IMG/VR virus record: IMGVR_UViG_3300028886_000035
Coordinates: 128,001-192,000 of that record
Length of the DNA: 64,000 nt
Reading direction: 5' to 3' (one strand)
Source of the DNA: a virus
Lineage: Duplodnaviria; Caudoviricetes
The position numbers and the translations under genes are program-made. Every line of letters begins with the position of its first letter. The stretch's first letter is position 1. The notes beneath the pieces are model-generated. The model saw nothing but the letters and a program-made list of their open reading frames with translations. It was not told the DNA's origin and made no database searches. Positions 1 to 64,000 of this stretch are shown one piece after another.

Positions 1-1
1 T

Positions 2-1519
2 AGCTTTATGAGCACCTATAGCATTAACCGCTTTTAACTGTTTTATATCTAGTTGCATTTGTGCTATCTCTGCTAATGTTTGTGGATTGAATGTAGAACC
101 ATCTACGGCATCTACAGATGTATCTATCCATACCCTACCACCTGGGATATGCATCATATCCGTAGCATGGATTACAGGCGCACACAGGTCGTTTTTTTGT
201 ATATAAGCATAACTATTATATTCTAATTTACCATTTTTACCTTGATTTATCGTTAAATAACGTTTATCTGTATCGTTTTTATAAATTTTTACAGTATAAG
301 CGTCACCACCTGATTTATCTGAACCAGCATAATTATGGGTATGATTATATAAAGCATTACTTGTAACTAATTTATTACTACCATTAACACCTTGTATATT
401 CGTTTCTACGTCTCTTGAACAAGCCTCTCTTAACGTATATCCTTCATATGTCTTATTTGTTAATGCTTGACTATCAGATGTAGTAATAACAGGCTTATCA
501 TTAGAATATAATTTACCATCTATCATATACGCTTTGCTATTTGAATACGTATATTCTTTTTGGTTTTGATGTTCACCACCAACTAAATATAATTTACCAT
601 TTTTTTGCGTAGCATTCGTTGTACCACTAACTGCTTCATCAGGTAAAGTTAAGGTTCTGTTTTCTATACCTGTAATTAATCCTTTATTATTAATAATAAT
701 CCTAGGAACTAGAAAACTTTCATTCATTTTTAATTTACGAGCTTTATTATCACCATAAGTACCTGCAAACGAACCAATTGTATTTAACGATAAATGCACA
801 GAATAATTATTATCTGTACCATCAAACATATACGAACCAATAACATCACCATAGTAAGAAATTTGTGATTTCTTACTTAATTTCGTAGCTTTTGTTGCAG
901 TACCATCTAAATCACCATGAAATTTCGTTGCAGTAATATCATCACCCTGTACAAATACATTTGATGTATGATACATTTTATTTGGATTACCTGATGTTAC
1001 ACCTGATAGTAAAATCTTATTCGCATTATCGACTAACACTTTAATAGTATTAGCGTCTCCGCCAATGGTATCTGAACCTGCATACTTATGTGTATGATGT
1101 GTCATATCATACATTAACTTATTTACATCTTTACGTAAATCATTAATTAATGATTGATTTTTGCTATCTTGTAAACTAACATGATTTTTTAAAGCATCTA
1201 AATCAGAACGTATATTAGAAGCAATATTTCTTATATCTAAAAATTCTTTTGTATTTTTATCATCTTGTGATTTTACCGCATTTTGAAAATCTGTTAAATC
1301 TTTTCTTAATTTATCACAAGTAGTTTTTAAGAATTTTGTTCGATTTGCTAATTGCTGGTGGGGAATATTATCATATCCGTCAACTCCACCATGTATATAA
1401 TCTTGTTCGTCTATTAGATATATTGTATTTTCCCACGTATCTTTTTCTTGTACAACAGAATTTTCAGTCAATACATCTTTTTGTTGTGGAACACCATCTT
1501 TATATGTAACTTTTGACAA
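2..1519 (-). CDS. Tail fibre protein, 3' end truncated by window edge; paralog of 5958..7703
   Basis: Not in ORF track. Read by hand from TTG at 1519 after AAGGTGGGTG RBS: MSKVTYKDG...WENTIYLIDEQDYIHGGVDGYDNIPHQQLANRTKFLK (P2/Mu-type fibre N-terminus). Shares HTHxYAG, NKTYEGY, SNALY and MxIPGGxxWID blocks with 5958..7703. Confidence 0.75.
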   Translation of the reverse strand, partial: MSKVTYKDGVPQQKDVLTENSVVQEKDTWENTIYLIDEQDYIHGGVDGYDNIPHQQLANRTKFLKTTCDKLRKDLTDFQNAVKSQDDKNTKEFLDIRNIASNIRSDLDALKNHVSLQDSKNQSLINDLRKDVNKLMYDMTHHTHKYAGSDTIGGDANTIKVLVDNANKILLSGVTSGNPNKMYHTSNVFVQGDDITATKFHGDLDGTATKATKLSKKSQISYYGDVIGSYMFDGTDNNYSVHLSLNTIGSFAGTYGDNKARKLKMNESFLVPRIIINNKGLITGIENRTLTLPDEAVSGTTNATQKNGKLYLVGGEHQNQKEYTYSNSKAYMIDGKLYSNDKPVITTSDSQALTNKTYEGYTLREACSRDVETNIQGVNGSNKLVTSNALYNHTHNYAGSDKSGGDAYTVKIYKNDTDKRYLTINQGKNGKLEYNSYAYIQKNDLCAPVIHATDMMHIPGGRVWIDTSVDAVDGSTFNPQTLAEIAQMQLDIKQLKAVNAIGAHKA

Positions 1520-1566
1520 ATCTTTCACCCACCTTTATTTTCTCTATAAATAAAATAAATCAGACA

Positions 1567-2931
1567 TTATGTTATATCGGTTTGATACCTTAATTTTGAT
1601 AAATCGTAATAATTATATGTATGACGAGAATTTGTATAAGACAAATAAGCACTTCTAAAATAATTAATATATTTATTTGTCAAATCAACACAATGTATAT
1701 AGTTTGTTTTTACATCATATAAGAACCATTTATAATTTCTATTTAATTGTTCAAATGAATAACTATATCTAGGTAATGATTCTGTTGTCATCCCAAACAC
1801 AATTGCATTTTTAACTAATGCACTACTATCATAAGATGTGCCATAATATTCATCATTAAATTCTATTTTAAATGTTTCTCCTTTATTAAATTTAATAAGC
1901 ATGGCATTTGCTAACCAATTTTGGTCTCCACCAAATGATGTTGTTTGCAAACCATTATTATAAGTAGTTAATTCTACTCCATATTTGTTTGTTATTCTTA
2001 TATTTAACCCGATTACAAACATTTGTGAAATTCCTGTAATTGGATTTGGTGGTGTAAAATAAATTCCTTTACTGTCAGAAGCCATTTTAACGTGTGCTCT
2101 ACCAAATATACCACATAATATTGCATATAATTCTGCATATGTTGTCATTGGTATTAAAATATCTCCAAATGGGAAATATTTATTATTTATATTATCTTGC
2201 CTAGCTACACAAATCTGTAATTCGTTACCATATTCATCTGTTACTCTCATACCACTATCAAAATCAGAATCTAATCTATCTAATGGTACATATCTTGTTT
2301 TACCATCGGAACAATAACAAGACAAATGAGCATTTTGTAATGGAAAACCTTCTGTATTATCATACATCTTACATTTGACTGTTTTTCCCCATTTCTCCAT
2401 ATAAAAATTAAAATACCATTGTCTTATAGATTTTTTCCCTGCACCAAAATCAGAATCATGATATGTAATATATGGATATTCATTTACATCCAATCCATTT
2501 ATTTCATTATATGTAATATAAGGATACTGATATACTTGTTCTTTATTGTTAAATTGATAAGTAATATATGGATATATTGTTGTATCTTTTTCATTTTGTT
2601 TAACATCAAATTTAATTTGTGTTGCTTTTTGTTTTATATTTACACGTTTCGCTATATCCATTTGCGTATATAAATGAGAATGTGTTTGAGGTATTTTTGG
2701 TATTGTCATAACACCAAATAATTTTGGTTTAAAAAAGGTTTTATTTTCAGATATTACACCAAATGCCTGTGGTTTTACATAGGTATCCTTATTTGTATGT
2801 ACACCAAATAATTGTGGTTTAATATATGACGTTTTCATCGTCATAACACCAAATGATTTTACTTCCTTCACTATACTATCTAGGTAAGATACTACCGCAA
2901 AAATTTGCGGGGTTACATAGATTTTATCCAT
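1567..2931 (-). CDS. Putative tail-associated protein with short internal repeats
   Basis: 454 aa inside the tail-fibre cluster; four [YF]xxP[QK]xF[GA]V repeats and three YPYITY repeats. Confidence 0.55.
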   Translation of the reverse strand: MDKIYVTPQIFAVVSYLDSIVKEVKSFGVMTMKTSYIKPQLFGVHTNKDTYVKPQAFGVISENKTFFKPKLFGVMTIPKIPQTHSHLYTQMDIAKRVNIKQKATQIKFDVKQNEKDTTIYPYITYQFNNKEQVYQYPYITYNEINGLDVNEYPYITYHDSDFGAGKKSIRQWYFNFYMEKWGKTVKCKMYDNTEGFPLQNAHLSCYCSDGKTRYVPLDRLDSDFDSGMRVTDEYGNELQICVARQDNINNKYFPFGDILIPMTTYAELYAILCGIFGRAHVKMASDSKGIYFTPPNPITGISQMFVIGLNIRITNKYGVELTTYNNGLQTTSFGGDQNWLANAMLIKFNKGETFKIEFNDEYYGTSYDSSALVKNAIVFGMTTESLPRYSYSFEQLNRNYKWFLYDVKTNYIHCVDLTNKYINYFRSAYLSYTNSRHTYNYYDLSKLRYQTDIT

Positions 2932-2946
2932 TATCTCACCTACTTT

Positions 2947-3972
2947 TTAATTATTCTTGATTTTATTCGTTATTGTAAAAATAGCTTTTGAAAAGTTATC
3001 TTCATTCCACTCTACATTATTATTAGGATTTTTAACTAAGATTTTAGAATTGTTTCCATAATATTTTTGATTTGCTAAATGTTGTTCATCATATTGTGTA
3101 TCATTAACAGAATATGTAATATCATTATTACCATATGAATAAGCAACTTCGCTACCTAACATAACGGCATCTATAGATGTATTATCATACCAATCTATTT
3201 TCTTTTTTAATTCGGTCATATCTACCTGATATTTGATTACATCATCATTATTCCCTGTAACATATGTTCCATCAGATTTTTTTGCCCAATTTGTACCTGT
3301 CATTACTTTTATTGGAAATTCTACACAATATTTATCATCTAAATTATTTTCACTTATAATAATATTTGAAATATTGCGACCACATGTAGTAGCCCCACAT
3401 ATAGATATGTTATCAATATAAAAGAATTTTTCAGGCTTATATAATAAATAAATTCCTGTTTTAACATCTAAAGTAAAATTTTTATCGTTATTTAATTTTA
3501 CTTCAATATGTGTCGATAAATCTAATTCGCTATAATATATATGTAATTTTACATTTATCAATGTTGCTTTAAAAATATCTACATTATTTAATTCTCCAAT
3601 TATGGAAGCATTATTGTTTTTATCTGTTACTTCTATATACATTGTTTTATCTTTATATTTTAATGATATTAAAGGATAATTTTCGTTTGATGTTGCTAGA
3701 TTTATTAATGGGGATTTTTGTGTCTCTTTTTCATAATAATCATAAGATATATATAGTTCTTTAATTGATTTTAATTTATCTTTCGTATTCGTATTAAATA
3801 ACCATGTATCAATATGAGTATTATCAGGATAATTGCACCAATAACTATTAGTAAAATTGTTTTTACATTTTATTTCATTACCGTTTTCCCTAGTATCTGC
3901 ACATACCATATTAGGTAAAAATTGATAGTACCCCGGGTTTATATATAAAAAATTATTAGACAATATCATCAT
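2947..3972 (-). CDS. Tail-cluster beta-rich protein, NPG paralog 1
   Basis: YINPGY N-terminus and ISNIII motif shared with the next two genes; GGAGG RBS. Confidence 0.55.
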   Translation of the reverse strand: MMILSNNFLYINPGYYQFLPNMVCADTRENGNEIKCKNNFTNSYWCNYPDNTHIDTWLFNTNTKDKLKSIKELYISYDYYEKETQKSPLINLATSNENYPLISLKYKDKTMYIEVTDKNNNASIIGELNNVDIFKATLINVKLHIYYSELDLSTHIEVKLNNDKNFTLDVKTGIYLLYKPEKFFYIDNISICGATTCGRNISNIIISENNLDDKYCVEFPIKVMTGTNWAKKSDGTYVTGNNDDVIKYQVDMTELKKKIDWYDNTSIDAVMLGSEVAYSYGNNDITYSVNDTQYDEQHLANQKYYGNNSKILVKNPNNNVEWNEDNFSKAIFTITNKIKNN

Positions 3973-3978
3973 TCCTCC

Positions 3979-5007
3979 TTATATATTTTCTTTACTCTTT
4001 ATTGTAAAATTTGCTTGCGATAAACTATTTACATTCCACGTAAAATCATTTGAAGGATTTTTATCTAATATTTTAGATTTAAATCCTTTATTTTTATTGC
4101 TATCTACAACTATCGTTTCTATTGGAACATTATCTATACTTAATTCTACGTGTTCTGTACCTTCTGAATATCCTGTCGTTGCACCAAATAATACATCATG
4201 AATATTTACTTGATTACTTATATAATAATCATAATCTAAAAAAATTGCCGTATTCGATGAAAAATTCATTTTTTGATTATTAGAATCTGCATAGTACAAA
4301 TTGTTCTTCTTTGTCCATGTAGTACTATCTATTTTAGTAGGTACTAAAATACTTTTCTTCCCTTTTAATGTTTCATTACCTGCAATAATACTAGATATAT
4401 AACTAGTATCAATATTAGAACCGATATATGTATTTATAATATTATTCGTATTAAACCATTTACTTATATCTACTTTTTTATATACTACATTATTTATCCA
4501 TAATTCTATACTGTTTTCAGTTCTCATATTAATGTGTATATCAAAATTTGTTATTGATTTATACAATCCTATCTGTTCTATTTCAAATAAGTATTGAAAT
4601 GTATCTGATGATGTATCTACTTCATTTTTTCTGTTTTCTATTTGTGATAAAAGATTTGATTGCATAATATTATTGATTCCATCTGTGGCTATAAATAACA
4701 AATTATACTCTTTTTGATTATCTAAAATCATATCTATATATGGATATTTTTCATTATCTAATTTAAATCTTACCAATGGAGTATAATTATTTGTTCTTCC
4801 TTTAGTTTCAGTAATATATAAATCGAAATCGAAGTAATACTCATTTGATTTAAATAAAGTATCAGTCTCATATAAAGCGTAATATTCATTTTTATTAAGT
4901 GATATATATGTTCCTATATGAGTTTTCTTTTTATCTATATTTGTATCACTTTTTTTAGTTGGATTAACTAACAATTCATTGAACCCTGGGTTTGCATAAT
5001 ATATCAT
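3979..5007 (-). CDS. Tail-cluster beta-rich protein, NPG paralog 2
   Basis: YANPGF...ISSII; C-terminal NPxNxxxWN block shared with paralog 1. Confidence 0.55.
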   Translation of the reverse strand: MIYYANPGFNELLVNPTKKSDTNIDKKKTHIGTYISLNKNEYYALYETDTLFKSNEYYFDFDLYITETKGRTNNYTPLVRFKLDNEKYPYIDMILDNQKEYNLLFIATDGINNIMQSNLLSQIENRKNEVDTSSDTFQYLFEIEQIGLYKSITNFDIHINMRTENSIELWINNVVYKKVDISKWFNTNNIINTYIGSNIDTSYISSIIAGNETLKGKKSILVPTKIDSTTWTKKNNLYYADSNNQKMNFSSNTAIFLDYDYYISNQVNIHDVLFGATTGYSEGTEHVELSIDNVPIETIVVDSNKNKGFKSKILDKNPSNDFTWNVNSLSQANFTIKSKENI

Positions 5008-5011
5008 ATTA

Positions 5012-5944
5012 TCACTTCCTGCTTAGTTCAATGTATATTTTTTTATTAGAAAATTCATTTGCGCTAAATGGTTTTTTGGTTTCAGTATTAGTAGATACAT
5101 ACGCATTATTATATCCTGTCTGATTTGACTCAATTTTGAACGAACCTAAATCTTGATTATCTAAATGTTGTACCGCTTCTGTTTTATATGTATCTTCATT
5201 TTCTACTTTAGTAACCAATCCAAAACCTGTTATATCTTTATACATATTATTGTCTAATAACTCATTTATTGTAAATTCTCCTGAAGTATTATTAGCAATA
5301 ATTTTATGTGTATAATCTGTGGTAAGCATATGAATACGTTCATTTCCAATTTTATTTGAATCATTATAAATAATGTTAGATATACAAGTATTTACATCTA
5401 ATACATAATTACAATAAAAATTTATACGATTCACTTTATTTATTGCACCAGTTTTATATAAACTAGTATCTAATAAATTACGTACTAATCTTCCGTTTAC
5501 ATACACTTCAATTGTTGTGGTATTACTCCATATAACATGTAATTCAAATGTATTAATTTCGTTTATTTTTACATATAATGGGTCGGACATTAATGGAATT
5601 TTGCTATTAGTTAAAATATTCACTTCAAATGTATCTTTTAAATATTGTTTAAAACATAATTGCAAATTTTTATTTGGGTCAGAGTCATGATAAAAATCAA
5701 ATACTTTTACCCAATCATTAATAAAATTTGTACTTCCTGGAGCTTTTGTAATAGACATATCAAACAAAATATAAAAATTATCTACTAAATTAACAGTTTT
5801 ATAAAAAACACAATTATCACAATCATTTAATTTTAAATAGTATCCTGTATTTGACCTTTCATGATTTTCATCTATTCCGATTACATTATCATTAAATATT
5901 TGGTATTCAAATATCTGTGGGAAACCAGGGTTTGTATATTTCAT
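5012..5944 (-). CDS. Tail-cluster beta-rich protein, NPG paralog 3 (possible ConA/LamG-like fold)
   Basis: YTNPGF...FELHV...IEVYVNG...ISNII; GGAGG RBS. Confidence 0.55.
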   Translation of the reverse strand: MKYTNPGFPQIFEYQIFNDNVIGIDENHERSNTGYYLKLNDCDNCVFYKTVNLVDNFYILFDMSITKAPGSTNFINDWVKVFDFYHDSDPNKNLQLCFKQYLKDTFEVNILTNSKIPLMSDPLYVKINEINTFELHVIWSNTTTIEVYVNGRLVRNLLDTSLYKTGAINKVNRINFYCNYVLDVNTCISNIIYNDSNKIGNERIHMLTTDYTHKIIANNTSGEFTINELLDNNMYKDITGFGLVTKVENEDTYKTEAVQHLDNQDLGSFKIESNQTGYNNAYVSTNTETKKPFSANEFSNKKIYIELSRK

Positions 5945-5957
5945 TTATATCCCTCCT

Positions 5958-7703
5958 TTATACGTTAATTATTGCTACTGTATTTGGATTAAATATTAAC
6001 ATATTACCTTCTACATAACCAATTTTCTTACACACACGTCCTGTAGTAGTTATTGGTACATAAGAAATCTTACCATTGTCTCCAACATAACAAGTCTGAC
6101 CATTGTGAGAAGTAGTACCTAAATCGAATCTTCCACTATACATAACTGCTATATCTTGTGATAAACCATCTGTAGTAGCCAATACAATATTATCACAGTT
6201 ACTATTGTTTTTGTTATTAGCAGGTTCATATCCTGATGGTTTATATACTAATAAATCCCCTGCATGAATTTTTATATCGGTAGCATTTGTACCTCCATAC
6301 GATGGATTTAATTTAACAATTTGTGTTGTCCTAGCAATGCCAGTAGTATCTTTTGCTATATCTGCATTACCACTCCATGCTTCTTCATCAATAGGTACTT
6401 TATTAGAATCAATCCATATTTTACCACCAGGAATATACATATTTTGTGTAGCATATAAATCTTTAGAATATAATCCTGTACCTTTAACGTATATATTGGT
6501 ATTTTTCTTTAAAGCCCCTTTTTTATCATTATTAACAACCAAGTAATTAATATTATCGTTATCTATATCAATCTTGCTATATAAACTTCTCCCATCAACA
6601 CTATCTGCTAAAGCATAATTATGTTTATGTCTATATAAAGCATTACTTGTTGTTAAACGATTATCATCAGGCGACCCACCAACTGTTTCATCTACTCCAC
6701 GAGCACAGGCATCTCCTAAAACATATCCTTCATATGTTTTATTTTTCAATGCCTGATAATCTGTTAAATTAACAACTTCTTTACCATTTGAGTATAAATG
6801 ATGTTCGTCTATATAAACTAAATTTTGTGTATACGTAGACGCTTTACTTGCTTGTTCACTTGTACCCAATACAAATATTTTTTTATTGGTTGGTAAAGAA
6901 CTAGTAATTCCATTAATACCTAAATTATTTGGTAATGAGATTGTTCTATTATGAATATCAGTAACTAATCCCATACTATTAACTGTAATATCAGGAACGG
7001 TAAACGAACCACTTGTACCCAAAGTCATATCGCCAACTGTACCATATTCACCTTCATTTACAGATTGTGTACGAATATTAGTATTAATAATAATATCATT
7101 TGACCCATCCATTTGGACAGAACCCAATACATCACCTGTTAATGTCAATGTAATAGATTTATTTAATTGTTTTGCTTTATCTGCAATACCTTCCAAATCA
7201 CCTACTATTTTTGGTGCTTTTAAAGTATCATTTTCTATACTAATTTTAGAATTTCTTCTTAATTTATTTGGCATAGCTTCCATAGAGCCAATCAAATTAT
7301 ATTCTGTTAAATTATCTGTAATTACATCTACTGAATTAGCATCTCCACCAGGCTTTTTACCACCTGCATACATATGCGTATGAGTTTTCAATCCATTTTG
7401 TAATACACTTACATCTGTCGTAATAGACTTTAATTGAGCTAAAATAGATTTTTCGTCCATAGCAGAAGAAGTGTTTGATAATGTGGTTAAATCAGTAGAT
7501 AATTTATCTACTTTGTTTTTTAAATCATTATATTCTTTTGTATGGTCTGTTTTATATGTAGCTAAATAATTCTTTAACGCTTCTAAACTTGTTTTTAAAT
7601 ATAATGTTCTGTTTGCCAATTGTTGATTTGGCACATCATTATTTATATCTACAGAAGTTATAGAAGGAGAATAAATATCTGTTTCTGTTAAATTCTTTGG
7701 CAC
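5958..7703 (-). CDS. Tail fibre protein
   Basis: QQLANRTLYLK N-terminus, coiled coil, HTHxYAG/HKHNYA motifs, and LTGDVLGSVQMDGS and ITVNSMGLVT fibre-type repeats. Confidence 0.75.
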   Translation of the reverse strand: MPKNLTETDIYSPSITSVDINNDVPNQQLANRTLYLKTSLEALKNYLATYKTDHTKEYNDLKNKVDKLSTDLTTLSNTSSAMDEKSILAQLKSITTDVSVLQNGLKTHTHMYAGGKKPGGDANSVDVITDNLTEYNLIGSMEAMPNKLRRNSKISIENDTLKAPKIVGDLEGIADKAKQLNKSITLTLTGDVLGSVQMDGSNDIIINTNIRTQSVNEGEYGTVGDMTLGTSGSFTVPDITVNSMGLVTDIHNRTISLPNNLGINGITSSLPTNKKIFVLGTSEQASKASTYTQNLVYIDEHHLYSNGKEVVNLTDYQALKNKTYEGYVLGDACARGVDETVGGSPDDNRLTTSNALYRHKHNYALADSVDGRSLYSKIDIDNDNINYLVVNNDKKGALKKNTNIYVKGTGLYSKDLYATQNMYIPGGKIWIDSNKVPIDEEAWSGNADIAKDTTGIARTTQIVKLNPSYGGTNATDIKIHAGDLLVYKPSGYEPANNKNNSNCDNIVLATTDGLSQDIAVMYSGRFDLGTTSHNGQTCYVGDNGKISYVPITTTGRVCKKIGYVEGNMLIFNPNTVAIINV

Positions 7704-8164
7704 ATTTATTCACTCCCTATTTTTATAATTTCTCTAAAAACAAAATAAAAAAAGCACGTAATTTTACTACGTACTTTCAGTTAAATCAATATTATTATAC
7801 AGGTATATCATTTCATTATATCATTTCATTATATCATTTAATATACCTGTATTTTTAATAATAATATTATTAAATTTTTATATATAGTTTAATCACATCA
7901 ATTTAATTATACCAACATATCTAATTTAATATCTATATGCAAAAATTATACCAATATATCTACTTTAATATCTAATTCATTATACGAAACAATCTTTTTA
8001 TCTTAATATACAAATATATCTTTTCTTCTATTCTTTTTTCTATATATTAAATTACCAATCATGTGAATCAATATATTATGCACTATAATCTGTTTATAAA
8101 ATAAAGAAGTAATATTATTATTGATAAAATGATTATATAAGAATATCAATCTATATAATTTTTA

Positions 8165-10378
8165 TTAAGGCATCCAATCGAAATTTTCATTAGGTTTACC
8201 GATAGTTTCACATTCATCAATATCATCAATACCGTTATGGTTCATATCAATATAATCCTTATTATAAGGATTAATTTGAATATCAACGCCATAGAATTTA
8301 TCAGGAGTATGTTGGAATAAACCATTATGTTTAATTTTTCTATCATAATAATGATAATTAGTATATTTCAATTCATCTTTACGAGTAAAGTTTTTAGTTT
8401 CCTTATCTATAACAGTAAAATTGTGGATGTGAATATTATCAACGAAAGAACAAGTCCACGGAGAATCAGACATTTTCATTTGTTCCCATCTATGGATAGC
8501 ATAATCCAAATTATAGAAATATTCTTTATAGTGTAGCCATTTATCTTCCGTATCAACGATTTTCAATTGACGTTTATCATTAATATAATAATGGTATCTA
8601 TCCAAATCTGTTTTCGTAACGGTTTTATAATCGAATTCGATATAGAAATATTCAGGAACAGTTTCTCTTAGAATAACCAAGGGAGCAACGTCCTTTTTTT
8701 GTTGTTTATCTACCATCCATACTTCTTTTTTCTTAGCATTAGCTTTGACAACATGATTTAAAGAAGGTAATGCATAATCATCGAAATCATGATTTAAATA
8801 CCATTTACCGATATAAGTAAAATCGAATTCATCAGAAAAGTATTCATCTTTGACAAACCACGGTTTAATTTTAACAATAGTTTGATATTCTGTACGAATA
8901 TCAGCATCGGTATCTATATAAACAGGAAACACACCAAACACCCAATACGTATTAGAAGCAAGACCTGTAATATTAATTTCGTAATGATAAGCTGCGTGTA
9001 TAGCAGGAACATCAACGATTTTATAAGTACCGTCATCATCGTCAGTAATATATTGGTCATCTTGTTTAAACATAATACGTATATGGTCGATATGGTTTCT
9101 AATTTTCAAATCATAAGAAATTTTCATAGAGCGGATTCCGTCCTCGAATTTCAGATTATACATTTCATCATAATAAGGTTTATAATGAATCAATTCTGCT
9201 TGTGAATCAGTATTCCAAAAATACAAATCAGGATATATTTGATGGTCGTTATCCCAATCCTTTTTAAATAATTTACTTCTTATATAAGGTTTAATAAAAT
9301 AAGAAGTATTGTTATCAGGAAGGTGGAATTTTTCATGATTTTGAAATTGATAATCAGTAATAAAATAATCTAAAGAAGGAACGTGGTCGGAGTTTAATTT
9401 AAAGAACACGTCACCGAAATCTATATCGTTATTATCCTCATAATAAGCATAGATAAAATCATCTGTAACTAATTTACCTGTAACTAATTTACCTGTACTA
9501 TCTTTAATCAAATGGCGGTGTTGTTTATATTTTAAATTTTTCAATAATTTAGGGATATGGTCAAACCATGTTTTATTATATGTATGAGCAAAGATGGTTT
9601 GGAAATTCATATTATCTACGTCATAATATTCCAAAGCGTAATAATAAGCTCTACCATCAGCTATCATAGTATCATTATAAGATAAAATATCATTATTGTG
9701 AAAAGTATCTACATAACGATACCAAACTTTTTCATCATTTTGTAAGATAAATTTGCCTTTTGATAAATCAGGGACATCATTGCTATCTTTATCTTTAATA
9801 GTATCTATTTGTGTATTATCTGCGCGTTTATATAACTTGACTGTAAAATCAAAAGGATAATCAATAGGATTCCACGATATAGTAGCAGAATGACAGTCTG
9901 CATTAATGGTAGCTTTTAAATCATATTCAAATTGCAGTAATTGATGTGTATTTACAATATCAGGTTTACGAGAACCACAATTTCTACAAAAACGACTAAA
10001 TAAAACGCTTGCTTGACGTAAATTATCTTCATTATATTTAATCTTTTTATTGCCGTATTTATTGATAATGAGTTTATTTATATCTTCATTATAAAATGTC
10101 ATATCATTTAGAAGATTGTTATAAAATTTATGTACTTTACTTTCTGCTTCTAGTGTATGTAATTCACCGTAGCCATTTACGAGCATATCTTCTAAAACAT
10201 TCCATTGTTGTTGCAGGTAATCTTTATCATAATTTGGAGTTTTAAAAATTTCTTCTATATAATTATATTGTTTATCTATAGCGGAGCATAAAGAACAGTT
10301 ATCATTATGTTCCCACATTATTTTAGTTTCATCAACAATATATTTAGGCACAAAAATACCTCCTTCTTTAAAATTCAT
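8165..10378 (-). CDS. Large putative virion protein with fibronectin type III-like domains
   Basis: ATISWNP...YNDTMIADGRAYYYAL and YEINITGLASNTYWVFGVFPVY resemble FN3 strands; C-terminal DMNHNGIDD resembles a Ca-binding loop. Confidence 0.5.
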   Translation of the reverse strand: MNFKEGGIFVPKYIVDETKIMWEHNDNCSLCSAIDKQYNYIEEIFKTPNYDKDYLQQQWNVLEDMLVNGYGELHTLEAESKVHKFYNNLLNDMTFYNEDINKLIINKYGNKKIKYNEDNLRQASVLFSRFCRNCGSRKPDIVNTHQLLQFEYDLKATINADCHSATISWNPIDYPFDFTVKLYKRADNTQIDTIKDKDSNDVPDLSKGKFILQNDEKVWYRYVDTFHNNDILSYNDTMIADGRAYYYALEYYDVDNMNFQTIFAHTYNKTWFDHIPKLLKNLKYKQHRHLIKDSTGKLVTGKLVTDDFIYAYYEDNNDIDFGDVFFKLNSDHVPSLDYFITDYQFQNHEKFHLPDNNTSYFIKPYIRSKLFKKDWDNDHQIYPDLYFWNTDSQAELIHYKPYYDEMYNLKFEDGIRSMKISYDLKIRNHIDHIRIMFKQDDQYITDDDDGTYKIVDVPAIHAAYHYEINITGLASNTYWVFGVFPVYIDTDADIRTEYQTIVKIKPWFVKDEYFSDEFDFTYIGKWYLNHDFDDYALPSLNHVVKANAKKKEVWMVDKQQKKDVAPLVILRETVPEYFYIEFDYKTVTKTDLDRYHYYINDKRQLKIVDTEDKWLHYKEYFYNLDYAIHRWEQMKMSDSPWTCSFVDNIHIHNFTVIDKETKNFTRKDELKYTNYHYYDRKIKHNGLFQHTPDKFYGVDIQINPYNKDYIDMNHNGIDDIDECETIGKPNENFDWMP

Positions 10379-10433
10379 CTAATAATAAAATAATACAAAA
10401 AAAGCGTATGATTTGTTTTTATACGCTTAATTT

Positions 10434-10829
10434 TTAGATACCGAAGAATTTCATATATTCATAGATAAAATCTTCTTTGTAATTATCTAAAATTTCTTCA
10501 AAGATTTTATGATGAATGAATTTATTATTTTTTTCTTTAATAAACTGATTTTTGATAGTTATAAACGGAGTACAATTTAATTCCCTTAATGTAAAACAAT
10601 GACCATTACTGTAATCTTTTTTTATAGAACACCATTGATTATAATGGACAGTATGTACATGTACACTATCGTCTGCAAAAAAAACATAGATGTAATAAGC
10701 AGATTTTTTCATTTCACATACATATCCAAAACAATATTGAATATCAAAATCATTGATATAAAATTTAAATGGAGTAAGTAAAGCACGGTTTTCTTTTTGA
10801 GATAAGAAAAAATTGGTTAATTTTCGCAT
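10434..10829 (-). CDS. Small hypothetical protein, C-terminal G-hydrophobic family
   Basis: 131 aa, ends YEYMKFFGI*. Confidence 0.65.
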   Translation of the reverse strand: MRKLTNFFLSQKENRALLTPFKFYINDFDIQYCFGYVCEMKKSAYYIYVFFADDSVHVHTVHYNQWCSIKKDYSNGHCFTLRELNCTPFITIKNQFIKEKNNKFIHHKIFEEILDNYKEDFIYEYMKFFGI

Positions 10830-12283
10830 GGGAACAACAACTCACTTTTCGTTCTACCTGAAAGTTTAATCATCGTAGTAAGTTTCTTCTGATACTCATT
10901 AATCAGAAGATTGAGTTTCTTCACAATGGTTGCATGGTTATCAGAAACATGGTCTACCCAATCATAATTAACTTTTGCTAAACCACAATTGGTTTTTACG
11001 AAATATGTATCATACTTATAGCTATCAGGTTTATATGTATCCTGTTTATCAATAACAACGTAACCGTGTTCAAATTCAAGGGTTTTAAACCCATTGACTT
11101 TAGCATAATCTTCCAAACGGAAAGTCGCTTCAGTAAGAGTATCGAATGCCAATTCCAATTCTGTATTATCAACGTTCTTTTTGTGTTTTGTTACGTTAAA
11201 TCCACAATTAATAAACTCTTTTGGAGTCTGCGGAAGATACGTAGAACCATAACGATAGTATCTCTTATTATATCTTCTGCTAAAAGCTATAGGAGTAGTC
11301 ATGCGAACCGTAACGGAACTGTTATCAATAATGGGGACAGATATACGGTTATATTCCTTGCCTAAAATACGTTTTGCAAGAGCTTTCTGATGACGGTTCA
11401 TTTTATCAAATCTCGTAAATAAAGTCATAAATGTATCATAGATGATTTTTGTTTCTTTGTTTACGTTTTTGATACGTTTCAGGACGTTGAATATATCAAA
11501 TGGAGTAGTAAGAGTAAAATATGCCTCGCCAATTTTAATTCTGCAAAAAACATTAGGAACATTAAGTGCATTTTTCCTTTTTACAGAAATAATGTATTTC
11601 TCTTCCTTACTTGCATTTTTGTCATAAGGATAAGAATTATATCTTCTATTACCAATATTAGGAGAAGCACTATCATGAATAACGTTAAATAAAGACATAA
11701 TAATACCATCGTTTTTATGATAATAGTAAAGAGATTTAAAAATATCATCTTTATTAATATCATTATGAGTATAGTCATATCCAAAATCTTTATCCTTATT
11801 TACGAGCTTGTAAAATTTGAAAGAATTTTTTGGTGTTTCAATATTATAGTAAGTTTTAAAACCTGATTTAACATATACCTTTTTACCAAAAAAGTTATTA
11901 AAACAGACTAATGTATAACTACTATTAGATTTAGCCATACAATCATCAAGAATGAGAACATCATATAATTCAATATTGCTATCAGGTTCGGTTTCATTAA
12001 AATGAATGTGGTCATAATCATAAGTAGAATAAGAGCCATTCCAACTACTTACGGAATAAGACATATTATAAGTAGTGAAATAACCAATTTTATTCTGTAC
12101 TTCACGTTCCAGAGTTTGAAGGTACTGTTCCGTATTTTTATTGTTAAGTTTATTTCCGTTATATTTAACAACAACAATACGATTATTATACATAGCTGTA
12201 GAATACATGATACGATTTTTTGTAAAACTATGATTAAGAATATCTTCATTCAAATCAATTAAATATTTTCTAAATGATTTCAT
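10817..12283 (-). CDS. Hypothetical protein, paralog of 12419..13765
   Basis: Shared blocks IL.xSFT, CFNNFxGxK, VRMxTPIxF and YFVxxxxG; own TTGACA promoter and GGAGG RBS. Confidence 0.8.
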   Translation of the reverse strand: MKSFRKYLIDLNEDILNHSFTKNRIMYSTAMYNNRIVVVKYNGNKLNNKNTEQYLQTLEREVQNKIGYFTTYNMSYSVSSWNGSYSTYDYDHIHFNETEPDSNIELYDVLILDDCMAKSNSSYTLVCFNNFFGKKVYVKSGFKTYYNIETPKNSFKFYKLVNKDKDFGYDYTHNDINKDDIFKSLYYYHKNDGIIMSLFNVIHDSASPNIGNRRYNSYPYDKNASKEEKYIISVKRKNALNVPNVFCRIKIGEAYFTLTTPFDIFNVLKRIKNVNKETKIIYDTFMTLFTRFDKMNRHQKALAKRILGKEYNRISVPIIDNSSVTVRMTTPIAFSRRYNKRYYRYGSTYLPQTPKEFINCGFNVTKHKKNVDNTELELAFDTLTEATFRLEDYAKVNGFKTLEFEHGYVVIDKQDTYKPDSYKYDTYFVKTNCGLAKVNYDWVDHVSDNHATIVKKLNLLINEYQKKLTTMIKLSGRTKSELLFPCEN

Positions 12284-12418
12284 TGTTAATTAACCTCCCA
12301 CTTTGTATTTCTTTCTTTGTTAATATTATAATAACATATTTTGTTTCATTTGTCAATAGTTTTAATTAATTTTTTTAAATAAAATCCCTATCTACATAGA
12401 TAGGGATTAGGGAAGGTA

Positions 12419-13765
12419 TCAATTTTCTTTTTTAATAAGACTATTAATAAATGAATTTACGTCTGTTCCACGCATTTTAGCCATTGTCGTGATATATTTA
12501 TCGTATTCGTCACGCAAAGCGATTGTACGGCGATACAGAGAGTTTTTGGGGAGTTTCTTTTTATCTTTTGTCTCCCATTTAGCGGTAACTAAATCAATAT
12601 TGGTAAACCCTGTAATACTATTAACGAAATAATCGTTGTTTTCTTCTTTCGTTCCTTTGATTACAACTTTTCCGTTTTTAAAATCGACAACTTTAAATCC
12701 ATTGTCTTTATACTGTTCAATATCAGGATAATTATAAATAAGAGATTCTACCAAAATATTGATAGCTTTCATATCATTTTTATCAACGTCACCTGTAATT
12801 TCAAAACTATTGTCGTACGTCATTTTATCATCTTTACAGAAAGAATGAAAATAGTTCTTATCTTTGTTAAAATAGTACTGTGTACTATCATCAAAGAAAC
12901 CATAGTTGAAACCAATAGGCGTAATCATGCGTACACGCACATTACCATTATTGAAAACGTCATTATGGATAGAGTCAAAATTCTTATTCAAGAATTTCTT
13001 ACTGATTTCAATTTCTTCATTCGTCATTTTTTCAAAATCCTTAAACATCACTTCAAAATATTTCTGAAGCGTATTCATATTTTTATCATCTTTCATGGCT
13101 CTAAAAATGAAGAAAATCTGTTCAATGACATAGATAGGATAAGGAACATTATCAATGATAATTGTGCAATATAACTGCGGAATGATATATTTATTGTATT
13201 TGCACAATTTATTAAAAGCATCATCAAAATCATCTTCAGCACTATCCAAAATCATATCTTGTGGAATACGGAGTCCAAAGATAATAGCGTCATTTCCTTT
13301 ACGATAAACAACAGATTTGTGAATATCAGGAGCACCATTAATACAGGTATCGACAAATGAAACCTCGTTATTTTTTGCATTCAAATACATAGATTTGTAT
13401 AAATACATATTATCGGAATAATTCTTATTTTTAAATGTGGTAAGTAGACCAATTTTGTGTCCCATAAAATTATTGAAACAATAAATTGAATAGCTCATAC
13501 CATTAGAAGCATACATTTTATGCGAATTGATAGTCATAATATTGTACATTTCTACGTTGTCAATATTATTTTCTTCCATATTATTCACGAAGAAATCTCG
13601 TTCACTAGGCGTACAATTGTTTTTGTCGAATTGTCCAATTATAATATCATATTTGTTTTCTTCATCGCGAATATACTTATGAGTAATAGGATGTTCTGTG
13701 AAAGAATTTTCAAGAATTTCATCTTCAATTTGTGTAAACAACTTGTTCATTTTATTTACCTCCAA
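12419..13765 (-). CDS. Hypothetical protein, paralog of 10817..12283
   Basis: 448 aa; start probably at MNKLF after GGAGG; own promoter and terminator. Confidence 0.8.
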   Translation of the reverse strand: MEVNKMNKLFTQIEDEILENSFTEHPITHKYIRDEENKYDIIIGQFDKNNCTPSERDFFVNNMEENNIDNVEMYNIMTINSHKMYASNGMSYSIYCFNNFMGHKIGLLTTFKNKNYSDNMYLYKSMYLNAKNNEVSFVDTCINGAPDIHKSVVYRKGNDAIIFGLRIPQDMILDSAEDDFDDAFNKLCKYNKYIIPQLYCTIIIDNVPYPIYVIEQIFFIFRAMKDDKNMNTLQKYFEVMFKDFEKMTNEEIEISKKFLNKNFDSIHNDVFNNGNVRVRMITPIGFNYGFFDDSTQYYFNKDKNYFHSFCKDDKMTYDNSFEITGDVDKNDMKAINILVESLIYNYPDIEQYKDNGFKVVDFKNGKVVIKGTKEENNDYFVNSITGFTNIDLVTAKWETKDKKKLPKNSLYRRTIALRDEYDKYITTMAKMRGTDVNSFINSLIKKEN

Positions 13766-13873
13766 TTAGTTTTTGTCCTTTTTCTTTGTAATTATATATT
13801 AGCACATAATGTACTGTTTGTCAACAATTTTAATTAACTTTTTTAAAAAAAGATAACCATTTTATAGGTTATC

Positions 13874-14359
13874 TTATAATCCATCTTGTATAATGAATAG
13901 TTTATAAATTTGTGCCATGTTTCTATGTTGTAAATAAAATTTAAACAAGTCTAATAATAACTGTACATCTTCATTATCATAATAATGTTCTTGTAAAAAT
14001 GTTAGCAATTCACCATATAATTTATCGTTAGAAATTGTATAATTGAAATTCTCCATAGTAGCTGGTTTTTTGAATTTCCAATTATCGGTAGAAAAGGTAA
14101 ATGAACGTTCAGAATTCAGTTTATGTATTGTAATCAAATGAATTTTAATACTGTATTTTGCTACATTATAGTTTATAGTTGGTTTTTCCCTATAAGTTGT
14201 AAATTTAGAATAAGTATAGTCTAAACTGTAATCTATTTGAATTTCTATTGATGAACTGATAACATGATGAATTAGTTTATATCCTGTAATTTGATAATCT
14301 TGAAACATGGAATTGTTTCTCACTTTGATTATATCAGAAGTTTCTATTTTATAATCCAT
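13874..14359 (-). CDS. G-hydrophobic C-terminus family protein
   Basis: Ends KLFIIQDGL*. Confidence 0.65.
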   Translation of the reverse strand: MDYKIETSDIIKVRNNSMFQDYQITGYKLIHHVISSSIEIQIDYSLDYTYSKFTTYREKPTINYNVAKYSIKIHLITIHKLNSERSFTFSTDNWKFKKPATMENFNYTISNDKLYGELLTFLQEHYYDNEDVQLLLDLFKFYLQHRNMAQIYKLFIIQDGL

Positions 14360-14866
14360 ATTTTTTTACTCCCATTAATTGTACTTAATTTATTATTTTA
14401 TGTTTATGTAATAAATAACAGTACAAAGATGAAAAAAGGTATAAAAATAATCATATATTTATAATTATATGATTTATTTTTTTGACATTTTCATAAAATC
14501 TATAAAAGATTTTATATAGTTGTTGTAATAAGCAGGAAAATTATAAATAGATTGATACCAAATAAAATGATTTTCACATTTTTCTTTGTAATTGACTAAT
14601 ATATCAACAATAAAATGTTGATTTGTAGAATAAAAAAAGTTTATATGATATTTATATTGGTTTATATATAGCAAGTATTCATAAGAAATATTCAACATGT
14701 TTACATTTGATGCTGGTGCAACAACAATTTTTTTTGTAAAATGAATAGAAATAACAAAATTATATAATTTTATATATAGTTGATATAGTATCGTTATAAT
14801 TGAATTAATGGGAGAATATATAATCATTAAAAATTGTAATATATCTTTCATAGTATTATATTCCAT
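14349..14866 (-). pseudogene. Probably truncated G-hydrophobic family member
   Basis: ORF 14474..14866 stops in an A-run. A downstream frame ends VKKYGL* at 14349, overlapping the next ATG as neighbouring genes do. Confidence 0.4.
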
Positions 14867-15293
14867 GAAACATAATATATCGTTTATATAATAAATTCTT
14901 ATCCATATATTTTAAGAAATATGTGGGATAGGTTTGTTTTATCATGTTTTGATATATGTGTGGATTATCCTCTGTATGAATAGAATATAATAAAGTATCA
15001 AGTGATTTTCGCATTTGATGTTTATTTAAATATGGTGGTTTCATAAATGATATAGACATAGCAACATTTTTTTCATAACATGATATATGTAAACGTATAT
15101 GTATATCTAAATCTAATTTATTTACATATACAATATATTGAAAACGATATACATCGTATGTATTTTTTGATATACTTGTATCAGTGGTATATATATCATA
15201 TGTATCGCATAATAATATATATAATGATTTGGGTATTTGTGATTTGGGTATTTGTGATTTAAAATTTTTAACGGAAAGAAAATGCATAATCAC
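14856..15293 (-). CDS. G-hydrophobic C-terminus family protein
   Basis: Ends KRYIMFHGI*; in-frame 15-bp duplication (KSQIP x2). Confidence 0.65.
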   Translation of the reverse strand: MIMHFLSVKNFKSQIPKSQIPKSLYILLCDTYDIYTTDTSISKNTYDVYRFQYIVYVNKLDLDIHIRLHISCYEKNVAMSISFMKPPYLNKHQMRKSLDTLLYSIHTEDNPHIYQNMIKQTYPTYFLKYMDKNLLYKRYIMFHGI

Positions 15294-15892
15294 ATACCTA
15301 CTTTCTGAATTGATTTTATAATAAATTTGTTGTAGTCTTTCTTTACATATTTATTGAAAGAATATTTAATAAAACAGTAAATAAAAATATATTCACAAAT
15401 CATACTAATTAAATCCATGTTTGTTGATTTAATATATGATTTTATAGATTTTGATAAAGCATGATAATCCGTTTCAAAATTTATAGCATTGTTTTGGTCA
15501 AAACAATGTTTATTATATTTTATTTTGATATTTGGATAATAATATACTAAGTCATCTTTAATATTAAAGTTTTTTAAATAAAAAAATACACTAGTAGATT
15601 TATTGAATAACAAAATGTTATAAAATTTTGTTGAAAGTAGATTGAAATCTTTATATTTATTCATATTCTTCTTATTAAAATCAAAATATTTATCTAGTCT
15701 TTTTATAGCTAATTCACAAATACCATATTTATCTTTCATATAAGTTAATTGTTCTGTTTCTTCATATATTTTAGAATATAGTATAATGTACAATAAATTA
15801 ATTGGTAATGTAATAATATGAAATAATGGTATAATAATATTATACCATTTATTGATAATCCAATTAAATAGGTTCTTTAAATGCCAAAACAT
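15290..15892 (-). CDS. G-hydrophobic C-terminus family protein
   Basis: Ends KSIQKVGM*. Confidence 0.6.
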   Translation of the reverse strand: MFWHLKNLFNWIINKWYNIIIPLFHIITLPINLLYIILYSKIYEETEQLTYMKDKYGICELAIKRLDKYFDFNKKNMNKYKDFNLLSTKFYNILLFNKSTSVFFYLKNFNIKDDLVYYYPNIKIKYNKHCFDQNNAINFETDYHALSKSIKSYIKSTNMDLISMICEYIFIYCFIKYSFNKYVKKDYNKFIIKSIQKVGM

Positions 15893-16278
15893 TTTGTCAC
15901 ATCATCCATTGTAAAATGAGGAAAATTTTTTAAAGCGTTTGGCTGAACTTCGTAATAAGAAGATAAATCGTGACGAATAAAATCAGTTAAAATATTCTTC
16001 ATTTTGATATGCAGTTTATTTTTATTTTTTTCAGTCAAAAAATATTTATATGTTTTTGTCCAAAATTCATTCATGCAATATGTACAATAAAAATATTGTT
16101 TATCAAAATTATAATTAATTGTATATATTACATTAGTTGTATTATTAGAGATATGGTTATGACCAAAAAGTTCAATAGTTTCTTTATTTGCATAAAAAAT
16201 TTGTTGTTCCCATGTACTTGTTTCGTTCATTAAAGACGTAGTAATAAAACCTTTTTTGTAAACGTTTTTTATAACCAT
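15877..16278 (-). CDS. G-hydrophobic family protein, close paralog of 16291..16701
   Basis: YTINxxxD...NIL...NFPHxT shared; ends KCFGI*. Confidence 0.7.
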   Translation of the reverse strand: MVIKNVYKKGFITTSLMNETSTWEQQIFYANKETIELFGHNHISNNTTNVIYTINYNFDKQYFYCTYCMNEFWTKTYKYFLTEKNKNKLHIKMKNILTDFIRHDLSSYYEVQPNALKNFPHFTMDDVTKCFGI

Positions 16279-16290
16279 AATTAGTACCTC

Positions 16291-16701
16291 TTATAAGCCA
16301 AAAGTTTTTACAATAATTTCTTTGGTAATGTGTGGAAAGTTCATAATATAATTTTTTGTATATCGAACTTTTTCATGATGATAATTTTTTAGTTTATCTA
16401 CTAAAATATTTTCTAATTTTTTATAAAGAACTTTTTCTTTATTATAATCACAAATATATCTATGTTCATCAAAACCACAATCATCTATTGCATATACCAT
16501 ATACAGAGTATTGTCATTATAATCAAAATTGATTGTATACTCTAAAATATGGTCACTTTCAGAATAAAAATAGCAATTGTACATAGAAAAATAGCAACTG
16601 TACATAGGAATGGATTGTTTAGAATGATAGATTTGTTGATTTTTCCATCTATCTATTTCTCTTTGTGATACAAATGTATTATGGTAATTGATAATAGGCA
16701 T
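16291..16701 (-). CDS. G-hydrophobic family protein
   Basis: Ends IIVKTFGL*; AGGAG RBS and TTGACA promoter upstream. Confidence 0.7.
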   Translation of the reverse strand: MPIINYHNTFVSQREIDRWKNQQIYHSKQSIPMYSCYFSMYNCYFYSESDHILEYTINFDYNDNTLYMVYAIDDCGFDEHRYICDYNKEKVLYKKLENILVDKLKNYHHEKVRYTKNYIMNFPHITKEIIVKTFGL

Positions 16702-16817
16702 TTGTGATTATCTCCTTTCTTTGTTTTTATATATTATATTATATCACTTATACAGTATATTTGTCAACATTTTTTTTAAATAACAAATCCCTTATGTAAA
16801 TACATAAGGGATTTTTG

Positions 16818-17180
16818 TTATAATATCTGTGGCGAAAACCCCACGGGCTTGCCCGTGGGTATTAGTGAGTTCGTAGAAGTTACATTAATTCGTTTACCAT
16901 GAACAATTTCCTTTAAATTACGTGATACACCTGTATAATTTTCAAGTGGTTTTTGTTCATTTACTTGAAAATCGCTTGATACAGTTTGGTGAGAAAATGT
17001 TTTTGGAAGTGATAAACGATTTAACTCTGCACATATTCCATCAATGTAATCAATTTTTTCTTGCAGACGTGTTTGCAATAACTCTTTTTCTCTCTTTAAT
17101 AACATATATTGAGTTTCTAAATTTTTATATTTAGCTTTTAATTCAATATATTTATCGTTTATATCATATATATTACTCAT
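16818..17180 (-). CDS. Hypothetical coiled-coil protein
   Basis: 120 aa; its 3' end runs through an IS200/IS605-like end hairpin. Confidence 0.6.
   Translation of the reverse strand: MSNIYDINDKYIELKAKYKNLETQYMLLKREKELLQTRLQEKIDYIDGICAELNRLSLPKTFSHQTVSSDFQVNEQKPLENYTGVSRNLKEIVHGKRINVTSTNSLIPTGKPVGFSPQIL
16820..16865 (-). mobile_element. Isolated IS200/IS605-like terminal hairpin remnant
   Basis: CTAATACCCACGGGCAAGCCCGTGGGGTTTTCGCCAC: GC-rich hairpin followed by GGTTTTxGCCAC, resembling IS605/IS1341 end motifs. Confidence 0.4.
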
Positions 17181-17191
17181 TTCAAAACTCC

Positions 17192-19051
17192 TTATTTAAG
17201 TAGTTTAATTAATTCTTCTTCTGTAATAATTGGAATATTTAATCGACGAGCTTTATTAGCTTTTGTTGAAGTTGATGTTTTATTATTCATAACTAAATAA
17301 TTGGTTTTTTTAGTAACTGTGCCTGTTACTTTATACCCTTTTGCTTCTATCAAATTAATATATTCTGTACGAGGTTTTGATAATGTACCTGTGATAACAA
17401 AAGATAAATTTTTGGTTTCTATTTCGTTATCAATTGGAGTAATATATTTACGTAATTCTTCCATTTCAGAAATAAATTTATCTGAAATTAATTTTTTTGC
17501 GGTTTTTTCACCAATACCATCAATAAAGGTTAAATCAGATTTTGTTGTAAGAATAGCATATAATTTATCATAAGAATGAAATGTATGCGCAAGTAATTTT
17601 CCAACATTAATTCCAATATCAATAAATCCAATGGAAGATATAAATACTTCTAATGGTAATTCCTTAACAGATTTGATTTCATTGAAAAGATTTTGAGAAC
17701 TTTTTTCTGCAAATCCATCTAATTGTTTGATTTGTTGTAACGTTAAATTGAATATATCTGTTGGTTTATTTACAAATCCTTTATCAATTAATTTAATAAT
17801 AGTTTGTTCGGATAAACCTTTTACGTTAATATTTTTCTTAGAAAACATATATTCAATTCTACTTACAAGTTTACCTTTACAGGTATCATTTGTACAAATT
17901 AGATTATATGAATTTGTATTTGTATTCTGCTTTGTCAATGGTTGTCCACAAGAAGGACAAGTAGAAGGAATAGTTAGTTTTTCTCCATTAGATGATTGAA
18001 TTTTTTGTGTAATTTTTGGGATAATTTTATTGGCTTTAATAACCATAATAGTATCACCAATATGAAAATCAAAATATTCTGCAATACCTGCATTTGATAA
18101 TGTGGCTTGTGATACTGTTGTACCTTCTAATTGAATCGGGTCAAAAATAGCAATTGGAGTAATACATTCCTTTCCAACTTGCCATTTAATGTCTCTAATT
18201 GTTGTTGTTTTTGCTTCGTCCTGTGCTTTATAGGCAAAAGCATTAAGTGGGTGATGAACAGTAGAACCAAATTTTTCTAGGCTATGTTCAATATTTGATT
18301 TAACAACAATACCATCAATAGGAATATCTTTGTTAATGTTATCTTGATACATTTGTTCAATGTATATAATAATTCTATCTGATGAACAATTTGGTAATAA
18401 GTATGATACTGTATTGAACGAAGTATTTTCTTCAATATATTTTAATTTATCCAATTCACTTTTATCATAGCCTATTACATCATAAGCTAGAAATTGGATT
18501 TTATCGAGGTAGGGACTTTTATCCAATCTACGTAAAATACCTGCTGCTGCATTTCTTGCGTTGGCAAAAAGTGGCTGGTTTTGTTTTTTTTGTTGTTCAT
18601 TAATCCATTCAAAATCAGACTGCGTTAAAAATGCTTCTCCACGAATAGGATATTCAGAATGATTTGGTTCACATGGGAAATTGTTAAGAACTTCACCATT
18701 TGAACCATTACCTCTTGTAACAAATTCTCCATTCGGATAAGCAACAATGGTTAATCCATCTAGTTTTAATTCAAGTACTACAGGGTATAGTTTTTTAATA
18801 GTTTTATTTAGTTTTTCTTTTTCATAAAATTTGATTTTATCCAACGAATTTATATTAGTAGGATGTTTAAAAGGTTTTAATCCTTTTTTAATATGTCCTG
18901 AAATATAATCTAATTCTTTTTTACCAAAATGAGTGATGAACTCATTACGGAGATTATCGTAATCTTCATCACTCATAATTGGGTTATCATTATCATAATA
19001 TGCTATATCTGCATTTTTGATTTTTTGAAGTAATGTATCATGTAAAATCAT
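17192..19051 (-). CDS. ligA: NAD-dependent DNA ligase
   Basis: AYY..DNPIMSDEDYD domain Ia, KLDG adenylation motif, TRGNG, RGE, NARNAAAG, DGIVVK, OB fold, CPSC..C..C zinc finger, HhH repeats, BRCT (FVITGTL). Confidence 0.97.
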   Translation of the reverse strand: MILHDTLLQKIKNADIAYYDNDNPIMSDEDYDNLRNEFITHFGKKELDYISGHIKKGLKPFKHPTNINSLDKIKFYEKEKLNKTIKKLYPVVLELKLDGLTIVAYPNGEFVTRGNGSNGEVLNNFPCEPNHSEYPIRGEAFLTQSDFEWINEQQKKQNQPLFANARNAAAGILRRLDKSPYLDKIQFLAYDVIGYDKSELDKLKYIEENTSFNTVSYLLPNCSSDRIIIYIEQMYQDNINKDIPIDGIVVKSNIEHSLEKFGSTVHHPLNAFAYKAQDEAKTTTIRDIKWQVGKECITPIAIFDPIQLEGTTVSQATLSNAGIAEYFDFHIGDTIMVIKANKIIPKITQKIQSSNGEKLTIPSTCPSCGQPLTKQNTNTNSYNLICTNDTCKGKLVSRIEYMFSKKNINVKGLSEQTIIKLIDKGFVNKPTDIFNLTLQQIKQLDGFAEKSSQNLFNEIKSVKELPLEVFISSIGFIDIGINVGKLLAHTFHSYDKLYAILTTKSDLTFIDGIGEKTAKKLISDKFISEMEELRKYITPIDNEIETKNLSFVITGTLSKPRTEYINLIEAKGYKVTGTVTKKTNYLVMNNKTSTSTKANKARRLNIPIITEEELIKLLK

Positions 19052-19449
19052 TATTTATCTTCTCCAATCAATTCTCCATGATATGAAAGATAATTCAAAC
19101 ATTTATCAACGGCTTTAGCAAACTGCTTAGTGTTATTGTTTGTACAATGATTATAAGCATATCCGTTTGCGTTTTTAAGAATTTTTGGAACGTCTTTCAT
19201 AGATATAAATGCTTCACAGAATTTATCTTTTTCTGATTTGAATAAGCATCTATTATTATCGGTTACATCATCTACACGATAATTGACCAGCAATTTATCA
19301 TTTTTTTGCGCAATATCAATCACATATTGATATCTAAATGCGTCCGATGTGAAGAAAAACAATTGTCGAATGAGTTGACCATCAATATTCTTACTGTTAC
19401 ATTTGTGACGAAAAGTAACTTTGTAATTCATAACACTTATCCTTTCCAA
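19051..19449 (-). CDS. Hypothetical protein
   Basis: 132 aa; its stop overlaps the ligase start. Confidence 0.65.
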   Translation of the reverse strand: MERISVMNYKVTFRHKCNSKNIDGQLIRQLFFFTSDAFRYQYVIDIAQKNDKLLVNYRVDDVTDNNRCLFKSEKDKFCEAFISMKDVPKILKNANGYAYNHCTNNNTKQFAKAVDKCLNYLSYHGELIGEDK

Positions 19450-19799
19450 TATGACATATTATTTGTATTCAGATATAGATAAATATAATTTTCATCTTTA
19501 TCTACTGTAGGACTACAATTATCCATTTGACCTATATTTTTCATTATCAATGAATTGTGTAATTCTGATGAAATACGCCAATACTCTGCATCGTTAATGA
19601 ACGTAATATATGGGTCATGCAATGAATGTTGTTTGACTAAATTAGCAAATATAATCATAATAATGTTTCGACAAAAAACCTCTAATGTATGGTTCAAGAA
19701 ATATTTATGATTATCTGAATTGGCATCAAGAAACTCTTCCAATGATTGTTTAATCACTTTAATGTATTTTTTGTTTTTTACAATAATTTCTACAATCAA
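19437..19799 (-). CDS. Hypothetical protein
   Basis: 120 aa, in the same operon; AAGGTGG RBS. Confidence 0.6.
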   Translation of the reverse strand: MIVEIIVKNKKYIKVIKQSLEEFLDANSDNHKYFLNHTLEVFCRNIIMIIFANLVKQHSLHDPYITFINDAEYWRISSELHNSLIMKNIGQMDNCSPTVDKDENYIYLYLNTNNMSYWKG

Positions 19800-19813
19800 T
19801 TTTATACCACCTT

Positions 19814-21382
19814 TTAACAGATAATTGTTTCTTCAATGTCACGTTTGTAATCCTTGTTATAAGGAATATATGCACGGAGTTTATTCATACGGTCAAGATA
19901 AAAGCATACCTTACCATTATCATAATCCATTACATTATATACCAAATCATCATCAGTTTCAACAATATTCGTATTGAATTTTAGACCATTTACTTCTTCT
20001 CTCAAATCGTCAGGAGGAACTTCTGAAAGGATATCGGTTGTAAGGTGTTTAAGCAAATCGTCTTTACCGAATTTACGTGCATGACGCAAGTCATATACTG
20101 CAAATTCTTCTTGTTCTTCTTCAATGCGAACAAAAACATTTTCATTGACTTTGCCAATGTCAATATATGGCGTTTTGTATTTATCTTCAATCAAATGTCC
20201 GTGATAAAAAGAATTGTTTTCATATGGGATTTTGTATTTTGGATTGTTATCTTTATCCAAATATACAAATACATAGAAATCGTGATAACCATCAATATGG
20301 CACTTTACTTTATAAAAGTATACATGTTCATACTGAATATTTTCTTCTCCACATTCTGCCATCTTTTCATCATCAATTTTGGTTTCAATTGTAACGGAAT
20401 GCTTTAGTTTCATTTCCAACTCTTTTTTGAGCCAATTCAAGTTAAAAGAGTTTTTAATTTCATCATGAGAACTTTCTTTGGCTTCTACCTTTTCATCTTT
20501 AATTTTCTCTACAGGAATACCATTCCATTTGAATAGATTTACACGAGAAAATTTATTTCTGCAAATACCTTTACGAATAATTCCTTTGCGGAAATCTTTG
20601 TCCATTTTTTTGAAGTCTGCGTAATCAATTTCTTTGTTACTTTTTGGTTCAATGGTAAAACGGTTAAGGTTATTTCCAATAACAGGAATGTAAAGTCTTA
20701 AAGTGTTTTTGTTATCAATGAAAATGTAGCCAAAGAAATCTAAATTATCTTTAGAAGAAAAACGCATTACCAAGTGTGGGACAATATCGTTTGAAAAATA
20801 TTCAACTTTTACATTAGTAATGTCATCATAATCAATGGCAACGATACAATCTTTGTATACAAAGTCTAAGATGCTTGCATCCATATCTTTATTATATACA
20901 TATTCGATGTACTTATCGAATTGTTCTTTATCAATAGTAGCATAGCTAACCATTTGCTTGCGAGAACGACCAGGACAAATATGCTTATGAAAATCATCAT
21001 AAATATTGTGAATACTGTCTTTACTATCGAACCATTTGCTTAATTCAGTAGAATCAAGAGGAATAGCATGACGAATGTGGTTTTTATCTTCCTTAGAAAG
21101 AAAATTGTGTTTTGGGATATATGCGCGCAACTTATCGTTTATATCATAGTACAAAACAAAGAATACAGGCATTTCGTCCGATTTATGAGCACTACAAAGA
21201 TATGTATATGTTCCTTTTGCATAATACATAAAATTGTCGAAAGTCATATCAACTTTTTTAAAGTCTGATTTAACTTTTTTGTAAAGTTTATCCAAATTAT
21301 CCATTTCATTCAGAACATCTTCACTTGTTTTGTCCATCGTCATGCGTTTCATTTTTATTCTCCTTATCTTCTTCGGTATCAT
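19814..21382 (-). CDS. Hypothetical protein with four internal repeats of hhhDxxxxLRxYIP
   Basis: YYDINDKLRAYIP, FIDNKNTLRLYIP, YLDKDNNPKYKIP, YLDRMNKLRAYIP. Confidence 0.8.
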   Translation of the reverse strand: MIPKKIRRIKMKRMTMDKTSEDVLNEMDNLDKLYKKVKSDFKKVDMTFDNFMYYAKGTYTYLCSAHKSDEMPVFFVLYYDINDKLRAYIPKHNFLSKEDKNHIRHAIPLDSTELSKWFDSKDSIHNIYDDFHKHICPGRSRKQMVSYATIDKEQFDKYIEYVYNKDMDASILDFVYKDCIVAIDYDDITNVKVEYFSNDIVPHLVMRFSSKDNLDFFGYIFIDNKNTLRLYIPVIGNNLNRFTIEPKSNKEIDYADFKKMDKDFRKGIIRKGICRNKFSRVNLFKWNGIPVEKIKDEKVEAKESSHDEIKNSFNLNWLKKELEMKLKHSVTIETKIDDEKMAECGEENIQYEHVYFYKVKCHIDGYHDFYVFVYLDKDNNPKYKIPYENNSFYHGHLIEDKYKTPYIDIGKVNENVFVRIEEEQEEFAVYDLRHARKFGKDDLLKHLTTDILSEVPPDDLREEVNGLKFNTNIVETDDDLVYNVMDYDNGKVCFYLDRMNKLRAYIPYNKDYKRDIEETIIC

Positions 21383-21488
21383 GATAATTAAATAATACTT
21401 TAGTTACCCTGACAATTGTATTACAAATCAAAAATAAAAGAAAGAAGGTTAATATTGGACTATTATTCATAAAATCAAATATCGTCAT
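21321..21488 (-). CDS. Small single-pass membrane protein
   Basis: MTIFDFMNNSPILTFFLLFLICNTIV hydrophobic segment plus a charged tail; start overlaps the upstream stop. Confidence 0.55.
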   Translation of the reverse strand: MTIFDFMNNSPILTFFLLFLICNTIVRVTKVLFNYHDTEEDKENKNETHDDGQNK

Positions 21489-21943
21489 TATTTTCCCTCT
21501 CTTTCTTTGAGCCAAACCAATGTTTCAAGACGATTTTGTATAACATCTGATTTTCGTTTACAATCAACAATGTTAATTTTATTTAGCTTATATGCTTCTT
21601 CTATTTTATATAAAAGTTCTCTTTGATATTCAATTTCTTTGTCTAAATCAATTTTTGTGTTCTTATTTTTAAAAAGAAGTAATTTATCAGAAATATCCAA
21701 ATCTGGCATTTTAATATTAATGGTTTTGCTAATATGTATATATTTCAAATAGATATATACTCCAAATGAGACAATTGAAATTGTTGTACTCACAAATCCA
21801 ATGATAATCATATAACACATAGAATTAAGTATAACACTATCCGCATTATGTGGCATTGGAAATGCAGAATAACAAAATAATGGTGTAAATGTCAATATCA
21901 TTCCTACTATAAAACTAGTTTGTGTAAATCGTTTTAAATTCAT
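21488..21943 (-). CDS. Membrane protein with two TM helices
   Basis: Two hydrophobic segments; AGGAG RBS and promoter. Confidence 0.7.
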   Translation of the reverse strand: MNLKRFTQTSFIVGMILTFTPLFCYSAFPMPHNADSVILNSMCYMIIIGFVSTTISIVSFGVYIYLKYIHISKTINIKMPDLDISDKLLLFKNKNTKIDLDKEIEYQRELLYKIEEAYKLNKINIVDCKRKSDVIQNRLETLVWLKEREGK

Positions 21944-22050
21944 TGTTTATCTCTCCTTTTCTCATATATTGTAACATATTATTTGGAATTTGTCAACACT
22001 TTTAACTTTTCTTATAAAGAAATAAGGTAGTACGTGAATTGTACTACCTG

Positions 22051-22266
22051 TTATATTCCATAAAAAATTATATAGTTAAATTTAATTATTTCTTCAGATT
22101 CTTTTTTAGGACAATTTGAATGTTGAGTACTAAAATTAGATGCTTTGCAACTCCAAACACTTTTATTATATATATTATATACTGTACCTACAGTATTATA
22201 TAAATCATGTTCGTTTTGATTTATATATACTGTAACATCATTATTACAAGAATATTTCCATTTCAT
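22051..22266 (-). CDS. G-hydrophobic family protein (short)
   Basis: Ends NYIIFYGI*, followed by a terminator. Confidence 0.55.
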   Translation of the reverse strand: MKWKYSCNNDVTVYINQNEHDLYNTVGTVYNIYNKSVWSCKASNFSTQHSNCPKKESEEIIKFNYIIFYGI

Positions 22267-22269
22267 CTT

Positions 22270-22617
22270 TCACATCCCCCAACAATATACAATATATGAT
22301 TTTAAATTTTGAGGTGTTGTTACATTTTGTGATAATTCTTTAATTGTTTGTGTAATTTCGTGTGGATAACATTTTATATTCCTAACTTTTCTTAGATATA
22401 TTGTATCATTACCATGATTATAAGCAAAGCAAAAAGTATTAGTATATTTCAAAGAGCACTCTTTAAATAAATTAATTAAAATTTTCCATTCTTTTTCAAA
22501 ACAAACTATAATAGAGATTCTATATTCTGTATTCTGATAATGTCTCAAATCAAATCCACATTGATATGAGTAACGTGGAAAAACATTATGAAAATTTGGC
22601 AAATAATAATAATACAT
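22270..22617 (-). CDS. G-hydrophobic family protein
   Basis: Ends KSYIVYCWGM*. Confidence 0.65.
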   Translation of the reverse strand: MYYYYLPNFHNVFPRYSYQCGFDLRHYQNTEYRISIIVCFEKEWKILINLFKECSLKYTNTFCFAYNHGNDTIYLRKVRNIKCYPHEITQTIKELSQNVTTPQNLKSYIVYCWGM

Positions 22618-22620
22618 ATA

Positions 22621-23001
22621 TTATAGTCCCCCATTATAGCATAGCATTAATTGTACAAAATCATCAGTTATATTCAATTCATTTAGTACATTTTGTACCA
22701 TTAATTTTGGATATTTATCACCTAATGTTGTAAAATCTCCTAATAGATAAGTAAAATTATTTTTCTGTTTGTGTTTAAATATACGCATATAAACATCATG
22801 TAATCTATCATCTTCGTTGGGGATAATTAAATCAACCAATCCAATAGCAAAAGGTTCATATTGTTTTAAATATTCTATATTGTCTGTGTCATATAGATTA
22901 TCAAATGATTGCATTGATAATCCTATATACATAGTTATATCGTTCTGTTTAAATAAAAAATAATTATGTTCACAATTGGTAGTAATATGATATGAAAACA
23001 A
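22621..23001 (-). CDS. G-hydrophobic family protein
   Basis: Ends LMLCYNGGL*. Confidence 0.65.
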   Translation of the reverse strand: MFSYHITTNCEHNYFLFKQNDITMYIGLSMQSFDNLYDTDNIEYLKQYEPFAIGLVDLIIPNEDDRLHDVYMRIFKHKQKNNFTYLLGDFTTLGDKYPKLMVQNVLNELNITDDFVQLMLCYNGGL

Positions 23002-23367
23002 TTATAACCCAACTCCATATATATACACAAATGGTATTATATCATCTAAATTGTCTCTTATAAATTTTGTTACAATATCTTTTTCTTCTTTTGTTTTAAA
23101 TTTATATTTTTCTTTAAATTTTAATTGAATTTTGTTTTTTGAATTTAAAACCATTTTTAAATGGAGGAACTGATAATCATTTAGCATAATATCATGATAT
23201 TTTTTCCATCCCTTATAATTAATGGCTAAATTCATTTCGACAGGATAATGATAATATTCAAAATGAAATGATATGTTTGACACATTATTTTTAAAGCGAT
23301 ATTCTAATATATGATGACATTGTGAACACGTAATATTTTTATTATTTGGTATAAATGAAGTAACCAT
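23002..23367 (-). CDS. G-hydrophobic family protein
   Basis: Ends FVYIYGVGL*. Confidence 0.65.
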   Translation of the reverse strand: MVTSFIPNNKNITCSQCHHILEYRFKNNVSNISFHFEYYHYPVEMNLAINYKGWKKYHDIMLNDYQFLHLKMVLNSKNKIQLKFKEKYKFKTKEEKDIVTKFIRDNLDDIIPFVYIYGVGL

Positions 23368-23768
23368 ATTCCATTTCTCATAATTATATAAGTTAAAACG
23401 ATTTGATGAAATGTTTTGTTTATATTACAAATATTCATATATTATTGAAATAATGTTTGTTGTGTAATTTCATTCAATGGATTATTTGGTAAATAATTAA
23501 ATTTAAGTATGTCTAATTTAAATTGATTATTTTTAAATATTAGTGAACAAATAACGTCTTTAAATTCAGTTTTGTATTGACCTTGTTCATCTATTTTATA
23601 GACATTTAAACTTATTGTTCCAAAACTATTTTTATTAAATTTGCTAGAAAAAAATTTTTTAACAAATTTATATAAATATATTGAAAATACAAATTTACAC
23701 GATTTTGTTTTTGAAACAATAATAATATTGTCATTAGCAATATTTATATATGTATCAATGTATTTCAT
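23367..23768 (-). pseudogene. G-hydrophobic family member with premature stop
   Basis: After TLFQ* the same frame continues YMNICNINKTFHQIVLTYIIMRNGI up to the next start. Confidence 0.55.
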
Positions 23769-24298
23769 AAACCACGTACCTTTATAATCTTATCTTTATA
23801 TTTATCAAAAATTTCATTTCTACTATTATACATACGTTTACAAATATTTTGTAATAAATCGTTTGGGATGGCAGATAAATATTTTGTTAATCTGTTAATT
23901 TGATTTTCTGTTAAATAACACATGTATTGATTTCTGTTATATGCAGATTTAGGAGATTCAATTTTAAAAGTATCATTATCAATAAAAATTGATAATTTAA
24001 AATCTACATATGATATACCAGTAATAGTTAGACAAAGCATAAGTGGAGTATCTTTGGTTAATTTATATGGCAAAATATTATCAGAATCAAATTGATAAAA
24101 TGGCAAAATATCATCAGAATCAAATGGATAAAAATGTAAATTGATACTTACAGAATTGTAATTGTTAAAAATAGTCCAATGTTCTGTTTTAAATGGAGCA
24201 CAATAATATCTGTTTAAATCTTCACCTGTTTGTTTTTCTATTATAAAATTGTCAATAGACCTAAGATTTTTCAAAATCCACACCTTCTTATTGCCCAT
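23765..24298 (-). CDS. G-hydrophobic family protein
   Basis: Ends KIIKVRGL*; 33-bp in-frame duplication (FDSDxILP). Confidence 0.65.
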   Translation of the reverse strand: MGNKKVWILKNLRSIDNFIIEKQTGEDLNRYYCAPFKTEHWTIFNNYNSVSINLHFYPFDSDDILPFYQFDSDNILPYKLTKDTPLMLCLTITGISYVDFKLSIFIDNDTFKIESPKSAYNRNQYMCYLTENQINRLTKYLSAIPNDLLQNICKRMYNSRNEIFDKYKDKIIKVRGL

Positions 24299-24705
24299 TC
24301 CGATACTTTTTTAAAGTTAAAAATTTTAGAGTTATTTAATAATTGTCTGATTGGTTTAATTTCATCTTGTGTTATATCACTTAACTTATCAATATCATAT
24401 CCTTCTTTAATACCATCTTCAAACATATCATAATAGGATAATTTTATAATTAATTTTTTCGTATCTTTGGTTTCATATTGCGCATCACTTTTTTTATCAA
24501 TAATAACATATACATTAAAATATCTATATTCAGAAGGGTATGGTATTAAATTATCGTTGATAATATTTAGATTATCTTCTACAAATTTTAAATAAATATT
24601 ATAATTTTGATAAGGTACATAAATATCATATGATTTTGGATTTCTTGTACCATGATAAAGAAGCCATTTATTATAGTATTTTTCCCATTTTTTATAATAA
24701 TCCAT
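24271..24705 (-). CDS. G-hydrophobic family protein
   Basis: Ends EWAIRRCGF*. Confidence 0.65.
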   Translation of the reverse strand: MDYYKKWEKYYNKWLLYHGTRNPKSYDIYVPYQNYNIYLKFVEDNLNIINDNLIPYPSEYRYFNVYVIIDKKSDAQYETKDTKKLIIKLSYYDMFEDGIKEGYDIDKLSDITQDEIKPIRQLLNNSKIFNFKKVSEWAIRRCGF

Positions 24706-24783
24706 TATACCATTTCTCCTTTCATATAATTATTCTTATATAAATAGTTTATCAAAAAACAGGTGTTTTGTCAACACCTGTTT

Positions 24784-25281
24784 TTAAATTCCATGATTAA
24801 TATTGATAAGTTCAAGCAATTTATATTTGCAGAAATTATTGATAAAAAAATCTTTTATATTTATATCTGTTTCTGTTTTATCAAAACTTTCATATAATGA
24901 ACTCGGTCGTGGATTTGGTAAGTCCCCAACGTATGTATCATAATAATCTAATTGTATTTCTCCATCATCTGTTCGGTGAATGGCATAATTAAAAATATCA
25001 ATTTGTTTTACAATTGATAAATTATCATTAATATACTCGATTTTAATTTTTGTTTTAACTGTTTCCAAATGTTTAAAGTATCTTTCTAACCCTAGAAATG
25101 GAGTACTATAAAAAATTGTAATCTTAATATTAGAATTATTTGTTTTGTTTTGGAAATGAAATATTGAAGTTAGTTTGTTATAATTAGAAATGTGATGTGT
25201 ATCTATACAAAATGAACAACTGTGAGATAAGTAGTATTTATTATTAAAATTGTTTAATGTCATCATTTCCTCATATCCCAT
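24784..25281 (-). CDS. G-hydrophobic family protein
   Basis: Ends ELININHGI*, followed by a terminator. Confidence 0.65.
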   Translation of the reverse strand: MGYEEMMTLNNFNNKYYLSHSCSFCIDTHHISNYNKLTSIFHFQNKTNNSNIKITIFYSTPFLGLERYFKHLETVKTKIKIEYINDNLSIVKQIDIFNYAIHRTDDGEIQLDYYDTYVGDLPNPRPSSLYESFDKTETDINIKDFFINNFCKYKLLELININHGI

Positions 25282-25293
25282 TTAAACATTATA

Positions 25294-25677
25294 TCACATC
25301 CCATTTGTATAAACATACATATCCTTAATTAAATTTGTTGGGATTGAATTAATCATTTTTTCTATACGTATAGCATCTTTATCCATAATACTTTTTCTAT
25401 CTTTAGGGAATATGTTAAAAGTAGGGATTTCTTGAAAAACAAAATTAAAGCACAGTTGATGTAAACATTTGATTTTCCTTCTGCATGATTGTTTATAGGT
25501 CGCGTTTAATCGAATATTCCCATTTTCATTAAATGATACACAAATGTTTAAATTGTTATTTTGATTAATTGTATATTGATTCCCGCCATAATATCCATTC
25601 TCATTTGACATTAAATGATAATAGTCATACTTAACTAGAGTAGAAATTTTTTCAAGAAACATCGTTATACACCCCAT
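25294..25677 (-). CDS. G-hydrophobic family protein (subfamily with 25665, 26055)
   Basis: Ends INSIPTNLIKDMYVYTNGM*. Confidence 0.65.
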   Translation of the reverse strand: MGCITMFLEKISTLVKYDYYHLMSNENGYYGGNQYTINQNNNLNICVSFNENGNIRLNATYKQSCRRKIKCLHQLCFNFVFQEIPTFNIFPKDRKSIMDKDAIRIEKMINSIPTNLIKDMYVYTNGM

Positions 25678-26039
25678 ATCATGATATACATTGCTTTTCT
25701 ATCATCTTGTGGTATATTATCAATTAATTTGTTTGCTCTAATATACCATCTTTTAATATAGTCTTTATCGCCATCGAAATTAAATTGATATGGTTCAATA
25801 AAAATTATATCTATATTATGATTATCATTTTGATGGAAATATACAAGTTTATCCTTCACACCTTTAACACAACAACGATTGCTTTTCGTTTTCCATGCGT
25901 CAATGTGGACATATCTTTCATTAAGAATTCGAATTAGATATGTATTTTGGTGAATATTATCTTTAAATAAAAAATCTTTGCCAAATGAAGAATGACTGTA
26001 TTGTGTTGATTTTAGATTGTTTATATGATGTAATTCCAT
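25665..26039 (-). CDS. G-hydrophobic family protein
   Basis: Ends IDNIPQDDRKAMYIMIWGV*. Confidence 0.7.
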   Translation of the reverse strand: MELHHINNLKSTQYSHSSFGKDFLFKDNIHQNTYLIRILNERYVHIDAWKTKSNRCCVKGVKDKLVYFHQNDNHNIDIIFIEPYQFNFDGDKDYIKRWYIRANKLIDNIPQDDRKAMYIMIWGV

Positions 26040-26054
26040 ATCATCTTACCTCTA

Positions 26055-26426
26055 TCATAATCCATAATTAATTATATATGCTTTTTGCACAATATTCTGT
26101 GGTAATATATCAACTATTTTACGTACACGTTTAAACCAATGCTGTTTAAATTCACTATAACTATAGTATCCTGAATTTTCTCCATGACATATATTGTTAT
26201 CTTTTAAATAAAGTTTTAATTCCCCATCATGAAAAATTGGTTTAAATTCGGTACAAGCTAAACCTCTAATGCAAACTCGATTTGTGTTACTCATATGAGC
26301 ATTAAAACGAACATTGAATTTATTGTTTAAGTATATTTCATAGTCATGACGATGTTCTTCATCAATAATTTTGATATTACAAGCTCCAAATCTATGATAT
26401 GCTTCAATTGAACGAATATAAATCAT
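26055..26426 (-). CDS. G-hydrophobic family protein
   Basis: Ends VDILPQNIVQKAYIINYGL*; promoter and AGGAG RBS. Confidence 0.7.
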   Translation of the reverse strand: MIYIRSIEAYHRFGACNIKIIDEEHRHDYEIYLNNKFNVRFNAHMSNTNRVCIRGLACTEFKPIFHDGELKLYLKDNNICHGENSGYYSYSEFKQHWFKRVRKIVDILPQNIVQKAYIINYGL

Positions 26427-26521
26427 ATTTAATCTCTCCTTTTATAAAAAATTATATCAAAATTTTTTATTTTTGTCAACAGTTTTTTGAATAGAAAAAC
26501 GACTATCAACTAGATAGTCGT

Positions 26522-26875
26522 TTATAATCCAAAAGATATAATATAAAATTGTTTTAAACAACGTTTTTTAACAAATCTTATGATTTTTTTTGATGTTTTA
26601 AAATCCATAGGCACATCATATTTAAATGCAGCTTGTTTTGTAATATCCATAATTTTAATTCCTTTTGAAGTTAAACGTACTTTATAATGACTACTATAAT
26701 AAAAATTATATCTAATTATTAATATAAAATCTCTTTTATTATTATGACTATAATAATAGTCTATATTTAAAATACCATCTTTATATGTTAATTGAAATTG
26801 ACTATATGTTTCATTGAATATTTCTATATATTTCGTTTTAATATGTTGAAAACGAAAATATGAATTTATATTCAT
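26522..26875 (-). CDS. G-hydrophobic family protein
   Basis: Ends KQFYIISFGL*, followed by a terminator. Confidence 0.65.
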   Translation of the reverse strand: MNINSYFRFQHIKTKYIEIFNETYSQFQLTYKDGILNIDYYYSHNNKRDFILIIRYNFYYSSHYKVRLTSKGIKIMDITKQAAFKYDVPMDFKTSKKIIRFVKKRCLKQFYIISFGL

Positions 26876-27225
26876 ATACCTCTACCTATCGTTACCATTT
26901 TAAAAATTTCTTCTTTATAATTTCTATATATTTTTTTTGCTTTTATAACATAATCCTTGTCAAAAATTTTTTCTATAAACCATATTGTTCTATACTTATC
27001 GTTTTTACCAACAATATTAGCATTAATTTTAATGCCATCTTTATTTGTTATATCAAAATGGAAGCTATCTGCAACATTATGATGAAAATTTTCATAGCAA
27101 TAAGAACTACTTGTATTGACTCTAATATGTATGCGATAAGTTTCACCATGATATGTAATTTCAGTTGTATATAACGATAAATGGTCATTGTATATTATAG
27201 TACCATATTTTGTTATTTTGCTCAA
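26872..27225 (-). CDS. G-hydrophobic family protein
   Basis: Ends KMVTIGRGI*. Confidence 0.65.
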   Translation of the reverse strand: MSKITKYGTIIYNDHLSLYTTEITYHGETYRIHIRVNTSSSYCYENFHHNVADSFHFDITNKDGIKINANIVGKNDKYRTIWFIEKIFDKDYVIKAKKIYRNYKEEIFKMVTIGRGI

Positions 27226-27228
27226 TAT

Positions 27229-27711
27229 TTATAATCCTTCTGTATAAGTAATAATGTTTTGAATAAATCGTTGACCATCATTTATTAAAAAATCATCAAA
27301 AAAAATACAAATGTTTTTATATTGATTGATGTTTTGCTTGTGATTTCTCATATTTATATAGTATTTTTGTTTTTTATAATTGGTTATACTAAAATTTCCT
27401 TTTCGATATGGTATTTCTATTTTTTGTGATATAAATTTTAATCCATTTTTAATTTTTATATCATACGCTCTATGAGTATAGTGAATATCTTTGTCTATTA
27501 TAGATAAAACAAGAGTTTTATGGTTATTATGTTTCATTTCACCATAACTGTTCATGATATAATCATTGGCAATTGTAATATCTATATTAGCCTTTTTGTC
27601 TTGATGAATAATATCAAACCGATAATGATATGTATCATGATATTTTTGTGAACACTTATTTCTATATACAATTTTAACATTTTGTTCTTCAAATGTCCAT
27701 TGTTTTTGCAT
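27229..27711 (-). CDS. G-hydrophobic family protein
   Basis: Ends NIITYTEGL*. Confidence 0.65.
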   Translation of the reverse strand: MQKQWTFEEQNVKIVYRNKCSQKYHDTYHYRFDIIHQDKKANIDITIANDYIMNSYGEMKHNNHKTLVLSIIDKDIHYTHRAYDIKIKNGLKFISQKIEIPYRKGNFSITNYKKQKYYINMRNHKQNINQYKNICIFFDDFLINDGQRFIQNIITYTEGL

Positions 27712-27949
27712 TAAAATTCACCACTCTTTATGTTAAAAGTTTTATCTTCTACAATAAATATATAATAAAAATTGACTTATTATTTATTTACTATAACTAT
27801 TAATTATAGTTTAAATAATAAGTCATAAACCAAATTTTTTACAAAATTCTTGTTTAAAGAATGTTTCTAAATGAGTTAATTTTTTATTCATTTTCTTATC
27901 TAGGTTAATCATTTCTTCTTCATTTGGCATATTAGTAATTTGTTTAATA

Positions 27950-28087
27950 CGTTTATATTATTGTCAATGCGTCTATCAGTCTAACGATGACCGTATTGGA
28001 GCTATAAATATTCAACACCTCGGAACTATGTGGATTTCCGGAGATAACCATCCTCGCTACGAAAGAATAACAACTGCTTCGGAGTAA
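27950..28087 (+). pseudogene. tnpB: TnpB (IS200/IS605 family) C-terminal remnant
   Basis: Hand translation RLYYCQCVYQSNDDRIGAINIQHLGTMWISGDNHPRYERITTASE* matches the TnpB zinc-finger end plus RuvC-III (CxCGYxxNDDRIGAxNI); GC content higher than flanks. Confidence 0.8.
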
Positions 28088-28216
28088 ACTCCTTAGCAAA
28101 GCGGGTGTTGTTAGCCACCCGACGATGTAGGCGGATTTAGGGAGACATCTTGGATGTCGTTAGTACCTATGCAATTCCGACTTACAAGCTCCCGACTTTA
28201 GTCGGGAGTAGTTGAC
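28088..28216 (+). mobile_element. IS200/IS605 right end / omegaRNA scaffold region
   Basis: Structured segment ending AAGCTCCCGACTTTAGTCGGGAGTAGTTGAC, a typical right-end hairpin plus TAGTTGAC. Confidence 0.75.
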
Positions 28217-28218
28217 TG

Positions 28219-28563
28219 TTAAATGCCTTTTGTATATGATAAAAATAATTTTGCATAATTGATAATTTCATTTTTATATTTAGCATAATATTTTATTATA
28301 CTCTGTCGTTCTTTTTCAGGAATATCGTTAAAATCATCATAATTGTAAATTTTTCCTTGGTTGTTTATATCTAAAGTCATGTAATATTCACAATCTTTTA
28401 CAAATACATCAACAACACAACAAGTTTCATATGAACAATCTTCTGTGACCTCATATTCTTCATATTGCAATATTAATTGTATATTATCATTGATATAAAT
28501 TGAAGCATATTTATCTATAAATGGATTTGTTAGATAATATTTTGTCTGTGTTATCATTTCCAT
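28219..28563 (-). CDS. G-hydrophobic family protein
   Basis: Ends KLFLSYTKGI*; own promoter and RBS. Confidence 0.7.
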   Translation of the reverse strand: MEMITQTKYYLTNPFIDKYASIYINDNIQLILQYEEYEVTEDCSYETCCVVDVFVKDCEYYMTLDINNQGKIYNYDDFNDIPEKERQSIIKYYAKYKNEIINYAKLFLSYTKGI

Positions 28564-28661
28564 TTTTTATTCCCCCTTTTATTTAAATATACCATATATT
28601 ATATTCATTGTCAACAGTTTTAAATATATTTTTAAAAGGCTACTATTGAATAGTAGCCTTT

Positions 28662-28900
28662 TTATAATCAGTATAAAATCACATATATATCTGCAATTTT
28701 TCTGTATGGTAAAGAATATTGTCCAACAAAATTATATATGGATTAAATAATTGATAATATAGTGTCTTGTATAACACACAATCACTTCATTTGTTGATTT
28801 GCTCGATTTAAATTCTATAACTTCTTTTTCCCATTTTCAAACGAAATATGTAAATTATTATTTAAAATTTTGCAAAACAAATAATTAATCATAATATCAT
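28662..28900 (-). pseudogene. Decayed G-hydrophobic family member
   Basis: Terminal codons AAA ATT GCA GAT ATA TAT GTG ATT TTA TAC TGA TTA TAA = KIADIYVILY*L*, consistent with GGA mutated to TGA. Confidence 0.5.
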
Positions 28901-28902
28901 CA

Positions 28903-29280
28903 TTATATACCATTAACTAATATAAAGAATTGTTTTGTATTAACTAAAAATTCATCGTGATATTTAGATACAATTTGTCTAGTTATTTTTTGTGTTCGTT
29001 CACCAATAACTTTTGTAAATTTTTCTCTATTAAATTCCATATGATATATATCATTAATAATGTAAGTTTGTTTTTCTGTACGACCCAATATAATATTTAT
29101 TTCTAATCCACTATGTATTTTAAACATATATTTTAAACGCTCATTGTATGCAAATGTTAAACGAACATTATCCTTAATATAATATTCGTAAAAATCATCA
29201 AATATATACGGATTTATATCTTTATGTGGAATAGTATATTTGCATTGTTTTAATGTAAAATCTTTCATAATCCACCACAA
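28903..29280 (-). CDS. G-hydrophobic family protein
   Basis: Ends KQFFILVNGI*. Confidence 0.65.
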   Translation of the reverse strand: MWWIMKDFTLKQCKYTIPHKDINPYIFDDFYEYYIKDNVRLTFAYNERLKYMFKIHSGLEINIILGRTEKQTYIINDIYHMEFNREKFTKVIGERTQKITRQIVSKYHDEFLVNTKQFFILVNGI

Positions 29281-29591
29281 CGAATATAAAAATTTTTCAT
29301 TAAATCAGTTAAAATTTGTTTATGCGGAATAAATTTATCATCTAATTCATCTATATTTCTTTTATTTTTTATGTCAAAAACATCTAAAAAATTTTTAACT
29401 GTAATAACAGTAAGATAATTTTTTTGATGATTACAAAATCCAATTTTAAAATCACTATCCATATTATAATAGAACAGTACTTCTAAATTCCAATTATAAT
29501 AAATTTCTCTAATTTCATAAAAACTTTTATTTATTATTACTCGTTCTTTTAATACCCAAGGCATGATGTTACATTCCTTCCCATATAACAC
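29265..29591 (-). CDS. G-hydrophobic family protein
   Basis: Ends KNFYIRCGGL*. Confidence 0.6.
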   Translation of the reverse strand: MLYGKECNIMPWVLKERVIINKSFYEIREIYYNWNLEVLFYYNMDSDFKIGFCNHQKNYLTVITVKNFLDVFDIKNKRNIDELDDKFIPHKQILTDLMKNFYIRCGGL

Positions 29592-29766
29592 GACATCGTT
29601 TTGTTAATTCTATTAATTCAGATTGATATTTATCTATAATTGGCATTAAATACTTTAGTTGTTTAGAATGTATATATGATAATTTGTTATTACAAACTGT
29701 AAAATCAATTTCCCCATAGCCTAAAATGTTTCTTTTTTCCTTTATATATGATTGTTTACAATCCAC
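29569..29766 (-). CDS. G-hydrophobic family protein (short)
   Basis: Ends RCRVIWEGM*. Confidence 0.55.
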   Translation of the reverse strand: MDCKQSYIKEKRNILGYGEIDFTVCNNKLSYIHSKQLKYLMPIIDKYQSELIELTKRCRVIWEGM

Positions 29767-30094
29767 TTTGATAAGTAACTAACATTCTATAATAATCCAT
29801 GATTTTGTTATAATTCTTTTCTACATAATTTTTAATTTCATCATAATAAATGTGTTTTTTATCATTGCTGTCTATATAAAATATGTTATCATCTAAACTA
29901 TGTTTTAATACATATGTATATCTGTATTTATTTATTTTCAATGTGATGTGTTTTTTGTAGGTAAATTTTTCATAAACAATTTCAATTTGATAGTCATTGT
30001 AACTATCAAAAATATTCATTTTATTAATAGAACAAAAATTACCTTTTTTGTTTATTATAATTTTATTACTTTGAAATCGCCCCATAATTATCAC
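29756..30094 (-). CDS. G-hydrophobic family protein
   Basis: Ends MLVTYQSGL*. Confidence 0.65.
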   Translation of the reverse strand: MIIMGRFQSNKIIINKKGNFCSINKMNIFDSYNDYQIEIVYEKFTYKKHITLKINKYRYTYVLKHSLDDNIFYIDSNDKKHIYYDEIKNYVEKNYNKIMDYYRMLVTYQSGL

Positions 30095-30470
30095 ATCCCA
30101 AAAGAATATACTAGTTTTTTCTGATTCGTTTCAGATTATGTTTATATATTTTTTTTGTAAATTTTATACATGATATTTAATTTGCCATCTGTTAAATCAA
30201 AATTCGCTTCACCACGTAATGTTTTAAATTTACAAGAACGTTCTGAATAGAACTTTGTAATTGGTTCGTTAATATGTAATGTTGAATTTTCAAATACACT
30301 AGTTTCTTGAATGTCAAAATGACCTAATTGAGATAAAAATCTGTATCTAAGTATTCTTGTTCATCATGATTAGTATAAATAGATATACCAATATTTGTAT
30401 AATCTGATAAAGTAACCGATGTTTTATCCCAATTATCATTATAAAAATCTATATCCATTAAATTTTTCAT
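30091..30470 (-). pseudogene. Broken G-hydrophobic family member
   Basis: Gene-sized gap whose end reads KLVYSFGM* at 30091. Confidence 0.5.
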
Positions 30471-30474
30471 TTTT

Positions 30475-30930
30475 CTATATCCCAAATTCAATTATTATAT
30501 CTTTTTGTATATCTTTCTTAATTCTGTTATATTTTGATAAATAATTTGCTAATTCTATAGTTGCTCTTTTTAAATAAAATTGATATTCATCATCTGTGTA
30601 CCATCCAATATATTCCATATCATTAAATAATGTTTTTATGTCACATTCTCCATACATGAAATTTAATGGTATGAAGCTTATTTGTAATTCACTTATATCT
30701 GATTGTTTTTCTTTGAAATATATTTTTTTATTATAAATTTCAAAATCATATTGATTTTTTTTGCCTTTAAAGTATAGATTAATAGTTATTTGCAAATTCC
30801 AAAATTCACTTTGTATTTTATACCATACAGTTTTCATTTTTATACTCCATATATCTTTACTAACTGCGTATAAACCATTTGTTGTTTTCATAAATTTGGT
30901 GATATATTTTTTTCTTCTACGAAATCTCAA
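30475..30930 (-). CDS. G-hydrophobic family protein
   Basis: Ends KDIIIEFGI*. Confidence 0.65.
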   Translation of the reverse strand: MRFRRRKKYITKFMKTTNGLYAVSKDIWSIKMKTVWYKIQSEFWNLQITINLYFKGKKNQYDFEIYNKKIYFKEKQSDISELQISFIPLNFMYGECDIKTLFNDMEYIGWYTDDEYQFYLKRATIELANYLSKYNRIKKDIQKDIIIEFGI

Positions 30931-31001
30931 TTCATAACGTCTCGTTCATACATGGTTTCTAGTTCATTACATTCATCCATATATAATTCTTTAACCATAA
31001 T

Positions 31002-31445
31002 TTACATTCCATTCATTAATATTTGACTTTCTTTTACTCTTTTGAATAAAATCCTGTTATATTTAAAAAATGGGTCATAATAATCGGCATAAATATCTTT
31101 ACTTTCCATTTGTATATAGAATTTTTTATTATTACGATATAATTCTTGAATTAATTTCTGCGTAGCAATAATATATGCAGGTGTAATATCATCATATTTT
31201 AATACTATATGAATGAATTTATCATATTTGTTTTTAATGAATGTCATCATTTTAAAATTTTTATTTTCTTTTGTATCGTTATTGACAATATAATTGATTT
31301 TATATTTTTTTACTGTATCTCCTATTTTAGTTGACTGTAATTTTATATCTAACATTTCTCTCTCTCCTATTACATTAATTATATCATTTTTTGTCAACAA
31401 TTTCAAGTATTTTTTGATTACTTTTTGTATATATGAAAAGGACAC
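31002..31445 (-). CDS. G-hydrophobic family protein
   Basis: Ends SQILMNGM*; true start probably MLDIK. Confidence 0.6.
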   Translation of the reverse strand: MSFSYIQKVIKKYLKLLTKNDIINVIGEREMLDIKLQSTKIGDTVKKYKINYIVNNDTKENKNFKMMTFIKNKYDKFIHIVLKYDDITPAYIIATQKLIQELYRNNKKFYIQMESKDIYADYYDPFFKYNRILFKRVKESQILMNGM

Positions 31446-31466
31446 CTAATCATGGAGGTGTCCTTT

Positions 31467-31820
31467 TCATATTCCATTACTATATACCCAAAATTCTTTT
31501 ATCTCTCTTTTTAAATCTTTTTTCATATCAGAAAAATCTTTTAATATCTTATTCATTCGTTCTTCTTTTTTATACCATATCGTTTGATATGTTTTTAAAT
31601 ATTTAATGCAATTTATATCCTCTATAACATATCCCAAACTATCTTCTCCATATCGAAATCCAAATTCTATTCCACAATTTTCTTTTCTGATACTAACAAC
31701 CTTGTTTTGTGAAAATCGTAACCATAAAAATATACCGTTTTTATTCCATATTTTATAACTTTTATAATTAGGAACATATTTATTTAAATAATTGGTACAA
31801 GTAAGTTCATATCCCATCAA
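31467..31820 (-). CDS. G-hydrophobic family protein
   Basis: Ends KEFWVYSNGI*. Confidence 0.65.
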   Translation of the reverse strand: MMGYELTCTNYLNKYVPNYKSYKIWNKNGIFLWLRFSQNKVVSIRKENCGIEFGFRYGEDSLGYVIEDINCIKYLKTYQTIWYKKEERMNKILKDFSDMKKDLKREIKEFWVYSNGI

Positions 31821-32170
31821 AGACTATCATCCCTTTTTTTATTGATTCAATATATTCTTTATATCCATGTAATCCTATTTGTTTTTCATACCTTAATAAG
31901 TTGTCATGATAGAATTGTTTGATTATTCCATTTATGTGATATATTTTGCTTATTAAAATGATATTTGCTATATGAAAATAATCCCATTCTTATATATAAG
32001 ACTTTTTTGTCTTTTTGATTATAATCTATCGTATAATTTTGAATCCACCAATTTAATTCATATCTTTTTCTGGTTTTTATTAAATTTATTCTTAGTATAC
32101 CATCATTTATATTAATTATTCTGTACTATTCAGGACGAATTACTTTTAAATGCTCATTGCGTGATATTTT
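31807..32170 (-). pseudogene. Frameshifted G-hydrophobic family member
   Basis: 3' frame reads KQFYHDNLLRYEKQIGLHGYKEYIESIKKGMIVFDGI*, with stops upstream. Confidence 0.55.
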
Positions 32171-32175
32171 TATTT

Positions 32176-32550
32176 TCATAATCCATTTACTCTCGTATAC
32201 ATATCTTTGCAATGATTATGGAATAGTTCTATATTGCTACGAATGATATTACACCATTCATTTCTTTTTTCTTTTATTCCTCTTTTAAAACAATCATTTA
32301 AATGAATACAATTATCCCTCGTTTCAATGGAAAATTTGTACCCATCTATTCCATCTATTACATCTATTCTTATATCAAATATCTGTAAAAAATTATTGTG
32401 AAAATAAAAGTATCCACTCCTATCTAATATTTTATATGTGATTGTCATTTTTATTTCATTATCTATTAGATAAAAGTTTTTATACCATATTTTTTTTGAT
32501 AGATAATCGTTGACGGGTTTTTTGCTATTCTTTTTTAGTTCTATTTCCAT
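32176..32550 (-). CDS. G-hydrophobic family protein
   Basis: Ends KDMYTRVNGL*. Confidence 0.65.
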   Translation of the reverse strand: MEIELKKNSKKPVNDYLSKKIWYKNFYLIDNEIKMTITYKILDRSGYFYFHNNFLQIFDIRIDVIDGIDGYKFSIETRDNCIHLNDCFKRGIKEKRNEWCNIIRSNIELFHNHCKDMYTRVNGL

Positions 32551-32607
32551 GCCATTTCACCTTACGATATATTTGCTACGTTTTAATATTTCTATATTAG
32601 AAAAAAA

Positions 32608-32922
32608 TTATAAACCACTTGTGTATACAATTAAATTTCCTAGAACATCAAGAGTTAAATATTTTCTGATGTATTGCGTTTGCTCTTTGTAGCCTACCAA
32701 AGTGTAAATTTTATACCCTTCATCTATCCGTAAGAAAGTGCTCTTGTTAAAAATCTCTTTTTCTTCGGTTTTATCAACTATCAAATAAAATTTTATTTCT
32801 AGGATATTTTGCAAGAAACTGCTTTTACCCGAATGGATTACAATTTTTAGTTTCCCTATATCTGTATCAATATAAATTTCACTTCGATAAAGCGTTCCTT
32901 CTTTCTGCATTAATTTATTCAT
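32608..32922 (-). CDS. G-hydrophobic family protein
   Basis: Ends NLIVYTSGL*. Confidence 0.65.
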   Translation of the reverse strand: MNKLMQKEGTLYRSEIYIDTDIGKLKIVIHSGKSSFLQNILEIKFYLIVDKTEEKEIFNKSTFLRIDEGYKIYTLVGYKEQTQYIRKYLTLDVLGNLIVYTSGL

Positions 32923-33067
32923 TCCCCTTCACTCCTTTATATATACATATTATCACAATTTGTCAATATTTTCAAGTAAAAAATTGAATAGTAAAACCCT
33001 TATCAATTAGATAAGGGTTTTTGTTTGCCTATATGTAATGTTTAAAGGTAATTTATTGTAAAATGTT

Positions 33068-33444
33068 TTATATTCCTATTTGCTCATTGATGATAGCGTT
33101 TAATTTATCTTGGTTTAAAAATTGTAAAATGTTTTGTATGTTTTTTCTATATCTTGTTCCTTTGTTCCGTATATCTGTTTATTTACTAATCGTAAATAGT
33201 CAAATTCTATATTATTATAATTATATATATATCTAATATAGCTAAATTGACAGAACTTTGTACCTTCTATCGTAATAGTTATGTATACTTTGTAATTGAG
33301 TACAAAGATACATAAGGTTATATGGTAGTAATATTCTTTTGTTCTATATTCATATTCTCTAAATTTGGTTATATTATTTATTTTATTACTTGAATTATTC
33401 CATGACTTCTTAAATTCTATTTTATATGTTTTATATTGCTCCAT
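33068..33444 (-). pseudogene. G-hydrophobic family member with a 1-nt frameshift near its 3' end
   Basis: ORF stops at KTFYNF*. One extra T in the T-run gives ...FLNQDKLNAIINEQIGI*. Confidence 0.6.
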
Positions 33445-33964
33445 TTTTACTTTCCTTTTTGGTATCTATTGTATATTTTCTCATAATTTATGTATAAATT
33501 TAACTTTTTGTCGGGAATTAAAATAATTTTTTGTATATTTATGCAACATTTAGTCTAAATCCTTATTTTTCAACGTTTTTGTTTTTAGATTAACTTTTTC
33601 CTATATATATAATAAAAAATTCTTAGCTCAATGTAAGTTTTTATCCGTAAAATTGTATTTTTACTGACTATATATTATAAAAATGTGATTTTTACCTGTA
33701 TCTTTATAAGATTTTTGTGAAAATAATACTATTTTTGTAATGTTTTGGTAATTCATGCGCGTGCGCCCATATATTTTATTGGTTATTTGATGATTTGTTG
33801 ATGAATTTAGCAATTTACTAATAGAATGAGTTGTTCATTGGCTTAATTAGTAATATTGTTCATCTAAATCAAGAATTAATTAGCATAAATTAGTGTAAAT
33901 TTTTCGTTGTTGAAAAAATTTTGGGGCGAAATGCGCGGTATGATTATATTTATTTTTTCATTGG

Positions 33965-34055
33965 TACTTTTTTACATAATTTTTACATTGAAATATAAAT
34001 TATTTATTTTTACGTAGTATACTTTTTTACATAATTTTTACATTGAAATATAAAT
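33965..34055 (+). repeat. 36-bp direct repeat x2
   Basis: TACTTTTTTACATAATTTTTACATTGAAATATAAAT at 33965 and 34020. Confidence 0.9.
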
Positions 34056-34160
34056 AATGTATTTTTATATTGATTTATTTCACATTGAAATATGAATGAA
34101 GTATGGTTTTAATTTAACTGTTTTATTGTACCATTTAAATTATTTAATTTCATATTTATT

Positions 34161-34226
34161 TGGTATAATTGGAAAATATGTTATAATTGGAAAATATGTT
34201 ATAATTGGAAAATATGTTATAATTGG
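34161..34226 (+). repeat. 18-bp tandem repeat x3.5, each unit forming TGnTATAAT
   Basis: (TATAATTGGAAAATATGT)n. Confidence 0.9.
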
Positions 34227-34733
34227 GAAAATAAAGATTGTTTATGTTTATGTTAATTTCTTCTTCACATACTTCATATACATTATATAAAATTTATATC
34301 TTTATCCTAGATTTATTTATCGAAAACATATCTTGTTTGATACATCTGCATGAAGATGACTTTTATTTTGAAGAATAATTTTTTTAGTTACCATTTTTCT
34401 TTATATTACACTTTTTCTTGAAAACATTTTTATAAGGTTTATTTATTTTATTATGTATGCTTTTTTGATATAAATTTGAGTTATTTTATTGACACTTTGG
34501 TATAGATTACGTTTTCATCGTTGAAAATACTGAACAATTTTGACAGGGAATTTTTCTTAAAGATTTTTTCCGTTTTATTGGTATACAAGGATTATTTATG
34601 AATAATAAAAATACACGTTCATTTTAACGTGTATAATTTATATTTATCTTTAGTGTAAATATAATTGATGAATTTTATTTTCTTTATTTTCTAAAAGATT
34701 ATATATATATATTTGTTCATAAATTATATATAT

Positions 34734-35195
34734 TTATAATCCTTCTTCAGAAATTAATATATAGCAATAATCATTAATCTGTTGAATAAATGATTTAATC
34801 TGATTAAGGTCATTTTCTGATAAATGTTCTTTTTTATTAGTAGGGATAGATTGTAAAAATTGATATTGTAAAGTATCTAAAAGTGTATTATTATTTTCGA
34901 TTTGGTAATAATTAACTCCGTGCAAAATATATCGTAATGAAGTAGATTGAGATTTTTGTTGTTCTATGAATTGAAATGCTTGTTTTTCATCTAGGATAAT
35001 TTGCAAAGGCATAAATTGAGTTGGATTTTTGAAAAAAAATTTTTTAATAGAAATGTTATATAATGGTTTATTATTGTTATGTTTGACCGATTGAATATTT
35101 TTATAATCAGTAATCAGATTGATATTCAGATAGTAATGGCAAAAGAAAATATGTAATCTATAATTTGGTGATGATGATGGATAATAAGCGTGCAT
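34734..35195 (-). CDS. G-hydrophobic family protein
   Basis: Ends YILISEEGL*. Confidence 0.6.
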   Translation of the reverse strand: MHAYYPSSSPNYRLHIFFCHYYLNINLITDYKNIQSVKHNNNKPLYNISIKKFFFKNPTQFMPLQIILDEKQAFQFIEQQKSQSTSLRYILHGVNYYQIENNNTLLDTLQYQFLQSIPTNKKEHLSENDLNQIKSFIQQINDYCYILISEEGL

Positions 35196-35224
35196 GATTA
35201 ATAAACCTCATTTATGATAAATCA

Positions 35225-35746
35225 TTATAAACCTCTCACATAGGAAAGATTATTTCTAGTTTTATGAAAGATAATAGGTAATGTTTGCAGTAAATTTTGT
35301 TTTAGATTTGTATAAATATAGTTATCTTGAACATTTGTTATAATACGTTTGGATAGTGAATTAAAATTATGATTAAATTTCATAGGAACATAGTCCACAT
35401 AAATTAATTCATTTTGATTGTTTAAATGTGTAATATAAATATCTAATGATGGGTTAGGAATAGTTAAGGTAATGTATAAATCGGATTGATTATTTACTAC
35501 ATTCAATTGTTTTTTATGTTGAAAATACCCTTGTTTCAATGCAAAATCATTGGCAGTAAAACAAAGATTATAAGTAAGTAAATATGTATTTTCATTTATT
35601 GATGGATAAGATAATGGGAAAGAAAAAGGATATGTATAATCGAATTGACTATGAATATAAGTCATTGGTAGTTCACCTTCTTTACATACCATCATATAAT
35701 GCGTGGGTAGACTGCATGATATGAATAATATATTTGTTGTAGACAT
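35225..35746 (-). CDS. G-hydrophobic family protein
   Basis: Ends NLSYVRGL*. Confidence 0.6.
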   Translation of the reverse strand: MSTTNILFISCSLPTHYMMVCKEGELPMTYIHSQFDYTYPFSFPLSYPSINENTYLLTYNLCFTANDFALKQGYFQHKKQLNVVNNQSDLYITLTIPNPSLDIYITHLNNQNELIYVDYVPMKFNHNFNSLSKRIITNVQDNYIYTNLKQNLLQTLPIIFHKTRNNLSYVRGL

Positions 35747-36341
35747 TAAGATAACTTTTTAATAAAAGATAACTTTTTAATAAATGTTCAATAAAAGTAT
35801 CTGTTGTATACTTATAAATAATATTATTGATAAAAAGATTTGTTTTATGGTTTGGCATATTCGGGAAAAATTTTTTCAATTGTTTTGTAATATGATTGTA
35901 ATCTAGGTCAATACAAAAGGTGATTTGGCATAAATTATCAGTATTACCTGTTTTTTTATTTGTGGATTGAATAGTTGTATTCACATCAAAATATTTTCTT
36001 AATTTATGAAAATTATAAAATTGTAACTGATTTTTTACATGATAAAAAGAAAACTTTAATGTAATACTATTTTGATAAAGGCTTTTATTGTTATGATTTT
36101 TATGGTAATTAGCAGAATTGATATTATCATATATAATTATCTGATAATCTTCATAATACGTATTATCGGATATATGAAAATTTTGTTTCATATATAAACT
36201 TGTATTTGTCTGCTCATTAGTCATAATATAATGATAACATAACAGTTCTTTTGCCACGGACGGTTTATGATAATGATATAACTGTTGTCGATAAATAGAT
36301 AACTGTTTATCTTTAAAGTATGAATTGTATTCAGGTATCAT
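35682..36341 (-). CDS. G-hydrophobic family protein
   Basis: Ends THALYDGM*; in-frame 18-bp duplication. Confidence 0.6.
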   Translation of the reverse strand: MIPEYNSYFKDKQLSIYRQQLYHYHKPSVAKELLCYHYIMTNEQTNTSLYMKQNFHISDNTYYEDYQIIIYDNINSANYHKNHNNKSLYQNSITLKFSFYHVKNQLQFYNFHKLRKYFDVNTTIQSTNKKTGNTDNLCQITFCIDLDYNHITKQLKKFFPNMPNHKTNLFINNIIYKYTTDTFIEHLLKSYLLLKSYLNVYNKYIIHIMQSTHALYDGM

Positions 36342-36343
36342 TT

Positions 36344-36949
36344 TTATACTCCGAAATAATGAATGTATTCTACTTCTGTAAAGGGGTTGATATATTCATA
36401 CATGAGTTTATTTATGTTTTTTAAAATACGATTATATTTTTTTTGATTGAGTCTTGTTTTGAATATTTCCAAATGTTCATCAGGGACAAAATACAATGAT
36501 AGATTTCTTGATGTTTGTTGATAAGCAGATACCATATTCTTAATCAAAAAATGGTTTAAATAAGTATAATTTTTAGAACATAGTTCTTTACTTGCAAAAA
36601 AAGAATAATTATAATTATTGCTATAGCGTTGTGCAGTCAATTCGTCGGTAATATCCATAAATTCTATACTCACAAAAACCTGTTTTTTATTTGTAATCTC
36701 AAATTCTATTTTGAAACGAAATATATCATAATTGAATGTGCATTTGCATGATATACGATTTAGCAGATTAACAAAAATAGGGGCTTGTTTTATTTGTTTT
36801 GGAATAGGAATATCATATACAATTGTTACATTGGAAAGATTTTTGTATTGATTGATATGATAAATACTAGAATAGAACGCACGATTGACGCGCTTTTTTT
36901 CTTTATTAATGGGAAATTTTGGCAGGATTGCGTTTTTCATATATTTCAC
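36344..36949 (-). CDS. G-hydrophobic family protein
   Basis: Ends EYIHYFGV*; promoter upstream. Confidence 0.65.
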   Translation of the reverse strand: MKYMKNAILPKFPINKEKKRVNRAFYSSIYHINQYKNLSNVTIVYDIPIPKQIKQAPIFVNLLNRISCKCTFNYDIFRFKIEFEITNKKQVFVSIEFMDITDELTAQRYSNNYNYSFFASKELCSKNYTYLNHFLIKNMVSAYQQTSRNLSLYFVPDEHLEIFKTRLNQKKYNRILKNINKLMYEYINPFTEVEYIHYFGV

Positions 36950-37066
36950 CTTCTTATATATTATAGGTAAAGTATATCATATTTTGTTATTATTTGTCAA
37001 TATTTTTAAATATATTTTTTAAATAAAAATCCTCTATCTATGATAGAGGATTTAAAATTCATTGGT

Positions 37067-37429
37067 TTAATCTCCGTCCCAAATCCCATCAGGACGCATT
37101 TCTGCCATTGTTTTCAGTTGGATAAGTGCGCGTTTTGCGTTCCCTTCTGTAGCATCCCAATAATTATTAGATACATCATCATTTAGATTGTTGATAGCAT
37201 TGGTTAGAATTGGAATAGACTGTGCGCCTGTTTTTCCATAAATGGAACGGATACCTTTTTCCCCTAGTACATTATCCTTGTAATAATGCTTACTGTAATT
37301 GTACGTTACATTTAGGTACAGTTCTGTCGTTCCATTGATTGCATACATCCCCCCACGCATAAAGTGAGGATGGTCTACATTCAATACTTCATGCGTAATC
37401 GGGTCTGTCAGTCTAATATCATAACTCAT
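37067..37429 (-). CDS. Conserved-looking phage hypothetical protein
   Basis: MSYDI...NVTYNYS...GIRSIYGKTG...YWDATEGNAKRAL...RPDGIWDGD; promoter, RBS and terminator. Confidence 0.8.
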   Translation of the reverse strand: MSYDIRLTDPITHEVLNVDHPHFMRGGMYAINGTTELYLNVTYNYSKHYYKDNVLGEKGIRSIYGKTGAQSIPILTNAINNLNDDVSNNYWDATEGNAKRALIQLKTMAEMRPDGIWDGD

Positions 37430-37480
37430 TGTTTATTCTCCCCTTTCATACTTTTACTTCATAATACCACCATTTTTTCT

Positions 37481-37570
37481 ATTTGTCAATATGGAATATC
37501 CAGATATTTGTCAATATGTAATATCAAGATATTTGTCAATATGTAATATCAAGATATTTGTCAATATGTA
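37481..37570 (-). repeat. 25-bp tandem repeat x3.6, each unit containing TTGACA on the minus strand
   Basis: (ATTTGTCAATATGTAATATCAAGAT)n. Confidence 0.9.
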
Positions 37571-37654
37571 TTTTTATATATCATAAGTATTTATAAAAAT
37601 ATTTTTAGTCTGATATATTTTATTTTATTATTAGAAAAGTGTATAATATGAATT

Positions 37655-37855
37655 ATTTTTCAAAAGGAATAGAGGGAAGTTCCCTTAATCCTGTATTACA
37701 GAAAAATAGTATGTACTGATATATGGGAACAAAGTGCTTGCTATTTGTTTTTATATGCAGATATATACATCTTTCCCATATGCTTTTCTCTATCCTCCTA
37801 TATATTTAATATAAAGTACCGTGATGAAAGCTACCTTTTATTAGGTAGCTTTTTT
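37655..37855 (+). ncRNA. Candidate ~200-nt structured small RNA
   Basis: TATAAT at 37642; paired segments GGAATAGAG/CTCTATCC and ATATGGGAA/TTCCCATAT; intrinsic terminator at 37827-37855; no ORF with an RBS. Confidence 0.4.
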
Positions 37856-37861
37856 ATTCTC

Positions 37862-38194
37862 TCAAAAAAAGGTCTAAAAAATTTTTTGAAAAATTTTTAA
37901 AATAGGATTTTTTCATTTCCATTTTTGGTTTTTTATTTATTGTAACATTTGTCCTATATTCTAACATGAGTCACGTTATTATGCTATACTAATGTTTGTT
38001 TTTCAAAAAAAGGTCTAAAATTTTTTTGAAAAATTTTTAAAATAGGATTTTTTCATTTTGGTTTTTGGTTTTTACCTATGGAAATTTATCGTTGTTATTT
38101 TCTATGGAATAATGCTCAAAAAAAAGGTTTAAAATTTTTTTGAAAAATTTTTAAAATAGGATTTTTTCATTTTGGTTTTTGGTTTTGACCTATA
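37862..38194 (+). repeat. Three ~75-bp A/T-tract direct repeats
   Basis: TCAAAAAAAGGTCTAAAA(A)TTTTTTGAAAAATTTTTAAAATAGGATTTTTTCATTT...TTTTTGGTTTT at 37862, 38003 and 38116. Confidence 0.9.
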
Positions 38195-38714
38195 TAGAAA
38201 TATGGTTTTCTATTGTGTGGTTCAATGTTATTTGCAGACTTTTTATTTATCTTGTTGATATTCTAGGATATTATCAAAAAAAAAGTAAAAAATTATATAT
38301 AAAATTTAAGCGGTGGGTTCAACATTAAAACCCCTTTAAAATAGCCTAAAATCTTCATTAAAAATTGCACGGTTTTAGAATATGGTTTATTAAAAAATAC
38401 TAAGAAAAATAATTGTTTTGAAGTGGAAAATTTAATAAACTAATATAAAATTTAAAATAATTTAATTTGACAAGAAAAACCCCGTCCGAATGATAAAACA
38501 TTTTACAGAATTACAAGATATTCTGTCAAAATTGTAAAATGTTTTATCAAAAAGCGGTAAAAATTAAAATATAGATTGATTGACGTTAAAATTTGTTAAG
38601 AATATAAACAAAAAACGGTTAAATTGCCATGAAAACAAAAAAAATTAAAAAATTAGAACATTAAAAACAATAATTTCGTTAATAAAAACAATAAAATTTT
38701 TAATAAAAAAGTTA

Positions 38715-38743
38715 TTGACAAAATCACTAGTACATGATATACT
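38715..38743 (+). promoter_or_regulatory. Sigma70/sigmaA promoter, first of the plus-strand early arm
   Basis: TTGACA-N17-(TGA)TATACT with upstream A-tracts. Similar promoters at 39458, 40106, 40611, 41744, 42840, 43032, 43776, 44224, 44321 and 44849. Confidence 0.9.
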
Positions 38744-38802
38744 ATATACAGAGTTAAGGGAAAGGACAATCGTCCGATAGTTCAAAACAGGAGGAATAAA
38801 AA

Positions 38803-39213
38803 ATGGAAACGATGAACGCACAGGTACAGGTCAATGTAGCTAACGAGCTTGCTATGGAGCTTGACAAAATCCGTAGCGCGAAAAAGGAACTCGCACGTCG
38901 CGAGAAGGAACTTATTTCTAAGTTCTATGAAGCAGGTATTCTGCATGATAACTACGAGCAGGAAGAAGTCACGACGGATAACGTCGTTATCCGCAAAATC
39001 CCTGCCTTGTCGGGCAAACGCTATGACGTAGACAAGGCGCGTGCGCTTGCAGATAGCCTTGCTATCAGTCGCAAAGAGCTTGTCAATCGTGAATGGAAAT
39101 TCACGGTCAACGAGGAAAAGCTAAACGAGCTTGTGAGTGAAGGGAAGATTAGCGAGGAAGTAAAAGATAGCCTTGCAATCAAGGCAAACCGCATTAAAGT
39201 AGACGTAAAATAA
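38803..39213 (+). CDS. Early hypothetical protein
   Basis: GGAGG RBS, own promoter and terminator. Confidence 0.85.
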   Translation: METMNAQVQVNVANELAMELDKIRSAKKELARREKELISKFYEAGILHDNYEQEEVTTDNVVIRKIPALSGKRYDVDKARALADSLAISRKELVNREWKFTVNEEKLNELVSEGKISEEVKDSLAIKANRIKVDVK

Positions 39214-39222
39214 TCCACCAAC

Positions 39223-39258
39223 AGGCAGGGAGAAAAACTCCCTGCCTTTATTTTTTTT
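39223..39258 (+). terminator. Intrinsic terminator
   Basis: AGGCAGGGAG-AAAAA-CTCCCTGCCT followed by a T-run; analogous hairpins close most cassettes. Confidence 0.9.
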
Positions 39259-39551
39259 GTAATGTATTCTAATCAGATTTTAAGGTTGATTGACCATTTG
39301 TAAAATGTTTTATAATTATAAACTGAATTGAAATAAAACATTTTACAGTATATAACCGCCGCCGAGCTATACACTATTTTAGCGAATTGTAAAATGTTTT
39401 ATACATAGCGAGGTTTTTATGTATACATGTATACATAAAAAATCTTTTGATTTATGGTTGACAAGTAAATATAGGTGTGCTACAATATACTTGTAAGGTT
39501 GATAGAGAGACACCTTACAGAAACGGTTTAAGTATATAGGAGGAAACAATC

Positions 39552-39827
39552 ATGGAAAACATGGAACTGAAACAGAACATTGTCAATGCTATTGAAACAC
39601 TTGAAGAAGTTGAAGGGATTTCTTTGGAGGTGTGTGGGTCATGGCTATGGGTTGATGGTGATACCAAGCCTGTAAAGGATTTGATTAAATCCGTAGGTGG
39701 TAGATGGGCAGCAAAGAAGAAAAAATGGTATATCCGTCCTGAAGGGGCTAAATGGTTTCATAGGAAAGAGCAGGACATGGAACGTATTCGTGAAGGATAC
39801 GGAAGTGTCATGGTAAAAGAAGTCTAA
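39552..39827 (+). CDS. Small conserved phage/plasmid early protein (GSWLWVxGDT...GxRWxxKKKxWY, DUF5710-like)
   Basis: Motif recognition; cassette structure. Confidence 0.7.
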   Translation: MENMELKQNIVNAIETLEEVEGISLEVCGSWLWVDGDTKPVKDLIKSVGGRWAAKKKKWYIRPEGAKWFHRKEQDMERIREGYGSVMVKEV

Positions 39828-40182
39828 AGACTTCATACAGGCAGGTGGAAAAATCCACCTGCTTTTATTTTTTGTAATGTATTCTAATCAGATTTTAAGG
39901 TTGATTGACCATTTGTAAAATGTTTTATTGTGAAAATTGATACAACAATAAAACATTTTACAAATATAGTTTATCTGTTTTTGTAAAATGTTTTATGATG
40001 TATAACTAGATGAATTTTTATAATATATTCTAATCTAATTTTAAAATTGATTGACAATGCGACAATTTTTTAATTAATCTTTTAGCAAAAAATATATAAA
40101 ACATATTGACAAAAACAATATAGTAGTCTATAATGTATAGTGTAAGGTCAAGGAACAGAGTAAAGTGATAGGAGGAATTGTC

Positions 40183-40374
40183 ATGAAGTACGTAGTGATT
40201 AAATTTAAAGAGATGCAGAAGATTCTGCGGAACAATGGGTATACCTTAGATAGATATAATGGAGACCATTATATCTATGTGAAAAGAGGTACTAATCATA
40301 TCTCTATTAATAGGGAACTTAATCCTATGGTCGCTAGGCGGTTGATTAAGGAGAACAATCTGATTGTTGAATAA
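40183..40374 (+). CDS. hicA: HicA-like mRNA interferase (no HicB seen)
   Basis: KEMQKILRNNGYTLDRYNGDHYIYVK matches the HicA LxxxG[FY]...GxH pattern; 63 aa after GGAGG. Confidence 0.7.
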   Translation: MKYVVIKFKEMQKILRNNGYTLDRYNGDHYIYVKRGTNHISINRELNPMVARRLIKENNLIVE

Positions 40375-40707
40375 AACAATCACAGAGGGCGAAAGCCCTC
40401 TTTTAATTTATCTTAAAATTTGATTAGACAAATTTTAAGATAAATTAGCTATTTGTAAAATGTTTTATAAAGTTATCAGTTTTCAAAATAAAACATTTTC
40501 CAATTTATTGGATAGGCAATTTTGTAATGTAAAATGTTTTATTACTCACGAATTGTACATAAACTATCTATATAATGAAAAAAAATTTTTTCAAAAAAAT
40601 AAAAAAAGTATTGACAAACATATGCAGGTTTGATATACTTAAACTGTCGAAAGGCGATAGAGAGAAATCGCCTTTAGGGTTTATAAGATTTATGGAGGTA
40701 TACTATT

Positions 40708-41394
40708 ATGTTTACTGTTACTAACATTCTCACGGTCGCTTTTAATCAGATTGCCAAAAATGGCTATATCAAAAAGACAGTCGTTGATGGGGAACGTTGG
40801 GTGCGCCGTTATGGTCGTAACACGCTCGTTCCGAATTATGTAGAGCAGGAGGGAAACACCTGCCGTGCTACGTTGAATGCACTCAAAGCAGGTGATGTAT
40901 CGTCTGATGAGACACTTGCGCAATCGTGCATTAGCACGTATCGTGCGTTTGTGGAGAAGAATCCAAATGATTTTGGGGAGCGTATGCTTTCCCTGCTTGC
41001 CAAAAGCGAACTTGACGAAGCAGATGTAATGCAGGTAGCTTTTGTACCTGTATTCTACTTCAAACAGAAAAAGCACGATGAAGCCATTCGTGCTCGTGAA
41101 GAAGAACGCAAGGAATTCAACAATAGCCTTGCAGGTGGTTTCTTTGCAGAAGTAGGTGAGAAAATTAGTACGTCCGTTACCCTTATCAAACAGGGTGGTT
41201 TTGATGGCGCGTATGGATACACACATATCTATACATTCCTTTCGGAAGATAAACACGTTCTCGTGTGGTTTAGCACGAAAGATATTGATGTAGAAGTCGG
41301 TCAAATTGTCAATATTTGTGGTACAGTCAAAGGTCACAAAGAGTATAATGGTACGAAGCAGACCATTATCACTCGTTGCAAGGTTAGCGAATAA
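40708..41394 (+). CDS. Early protein with C-terminal OB-fold-like domain
   Basis: VLVWFS...VGQIVNICGTVKGHKEYNGTKQTIITRCKV. Confidence 0.7.
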   Translation: MFTVTNILTVAFNQIAKNGYIKKTVVDGERWVRRYGRNTLVPNYVEQEGNTCRATLNALKAGDVSSDETLAQSCISTYRAFVEKNPNDFGERMLSLLAKSELDEADVMQVAFVPVFYFKQKKHDEAIRAREEERKEFNNSLAGGFFAEVGEKISTSVTLIKQGGFDGAYGYTHIYTFLSEDKHVLVWFSTKDIDVEVGQIVNICGTVKGHKEYNGTKQTIITRCKVSE

Positions 41395-41817
41395 CCTTGC
41401 AAGAAGTTAGAGGGTTGAAAAAACCCTCTTTTTTTTTGTGTCTAAAATCGTTTCTAAGCGCGTTTAATTAGCAAGGGTATATAATCATACCTGTTTTGAT
41501 TTTTAGACAGTCAGAAACGATTTTAGCGTGTGTGAGCGTGATATATAGCACGTAGTTTATCCACCATCAGACACGATGGATTGATTCGATAAAAACATTA
41601 TGTATATTTACATAAAACATTTTACAATTTGCATAAAACAGTTTTTTTGTAAAATGTTTTATTTACGATAACTGCTACGGTTTGTAAAATGTTTTATCTA
41701 TTCACACCTGCCAAAAAAATTTTCAATTTTTATAAAAAACCTATTGACAAAAGCCTGTAAAAGAGTATAATAATAAGTGTCAAGGGGATAGAGAAACCCA
41801 AGACAAACGGTTCAAAG

Positions 41818-42549
41818 GTGATTGAAAGGATTGTGATTACAATGGCACTCAAAAGATTTACCTATGAAAATAAGGTTATGACGAAAATGCTCCATGAAGT
41901 TCTTACGGACGCGAAAAACGTCGGAATTGACTTTATCAAATTGGCGGAATTGCCAATTGATTTGAAGGTGTATCGCTCTAGTTGCGGTCGCCGCGCTATC
42001 GCTATGGCATTTAAGACATTCGATAAAGAGTGTCACCGCAAGATGTTTAAAATCGTCTTTTCAGATGAATATGCAAAGAAACTTACAGGCCAGCATGGTA
42101 AAACCGTTCTCATGCACGAATTGGTTCACACATTGCCAAAATGCTTTAATCACGGCATGGAATTTAAGGCATGGGCAAGAAAAATCAATCGTCTCCTGCC
42201 AGGCTACAATGTTGATACTTCCTGCCGGGGGGAGGAATGGGAAGCGGTTTGTGAAATCATGGATGGGAAACGAATTGATGAACCGCGAAAGGTTATCAAA
42301 AATGAGCCTGTAAAACCAATTGAGCGTAAATTCGATAATGGGATGAGAACCTTTATCGGTTCGATTACAATGAAAAATGGTAAGGTTAAAGTCGTTGCGT
42401 TGAAAAACGCGCTTATCAAATGGATTGACGCAAAAGAATTTGAAAAAGCACGTCAAGCGAAAATGATTGCGCCTAGCGCGTTTGAGCAAGCTATGAATAT
42501 GGCAGGTATGAAGAAACGTGCAAAAGCGTTTGCCAATTACAAAGGATAA
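41818..42549 (+). CDS. SprT-like zinc metallopeptidase
   Basis: TVLMHELVH...NHGMEFKAWARKIN; start probably 41842. Confidence 0.75.
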   Translation: MIERIVITMALKRFTYENKVMTKMLHEVLTDAKNVGIDFIKLAELPIDLKVYRSSCGRRAIAMAFKTFDKECHRKMFKIVFSDEYAKKLTGQHGKTVLMHELVHTLPKCFNHGMEFKAWARKINRLLPGYNVDTSCRGEEWEAVCEIMDGKRIDEPRKVIKNEPVKPIERKFDNGMRTFIGSITMKNGKVKVVALKNALIKWIDAKEFEKARQAKMIAPSAFEQAMNMAGMKKRAKAFANYKG

Positions 42550-42913
42550 TGACGAAAGGAAGGGAATAAAATCCCTTCCTTTTTTGTTTTCTATACTATC
42601 AGAAATCATCTCTAGCAGGTGTTTATCTATGATTAGGTATTCTGATACCTGTTAGCATTTTGAAATGACATACAAACAAAATAGGATGTAATAATCATTG
42701 TTACAAAATTGTGCAAGATAAAACATTTTACATTTTATGATTATGGATTGAAAATTTGTAAAATGTTTTATCTTTGATTGCATACGCATATAGTATACAT
42801 TTTTAGAAAAAGTTTTTTCTTGTATACATATAAAAACTATTGACATTGATACTAAAAAGAGTATAATAGTAAGTGTCAAAGGGAAATGGTTCAAACAAAT
42901 GGAGGTTTTAGAA

Positions 42914-42991
42914 ATGGAGTATGCAATCGGTTATATGGCATTTGCTATCGTTGTTTGTAGAACATGGAATGACTTTGTGAATATATTCTAA
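42914..42991 (+). CDS. 25-aa hydrophobic peptide
   Basis: MEYAIGYMAFAIVVCRTWNDFVNIF*, with its own promoter (42840) and GGAGG RBS. Confidence 0.6.
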   Translation: MEYAIGYMAFAIVVCRTWNDFVNIF

Positions 42992-43157
42992 AATCCGTTC
43001 ACAAAAAAATCACCAAGCGATAAAAAAGTGCTTGACATTCTTCTCAAAGCGAGTATAATATAAAGTGTAAGGAACAAGAGAAAATGGATGATGCAATTGT
43101 AATTCTCAACAACTATATAAGAACAAAAATTAGAAGAAAACTAAGGAAGGAAAAATT

Positions 43158-43559
43158 ATGTTTGAGCAAAGAAAAAATATTCGAGATTTTGTAAATCGAC
43201 TTATAGAAGGTTTCCCAGAAAGCAAAAATCCTAAATGGAGATATATTTTATTCTTTAAAGATTCTATTAATGGCTTTGCATTTTCAGCACCTTATCTTGA
43301 CAAAAGAGAATGTCATGGACGAGTTATTCTTAACATCCCTCAAATATCGAATCTTTGTAAAGGAGACGGGAAAAGATTTGCTAGTTTTTTATTAATGAAC
43401 TTGTACCATGAAACACAACACACATATCAATTTGATTATATGAAAGAAAACAAATTAGATATAAGAAATTGTTTACTAAAACATCAAGAAAAATTAGAAA
43501 AACAAGCTATTGAAGCTATGAATAATCTAAAATATGATTTTGATTTTTCATATCTTTAA
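43158..43559 (+). CDS. HExxH-motif protein (putative zincin)
   Basis: NLYHETQHTYQ...EKQA. Confidence 0.6.
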   Translation: MFEQRKNIRDFVNRLIEGFPESKNPKWRYILFFKDSINGFAFSAPYLDKRECHGRVILNIPQISNLCKGDGKRFASFLLMNLYHETQHTYQFDYMKENKLDIRNCLLKHQEKLEKQAIEAMNNLKYDFDFSYL

Positions 43560-43834
43560 TTTGAGGGAAAATGTTTACTGTAATAAGTACGGTTCTGCCA
43601 GAACAGATACATTAGGGGATGAGAAATCATCCCCTAATTTTATTGTCTAATTTTTATATAAGGTAATTTTAATCTAGGTTGATTGACTTTAATTTATTTT
43701 TAATTATTGAAATGTTGTAAAATGTTTTATCTTAATTCATCAATAAAAATTTTTCAAAAAAATATACAAAACATGTTGACAAATAATTTACATAGTGCTA
43801 TACTATATTTGTAAGGTTGATAGAGATAAAATAA

Positions 43835-44083
43835 ATGGAGGTAATCATTATGGTACTGACAGAAAAAGATGTATGGGATATTTTAGAACATGGTCGAATT
43901 CGTAATATGCCCGAAAAGACGTTTATTGGAGGTCTTACTCAACCCGATGGACAATCGTTTCCGATTGATGTATTAGACACAGGATGGGCAGGTTGCCGTT
44001 TTCATTTAGAAACTGAATTATTGAAAGCGTTAGGTGGTATTGAATTTTGGTTAGTTATTGATAAGGGAAATTGGGAGGAGTGA
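43835..44083 (+). CDS. Early hypothetical protein
   Basis: Start probably MVLTE after GGAGG; promoter and terminator. Confidence 0.75.
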   Translation: MEVIIMVLTEKDVWDILEHGRIRNMPEKTFIGGLTQPDGQSFPIDVLDTGWAGCRFHLETELLKALGGIEFWLVIDKGNWEE

Positions 44084-44397
44084 TTTAATCAGATGGGGAG
44101 TACTCCCCATCTTTTTTAATATAAAATATTAAAACATTTTACAATTTTTGTTCGGTATAATTTTTGTAAAATGTTTTATGGCTTGACTATATGATTTTGT
44201 ATATAAGATACATAAAAAAAGTATTGACAATGATAGCGCAGTATGTTATTATAAAGACAGTTAAGCGGTCACAATCATTATTAAACACAAAAAATTTCAA
44301 AAAAAATAATAAAAAAATTCTTGACAAAATAACATATATATGATATACTAAAGTCAAGAAATGAGAGATATGGTTCACAAGAAAGGAAGTAATTACA

Positions 44398-44691
44398 ATG
44401 AAATTCGCAGACGTTAAAGTTTACAACATGACCTCCCACAACACGGAACGTGAAGTTCCGAATCAGTTTAAAATCCATGCCAATGGTGGTGTATATTTTC
44501 AGAGTTACAATACGGTTATTGCTTTTGTAAAGGATAATCACGTATCAATCATTCGTGGTGGTCTTGACTACTCTACGACTACAAACAAATGGTTGTATCA
44601 GTTCTTAGAGGAAGAAGCAGGGTTATGGCAATTGAATAAACGCAAGGTTTCCAAAATGATGGAAAGCGGTGAGATTGAAACTGTGGAGTAA
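44398..44691 (+). CDS. Conserved phage early protein (FQSYxTxIA...DYSxTT family)
   Basis: Motif recognition; cassette structure. Confidence 0.8.
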   Translation: MKFADVKVYNMTSHNTEREVPNQFKIHANGGVYFQSYNTVIAFVKDNHVSIIRGGLDYSTTTNKWLYQFLEEEAGLWQLNKRKVSKMMESGEIETVE

Positions 44692-44921
44692 AATTCACAT
44701 AGGGAGGGCGGAAGCCCTCTTTTTATTTGCCTTAAATTTTTTCTAATTAAATTTTAAGGTTGATTGACTATTGTAATAAATTGATTTTTGTAAAATGTTT
44801 TATTCACTATACCTACTGAAAAATTTTTCAAAAAATATAAAAAAGTTCTTGACATACATAATATTATATGGTATACTGTTTACAGAGATAAGGAAATAGA
44901 CAAATTCAGGAGGTAATTGAA

Positions 44922-45179
44922 ATGTACTACTACGTTAAAGAAGTTGCGTCTCGTGATGGGAAATTCAGAGGAAAAGAGGATATTAAAATCCGTAAATTCA
45001 AAACTTACGCAAGAGCGCAGATTGCATTTAACAAGAGCGCAAATGCTTTGCGTGAAATGATGGATAAAGCCCTTGCGAATGGCGCAGATTTTACGAAAGA
45101 TGATAATAATGTAAGTCTGTTGATGTATTACAGTAACCGTTCGTATAGAAGGTTTGGCGTTACACTTTATAAGCATTAA
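44922..45179 (+). CDS. Early hypothetical basic protein; last gene of the plus arm
   Basis: AGGAGG RBS; terminator at 45180-45220. Confidence 0.8.
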   Translation: MYYYVKEVASRDGKFRGKEDIKIRKFKTYARAQIAFNKSANALREMMDKALANGADFTKDDNNVSLLMYYSNRSYRRFGVTLYKH

Positions 45180-45363
45180 AAAATACCTGCTAGAAACATA
45201 ATCTAGCAGGTATTTTTTTTGTAATGTATTCTAATAAAGTTTTAATCTAGGTTGATTGACTATTGTAAAATGTTTTATCAAATATCAAAATGTGAGCATA
45301 AAACATTTTACAGAAACACAAAAGTAAAAAAATACGTATGAATCATTCATACGTATTTGATAT

Positions 45364-45792
45364 TTACATAGCGTTTTCTGCCATAGCCCAATATAACTGA
45401 TATTCAATATCATATTTACCTGCATTGTGAGTAATTTTCTTGCCTTTTAGATAATACGTTACATATACATTATCATCAAATTTATAATGTACCATTTCCA
45501 TTTTAACAGGGATACGATGGGAATAGTTATCCATAATGACCATAGTTCCAATATGCTTACATGGGATAATATATCCTTTGTAAATCTCATGCTTACGTCC
45601 TGCCTTGTCTTTATACACCCTTACTTTAACCACATCATTCTCTAGTGCTAAGTACTGATTATTTACTGTATCAGATACAAGCAGGTAATTTGTGTTACCA
45701 TTGACGTATTGTGTTTGGTATGGTTTTATGTTTGCAAAGGCAATAGAAGAATAAAACAACAACATAAGCGTAAGCATAACAATCTTTTTCAT
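45364..45792 (-). CDS. Exported protein with a Sec signal peptide
   Basis: MKKIVMLTLMLLFYSSIAFA|NIK. Confidence 0.75.
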   Translation of the reverse strand: MKKIVMLTLMLLFYSSIAFANIKPYQTQYVNGNTNYLLVSDTVNNQYLALENDVVKVRVYKDKAGRKHEIYKGYIIPCKHIGTMVIMDNYSHRIPVKMEMVHYKFDDNVYVTYYLKGKKITHNAGKYDIEYQLYWAMAENAM

Positions 45793-45809
45793 TTTATAAA
45801 ACCTCCATA

Positions 45810-46235
45810 TTAAACCGTTTTGATAAATGTATATTCTGTTACATTTACTTCTCCTTTAGGAATATCGTTCAATTTCTCTAGCATAGCATTGTGCTTAATG
45901 CGTCTCTTGCTAGGATTTGTCAACGCTTCAATCTCTTTCATATTGCGCTTATCCCTGCTTGTAGGGAAAGACACAATAAGTTCCCCCATTACATTAAATG
46001 TGATAGTTTCTTGACTTTTATCAAAGTCATAGCTTGTCACATTCGGACAATCAATCATACCATACCTAATTTCACCCTGCATGAGATATTTTGCCATATA
46101 CTGATAATAGGTATCAGTAGGGTTATCTTCACGATGAGACAAAATGTAATTATGGATATTTTTTGTTACCGTTCCTTTTACATGAAAAAGGAAGTTTGTA
46201 TTGTCTACATTTTTGAAAATATCGTCATTGTACAT
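45810..46235 (-). CDS. Hypothetical protein
   Basis: Promoter and RBS upstream. Confidence 0.75.
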   Translation of the reverse strand: MYNDDIFKNVDNTNFLFHVKGTVTKNIHNYILSHREDNPTDTYYQYMAKYLMQGEIRYGMIDCPNVTSYDFDKSQETITFNVMGELIVSFPTSRDKRNMKEIEALTNPSKRRIKHNAMLEKLNDIPKGEVNVTEYTFIKTV

Positions 46236-46348
46236 TTTAATCTTTCCTTTCTGCTATTTATATATAAAGTATACCATAAAAATGGATATTTGTCAATATA
46301 AATTATATAATAAAAGGCACGATGTTTTTACGCATCGTGCTTTTTTTG

Positions 46349-46537
46349 TTAATTCATTTCTTCCGCAGACCCTTCAATCACGGCAGGGTCATCTGATTCT
46401 GAAATATGAAAGTCTGAATTTGGAATTTCATCCAACTTATCCCATGCAATGGATTCTGCTTCTTCAGCACTTTCCGCTTCTATTTCCACAACTGCAAAGG
46501 CAGGAAGTTCAACGACAACATTATACTTTTTCATCCT
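46349..46537 (-). CDS. Small acidic protein (VEIEAESAEEA, DpnD/PcfM-like)
   Basis: Start near MIRMKK/MKKYN after the AAGGA RBS. Confidence 0.6.
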   Translation of the reverse strand, partial: RMKKYNVVVELPAFAVVEIEAESAEEAESIAWDKLDEIPNSDFHISESDDPAVIEGSAEEMN

Positions 46538-46769
46538 AATCATGTCCTTTCTTTTGATGGGTTGTTTTTCAATTTCTGTATTTATTATAGCGCACAATTC
46601 GCAATTTGTCAATAGGTTTTTTATATTTTTTGATAAATTTAACCGAATAAAATGTGATAAATATTCGTATAAAACATTTTACAAAAATTGTTTGTATGTG
46701 GATTGTAAAATGTTTTATTTTAATATGCAAATAAAAAGGACGGATATTCAATATCCGTCCCAAAGAGGA

Positions 46770-46862
46770 TTATTCGTCCTCGTCATCACCATCAAACAGA
46801 GTGTCCCAACATTCCGCGCCCGTCCCGCTAATAAGCACCTCGCGCTCGTCAGCACCGTTCAT
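46770..46862 (-). CDS. 30-aa acidic ORF, probably a gene fragment
   Basis: MNGADEREVLISGTGAECWDTLFDGDDEDE*; ATGA overlap with the upstream gene. Confidence 0.45.
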   Translation of the reverse strand: MNGADEREVLISGTGAECWDTLFDGDDEDE

Positions 46863-47245
46863 TCCCATTCGATATATGCGACACTCCCGCGCTTTTTAAG
46901 CACGAGCTTTTCATCGTGTTCAATCGCTATGTAAATCGGATTTGAAGAAAATAAGTATGCGTCAGGAATCTTATCCGTTGGTTCTACGTCCTGAATCTTT
47001 AAGACAAGAAACTCGTCGTTTCCATTGTCTCGATTCGCATTCCTTGTATCGAAGCTGGCCTTGGTTATGGCGCAACGCTCATAACCATCTCCGCCGGAAC
47101 GGATTTCTTCCACATCCATATCACAGAGAAAATTTTCGATGGCAGTTTCAACCTCGTCTTGCTTTCTCCAGTCTCCGCGCTGGAACGCTCCGAAGAGGTC
47201 TTTGTCGAATACGAATGTAAGTTTCTTCATGTCACTTGACAACAT
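46859..47245 (-). CDS. Hypothetical protein, noticeably GC-richer cassette
   Basis: Start MLSSD after AGGAGG. Confidence 0.8.
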   Translation of the reverse strand: MLSSDMKKLTFVFDKDLFGAFQRGDWRKQDEVETAIENFLCDMDVEEIRSGGDGYERCAITKASFDTRNANRDNGNDEFLVLKIQDVEPTDKIPDAYLFSSNPIYIAIEHDEKLVLKKRGSVAYIEWE

Positions 47246-48011
47246 AGTACATACCTCCTGTGAACTATCTCTTGTTCCCTTCGACACTTATATAATAGCA
47301 TACTACGGAAAGTTTGTCAACACTTTTTTTATAAAAAATGCAAAAAAAATTTGCATCAACGTATGAAATTTGTCAGACATTTTACATCTAAAACCTTCAA
47401 AAAACATTCCTTTCTACTAAATTGAATGTTTTCTCTACCAATATATTATCAAATAATGTGTACCAATATTTTTTGTATCAAAAATGTCTGAAAATTGTTT
47501 ATGCTATAAAAAGCCTTGCGATTATCATATCGCAAGGCTTCTCTTTATTCTAAATAAATATATATATATGAATTACTTAGCCCATTGGAATCATGTCCCT
47601 TCTATATGGATTGAAACCTAGCTTTTCTTGAACCATCGTGGTTAACATTTCTAAATAACAATAATAATATATATGTTCTCACTCGCTAGAGTTTATTCAG
47701 CTTTTTCTTCATTCTGCTCACTTCCTTTCCCCTTGGATTGATTATATTGTATCATAACTGAACTACTTTGTCAACAGTTTTTTAAATTTTTTTCTTTAAG
47801 GTATCAACATCATAAACAGTTCCGTTCAATTGTTTCATTTCCTTATCTCTGATTATATGATACCACACACAAAACAATTTGTCAACACTTTTTTATAAAA
47901 AATGCAATTTTTTTGACCATAAAACATTTTACAATTTATAAAAACAGAATTTTTGTAAAATGTTTTATTTTGTTTCAATAACAAAAAAAAGAGAGTTTCC
48001 CCTCTTTTTCA

Positions 48012-48347
48012 TTAAATACACCCACCACAAGAGCCATAAATCCAATCACAATCGCTAATTGCGTCATACAGTTCTTCATACTGTGAAGAATCAATAGGAA
48101 GTGATTTGACCCATTGATTCTTAGCCAACCATGCGTCAAATGGTAATCCCTGATGTACTGTTTCCCATACATCTACCCAATCTTCAAAATGCCATTGTTG
48201 ATAATCGTTCTCCGTATTCATAGGAGAACCCTGCAAGTCAACAGGGATACAGTCAGAAACATCATTACCATTGATGGTAATGACCCAACGACCTGAACAC
48301 AAGCAAGGATATGAGCCGGTCCATTCAACTTTGATTTCCTTTTTCAT
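48012..48347 (-). CDS. Cys/Trp-rich conserved-looking phage protein
   Basis: WTGSYPCLCSG...SCGGCI. Confidence 0.8.
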   Translation of the reverse strand: MKKEIKVEWTGSYPCLCSGRWVITINGNDVSDCIPVDLQGSPMNTENDYQQWHFEDWVDVWETVHQGLPFDAWLAKNQWVKSLPIDSSQYEELYDAISDCDWIYGSCGGCI

Positions 48348-48700
48348 TATGTATCAGCCCTTTCAATTTGCTTAACCTTATGTATTAAATATAACACAGA
48401 ATATACATTTTGTCAACATTTTTTTATTGACGAAATAAAAATTTTTGTATTTATAGCACTACGTTCAAAACATCATACGCATAAAACACATGGTCTAAAT
48501 CACTTTATTTTTGTCTCTAAGGTGATTTAATTATAAAATAGGTATAGCTATATGCACTGATAAATAAAATCGCTTATACGCGAAATAGGAAGCAACTAAA
48601 GTAATTACACAACTTTCACAAAATTCATTTTGTAAAATGTTTTATATATGAATAATGATAAAGAGGTGAGATTTTTATTCTCACCTCTTTATCATTTTCT

Positions 48701-49198
48701 TTAATCGTCAATATCAGGAATTTCTGATGTATCCTCTCCCATTTCGTCAAGTTCGTCAATCAAATCATCATATTCGCTTGACAGTTCATTAAGTTCATCG
48801 TTAAAATCGTCGAAAGAACTATAGTTTTCACGATTTTCCATGAGATAATCGTTATCAATATCGTCACCGAATTGGTTAATCACATCCCACGCGCAACCGC
48901 TATGTGCGTTACCATATCCATCAAACCAAAAATACTCGTCACCTGTCCGAAAGTCATTTCCGATACGGTCAACGATTTCCGTAGGCGAAAGACCTTCCAT
49001 AAGTTCATCAAATGAACTCATGTATTCAGGATGTTCATAGGAATTGTCGTTACAATAATCAATGATAATTCCAATCTTGATGTCATCGTCAAGGTTATCG
49101 AAAACATCATTAATATTTTCGATTTTGTTCTGATACTCATTACGAATTTCTTCAAGGCGGTTCATGATTTCTTCTTTCGACATTTTAATCATCTCCAT
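48701..49198 (-). CDS. Highly acidic protein (candidate DNA mimic)
   Basis: Very D/E-rich; DEYFWFDGYGN motif. Confidence 0.75.
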   Translation of the reverse strand: MEMIKMSKEEIMNRLEEIRNEYQNKIENINDVFDNLDDDIKIGIIIDYCNDNSYEHPEYMSSFDELMEGLSPTEIVDRIGNDFRTGDEYFWFDGYGNAHSGCAWDVINQFGDDIDNDYLMENRENYSSFDDFNDELNELSSEYDDLIDELDEMGEDTSEIPDIDD

Positions 49199-49462
49199 TT
49201 AGTAAACCTTTTGTTTCTCTCTATGGTTATATAGTACCATATCTGATTTCGTTTGTCAAGAAGTTTTTTATATTTTTTTGATTTTGATTTTTGTACTTTT
49301 TTCTCTTGACACTTATATAGTATCATATATGTATAACTATGTCAAGATATTTTTTATATTTTTTTCTATAATAAAACATTTTACAAAAATTATAATATAT
49401 AAAATTGTAAAATGTTTTATCTCTATATATAGAAAAAAGCAGGGATTTCCCTGCTTTTTTTC

Positions 49463-49780
49463 TTATTCTCCCATTTGTTCCCAAATATCACGCTTTACCA
49501 TTTCATCTTGAACTTCGGCATAGTTTATATCTTGTTCCAAATCACGCTCTGTTACGGGCTTATCATAATTATAGCAGAACATTACACCTCTTTTCAAATA
49601 ATGAATGTATTCGCTATGAATATTATAGCGAAACCAATAATCACCTTCACCTGTGAATTTACAGAAAACATAATCCGCAAACACTTGACCATTATAACGG
49701 TCATAATGAATTTCAACTGCCGTAGCACCGAAAACCTTCATGCTATTCATCATTTCAACCGCTTTTTTTAAACCCTTCAT
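49463..49780 (-). CDS. Early hypothetical protein
   Basis: Cassette with promoter, RBS and terminator. Confidence 0.8.
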   Translation of the reverse strand: MKGLKKAVEMMNSMKVFGATAVEIHYDRYNGQVFADYVFCKFTGEGDYWFRYNIHSEYIHYLKRGVMFCYNYDKPVTERDLEQDINYAEVQDEMVKRDIWEQMGE

Positions 49781-49977
49781 TTTGAAAACCTCCTATTAAC
49801 GAACCATTTCCTTAACTCTGATATTAGTATAGCATGTATTGATATATTTGTCAATAACTTTTTTATATTTTTTTTTGATAATAAAACATTTTACAAAAAA
49901 CACATAAAACGCAATAATGTAAAATGTTTTATGATAATATATCAAAAAAAGAGGAATTTAATTATCCCTCCTGTTGG

Positions 49978-50526
49978 TTAATCCATATAAAACTCTTTAC
50001 TACCGCAAGTGCAAGTGTAATTTTTTGCACCATTTCTCATAACCGCTTTGACAAATTTTGACATTTTATGATAACGCCACGTAGCACCACACTTAGCACA
50101 ATGGCAAACATAGGTTTTACGATTAACATTGGCTTTTACAACCTCTCTTACGCTATCATATGCTTCTTTTGACGCATACGTGCCAATTTTTGTTCCGTAA
50201 ATACGGTTTACCCTACGTGCCATTTCTTGAAACTTTGCGCCATGATGATTCATTTTACAATATGGCATAGCATGAATTAGCTCATGTAAAAGAGTTTCCT
50301 TAATAGCTTCTTTGCTACCCTCTTTTACAAGGATATTAGAAATCTCAATGGTAGCCGTTTTCATTCTGTAGTTACAGGAACAAGTACCATATACCTTATA
50401 TTTTCTTGCATTGAATTTAACAGAAATCGGATAAACAGAAAACCCATATTCAATCAATTCTTCTCTATATGCGTAAAGCATATCAACAATTTTCTGTTTT
50501 TGTTCATTCGCAATTTCCGTAACCAT
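49978..50526 (-). CDS. SprT-family zinc metallopeptidase with zinc ribbon
   Basis: ETLLHELIHA...HHGAKFQEMARRVN...YVCHCAKCG...YTCTCG. Confidence 0.85.
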   Translation of the reverse strand: MVTEIANEQKQKIVDMLYAYREELIEYGFSVYPISVKFNARKYKVYGTCSCNYRMKTATIEISNILVKEGSKEAIKETLLHELIHAMPYCKMNHHGAKFQEMARRVNRIYGTKIGTYASKEAYDSVREVVKANVNRKTYVCHCAKCGATWRYHKMSKFVKAVMRNGAKNYTCTCGSKEFYMD

Positions 50527-50725
50527 TTTTTGAAACCTCCTAAATTTGAACCATTTGTTTCTCTATGCTTATATACTACCACAAATTGATAATTTTGTCA
50601 ACAGTTTTTTTATAAGCAAATTTCGTGCTTAAAACATTTTACAAAAAAACGTATTGACGAATAAATGTAAAATGTTTTATTTCGATATATCAAAAAGAGG
50701 AAGGGTAAAATCTCCCTCTTTTCTT

Positions 50726-51124
50726 TTATCCCATAGCGGGATTTTCCTTTTTGAACTCTCTATAGTTCAGATGGAAAACATTTGAAACACTATCCACAAG
50801 CGTTTTGCGGATATTCACGAATAATGTTTCAATACGCAAGTGTTTTGCAAGGTGCTTGTAAATATAGCCATTTTTCGTCTGCCAACGCATAACAAGACGA
50901 ACGGCATCCTTGCCATTGTCACGCATTTTATTCGTGCGTTTATCCACCGCGCTATAGATTAAAATATCCACAACGGGATTTTTTGTTTTCATTTTATAGA
51001 CATATTCATACGTTTCTGTTTCTGGAACAAAATTCCCGATGTAGGCAAGATGATAAGCATCTGCCATTTTACGCATGGTCTGTACAAACTGTGCTTTTGT
51101 GTATCGTGTGTATTTCGTAGTCAT
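50726..51124 (-). CDS. Conserved-looking phage early protein
   Basis: Start MTTKY after AGGAGG; IYSAVD...RDNGKDAVRLV. Confidence 0.75.
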   Translation of the reverse strand: MTTKYTRYTKAQFVQTMRKMADAYHLAYIGNFVPETETYEYVYKMKTKNPVVDILIYSAVDKRTNKMRDNGKDAVRLVMRWQTKNGYIYKHLAKHLRIETLFVNIRKTLVDSVSNVFHLNYREFKKENPAMG

Positions 51125-51288
51125 GATGTATTTCCTCCTGTATTTCAAACCGTGTTTCTCTCTATGGTTATATATTACCATAGAACGGATATTTTGTCAA
51201 TAGGTTTTTTATAAAAAATATCTTTTTATAAAACATTTTACAAATCCATACAAATAAAAAAAGCAGATACATAAGCATTTGCCACAAA

Positions 51289-51450
51289 TCAAACCCAACG
51301 TTTAAGCTCACGCTTTACATCCCTCTCGCGCTTCTGAGCGCGCTTATCGGGAATAACCTTGCAAGCATACTGATTACTTGCAAGACTAGCAAGCGTAGAA
51401 CTTGCATGGTGAACTTTATGGTGGGCATTTGCTTTTTCAATCTTCGTCAT
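51289..51450 (-). CDS. Small basic protein
   Basis: MTKIEKANAHH...KVIPDKR...; GGAGG RBS. Confidence 0.65.
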   Translation of the reverse strand: MTKIEKANAHHKVHHASSTLASLASNQYACKVIPDKRAQKRERDVKRELKRWV

Positions 51451-51660
51451 CTTAAATCTACCTCCAAAGTGTTTAACCTTTTGTTTTTCTCTATGGTTAT
51501 ATATTATCACATCTTACACGTATTGTCAAGTATTTTTTTATACTTTTGTTGATAATAAAACATTTTACAAATTTGTGTAAATTGATTTTTGTAAAATGTT
51601 TTATGTTTAGTATATCAAAAAGAGGTGGAATATTCCACCTCTTCGTTAGAAATATTGTAA

Positions 51661-52104
51661 TTACTGATAAAGTTTGTACACACATGTTTCATCCATAATT
51701 TTCATAAGCTCATGGAAATTACCGTCAATCTCGTCAAATTCTGAGATAACTTCCTGCATACCACAGGAATGACCTCTGTCGTATGCAATAGAGAAAAGGT
51801 GGTCAAAAATCTTACGTCCGTTAGGAAAATCCTTGGCATAAGATTGCTGATATACCTTTTCACAAAGTTCGGCTTCGATGAGATTCAGTTCCTCACGCTC
51901 CTTCTTTTGCAGTTCTTTATACTCTGCTTTAAGCTGTTCCGAATATTTTTCTTTTCTTTCGGTAAGCTCTTTGATTGTTCCCGTTTGGGTTTCATCAAAT
52001 TCTTTTAGCTTTTTATCAGAAAAATTTCGAAAAGAACTGGGATATTTCCAATGGATTTGATTATAAGACTCTTCGTATTTTTTTACTTCTTCAAACATAT
52101 TCAT
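51661..52104 (-). CDS. Hypothetical protein (AYDRGHSCG motif)
   Basis: GGAGG RBS. Confidence 0.8.
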   Translation of the reverse strand: MNMFEEVKKYEESYNQIHWKYPSSFRNFSDKKLKEFDETQTGTIKELTERKEKYSEQLKAEYKELQKKEREELNLIEAELCEKVYQQSYAKDFPNGRKIFDHLFSIAYDRGHSCGMQEVISEFDEIDGNFHELMKIMDETCVYKLYQ

Positions 52105-52129
52105 GTTTCATTACCTCCATTCAAAACAA

Positions 52130-52384
52130 TCAATAACCAATTTTGAAAACTGTTTCTCCGTCTTGCCAATCTTCTTCCTTGATTACAAAGCCTTCTCCAA
52201 TCAAGAAGGCTTTTGCAAATTCGCCTTTTTCTAAAGGAATTTCAATTAAGGCTTCGAAATCACCATCCATTAAAGAATCTTCAATTTGTTCAACGATTTC
52301 TCTTTTTGTTCCCTCGTCAAGTTTCCCAGCTTTTTCTTTCATCAAAGAGACTGTTTCTTGATGATACTTTTCGGCTAATGTCAT
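52130..52384 (-). CDS. Small acidic protein
   Basis: Promoter and RBS. Confidence 0.75.
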   Translation of the reverse strand: MTLAEKYHQETVSLMKEKAGKLDEGTKREIVEQIEDSLMDGDFEALIEIPLEKGEFAKAFLIGEGFVIKEEDWQDGETVFKIGY

Positions 52385-52486
52385 GAAAATCCTCTCCTTT
52401 GTAGAACCTGTTGTTTTCTCTATGGTTATATATTATCATACTATAATCTATTTGTCAATACTTTTTATATAAAAATTTTATTCAGT

Positions 52487-52906
52487 TCAATTATAGTTTT
52501 TCAGTAACATAGTTATTCTAGTCATTGTATCAGTTACTTTTTGTTTTTGCTTATTGTTCATTGAATGATATTTTTTGAAAAATTTTTCCTCTCTCTTTTT
52601 TTCAAATTCAAACCCTTCACGATACTTTGGTATTTTTTTTAATTCATCAAATGAATAACTTTGTAGCTTACAAATTGTATCCTTTGTATCTTGTGTAATA
52701 TTTTTATTGTACCTACATTCTTCAATTTTATCATGGATAACACTAGAATGATAACTAATCTTATTGATATAAAATGTCATTTCATTACGAAATATTTTTT
52801 GTCTATCCATATCTTCATGAATATAATCTAAAATACCACAATAATATGCCATAGCATTTATATCAGAATAGCAATTATCCATAAGTTCTTTACTCATAGC
52901 ATCCAT
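52487..52906 (-). CDS. Hypothetical protein
   Basis: 139 aa ORF. Confidence 0.7.
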   Translation of the reverse strand: MDAMSKELMDNCYSDINAMAYYCGILDYIHEDMDRQKIFRNEMTFYINKISYHSSVIHDKIEECRYNKNITQDTKDTICKLQSYSFDELKKIPKYREGFEFEKKREEKFFKKYHSMNNKQKQKVTDTMTRITMLLKNYN

Positions 52907-52923
52907 GATAAAAACCCTTTCAA

Positions 52924-53295
52924 TTAATCCATTTGATTTACTTTTTTAGTTAATTCAGTTTTGGCAAACGAATATCCTTTTTTGAAATTTGTTTCCTTAT
53001 TCAACATATCCGATATTACCAATTCATCAATAGTTGACTTTTTGATACAATCAATCTCTTTTCTCATTGTATCAGAAAATACACTTTCATCATATCCATT
53101 ATACGAAAGTAGACTGTTCTTGTAATTATTCAGTTTTTTATTCATCCTCGTTTTCATTTTATTTTGAGACACAAGCTCTTTTCGTTTCCCTTCACGACCA
53201 TTATATACCTTTGTTAGATATTTGTACTGACCTAAATCAAAACGAAAATCATTTACCATTTCATATACAATTTTTACCAAATCTGTATTAGTCAT
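52924..53295 (-). CDS. Hypothetical protein
   Basis: Start MTNTD after GGGAG. Confidence 0.7.
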   Translation of the reverse strand: MTNTDLVKIVYEMVNDFRFDLGQYKYLTKVYNGREGKRKELVSQNKMKTRMNKKLNNYKNSLLSYNGYDESVFSDTMRKEIDCIKKSTIDELVISDMLNKETNFKKGYSFAKTELTKKVNQMD

Positions 53296-53603
53296 TTTGA
53301 ACAACTCCCTTCTTGTTTCAATATAAGTATAACACACATACATACATAAAGTCAAGTATTTTTTTATTGCAATTAATTTTATAAAACATTTTACAATATC
53401 TATGTATATCAATCTGTAAAATGTTTTATCTATTTATTTGTAATAAAAATAATTACATTGTAGAATTGCCTACAAGTGTTATTAAAACACTACTACATAT
53501 AAATACTCGCATACTAGTATAAAACGCGCTACAGGCTAATTCTAGTGTATCAGAATAACAAAATAGCAGGGAATTTATTCCCTGCTATCATTTGAATTGC
53601 CTA

Positions 53604-54296
53604 TCAAAGTTTCTCTAAAAATCCTGCTTTTTTTGCTTTATTCTTCCCTACTCCATGAACCGGGAAAGTGATAACTGTTTTTCTGTCTTTTTTCCAACAC
53701 TTACCACAATTCACACATTGTACGTTTTCGTAAATCGTAGCGGGGCATTGTTCATATGTAATACCATCAATTACACGTTTTTTCTTACTCATACTCTCAA
53801 CTGCCATAACGCAATTTACACCTGCTTCATGACAGATTTTTGCTTTATCCTGTTTTTCAACAGAAAAGTTGATAATGAAACCTGCTTTACGCGCTTCTCT
53901 TGCTATTGCAAGATTTCTTTCATTTGTCGTACAATGAGTATACGTATATACTACATGACCTTTATACGCTTGCATAAGCGTCTGTACAAGTTTTTCGTCA
54001 ATATCGCTTGTTCCTTCTTTAGCAATATCACCTGCTACGTTATGACGAATAACAGGCGTGCAAGGATTTGTTTCAAGAACCTTTTTCAAATCGTTAGGAG
54101 TAACTACGTTCACACCCTCGCCCCTATCGACTTTATGCCAATGAATAGCGCAAGGACCACTCTTTGCATAGCAACCGTTATTACGGAAAGGACAACGAGT
54201 CGGGCAAGTGTTGCTAGACGTATATGTTTGACTGATTGCGCCCGTCTTGATGTTTTTGCTATTGCTAACAAATTTGATATACGTTTTAGTAGCCAT
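53604..54296 (-). CDS. GP88-like / radical-SAM-like Cys-rich phage protein
   Basis: NxKTG...TCPxxCPFxxxGCYA...RHNVAGD...YTYTH...CPA...CxxCxxC...FPVHG. Confidence 0.65.
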   Translation of the reverse strand: MATKTYIKFVSNSKNIKTGAISQTYTSSNTCPTRCPFRNNGCYAKSGPCAIHWHKVDRGEGVNVVTPNDLKKVLETNPCTPVIRHNVAGDIAKEGTSDIDEKLVQTLMQAYKGHVVYTYTHCTTNERNLAIAREARKAGFIINFSVEKQDKAKICHEAGVNCVMAVESMSKKKRVIDGITYEQCPATIYENVQCVNCGKCWKKDRKTVITFPVHGVGKNKAKKAGFLEKL

Positions 54297-54783
54297 GATG
54301 AATTACCTCCATTGTTTGAGAACCATTCGATTAGGTTTCTCTCTTTCCCTAACCTTTGTCTATATTATAACGTTTATCGGATGCTTTGTCAATAGTTTTT
54401 GTATAAAAATATAAAAATTTTTTGTTCGTCTGTTCGTCTGAAAGTATAAAACATTTTACAATTTTGGATTAAAACATTTTATTTGTAAAATGTTTTATAT
54501 CGTGAAAATAAAAAAAAGAGTAGTATTACTACTCTTATGCTATTAATCTTCTTTTTCACAAATTTGTAAATAATCGGGAGAAATATTTTCTGTATATTCA
54601 AAGGAATAGGGTTTTTCACCTTCTTCCAAAATAATGTTTTTATCGTTATGAAGATGGGATTGATTCAATTTAGATATATCAATTTTGAAAACTACGATTT
54701 TATCGTTTTCAATTGGTACAGAAATTGTCAGACATTTTATTTTATGGGACAAAAAAAGAGAGGGTTTTTCCCTCTCCATTGAA

Positions 54784-55203
54784 TCAATACTTTTCAGCTT
54801 CCTCTTTTGTTTTGAAGTAACGAATGCCATCCAAGAATTCTTCCACATCTTTCAAATCTCCGTAATTGATAGCATCCATAGCGGTATCATAGTTTTCTAA
54901 ATCCTGTCCGCGAAGTTTGAAATCAAAATCTGTAGGGTCTTTGACGTAATCATCAGAAATTTGAAAGATGAAACTTGTATCGCCCGAAATGATATACTCG
55001 CGACCATCGAAAGCATATTCATTTCCCTTCTGTACATCACTAGCATAACTTGCAGAAATATTGTAAAGCTGACCACAATCTGCATTTTCTACGCTATCAT
55101 CATAGAAGGAATTTTCATCCCCATCATAAGCAAGATTGATAGCTTCTTTATCCTGATTGCAGTAATAGGAACCGACGGCATGAATGAAAACTTTTGCGTA
55201 CAT
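54784..55203 (-). CDS. Acidic hypothetical protein
   Basis: GGAGG RBS and promoter. Confidence 0.75.
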   Translation of the reverse strand: MYAKVFIHAVGSYYCNQDKEAINLAYDGDENSFYDDSVENADCGQLYNISASYASDVQKGNEYAFDGREYIISGDTSFIFQISDDYVKDPTDFDFKLRGQDLENYDTAMDAINYGDLKDVEEFLDGIRYFKTKEEAEKY

Positions 55204-55587
55204 GATGAATACCTCCGTTTTTTAACTGTTTTCCTTATCTCTGTATTTAGTGTATCACTCTTTTGCTTGTTTGTCAACAGGTTTTTTATGAACTTCCTGT
55301 TGAGCTTGCTGAATCACTTGTGCAATTTCAACGTCATCCACTCCAAAAATAGTCATGAAAGTAATTGCCGTATTGAAAGAGTGTTCAAGTTCTCTGCAAG
55401 CAGAAAAAGCGGCATCGAAAGTTTCCTTGAAATCTTTATCAAGGAAAGAAATGTCTTTGTTTTGAACGCGATTGTAGTAATCCATGAAAAATGTTTTTGA
55501 AAAATGTCTGAAGATTTCTTGATGGAATTGTCAAACATTTTATTGATAGAATGGCAAAAAGACGGCAGAAATGCCGTCTTTTGATAG

Positions 55588-55857
55588 TTAATTACGAAAA
55601 GCCTGTAAGTAGGCTTTATAGAGGTTATTCATGAGAATAGCATAGCTAATATTGACATTGGAGACGTAATTGCTGTTGTTGTGGACATCTACCAAAAGGT
55701 GGAAAATTTCATCTCCAATGGTATTTCCAAACTCATTTCTATCCATCCCTTTGGAAAGGGAGAATGAAAACGACTTGTGAAAGTCGCTTGTTGCTTTCAA
55801 GATATAGCAATTTGTGTCTTTGTCGAAATGATTATCCCAAGTCCAAGTGTTCATCAT
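55588..55857 (-). CDS. Hypothetical protein
   Basis: Same operon as 55873; terminator downstream. Confidence 0.65.
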   Translation of the reverse strand: MMNTWTWDNHFDKDTNCYILKATSDFHKSFSFSLSKGMDRNEFGNTIGDEIFHLLVDVHNNSNYVSNVNISYAILMNNLYKAYLQAFRN

Positions 55858-55872
55858 TTTGATTCCATCCTA

Positions 55873-56085
55873 TTACATTCCGAAGAATTTCAATGCTTTA
55901 TCAATCGTGTATTCCCAATCATTGAGAAGGACGGCAGAAATTGCAATCCCTTTTGCAATATCTTTTGCCGCTTCTTTACGTTCGGCACGCTTTTTTGCGG
56001 CAAGTTCTTTGCGCTTGACGAAAAGATTCCATTTTGTATTGTTATCAAGGTTATAGCGAAGTGCTTCAATGTCATCGTAAGTCAT
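55873..56085 (-). CDS. Small protein, paralog of 61899
   Basis: WxLFV...KD...DWxYTID shared; start MTYDD after GGAGG. Confidence 0.75.
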   Translation of the reverse strand: MTYDDIEALRYNLDNNTKWNLFVKRKELAAKKRAERKEAAKDIAKGIAISAVLLNDWEYTIDKALKFFGM

Positions 56086-56281
56086 TTTGATTACCTCCAA
56101 ATTTTGTCGTTTCCTTATCTCTTGTCTATATATTATCATGATACGGATATATTGTCAAGCACTTTTTTATAAAGGGAAGAAATTTTTTTGTGCATGAAAT
56201 TGTCAGACATTTTACTAGGAAAATATATATAAAAAGGATAGGGAACAAAACCCTATCCTTTTTTTGACAATTTATAGATTA

Positions 56282-56539
56282 TTAATTTACGTATGTAATA
56301 TAGCGTGTATATGCGTCTTTTTTGACTTTACCAATAAGTTTGAAGATAGAAGCATCTTCAATTCTTTCAAATGTACAATCATCAATCTTATTTAATTTCA
56401 TCTTTTCTGCAAAAACTTTTTTAATCAGTTCCTTTTTTTGTTCTGAACATTTTACCCATTTAGCATTGTTTTCATCTTCAACAATGTTAAACACCCCATT
56501 GATTTTAGGAAAGTGCATTTTGTTCTTCATGTTAATCAT
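56282..56539 (-). CDS. Hypothetical protein
   Basis: AGGAGG RBS. Confidence 0.65.
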   Translation of the reverse strand: MINMKNKMHFPKINGVFNIVEDENNAKWVKCSEQKKELIKKVFAEKMKLNKIDDCTFERIEDASIFKLIGKVKKDAYTRYITYVN

Positions 56540-56772
56540 TATGATTACCTCCTATAAAACCCAATTGCTCTCTTGTGAAGTTTCTTTTGTTTTACTTCTC
56601 TTGTATTGTACACCTAATCGATAAAAATTTCAATTTATATACAATTATGTATTTATGATAAATCGGTTAAACACCTTATAAAACATTTTACAATTATTCG
56701 CTTGTATAAAATTGTGTAAAATGTTTTATATTAAAACAAAAAAAACAGGGAGGAAAATCCTCCCTGTTTACG

Positions 56773-56925
56773 TCAACTGTTTTCCTTAATCATTTCCTCC
56801 ACATCTTTCATAAGGCTTTCGTACTCGCTCTTTGAGCGAGCGTTCATAGCTCCCACATAAATAGTGTAAATATCCTCCGCGACCTGTGCGTTTTTAATGT
56901 TTTTAAGCGCTTCCATAATATCCAT
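56773..56925 (-). CDS. 50-aa protein below the ORF-track cutoff
   Basis: MDIMEALKNIKNAQVAEDIYTIYVGAMNARSKSEYESLMKDVEEMIKENS*; GGAGG RBS and terminator. Confidence 0.7.
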   Translation of the reverse strand: MDIMEALKNIKNAQVAEDIYTIYVGAMNARSKSEYESLMKDVEEMIKENS

Positions 56926-56986
56926 GATTTATACCTCCATTTTATAGATGAACAACATTTTATAGTTATCATCATATATTGTTCCA

Positions 56987-57700
56987 TCAAATTTCAAACT
57001 TAATTTTGCTATTTACGCAAAGTTTTCTCTCTGGAAAATCATGTATAACGGTATACTTCTTATCAGTAAACCGAAATATATGATTCCTAAACAAAGATAC
57101 CATATCAATTCTACCAAGAATTTTATAATTCTTAGTATCATTAAGTACCCATCTTTCCCCAAACTTTCTAAAATCAGATGCGTTTGGGGGGAGATAGCTC
57201 TTTTCCATTACCTTCAATAACTGTACATTCTTTATTAAATAAAATCTGAAATATATTTCTTCATCATCTTCTCTGATAAATTCAATGCTCCAACAATACG
57301 GATTAAACAATCTAATGATAAATTTGATTTCAGAAATAGATATGCTTTTGTACCTAAAGATTATATGATTAACAGAGCTAGCATCATACATCAACCTTAC
57401 AGTACTTTCTGGAAACTTTGTTTCAAAGACATTAAATGCATCTTTCATCTTCTTCTCTATAGTTATATTCTTTTCATAATGATATGTATCATATAGCCAA
57501 CTATAAAGAGCGGTATATGTTTTATTATATACTTTACAATTACCAATAATTGGATGTATAGCTAACATGCATTTTATTGGATTATCCGATACGCATGTAC
57601 GTGGTATATCTCCTTCTTCATTAATCAGACAAGGTGGTACATGAGTTTTTAATACCTCGCCTTCATTGAATTCTATTTTTGCTATATGATACATATCCAT
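56987..57700 (-). CDS. Hypothetical protein with a possible ADP-ribosyltransferase-like motif set
   Basis: MYH...PRTCVS...CMLAI...D...GERW; the fold call is tentative. Confidence 0.5.
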   Translation of the reverse strand: MDMYHIAKIEFNEGEVLKTHVPPCLINEEGDIPRTCVSDNPIKCMLAIHPIIGNCKVYNKTYTALYSWLYDTYHYEKNITIEKKMKDAFNVFETKFPESTVRLMYDASSVNHIIFRYKSISISEIKFIIRLFNPYCWSIEFIREDDEEIYFRFYLIKNVQLLKVMEKSYLPPNASDFRKFGERWVLNDTKNYKILGRIDMVSLFRNHIFRFTDKKYTVIHDFPERKLCVNSKIKFEI

Positions 57701-57882
57701 ATTATTACCACCTTAATAAAGAAGCGTTCCTTAAAACCTGTACGCCGACAGTAAGACGTGAGCTAACTTGTCTTACTTGGCACACTATGCGTCCGCCTAA
57801 GAACGTATCTCTTAACGTTTCCGTTCTTCTCACTATATATAGCATACATCAACCGAACGTATGTGTCAAGTATCTTTTATAA

Positions 57883-58113
57883 TTAATCTTGTGTTTCTAC
57901 TACATCAAAATGCAACCATTTATCCCAAGCCATATCCATATAATCATTCTGTTTAATACATTCATCTACGGATTTTTCTTCAAAATCTGCTCCATAATCT
58001 TTCATGTATTTTTTGATAAAACTTTCAAATACTTTTCGCGCAGTATATTCGTCACGATAATAAATATTTGTTGCATCACCATTATCACATTTTGTAATTA
58101 CATATAAAGTCAT
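57883..58113 (-). CDS. Hypothetical protein
   Basis: AGGAGG RBS. Confidence 0.75.
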   Translation of the reverse strand: MTLYVITKCDNGDATNIYYRDEYTARKVFESFIKKYMKDYGADFEEKSVDECIKQNDYMDMAWDKWLHFDVVETQD

Positions 58114-58283
58114 AATTATATCCTCCTAGTTTATCAATAGAACATTTTACAATTTTTCTTTTTATTCCTACATACCATATAGTATATTTTTTTTTGTAAA
58201 ATGTCTTACACAAAAAGAAAATTTAGTAGTAAAAATAGATATTACTAAAACAACAATAGGAAATATAAAAAATCCTAACATAA

Positions 58284-59240
58284 TTATTCTTTCATATCTA
58301 CTATATACGATTTATTCACCTGTCCATTTTTGACATTACCTACAATAATATCATCAAACCAAAAAACGCCTTTCAATTTTCCAAACAAACCCTTGCCTTT
58401 TGTATAGTCTGCAAAATGACCTCTACGAATATGATAAGCTCTTTTATCCCCTGTATGATTTATTTCACCAATATAATTTTTTCTCGCTTGCATTGGTTTA
58501 ATATGAACAATATTATGTGTTACTTTTGAGCCTTTTTTCTTATTGAATTTATGACCTTTTTTTGTAATATCCACTGATACATTTTTGCAATTTAAAATAG
58601 AAACAATGAAATAAGTTAAATGATTTAAAAAATCATATAATGCTCCAATAGTTTCACAATCTTTACGTAAATTTTCTTTTCTACAAACTTTTGCAATATC
58701 AGGGTCAGTAAAGTTATAATACCCTTCCATGCGTTTACCATTGTTATTTACAAAGAATTGAATACCACCAAAACTATTCCATTTATGTTTATCTGTATAA
58801 AAATTGAAATTCGTTTTGACTAAATATTTTGCTTTATAAATATCACCATGAACAAATATTCTTTGTGTCTTACACATACTTACCAATTGATTTAACATGT
58901 CATCTGCAAGAAACGGCATTGTATCAACGGTATTATCAAATTTACAAATATCATTAATTTTGATTTCAGAAAATGAAATAAATTTATCTACACTTTTTTG
59001 CGTATCTGCAATTACATTATCATTAACAGGATAATAATCCATGTCAATCTGTATCATATTAATATGTACTTCTTTCATCCATATTCCAAAATTTGTTCCG
59101 TTCAAACTATCTCTATCAAAAACCATGCTATAGTTTTTGAAAATAGGGAACATAGATACATTTGTATTCCGCCCATATTGTTCTGTATTGTCAAGGTAAA
59201 TTTTAACCACATCATTTACATTAATAATTTGTCTTTCCAT
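58284..59240 (-). CDS. Phage protein with C-terminal HxRRGH motif
   Basis: KRAYHIRRGHF...LFGKLKGVFW. Confidence 0.8.
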   Translation of the reverse strand: MERQIINVNDVVKIYLDNTEQYGRNTNVSMFPIFKNYSMVFDRDSLNGTNFGIWMKEVHINMIQIDMDYYPVNDNVIADTQKSVDKFISFSEIKINDICKFDNTVDTMPFLADDMLNQLVSMCKTQRIFVHGDIYKAKYLVKTNFNFYTDKHKWNSFGGIQFFVNNNGKRMEGYYNFTDPDIAKVCRKENLRKDCETIGALYDFLNHLTYFIVSILNCKNVSVDITKKGHKFNKKKGSKVTHNIVHIKPMQARKNYIGEINHTGDKRAYHIRRGHFADYTKGKGLFGKLKGVFWFDDIIVGNVKNGQVNKSYIVDMKE

Positions 59241-59415
59241 TTTAATTTACCTCCATCTTATCACCTTATTTGCATTATACCATATACAAAAAATCTTGTC
59301 AATGAAATTTTGTATTTGTAAAATGTTTTATATTATATACAAAAAAATCAACGATAAAACATTTTACAAAAAATTTTGTTTAAAAATTAAAAAGAGGGAA
59401 AAACCCTCTTTTTAA

Positions 59416-59913
59416 TTACTTGATAATATATGAATATTTAGTATCACGTTTCCAAAGATGGAATGTGAGAATGTATTCTGTCTCATATTCTTCCTCGTAT
59501 TCCTCGCCTTCTTCATCTTCTTCCGTTTCTGTATACGTTTCAGTTTCCGTATACAGTTCTTCTTGTTCCAAACCCTCGCCCCAACCATCAGAATACTGTC
59601 CAATTGTGTATTCCATAATTTGTTTTGCTTTATTTTCGTCTACGTCACTATTGAAAATATAAGTCATTTTCGTAACGCCATTATTATCCATTTCAAAATC
59701 AACAGATTTTGCGCCTGTCTGCTCTTTGAAAATGTTGAATAGTTCCTGTTTATCATTTGCAACAATGTCCTGCAATTTTTCCCACGCTTCAGGATAAAAT
59801 TCCATCACGTCTTTTACAGGAATTTCAGTTTCTGCACTATTGTAACCATTGTCATAATCAGTCATAAAAAAACGACCTTTTCCATAAACAATAATCGAAT
59901 TACCCATTTTCAA
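59416..59913 (-). CDS. Acidic protein (GQxSDGWGEG motif, poly-E tract)
   Basis: ETEEDEEGEEYEEEYETE; AGGAGG RBS. Confidence 0.8.
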   Translation of the reverse strand: MKMGNSIIVYGKGRFFMTDYDNGYNSAETEIPVKDVMEFYPEAWEKLQDIVANDKQELFNIFKEQTGAKSVDFEMDNNGVTKMTYIFNSDVDENKAKQIMEYTIGQYSDGWGEGLEQEELYTETETYTETEEDEEGEEYEEEYETEYILTFHLWKRDTKYSYIIK

Positions 59914-60067
59914 TTACCTCCTGTAATAAACCTGTTGTTCCTCTCTATGGTTATATATTACCATAGATTATTTATTTTGTCAAGAACTTTTTATAAAAAG
60001 TATAAAAATAAAACATTTTACAAATATTATTATACTAATCACAATTTGTAAAATGTTTTATGAACAA

Positions 60068-60367
60068 TTATGAATTTTTCTTTGCACTTATCATACCCTG
60101 TATATACAAATTAGTAAACGTTTTATTTGTGTTGTAAATATTCAAGTAATGGTTATATATGCCATACATCTGATAATGCGCTAGAGCAAGCAACAGACCG
60201 TAATAAACGCCGTCATACCACCTAGCCTTATCCTTTAGGCTAGTCATTTTTTCTATATCATTGTTACGCTCATACACTTCATATTGACCACGAATATAAC
60301 TTAATTGTTCCCATGCCTTATCTAGCTGATTAGTTATATTCTTCAATTCATCTTTCGTTGTTTCCAT
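60068..60367 (-). CDS. Hypothetical protein
   Basis: Start METTK after AGGTG. Confidence 0.65.
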   Translation of the reverse strand: METTKDELKNITNQLDKAWEQLSYIRGQYEVYERNNDIEKMTSLKDKARWYDGVYYGLLLALAHYQMYGIYNHYLNIYNTNKTFTNLYIQGMISAKKNS

Positions 60368-60447
60368 TTTAATATCACCTACCATATTTTTTGTATCAAT
60401 ATTATAAATAATGCTAGTGATTATTTTTATAATCACTAGCATTATTG

Positions 60448-60714
60448 TTAAATGACTTCTGCCAAACAATATTCAATCATATTGTTTTCCTGCGGATAAA
60501 CACCTTCAACATCGTCTGTCCACGAAGAATTATCTTCATCAAAAATCCAATGACCTAACAGATTTTTTGGAATTTCTGTAATTAGTAATGGATAATCAAG
60601 GAATACACTATCGACGATATATTTACCATCTTTCTCAATGGCGAACTTGCAATCAACCCTTCTTTCCGTGCCACCATTAACGCGACGATACATAGCAATA
60701 TAAGTACCTTTCAT
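60448..60714 (-). CDS. Hypothetical protein
   Basis: AGGAGG RBS and promoter. Confidence 0.75.
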   Translation of the reverse strand: MKGTYIAMYRRVNGGTERRVDCKFAIEKDGKYIVDSVFLDYPLLITEIPKNLLGHWIFDEDNSSWTDDVEGVYPQENNMIEYCLAEVI

Positions 60715-60763
60715 TTCAAATACCTCCTATTGATTACCTTTAACTTTTCTCTATGGTTATATA

Positions 60764-60865
60764 TTACCATACATTATGTATTTTGTCAACATCTTTTTTA
60801 TAAATCTCAATAAAAATTTTTGCACTAATAACAAGACCAACAATAAATCCAATCATAATTTCCAT
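60764..60865 (-). CDS. 33-aa membrane peptide
   Basis: MEIMIGFIVGLVISAKIFIEIYKKDVDKIHNVW*, with its own promoter and RBS. Confidence 0.5.
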   Translation of the reverse strand: MEIMIGFIVGLVISAKIFIEIYKKDVDKIHNVW

Positions 60866-61228
60866 TTTATACACACCTTCCTTTCATCACCTATATCATA
60901 CCATATAATTACATGTTTGCCAAGATATTTTTTATCAAATAAAACATTTTACAATTTGCCCTACCCATTTTTATTTGTAAAATGTTTTATTTGATAAAGG
61001 CATTATAAAAACCGTGCGGATAGGGAATATCCTGCACGGTTCTCTTTTTATAATTTTATAATAAATCTAAACTTAATATATAATTTCTATTTACTACATC
61101 TTACTCATTCCTTTCAAAATTGTTATTCACGCTAACACACTAGAAGTTTATCGGCATTTTATATCAAACAAATTTATTATAATTTATATTAACCTGTCCG
61201 TGATGAACGACGAATAGATAGCATATCC

Positions 61229-61711
61229 TTATGAAAGTTTATTATACTTTTCCCAAATTTGTTTAGCCAATTTTACAGAATATCGACTATACTGAGTCTT
61301 TAGTTCATCTACCATCTCACCGTTTTCAAAAACCATTTTGCCACAATTATAACCCATATTTTCATCAGCATAATCTACTTCAATAGTAAGATTCGGAAAC
61401 TTTTTAGTAAGAGCTTCGTATATTTCCTTTGGAGCACTCCAAGCTGTCAAAAAATAGAGTTCGTTCTCATTCCCTGTTTTTACATGTTCATAAGCATTCC
61501 ACTTAGTTCCCCAGTTTTGAATACGCCAATCATACCAATCAGTATTATTTTTATATTCTGGTTCTGGAATAACCTTATTAAAATCAATAGTTCCATAACC
61601 TGTTGCCTCATTCTTGTATTGTGCTTTTTCTTTGGCAACACTTTCCATAAAGTTCTTTACTTCTTCTGAATCACCTTTGACTTTCACAATGTTACAAATA
61701 TGATTTGGCAT
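61229..61711 (-). CDS. DUF1281/YubB-like ferredoxin-fold protein
   Basis: MPNH..N...IDFNKVIPEP...DWYDWRIQNWGTKWNA...FxTAWSAP...YADE. Confidence 0.8.
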   Translation of the reverse strand: MPNHICNIVKVKGDSEEVKNFMESVAKEKAQYKNEATGYGTIDFNKVIPEPEYKNNTDWYDWRIQNWGTKWNAYEHVKTGNENELYFLTAWSAPKEIYEALTKKFPNLTIEVDYADENMGYNCGKMVFENGEMVDELKTQYSRYSVKLAKQIWEKYNKLS

Positions 61712-61898
61712 AATATATCAATCCCTTTCTTGTTTCTTTAACTTTATCTTATGTGCTTATTGTACATCATAAAATAGATAAATGTTAAAAAACGTGTGCG
61801 TTATTCTTAAAACATTGGTATCACTTACTTCCTTTCCTTTACTGTATTTACAGTATATCATATTCGTGTTGATTTGTCAACACTTTTTTTGAACTTTT

Positions 61899-62111
61899 TT
61901 ACCAACCCATAGCCTTGCAAATGTTGTCAATAGTATAATCCCAATCAATTATACATGCAAGACCGACAAACAAGCCTGCTACTGTATCCTTAACGAATTG
62001 GTCACGCTCGTGCTTTTTGCGTGTACGCTCAACAAAAAGCTCCCAACGTTTATCACGGATAGCTTGACGATAAATAGCAATCTGTTCGTCATTCATTTCT
62101 TCAACCCTCAT
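61899..62111 (-). CDS. Small protein, paralog of 55873
   Basis: Start MRVEE after GGAGG. Confidence 0.75.
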   Translation of the reverse strand: MRVEEMNDEQIAIYRQAIRDKRWELFVERTRKKHERDQFVKDTVAGLFVGLACIIDWDYTIDNICKAMGW

Positions 62112-62373
62112 TTTAATTACCTCCAATTTGTAGAACCTGTTGTTTTCCTTTCGATGGTTATATATTATCATACTACAATCTATTTGTCAATACTTTTTTT
62201 ATAAAAAATAAAAAATTTTTTCAAACCTATATGATGAATAAAACATTTTACAATTTAGATAGATACAAAAAAATCCTGTATGGATTTTACACCATACAGG
62301 ATTTATATTAAGACACCCGACCAGAACGGCAACCTGTCCAAATATTTATTGTAAAGTGCCATAGTATTTTCTC

Positions 62374-63138
62374 TCAATCCCACAAATCAAGAAAATACTT
62401 TCCGAAAAGCTCTTTTCCACGATTGTATTTCTTTTCGTACTCTTTAGCATCATATTTATCAGAAAATTCATGGCAATGAGTAATCTCGTGAAACGTGAAA
62501 ATCATATCATCAAGATATTTCTCCCACAGATTGCAAGGAACGCCATATCTTTTTGCGTTCTTAAAAGCAATGAGACCTTCATAAATATACCATGCTTGGT
62601 CATCATCAAAAGCATATACTCTATTTAGATTTTTGTCAATTCTTTCTAGTTGACAAATACGTGCTTTATCAGTTATAACATAACTATAGCTCACCCATGT
62701 ACTAGAAATAAATTCTATAAGATTAGCATATAGTCTAATCCCACTATTAATATCATACCTATAGTTCTTTTCGGCTTCTTTTGCATTATATGGAATTAAG
62801 CAATCATTATAATTCTCGTTCTTCCACCAAATGTACCAAGGGGAATTAGGAAAATTAAGAGATGCTTCTTCAAAAGAAAAGTATATCTTTTTTAGAACAT
62901 CAAGCAAGTCTTGTTTATTTTTATCTTGACTTCCCATAGCTTTATTAAAGTTCTTCAATACTTCTTGTAACTCATCTTCCTTAATATATTTTTCAATCCA
63001 TAAGATGTAAGAACGAAGGGCAACTTTAATGTAATTTGAGAGGTCAACAAAAAGGTTATAGGGACGGCGCTTATTATACCACAAACTATGACGTTTATTG
63101 ATAATTTTCTTGTTCATCTTTAGACCTCCTGTCTGCAA
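62374..63138 (-). CDS. Hypothetical protein
   Basis: Ends GKELFGKYFLDLWD; start probably MNKKI. Confidence 0.8.
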   Translation of the reverse strand: MQTGGLKMNKKIINKRHSLWYNKRRPYNLFVDLSNYIKVALRSYILWIEKYIKEDELQEVLKNFNKAMGSQDKNKQDLLDVLKKIYFSFEEASLNFPNSPWYIWWKNENYNDCLIPYNAKEAEKNYRYDINSGIRLYANLIEFISSTWVSYSYVITDKARICQLERIDKNLNRVYAFDDDQAWYIYEGLIAFKNAKRYGVPCNLWEKYLDDMIFTFHEITHCHEFSDKYDAKEYEKKYNRGKELFGKYFLDLWD

Positions 63139-63303
63139 TTAGCTTATTTTTGTTACCTTATACACATCTTTAATGCATTTATTGTCAAACCAAAATTCAG
63201 TATCTACTAAAAGAGTAAGTGTCAGTAAAAAGCTATTTTCTTTAGCTCTCACTACTTTATTGATTGATTTAAGTGTTACATAATCACCTACATTAACTTT
63301 CAT
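63139..63303 (-). pseudogene. Decayed tandem paralog of 63316..63591
   Basis: MKVNVGDYVTLKSINKVVES*...WFDNKCIKDVYKVTKIS*. Confidence 0.7.
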
Positions 63304-63315
63304 TGTAATACCTCC

Positions 63316-63591
63316 TTATTTATTTACTTTTGTTAATCTATATACGTCTTTAATACACATTTCGTCAAAGCCCCACATTTTTCCTTTTATGTCAACCCAA
63401 ACACCATCTTGATTTGCTTCTAATACTTTATACTTATTAGAAGTCCCCATTGCGTCTAACATATTAGTTGAGAAATAATCTGTATCCGTAGTTACATTTC
63501 CATCATTCGCCACATCCCAAAACTTATAGAGAGGTTTTACCTCCTCGATGGATTTCAACGTGACATAATCTCCATTCCTGATGTTCATCAT
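63316..63591 (-). CDS. Hypothetical (SH3-like) protein
   Basis: GDYVTLKS...; promoter and AGGAGG RBS. Confidence 0.75.
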   Translation of the reverse strand: MMNIRNGDYVTLKSIEEVKPLYKFWDVANDGNVTTDTDYFSTNMLDAMGTSNKYKVLEANQDGVWVDIKGKMWGFDEMCIKDVYRLTKVNK

Positions 63592-63720
63592 TATATCCTC
63601 CTGTCTATTGGTCTCTGAACCTTAACTCTGTATATAGTATAGCATAGGTAGAACAAGAAGTCAATAGTAAATCAAAAAATTTTTTATAAACCATGATACA
63701 GAAACGTTTCACAAAACATT

Positions 63721-63999
63721 TTACAATCCAAAAAACAATCTTCTTGCTTTGTTATGACAAGTAATAAAACTATTTTTATACCAATTTGGAATATACAAAT
63801 AGAATATTTCAAATAAATCTATGGGTGAAAAATTTATCCTAGAACTTGTAAATCTAGGAAATATATCTTGACAAAAACTATTTATATCAAAATTACGATT
63901 ACCATATTTTTTATACCAAAACCAATCTCTGTCTTTACGTTCTCTATTTTGTTTTCTTCTAAATATACGAATTGTATAAAAACTATCCATGGATTGCAA
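63721..63999 (-). CDS. G-hydrophobic family protein, 5' end truncated by window edge
   Basis: Ends KARRLFFGL*. Confidence 0.55.
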   Translation of the reverse strand: MQSMDSFYTIRIFRRKQNRERKDRDWFWYKKYGNRNFDINSFCQDIFPRFTSSRINFSPIDLFEIFYLYIPNWYKNSFITCHNKARRLFFGL

Positions 64000-64000
64000 A

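What the first reader, a model, noticed from the sequence alone, without database searches (positions are those of the whole stretch)
10434..36949. About 33 dissimilar small proteins all end in helix-Gly-hydrophobic-COOH: candidate C-terminal sorting or docking tag
Seen: 33 intact minus-strand ORFs (65-219 aa) end in G[LIMVF]*. Most have a K/R-x-hydrophobic-hydrophobic stretch just before it (KQFYIISFGL, KEFWVYSNGI, KDMYVYTNGM, KAMYIMIWGV, KNFYIRCGGL, KDMYTRVNGL). Their N-terminal bodies are largely unalignable by eye. From 22 to 37 kb nearly every gene conforms. All four Gly codons and all three stop codons are used, and terminator-proximal genes conform too, so the constraint looks protein-level. 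The tail, ligase-operon and almost all early-cassette genes lack the ending. Inference: a shared C-terminal signal read by one partner, such as capsid/ejection loading, a scaffold or adaptor, or a PDZ/tail-specific or Clp protease. This would carry a hypervariable payload library, for example anti-defence effectors. I know of no described family matching this.
Basis: partly seen in the sequence, partly recalled or inferred. Interest (0 to 1): 0.92.

Follow-up and report, generated by a model that had tools for sequence, protein, structure and literature searches.

The report
Phage gene array with Gly-hydrophobic ends
An uncultured 281-kb cattle-rumen phage carries about 35 fast-evolving small genes whose proteins look unrelated yet all stop on glycine plus one oily residue, most likely a runaway gene family whose only surviving common part is its C-terminal closure, which may also serve as a shared docking piece.

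Summary
In the window, 35 of 94 minus-strand ORFs of 60 aa or more end in G-[LIMVF]-stop, against about 1 expected. Thirty-three of them lie at 10.4-37 kb. Genome-wide the count is 40 of 384.

The constraint acts on the protein. Gly codon use matches the genome, all three stops occur, and distances to the next gene run from -65 to +1289 nt. Every non-conforming ORF inside the 22-37 kb array is a decayed member.

Related rumen-phage contigs carry the same arrays: 91 proteins in 46 BLAST clusters, with Gly invariant. Orthologues are under purifying selection (dN/dS 0.26). No library knows the family, and a 1.84-billion-protein search returned 7 relatives.

The bodies are not alignable family-wide. 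However, the shared part is larger than a dipeptide: about 13 residues strongly and about 30 weakly. Crude propensities show one build throughout: a beta-rich body, then C-terminal amphipathic helices. An AF2 model of one subfamily gives an 8-strand meander, two helices, then G-L.

My best reading (0.5) is a tandem, birth-and-death paralogue family with a conserved C-terminal closure. A portable docking tag (0.3) is not excluded, because the exact chain end is kept far better than in other paralogues of this genome. No reader was found.

This scan has noted different shared endings in two other huge phages.

The parts
10434..10829 (-). Isolated family member, 131 aa, ends F-G-I
   Evidence: It sits downstream of the 488-aa gene, which it overlaps by 13 nt.
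13874..14359 (-). Family member, 161 aa, ends D-G-L
   Evidence: A hairpin plus T-run follows its stop, so no downstream gene is coupled to it.
14856..16701 (-). Four consecutive members (145, 200, 133, 136 aa) just downstream of the ligase operon
   Evidence: The 133- and 136-aa genes are full-length BLAST paralogues (E 2e-8). The 200-aa one has a membrane-like N-terminal stretch.
22051..23367 (-). Promoter-distal end of the main array: members of 71, 115, 126 and 121 aa
   Evidence: Terminator at 22049-22025. Orthologues exist in L001, L002 and L008. The 71-aa gene has dN/dS 0.12.
23367..23768 (-). Decayed member: in-frame TAA after codon 108, with the tail still readable downstream in the same frame
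   Evidence: The intact 134-aa orthologue is at L001:12715-13119.
23765..25281 (-). Three members (177, 144, 165 aa), including the only G-F ending
   Evidence: The orthologue of the G-F gene ends G-L in L001. A hairpin follows 24784.
25294..26426 (-). Three paralogues of the 'I-P-x-D' subfamily (127, 124, 123 aa); this is the modelled subfamily
   Evidence: Alignments A2/A3. AF2 pLDDT 74.8: strands 2-84, helices 90-107 and 110-121, then G122-L123. RNA-run contigs of three runs span 24.7-26.43 kb.
26451..26479 (-). Perfect TTGACA-17-TATAAT promoter with TG extension, heading the 26.4-24.8 kb unit
   Evidence: RNA contigs start at 26427-26434.
26522..27711 (-). Three members (117, 117, 160 aa)
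   Evidence: Terminator at 26523-26497. The 160-aa gene is the best conserved member, 73% identical in the distant array L006.
27829..27963 (-). 3' remnant: only the last 45 codons of a member that is whole in a relative
   Evidence: It matches aa 110-154 of L001:7676-8143.
28219..28563 (-). Single-gene unit, 114 aa, ends K-G-I (Gly codon GGC)
   Evidence: Promoter at 28614-28586. A G+C-rich hairpin follows the stop.
28674..28913 (-). Decayed copy with several stops
   Evidence: tblastn to L001:6266-6595, 45% identity. Translation.
28903..30094 (-). Four overlapping members (125, 108, 65, 112 aa)
   Evidence: Overlaps of 11-23 nt place the Gly codon at varying distances from the next start. 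In L001 the orthologue of the first is split by a TnpB-like gene.
30475..31445 (-). Two members (151 and 147 aa); the first uses the only TAG stop
   Evidence: Promoter at 31406-31378.
31467..32922 (-). Three members (117, 124, 104 aa) plus a start-less frame at 31807-31989 that ends D-G-I
   Evidence: Orthologues in L001.
33071..33444 (-). Frameshifted member: body in one frame, tail (ending I-G-I) in another
   Evidence: Residues 1-109 and 100-125 of L001:168-545 match two different frames.
34734..36949 (-). Promoter-proximal end of the array: four larger members (153, 173, 219, 201 aa)
   Evidence: Promoter at 37000-36971 and upstream terminator at 37053-37027.
55873..56139 (-). Outlying candidate member, 88 aa, ends F-G-M
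   Evidence: Its look-alike at 61899-62171 ends G-W. Membership was not tested further.
63721..64000 (-). Outlying candidate member cut by the window end (159 aa in the genome), ends F-G-L

Best explanation
The stretch holds a lineage-specific, tandemly arrayed multigene family. In this phage there are 33 intact genes and at least 4 decayed copies. The products are small, mostly basic, cytoplasmic proteins, encoded in short units that carry host-type promoters.

All members seem to share one build. A beta-rich, highly variable body is followed by about 30-35 residues of amphipathic helix. The chain then ends with an invariant Gly and one aliphatic residue, with nothing after it.

Most likely the genes arose by repeated tandem duplication. 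They then diverged by birth-and-death evolution so fast that only the C-terminal closure of the fold stayed recognisable. In this picture the last helix packs on the sheet, Gly caps the helix, and the final side chain with its free carboxylate plugs the domain. The helix-then-Gly-then-Leu order is seen in a model of one subfamily; the packing and plugging are inferred even there. The whole picture is inferred for the other subfamilies.

The variable sheet surface would then be the working face, each member binding a different, probably host, target in early infection. That functional step is inference. The constant C-terminal module may also be a common interface.
For: Enrichment and clustering.

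Tandem array with gene gain, loss, nonsense, frameshift, remnants and a whole-gene deletion variant.

Full-length paralogy where sequence still allows it. A few extra body-only profile links appear at E 3.5e-4 and 1e-3.

The shared signal extends beyond the dipeptide.

Common architecture: bodies are more beta-prone than 158 control small proteins (p=4e-9). The last 35 residues are more alpha-amphipathic than the body in 39 of 43 clusters, against 87 of 158 controls.

AF2 model of alignment A3: pLDDT 74.8, pTM 0.64, an 8-strand meander plus two helices, ending G-L.

Each member is a real constrained gene: pooled dN/dS 0.26, with identity roughly even along the protein.

Host-type promoters and terminators, and RNA-library contigs that begin and end at them.

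Precedent: a lineage-specific expansion of about 35 copies of a small domain in jumbo phage G (PMC7824862).
Against: Family-wide homology of the bodies is not demonstrable. The leave-one-out body HMM beats shuffles by only 1.4 bits (p=0.02). Of 780 body-only profile pairs, 1 has probability above 50.

Only one subfamily could be modelled, and only at medium confidence. The single-sequence model of another member failed (pLDDT 43).

Lengths span 65-219 aa, and a 71-aa member cannot hold the modelled 8-strand body.

A structural cap does not by itself explain why no member in 46 clusters has even one extra residue. Among 55 less diverged paralogue pairs of the same genome, only 2 share their last two residues.

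Residues -8 to -3 are rich in I, V, Y and T, which would also suit a terminal strand.
Confidence: 0.5

Rival explanations
1. Portable address tag. The last 13 residues or so, with the free Gly-hydrophobic carboxyl end, are a docking signal read by one partner. The partner could be a host or phage protein such as an adaptor, a ring-shaped machine or a loading site. The bodies are unrelated or freely exchangeable payloads, so the array is a library of effectors or adaptors sharing one address.
For: The chain end is exact in 91 proteins of 46 clusters and in relatives down to 31% identity, while Phi swaps freely among L, I, M, V and F.

Other paralogues of this genome do not keep their ends.

Bodies are unalignable and differ three-fold in size.

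The only near-misses sit in the distant array L006: one G-to-W change and one 4-residue extension, the latter perhaps from a lost stop.

Unchecked notes from this scan describe other huge phages with their own shared endings. These are a lead only, not support.
Against: No reader was identified. The phage has no PDZ_2, Prok-JAB, ClpP, gp45-type or beta-clamp domain that the searched profiles could detect.

The tail is not set off by a linker. It continues an amphipathic helix pattern and, in the model, belongs to the domain.

Four consecutive hydrophobic positions (-7 to -4) suggest burial rather than display.

Within orthologues the tail is only slightly better conserved than the body, 0.80-0.84 against 0.70-0.77.
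Confidence: 0.3
2. Timed-removal signal. The non-polar C-terminus is a degron read by a host protease that recognises hydrophobic C-termini, such as an FtsH-, Clp- or tail-specific-protease-type enzyme. Early proteins would then be cleared later in infection.
For: The terminal residue is aliphatic in all members. The units carry host-type promoters, which fits early expression. It is established background knowledge, not tested here, that several bacterial proteases read non-polar C-termini.
Against: The ending does not match the known ssrA-type signal (Ala-Ala end). An invariant Gly at -1 is not a feature of any degron known to me. The host is unknown. There is no expression-time or stability data. 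Purifying selection over whole proteins is silent on turnover.
Confidence: 0.1
3. Nucleotide-level or gene-calling artefact. GGN-NTN-stop would reflect a ribosome-binding site for the next gene, a repeat, or mis-called frames.
For: Many array genes abut or overlap, so a GG-rich ribosome-binding site could in principle sit at that position.
Against: Gaps to the next start range from -65 to +1289 nt, and terminator-followed genes conform. Gly codon use equals genome use, and nine different last codons occur. Orthologues show dN/dS 0.26. Shadow ORFs lack the ending, 3 of 219.
Confidence: 0.01

Closest known systems
Lineage-specific expansions of small proteins in jumbo phages (e.g. about 35 copies of a zinc ribbon in Bacillus phage G; PMC7824862)
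   Same: Dozens of copies of a small protein in one huge phage, restricted to a narrow lineage, with function unknown and possibly regulatory or conflict-related.
   Different: The phage G copies are recognisable as one domain by sequence. Here only the C-terminal 13-30 residues are, and the chain end itself is invariant.
Large-virus multigene families with a variable body and a constant C-terminal docking piece (poxvirus ankyrin proteins with the PRANC/F-box-like end; background knowledge)
   Same: A fast-evolving, tandemly amplified family in which a variable target-binding part is joined to a conserved C-terminal element that plugs into one host machine.
   Different: There is no sequence or fold relation. 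The element here is about 13-30 residues ending in a free Gly-Phi carboxylate.
C-terminal docking tails: PDZ and tail-specific-protease ligands, clamp-binding tails (QLxLxL / QL[SD]LF; T4 gp43, gp33, gp55), SSB C-terminal tip (background knowledge)
   Same: A hydrophobic last residue with a free carboxylate, shared by otherwise different proteins.
   Different: Position -2 is not Ser/Thr or hydrophobic, and there is no Gln at the motif start. There are no acidic residues of the SSB type. An invariant Gly at -1 is not part of those consensus motifs. No reader gene was found in the phage.
Encapsulin cargo-loading peptides (background knowledge)
   Same: A short C-terminal Gly- and aliphatic-containing peptide shared by unrelated cargo proteins and read by an HK97-fold shell, the fold of phage capsids.
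   Different: Those peptides follow a flexible linker. Here the tail continues a helix. The genes here carry host-type promoters and look early, not capsid-assembly-linked.
Schellman-type helix C-cap (helix, then Gly, then a hydrophobic residue folding back; background knowledge of protein structure)
   Same: This is exactly the helix-Gly-hydrophobic order seen in the model of the one subfamily (helix 110-121, G122, L123).
   Different: A cap motif is a local structural device, not a family. It does not require the chain to stop right after the hydrophobic residue.
MAM33/p32 (gC1qR) fold
   Same: A run of antiparallel strands followed by two C-terminal helices lying on the sheet. It is the recurring top hit of two fold searches, covering 101-105 of 123 residues.
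   Different: Scores are at noise level (Foldseek E 0.09, Z 6.4). p32 is very acidic and trimeric. These proteins are basic (median pI 8.7), and no oligomer was supported.

Membership tests
Tandem paralogue expansion (one ancestral gene) | Head-to-tail array on one strand with copy-number flux between relatives | tested here: met
   27 intact members and at least 4 decayed copies fill 22-37 kb. Relatives gain and lose members, and one variant lacks a whole gene.
Tandem paralogue expansion (one ancestral gene) | Homology detectable over the whole length between members | tested here: inconclusive
   Met for a few groups: 15877/16291, and the three genes at 25294-26426 plus relatives. Not detectable family-wide.
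Tandem paralogue expansion (one ancestral gene) | One common fold | tested here: inconclusive
   One medium-confidence model. The propensity test supports the same beta-then-alpha build in 39 of 43 clusters. Lengths of 65-219 aa argue for variation.
PDZ / tail-specific-protease C-terminal ligands | Hydrophobic last residue with free carboxylate | tested here: met
   L17 I16 M6 V6 F1 over 46 clusters.
PDZ / tail-specific-protease C-terminal ligands | Ser/Thr (class I) or hydrophobic (class II) residue at -2 | tested here: not met
   Position -2 reads N11 F8 R4 E4 H3 D2 and others, with low information.
PDZ / tail-specific-protease C-terminal ligands | A PDZ-bearing reader available | tested here: inconclusive
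   No PDZ_2 match in the phage at E<=1. The host is unknown and could supply one.
ssrA-type ClpX recognition signal | Chain ends in Ala-Ala (L-A-A type) | tested here: not met
   The end is always G then L/I/M/V/F. No ClpP in the phage.
Sliding-clamp-binding tails | Gln at the motif start followed by Leu-x-Leu-x-Leu/Phe | tested here: not met
   Positions -5 and -4 are I/V/T and Y/I, and Gln is not enriched there. No gp45-type or beta-clamp domain was found in the phage.
Encapsulin-type cargo-loading peptide | Short motif separated from the cargo domain by a flexible linker | tested here: not met
   The tail continues an amphipathic helix pattern back to about -28 and is helical in the model.
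Ubiquitin-like modifier with C-terminal Gly | Beta-grasp fold, with processing and activating enzymes nearby | tested here: not met
   The model is an 8-strand meander plus two helices, not a beta-grasp. No Prok-JAB in the phage. E1 was not searched.
Schellman-type helix C-cap | Helix end, then Gly, then a hydrophobic residue | tested here: met
   Helix 110-121, G122, L123 in the A3 model. For the other clusters this is inferred from the logo only.
MAM33/p32 fold | Significant structural match over the domain | tested here: inconclusive
   Foldseek best E 0.092, prob 0.75, TM 0.39. VIA Z 6.4 and 6.1 over 101-105 residues, within the noise range stated by the tool.

The most novel reading that the evidence does not exclude
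The Gly-hydrophobic-COOH module is a genuine address label that a single, still unknown reader recognises. The array would then be a library of some 35-45 interchangeable effectors or adaptors sharing one docking site. This scan has left unchecked notes of different shared endings in two other huge phages. Together these would point to lineage-specific C-terminal addressing as a general organising principle of huge-phage accessory proteomes.
Probability: 0.3. Interest if true: 0.85.

Novelty: new variant of a known kind. Interest (0 to 1): 0.6.

Why it matters
Huge phages carry hundreds of small genes that nobody can annotate. Here, one tenth of a phage's genes turn out to belong to one system that is visible only through a two-residue ending.

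If the members are diverged paralogues, the array is a clear natural example of how far a phage protein family can drift under conflict-type selection while keeping one structural closure. The ending also gives a simple rule for finding members: a Gly-aliphatic end preceded by the K-x-Phi-Y-I-Y pattern.

If the ending is an address, finding its reader would reveal a hub of host takeover or anti-defence in a clade of rumen phages seen in at least 11 sequencing studies. It would also supply a ready-made docking peptide.

Either way, the array offers about 46 sequence-distinct small proteins under purifying selection as candidates for anti-defence or host-takeover screens.

Tried and rejected
Ribosome-binding-site or coupling artefact: rejected.

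Known families: Pfam, PHROGs, NCBIfam and PADLOC on all 35 window members gave only scattered single hits at E>=0.0015. A PDB sequence profile gave nothing below E 0.06. ESM Atlas feature search gave best scores of 0.75, below the chance level stated by the tool.

Fold searches of the A3 model gave no match above noise: Foldseek PDB and BFVD (E>0.07), Atlas (TM<=0.53), VIA wide (best Z 6.9).

Single-sequence AF2 of 26522-26875 was unusable, pLDDT 43.

Homodimer co-fold of the A3 protein (two copies) gave no verdict. It counts neither for nor against.

Family-wide homology of the bodies was not detected. The iterated body-only HMM recruited nobody. The leave-one-out HMM was barely above shuffles. 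Body-only hhalign gave almost nothing; an earlier, larger run timed out.

Candidate readers in the phage: PDZ_2, Prok-JAB, ClpP, gp45 clamp and beta-clamp were all absent at E<=1. This does not exclude host readers or unrecognisable phage ones.

More relatives: IMG/VR scans, the JGI metagenome scan (which returned only the L001 contig again) and the GTDB genome scan added nothing. Alignments A1 and A3 were too variable for pattern scans.

Rfam on 21-38.5 kb and tRNA search: nothing.

Literature searches found no description of such an ending in phages.

RNA-library contigs cover the array. However, these are contigs, and DNA carry-over cannot be excluded.

Full report
SETTING. The window is bases 128001-192000 of a single 281,186-bp virus record. 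The record is 28% G+C and 98% complete by CheckV. Nearly identical DNA occurs in bovine gut/rumen metagenomes and one landfill metagenome. Twenty of the 24 listed runs hold the stretch or part of it, from 11 studies, and six of those runs are RNA libraries. Almost nothing in the region has a known family. The exception is an NAD-dependent DNA ligase at 17192-19051.

- Of 94 non-nested minus-strand ORFs of 60 aa or more, 35 end in G-[LIMVF]-stop, where composition predicts about one. Among 219 other ORFs only 3 do.
- Thirty-three lie between 10434 and 36949, exactly as reported.
- In the whole genome 40 of 384 ORFs have the ending. The 240 kb outside the cluster therefore sit near background.
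- The intact members are at 10434, 13874, 14856, 15290, 15877, 16291, 22051, 22270, 22621, 23002, 23765, 24271, 24784, 25294, 25665, 26055, 26522, 26872, 27229, 28219, 28903, 29265, 29569, 29756, 30475, 31002, 31467, 32176, 32608, 34734, 35225, 35682 and 36344. These are low coordinates, at the stop codon.

IT IS A PROTEIN-LEVEL CONSTRAINT.
- All four Gly codons occur, in proportions not different from the genome's (p=0.10). Nine different final codons and all three stops occur.
- The distance from the stop to the next start varies from a 65-nt overlap to 1289 nt, and several members are followed by hairpin terminators. The GG is therefore not a ribosome-binding site for a neighbour.
- Seventeen orthologue pairs between the window and contig L001 give a pooled dN/dS of 0.26, range 0.10-0.49. 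Identity is roughly even along the proteins, 0.70-0.84.
- Gly is unchanged in 22 of 22 pairs, and the last residue drifts among L, I, M, V and F.

THE ARRAY IS PURER THAN REPORTED, AND IT TURNS OVER.
- Two ORFs at 22-37 kb lack the ending, and both are broken members. 23442-23768 has an in-frame TAA, with the tail still readable behind it. 33115-33444 is frameshifted, with its tail in another frame.
- Remnants lie at 27829-27963 and 28674-28913, and a start-less frame with the ending lies at 31807-31989.
- Related contigs show the same arrays: L001 (32 of 41 ORFs), L002 (11 of 14), L008 (24 of 26). The much more distant L006 has 15 of 22, and most of those have no BLAST match in this genome.
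- In L001 a TnpB/Cas12f-like gene splits one member.
- One metagenomic variant lacks a whole member (joint 25699 to 26039).
- Pooled, 91 proteins fall into 46 BLAST clusters, with Gly invariant.
- L006 holds two near-misses: one G-to-W change and one 4-residue extension.

THE CLADE IS NARROW AND THE FAMILY IS UNDESCRIBED.
- A profile of one subfamily found 7 proteins among 1.84 billion representatives. The five whose C-termini were read and are intact end in G-[LIM] at the exact terminus; one more, a 92-aa truncated fragment, does not; one was not re-read here.
- Two word-index searches found 5 and 3 clusters.
- Pfam, PHROGs, NCBIfam, PADLOC, PDB sequences and the ESM Atlas gave nothing meaningful.

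WHAT IS SHARED.
- Anchored at the C-terminus, the logo reads [DEN]-x-Phi-K-x-Phi-[YIF]-[IVT]-[YI]-x-x-G-[LIMV]. A weaker i/i+3/i+4 hydrophobic rhythm runs back to about -28.
- The bodies are not alignable as a family. BLASTP and phmmer link 2-3 pairs. A body-only HMM recruits nobody. Leave-one-out scoring beats shuffles by 1.4 bits. Of 780 body-only profile pairs, one exceeds probability 50.
- A crude architecture test is nevertheless consistent. Bodies are more beta-prone than 158 control small proteins of the same genome (p=4e-9). In 39 of 43 clusters the last 35 residues are more alpha-amphipathic than the body; in controls the figure is 87 of 158.
- Where sequence permits, paralogy is full-length. 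This holds for 15877/16291 and for the three genes at 25294-26426 with their relatives, at 20-25% identity.

STRUCTURE.
- With a 17-sequence alignment of that subfamily, AF2 gives a medium-confidence model (pLDDT 74.8, pTM 0.64). It has eight antiparallel strands (2-84), helices 90-107 and 110-121, then G122-L123. This is the helix-Gly-hydrophobic order of a classical helix C-cap.
- No library structure matches above noise. The recurring weak hit is the MAM33/p32 arrangement, a sheet plus two C-terminal helices. These proteins, however, are basic, with median pI 8.7.
- A single-sequence model of another member failed.
- A two-copy co-fold gave no verdict.

EXPRESSION CONTEXT.
- The best sigma-70-type promoters of the region match 11-12 of 12 positions and have a TG extension. 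All lie on the minus strand in the gaps before gene groups: 37000, 31406, 28614, 26479 and 21996. Hairpin terminators close several groups.
- Contigs from three RNA libraries begin at 26427-26434 and end at 24706-24790, next to such a promoter and a hairpin, while a DNA contig runs on. This is a weak hint of discrete host-polymerase transcripts. Early timing is inference.

WEIGHING THE READINGS.
For a diverged tandem paralogue family with a structural closure:
- the array and its birth-and-death dynamics;
- full-length paralogy wherever it is still detectable;
- the common beta-then-alpha build;
- a shared signal of about 30 residues rather than 2;
- four consecutive hydrophobic positions before the end, which suggest burial;
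- the model.

For a true docking tag:
- the strict chain end. Among 55 BLAST-detectable, hence less diverged, paralogue pairs elsewhere in this genome, only 2 share their last two residues and 5 end within one residue of each other. Yet 46 unalignable clusters all stop one residue after Gly;
- the three-fold size range.

No reader was found. The phage has no PDZ_2, Prok-JAB, ClpP, gp45-type or beta-clamp domain that the searched profiles could detect, and the host is unknown. The ending fails the defining features of PDZ class I/II ligands, ssrA-type signals, clamp-binding motifs, encapsulin peptides and ubiquitin-like tails (see the membership table).

I put the paralogue-closure reading at 0.5, the portable tag at 0.3 and a degron at 0.1. 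The first two are not exclusive: a conserved closure can also be a shared interface.

CONTEXT FROM THIS SCAN. Unchecked notes describe two other huge phages in which many small proteins share a different C-terminal ending. I did not test those notes and they do not count as support. They do raise the value of finding a reader in any one of these systems.

VERDICT. This is a real, strongly non-random, protein-level feature of an undescribed, clade-restricted multigene family. Its tag interpretation is partly supported and not yet separable from the structural-closure reading.

Noticed in passing
L001:4709-6025: A 438-aa TnpB/Cas12f-like ORF (Pfam Cas12f1-like_TNB) sits inside the array of the related contig. 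It splits the orthologue of window 28903-29280 into an N-terminal piece (4402-4638) and a C-terminal piece (6091-6276).
   Followed up: partly
window 19814-21382 (-): A 522-aa protein lies directly downstream of the array. It has four internal repeats, each ending in a K-L-R-A-Y-I-P-like motif. It is 89-98% identical in relatives, far better conserved than the array genes, and has no Pfam or PHROG match. Whether it relates to the array is unknown.
   Followed up: partly
window 27961-28215: A G+C-rich segment (about 47% by eye, against about 24% around it) is absent from all related loci. On the minus strand it folds below shuffles (z -2.4). It coincides with a 5- to 10-fold depth spike in three of four metagenome/metatranscriptome runs, as if shared with other abundant DNA. 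No Rfam match.
   Followed up: partly
window 33445-34733: A 1.3-kb stretch has no credible ORF. It carries tandem repeats of 55/27 bp (33947-34073) and 18 bp x 3.8 (34164-34233). One metagenomic variant skips 54 nt inside the 18-bp array.
   Followed up: partly
window 10817-12283 and 12419-13765 (-): Two neighbouring large ORFs (488 and 448 aa) are paralogues of each other and have no known family. They are interleaved with tagged small genes.
   Followed up: no
window 25699-26039: A landfill-metagenome contig joins 25699 to 26039. It therefore lacks almost exactly one array gene (25665-26039), which suggests recombination between neighbouring paralogues.
   Followed up: no
window 61899-62171 (-): A 90-aa ORF whose tail resembles that of the tagged ORF 55873-56139 ends in G-W instead of G-M. 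The last position may therefore tolerate Trp, or these two genes may form a separate small family.
   Followed up: no
L006:4400-4705 and L006:5484-5828: In the most distant array, one ORF carries the usual tail with Trp in place of Gly, and another has G-I followed by four extra residues. These are the only departures from the exact ending seen among intact-looking array genes.
   Followed up: no

Follow-up and report, generated by a model that had tools for sequence, protein, structure and literature searches.

In the genome of an uncultured jumbo phage from the bovine gut (281 kb, 98% complete), about 40 junctions between small accessory-gene cassettes are marked by a repeated 15-base core, ATAAAACATTTTACA. 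The elements are most likely docking sites for one DNA-binding regulator, and not integron-like recombination sites, because, upstream of host-type promoters, the copies keep to one orientation and one helical register. With a probability of roughly 0.55, we consider each element a putative operator or upstream control site for a single sequence-specific protein, probably phage-encoded, that coordinately controls the sigma-A promoters of the array and no others.

The window, meaning the whole 64,000-nucleotide stretch of this genome, held 54 matches to the 16-mer with at most two mismatches, against 1.2 expected and no more than four in shuffled sequences. Fifty-two of these, at 27 loci, fall within 38493-63726 (Table 1), in agreement with the initial annotation (about 50 near-identical 16-mers at about 27 loci); the remaining two start at 33056 and 33122. 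The end that it had assigned to the array, 63726, did not hold. A genome-wide scan, which it had proposed, found 77 copies at 42 loci, all confined to genome positions 161-207 kb (window 33-79 kb), and the array continues to genome 207061, about 15 kb beyond the window end. Sixty-eight copies are perfect and nine near-perfect (eight with one mismatch, one with two, then background); there are no decayed copies, and no perfect copy occurs in the other 233 kb. The array is a hyperplastic region of 46 kb in which each cassette has its own promoter, the layout being element(s), UP-like A-tracts, sigma-A-type promoter, shared leader, RBS, one to four small accessory genes and terminator.

Table 1. 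Element copies and their surroundings in the window (positions are those of the window)
Feature	Position	Strand	Setting
Two outlying copies	33056-33137	-	33056-33071 perfect; 33122-33137 one mismatch, inside 3′ end of ORF; 5 kb left of array
Inward pair, left edge of array	38493-38547		Precedes plus-strand promoters at 38580 and 38715
Triplet (-+-)	39298-39402		Proximal copy 55 bp from -35 box at 39458
Triplet (-+-)	39913-39996		Upstream of promoter at 40106, HicA-like cassette
Triplet (-+-)	40453-40542		Proximal copy 68 bp from -35 box at 40611
Triplet (+--), with the only direct pair (35 bp apart)	41612-41697		46 bp to -35 box at 41744, SprT-like cassette
Inward pair	42718-42771		-35 box at 42840, 68 bp on
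Single, promoter-facing	43715-43730	-	-35 box at 43776, 45 bp on
Inward pair	44129-44179		10 nt past terminator T-tract; 44 bp to -35 box at 44224
Single, promoter-facing	44788-44803	-	-35 box at 44849, 45 bp on
Outward pair	45263-45313		Between two convergent cassettes; no nearby promoter
Inward pair	46669-46718		56 bp upstream of minus-strand -35 box 46612
Inward pair	47919-47968		33 bp upstream of minus-strand -35 box 47885
Single copy	48630-48645	-	11 nt past a terminator
Inward pair	49371-49420		10 nt past terminator 49432-49461; 25 bp upstream of -35 box 49345
Inward pair	49881-49932		26 bp upstream of -35 box 49854
Inward pair	50629-50680		27 bp upstream of -35 box 50601; covered by one RNA-run contig, hence some read-through
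Single, promoter-facing	51228-51243	+	27 bp upstream of -35 box 51200
Inward pair	51555-51604		25 bp upstream of -35 box 51529
Inward pair	53381-53429		25 bp upstream of -35 box 53355
Inward pair	54446-54498		53 bp upstream of -35 box 54392
Inward pair	56678-56729		44 bp upstream of -35 box 56633
Only clearly degenerate pair (one and two mismatches, 57 bp apart)	58137-58209		Within operon; spanned by RNA-run contig
Outward pair	59316-59369		13-14 bp upstream of -35 box 59302
Inward pair	60008-60061		24 bp upstream of -35 box 59983
Inward pair	60939-60990		15 bp upstream of -35 box 60923
Single, promoter-facing	62238-62253	+	47 bp upstream of -35 box 62190
Single, promoter-facing, one mismatch	63711-63726	+	46 bp upstream of -35 box 63664
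In-window part of 46-kb hyperplastic array	38493-64000		Self-contained cassettes

The conserved block is 15 bp long with sharp edges (1.3-2.6 bits at positions 1-15), while flanks and spacers carry approximately 0 bits, and the inner palindrome noticed earlier (TAAAA-CA-TTTTA) is real. Copies occur singly, in pairs and in triplets, with pair centres 33-39 bp apart and inverted pairs spanning 49-55 bp. Inward (+-) and outward (-+) pairs are both present, together with one direct pair, and all four triplets lie at 39.3-41.7 kb. The initial annotation was therefore right about the unconserved centre between the arms, the narrow span, the two orientations and the position of the triplets. Among five or six related metagenome variants, core identity in three blocks was 99.6, 95.6, and 97.5%, versus 95.5, 86.2, and 77.3% for other intergenic DNA; even a relative whose flanking gene product is 60% identical in amino acids ends in the element. 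The exact 15-mer is thus under purifying selection.

Almost all copies sit in the stretch from a terminator-like hairpin to a TTGACA-17-TATAAT or TATACT promoter, that is, between one terminator and the promoter of the next cassette, as first described. Counting a promoter as associated if a copy lay within 135 bp upstream, the element accompanies 34 of 51 strong sigma-A-like promoters within the array versus none of 46 elsewhere (97 genome-wide). The earlier observation that promoters at 10-33 kb of the window lack it is confirmed by 0 of 10 strong promoters at genome 138-165.5 kb. Moreover, promoter-proximal copies share one orientation in 82 of 96 cases (85%), and their gaps to the -35 box cluster at about 15, 25, 35.5, 45.5, 55, and 68 bp and so recur every 10-11 bp, with copy centres near -58, -68, -78, -88, -98, and -111, just upstream of the UP-like A-tracts. 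Across 58 dissimilar linkers, which are not fully independent because those of one length class share UP-like modules, this phasing gave a Rayleigh R of 0.58-0.63 for periods of 10-11 bp, whereas with random lengths the maximum R had its 99.9th percentile at 0.38; the six length classes alone give p of about 0.01-0.03 by our own estimate. Phasing of the distal copy was weaker (R = 0.28). Some of the phasing could reflect the insertion of A-tract modules of whole helical turns.

Of the readings put forward in the initial annotation, an operator for a phage factor is the best supported of three, ahead of attC-like recombination sites and an entry or protection signal, given purifying selection on sequence, none on arm pairing, restriction to one promoter class, orientation and phasing; recombination was not supported as a site-specific system. 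Acting from one side of the helix, a bound protein would contact promoter-bound RNA polymerase or shape the DNA upstream, and a second inverted copy some 35 bp further up may stabilize binding or build a higher-order complex. Because the array promoters already approach the consensus and carry an extended -10 and UP-like tracts, we favor coordinated shut-off or timing of the array genes over activation (about 60:40), possibly in the manner of phi29 p4/p6 at early promoters. Contigs from RNA runs in three studies end at the predicted starts 46268, 49293, 53305, and 61824, where a DNA-run contig continues, a weak hint from transcription in favor of the operator. Points against an operator are the promoterless outward pair between convergent genes (45263-45313), the 33-39-bp spacing within pairs, which does not amount to full helical turns, and the closeness of many first copies to a terminator T-tract. 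The search for HTH or RHH regulators, suggested earlier, came back without a clear match by Pfam among 78 array proteins and with only two sub-threshold HTH candidates genome-wide; the p4, HU/TF1, and RHH_1 families had no match among the phage proteins.

The promoterless pair at the convergent junction would fit a boundary or roadblock akin to a stoperator, in which a protein sitting just past each terminator would halt RNA polymerase that reads through and keep the cassettes insulated, inverted pairs stopping traffic from both sides, with any promoter effect secondary. We regard this as unlikely, even though, of 28 spacers, 14 have their first copy starting 10-14 nt past the terminator T-tract and 19 have it within 16 nt, the site is asymmetric, near-invariant and present in many intergenic copies like the 13-bp L5 stoperators (PMC9283540), and the sole clearly degenerate pair (58137-58209) lies within an operon, a place where read-through is desirable. 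Stoperators act in a single orientation (PMC9283540), whereas the terminator-proximal copy shows no such preference in these spacers (11 against 8), and both orientation and helical phasing follow the promoter rather than the terminator. The short gap may merely reflect compact, related spacers, and RNA-run contigs cross some elements (50629-50690, and from 56695 onward).

Cassette content and order differ between this genome (G000) and at least five related contigs by indels, replacements, translocations and one inversion, and 51 of 58 homology-block ends are intergenic. Some junctions fall exactly in the element: direct copies at genome 202161 and 202650 bracket the loss of one gene (20-bp overlap), contig B has an extra cassette with copies on both sides at 191711, and others lie at A2:1100-1111 and L160:12940. 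The idea of shuffling behind the attC-like interpretation is thereby upheld: cassettes are swapped between related phages by homology-driven exchange, as in T4-type PeSLs, with some crossovers exactly in elements. That the elements exist mainly as joints, supplying identical sequence or a recombinase target for cassette excision, insertion or reordering (PeSL-like or integron-like), is nonetheless improbable. Of the 58 block ends, 10 (17%) had an element no more than 10 bp away, versus 13.7% of random intergenic positions, which is no enrichment. The cleanest junctions are in shared -10/leader sequence (contigs D and C at genome 179507|180400; A2:7652|7679), where clean junctions are as frequent as in elements, and the ends of the inversion do not coincide with elements. 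The comparison of cassette order advocated earlier revealed variation, with crossovers as much in shared promoters and leaders as in elements. No integrase, resolvase, or tyrosine or serine recombinase was found in the 98%-complete genome, extending the earlier remark that none was visible in the window. Homologous exchange also leaves the sharply bounded invariant 15-mer, its orientation and its phasing unexplained. Integron-like site-specific recombination is not supported: there is no recombinase, cassettes are self-promoted and breakpoints are not confined to the repeat.

Alternatively, the site may belong to the host and have been copied by the phage in front of its accessory genes: it would bind a global regulator or a nucleoid protein of a low-GC anaerobic host, or serve as an unusually strong far-upstream contact for the RNA polymerase alpha subunit. 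The host-type promoters with UP-like A-tracts, the A/T-rich, promoter-phased element and the failure to find a convincing phage-encoded binder all agree with this idea, which we consider very unlikely given that the 46 other strong host-type promoters of the phage do without the element. Furthermore, representative bacterial genomes contained no paired motif except one chance hairpin, the 15-base motif had no match in the searchable literature, and alpha-subunit contacts do not depend on an invariant 15-mer in which the C and ACA positions are fixed. A structural role for the pair, as a DNA cruciform or as an RNA hairpin serving for processing or back-up termination, is largely refuted: a perfect inverted pair can form a 16-bp A/U-rich stem (-13.9 kcal/mol), but among 54 distinct pairs 38 of 39 changed positions are uncompensated changes in one arm only, so arm pairing is not under selection, 12 of 42 loci are single-copy, outward and direct pairs are spaced like inward ones, and no Rfam family matched in the window.

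The array has parallels in several known systems. Integron attC/IntI arrays likewise combine single-gene cassettes, set apart by imperfect inverted repeats whose centres vary, with a cassette content that differs among relatives; the phage lacks IntI or any other site-specific recombinase, its cassettes have their own promoters and terminators, its repeat is conserved in sequence rather than structure, and its breakpoints are not limited to the repeat. Stoperators of cluster A mycobacteriophages serve a single repressor (L5 gp71) and are also dozens of near-identical, asymmetric 13-15-bp sites in short intergenic spaces of one phage, with orientation correlated with transcription. They are single, in one orientation, genome-wide in temperate phages, and stop elongation (PMC9283540), whereas the bovine-gut sites occupy one region, mostly as inverted pairs about 35 bp apart, upstream of promoters in helical register, and no sign of lysogeny (no integrase) was found. 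In phi29, early promoters are switched off by the regulator p4, which binds inverted A-tract repeats adjacent to sigma-A promoters and recognizes one G per half-site plus A-tract shape, with tandem sites giving a higher-order complex; the bovine-gut element includes the half-site that p4 prefers, AAAATGTT (PMC1904284, PMC3100819). phi29 has four sites at one locus rather than about 77 copies at 42 loci, and a half-site G-to-G distance of 26 rather than 36-42 bp; the bovine-gut block is 15 bp and asymmetric, and no p4-family protein is detectable.

The promoter-early stem-loop (PeSL) cassettes of T4-type phages (Arbiol et al., 2010, PMC2839356; Comeau et al., 2014, PMC4122927) similarly make up a hyperplastic region whose genes are small and mostly unknown; each gene is framed by a strong sigma-70-type promoter (AT-rich upstream) and a stem-loop terminator. 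Relatives differ by cassette insertion, deletion and replacement, with crossovers in shared regulatory sequence and no dedicated recombinase; our elements, too, would be among the short identical sequences used in homologous cassette swapping, as a by-product. PeSLs consist of promoter and stem-loop only, whereas this unrelated low-GC jumbo phage adds a third component between terminator and promoter, a promoter-phased invariant 15-mer that is single, paired or tripled. The array is best read as an array-specific operator set within a PeSL-like shuffling architecture.

The 15-bp sequence repeated between the small-gene cassettes of this phage is read here, with a probability of about 0.55, as an array-specific, helically phased operator for a candidate DNA-binding protein, within an array that shuffles in the manner of the promoter-early stem-loop (PeSL) cassettes of T4-type phages. 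An operator was among the functions proposed in the initial annotation, and it is favoured by selection on the core, association with one promoter class, orientation and phasing. Allowing two mismatches, the 16-mer ATAAAACATTTTACAA has 54 matches in the window (1.2 expected) and 77 copies at 42 loci in the whole genome, all within genome positions 161,056-207,061. The dense array was thus confirmed genome-wide, but its right edge, earlier placed at window position 63726, was not: the last copies lie at genome 207,061, so that the array extends 15 kb past the window end. The core is 15 bp with sharp edges (1.3-2.6 bits per position at positions 1-15, 0.65 bits at position 16), and flanks and spacers carry approximately 0 bits. 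Within the array 68 copies are perfect, eight have one change and one has two, after which matches drop to chance level without a decaying tail; the remaining 233 kb of the genome contain no perfect copy. Adjacent copies are 33-39 bp apart, centre to centre, whether they are arranged inward, outward or the same way. The coordinates, pairs, triplets, inner palindrome and variable centre first described were each borne out by the rescan.

In IMG/VR the 16-mer gave single chance matches only, and the paired pattern matched nothing beyond the phage's own record. Among 185,579 representative genomes the paired pattern gave one unrelated chance hairpin in a Flavobacteriaceae MAG, the motif occurred in no paper in the literature searched, and Rfam yielded no matches over the window. 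In plus-strand spacers the first element copy is preceded by a second conserved linker motif, containing TTCTAATC-N-GATTTTAAGGTTGATTGAC, which is found in related contigs as well, L159 among them.

A simple gene call combined with a promoter pattern and a terminator search placed the element copies downstream of one cassette's terminator and upstream of the next cassette's promoter, which has the form TTGACA-17-TATAAT/TATACT, often with an extended -10 TG. Almost all cassettes are equipped with a near-consensus promoter and a terminator of their own, and an independent scan of 45.2-64 kb found 27 terminator-like sites (5.4 expected) and a ladder of near-consensus promoters on the minus strand. 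Genome-wide there are 97 strong sigma-A-like intergenic promoters, 51 of them in the array (41.7 kb, genome 165.5-207.2 kb). An element lies within 135 bp upstream of 34 of these 51; the 46 strong promoters found elsewhere in the genome all lack one within that distance. What the element marks, therefore, is a single class of host-type promoters, and it is not a trait of early promoters at large. Leader and UP-like motifs are also common to array cassettes. Array mRNA leaders have in common a 5′ stem-loop with the loop (G/C)ATAGAGA, whose stems vary between cassettes yet remain complementary; it follows 17/51 array promoters vs 4/46 elsewhere, and may be bound by an RNA-binding or NusG-type factor, or stabilise the 5′ end. 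The array genes are short and mostly of no assigned function. Those with Pfam matches, among the matches listed, include SprT-like, HSP20, dCMP deaminase, HPr, GNAT and HicA proteins, a formate/nitrite transporter, an amidase and several DUFs, and look like accessory cargo. The HicA-like gene forms a cassette alone, and no HicB partner was found near it.

The arrangement of elements relative to these promoters was analysed in this genome and its relatives by matching each copy that had no other copy downstream to the best promoter within 130 bp. Of these promoter-proximal copies, 82 of 96 read 5′-TGTAAAATGTTTTAT-3′ toward the promoter. The gap to the -35 hexamer is discontinuous, with clusters at approximately 15, 25, 35.5, 45.5, 55 and 68 bp, so placing the element centre near -58, -68, -78, -88, -98 or -111, directly upstream of sequences resembling the proximal and distal UP subsites. 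After similar linkers were collapsed to 58 clusters, the Rayleigh vector length peaked at a period of 10-11 bp (R = 0.58-0.63, nominal p ~1e-9), while the 99.9th percentile of the best R in a random-length control was 0.38. Linkers within one length class share UP-like A-tract modules, which limits the independence of the 58 clusters; counting only the six length classes gives, by our own conservative estimate, p of roughly 0.01-0.03. Phasing was far weaker for the distal copy of a pair (R = 0.28) and for copies in the other orientation (R = 0.31, n = 14). Orientation and phasing together are the pattern expected of a factor confined to one helix face relative to promoter-bound RNA polymerase, as is well established for activators at class I positions and for phi29 p4.

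Metagenome contigs scanned for the paired pattern provided three long and four short relatives, and a protein look-up added two more. All are variants of one phage lineage (DNA 65-99% identical) and share this core. Its identity within aligned blocks was 99.6, 95.6 and 97.5%, figures perhaps somewhat inflated by alignment seeding on repeats, compared with 95.5, 86.2 and 77.3% for other intergenic DNA. The farthest relative (60% amino-acid identity in a flanking gene) ends precisely within an element. Across 54 distinct inward pairs, 38 of 39 altered positions were altered on a single arm. Uncompensated arm changes combined with a conserved core indicate that selection sees the sequence of the individual copy and not its pairing with another, which speaks for a protein as the recognising agent and against an RNA hairpin or cruciform. 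A 279-aa flanking protein had only four homologues among 5.8 billion proteins, and distant relatives with a different motif were consequently not found.

The main rival explanation, which we consider unlikely, is that the element is a terminator-linked boundary or roadblock. Where a terminator was detectable, 14 of 28 spacers have their first copy starting 10-14 nt past the T-tract, and one outward pair lies between convergent cassettes where there is no promoter; these two observations keep this explanation in play. The orientation of the terminator-proximal copy is unbiased (11 one way vs 8 the opposite). The two functions could conceivably be combined in a two-sided boundary module, an equally doubtful proposal, in which one candidate phage protein would occupy about 40 insulators. 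The terminator-side copy, roughly one polymerase footprint past the U-tract, would act as a roadblock enforcing termination, and the promoter-facing copy, lying a whole number of helical turns from the -35 box, would govern how active the following promoter is. If this were true, a 46-kb freely shuffled accessory (possibly anti-defence) library could be switched as one unit.

RNA contigs from three metatranscriptome runs of three studies cover single cassettes and end at 46268/46246, 49293, 53305/53294 and 61824, each 5-30 bp inside a predicted promoter, while a contig from a DNA run passes through all of these points. This hints, weakly, that each cassette is transcribed separately from its predicted promoter; the public runs are assembled contigs, in which absence of RNA cover carries no evidential weight. 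Some RNA contigs run over elements (50629-50690, and a degenerate pair at 58137-58209), hence read-through exists. One minus-strand unit of ~240 nt had contigs in one RNA run 40-100 times deeper than the adjacent cassettes, a fold z-score of -3.7 and no Rfam family, and is a candidate abundant phage small RNA.

The proposal that the elements are attC-like sites of an integron-like array did not hold up as a site-specific system. Integrons encode the tyrosine recombinase IntI with the array, while none was detected for this phage array: in the 98%-complete genome no match was found to the tyrosine recombinase family PF00589 at E<=1, and no PF00239 resolvase (serine recombinase) was detectable. 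Integron cassettes are promoterless and depend on one common promoter, unlike those described here, and attC sites conserve their folded structure rather than their sequence, the reverse of a near-invariant 15-mer with uncompensated arm changes. Integron recombination points lie within the repeat. Cassette content and order do differ among the phage variants, as anticipated, the differences being indels, replacements, a small number of translocations and one inversion (genome 194.2-196.1 kb). Some junctions do fall in the element and others in promoter or leader sequence, with no clear enrichment of breakpoints in the element. Of 58 ends of homology blocks (>=80% identity), 51 were intergenic, and 10 (17%) were within 10 bp of an element, compared with 13.7% for random intergenic positions. 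Base-level inspection located crossovers in shared -10/leader sequence (contigs D and C, and related contig A2 at 7652/7679), at the UP/-35 edge and in a conserved linker. Others were exactly in the element, namely a gene lost between direct copies at genome 202161 and 202650, an extra cassette bordered by copies of 191711, and junctions at A2 1100-1111 and at 12940 of contig L160. Neither end of the inversion is at an element: one lies approximately 30 bp away from the nearest such copy, the other at a gene start. Crossovers so scattered, with no recombinase detectable, are the behaviour of PeSL-type homologous exchange rather than of attC-like site-specific recombination. In T4-type phages, PeSL cassettes form excised mini-circles during infection. 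Candidate joints such as 47970>53415 and 49365/51604 are treated here as misplaced repeats, with sides consisting of 20-50 letters of the element itself, and thus are no evidence for circles or inversions.

The element is not a promoter for a phage sigma factor, given its variable spacing to any -10-like sequence; RNA-guided targeting by the phage TnpB-like gene was rejected because the stretches that come after three omega-RNA-like scaffolds bear no resemblance to it; and a MITE or other mobile repeat, in which the entire unit is copied, centre included, with terminal inverted repeats, is dismissed, as the initial annotation had argued, by spacers and flanks without information and by arms that also occur singly or as triplets.

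As to the binder, searches of the genome for HU/TF1 and RHH_1 families found none, and the phi29 p4 family (Phi-29_GP4, PF05464) had no match at E<=10. The search for HTH or RHH regulators elsewhere, as the initial annotation had suggested, gave two weak candidates, both HTH: a 119-aa protein at genome 256182-256538, HTH-like toward its C terminus and adjoining a NusG-like gene, and a 94-aa HTH_31-like protein at genome 262591-262872. The Pfam screens covered 222 proteins via alignments and listed the best 25 families each, so that weak HTH proteins may hide in them. The NusG-like and 119-aa proteins form a possible transcription-elongation or regulator module.

The window covers bases 128001-192000 of a 281,186-bp virus record rated 98% complete, with a very AT-rich G+C of 21-35%. 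The phage encodes tail-fibre-like proteins, an NAD-dependent ligase, a sigma factor, a NusG-like protein and an anaerobic ribonucleotide reductase whose gene is split by homing endonucleases, and public runs containing this stretch are labelled as bovine gut or manure metagenomes. Taken together, this makes it an uncultured jumbo phage with a low-GC anaerobe as host. A distant blastn search with 7.9 kb of the array gave no nucleotide match among 50,697 phage records, and two genes in or beside the array had no protein relatives in IMG/VR. At genome 240-281 kb, outside the window, anti-defence functions (DNA hypermodification and reversal of ADP-ribosylation) are suggested by Pfam matches to a TET-associated glycosyltransferase, microbial PARG, NADAR, a zeta-toxin-like kinase, a poly(A) polymerase-like protein and DUF2201/VWA. 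Tandem repeats left of the array, near a GC-skew turn, may be iterons or an origin.

Coordinates of features in and around the cassette array
Feature	Position	Strand	Details
Tandem repeats	window 33947-34233 and 37480-37570		stretches without genes; 55 bp x2.2, 18 bp x3.8, 25 bp x3.6 (96% identity)
Second linker motif	window 39260-39297, 39876-39912, 44760-44787, 45235-45262	plus (spacers)	also in related contigs
Leader stem-loop	window 39467-39510, 40620-40665, 41752-41790	plus	
Leader stem-loop, examples	below promoters 49259, 51529, 52458, 59983, 60789	minus	
HicA-like gene	window 40183-40374		Pfam E = 6.6e-07
~240-nt transcript unit	window 47500-47740	minus	promoter 47746-47774, terminator 47511-47540; sole ORF 8 codons
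Inverted segment	genome 194176-196084 (window-equivalent 66176-68084, past window end)		1.9 kb, inverted relative to two related contigs
NusG N-terminal-domain protein and 119-aa weak-HTH protein	genome 255540-256538	minus	NusG-like: 166 aa, E = 5e-11, directly downstream of the 119-aa protein

The accessory genes of jumbo phages are small, numerous and quick to change, and their control is mostly obscure. Here, one invariant 15-bp tag divides about 35 promoters of the accessory set from 46 other host-type promoters, and its helical register is a concrete, testable geometry. The binder, once found, would establish, for low-GC anaerobes, a new pairing of phage regulator and operator, and would show common control of a plug-and-play cassette library despite reshuffled content. 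The element is also a specific sequence marker of this phage lineage in rumen metagenomes.

Several known systems bear comparison. The repressor of L5-type stoperators is monomeric, with an HTH and a stoperator domain. The element resembles stoperators in copy number, asymmetry and fidelity, and in placing near-identical sites in short intergenic spaces (PMC9283540). However, L5-type stoperators have a single orientation with respect to transcription and lie in transcribed DNA, while most element loci have both orientations and elements are upstream of promoters and downstream of terminators. The phi29 p4 operator consists of inverted 8-bp half-sites, AACTTTTT / AAAATGTT, 15 bp apart; p4's best half-site, AAAATGTT, is within every element copy, and both are A-tract inverted repeats beside sigma-A promoters (PMC1904284). 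The systems differ in that this phage has no p4 family protein and in half-site spacing, the equivalent G-to-G distance being 36-42 bp in element pairs vs 26 bp for p4. The element itself behaves like a dispersed operator, and it fails defining features of both systems. Homologous exchange in the PeSL cassettes of T4-type phages takes place at any point of the promoter-terminator motif that they share (PMC2839356, PMC4122927). The array has in common with them a hyperplastic region in which a sigma-70-like early promoter, the AT-rich tract upstream of it and a stem-loop terminator recur as a composite, as well as indels, replacements and crossovers inside common motifs among close relatives. 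Four features are new: a separate component in the form of an invariant 15-mer, the pairing of its copies, its confinement to a single class of promoters, and its helical register.
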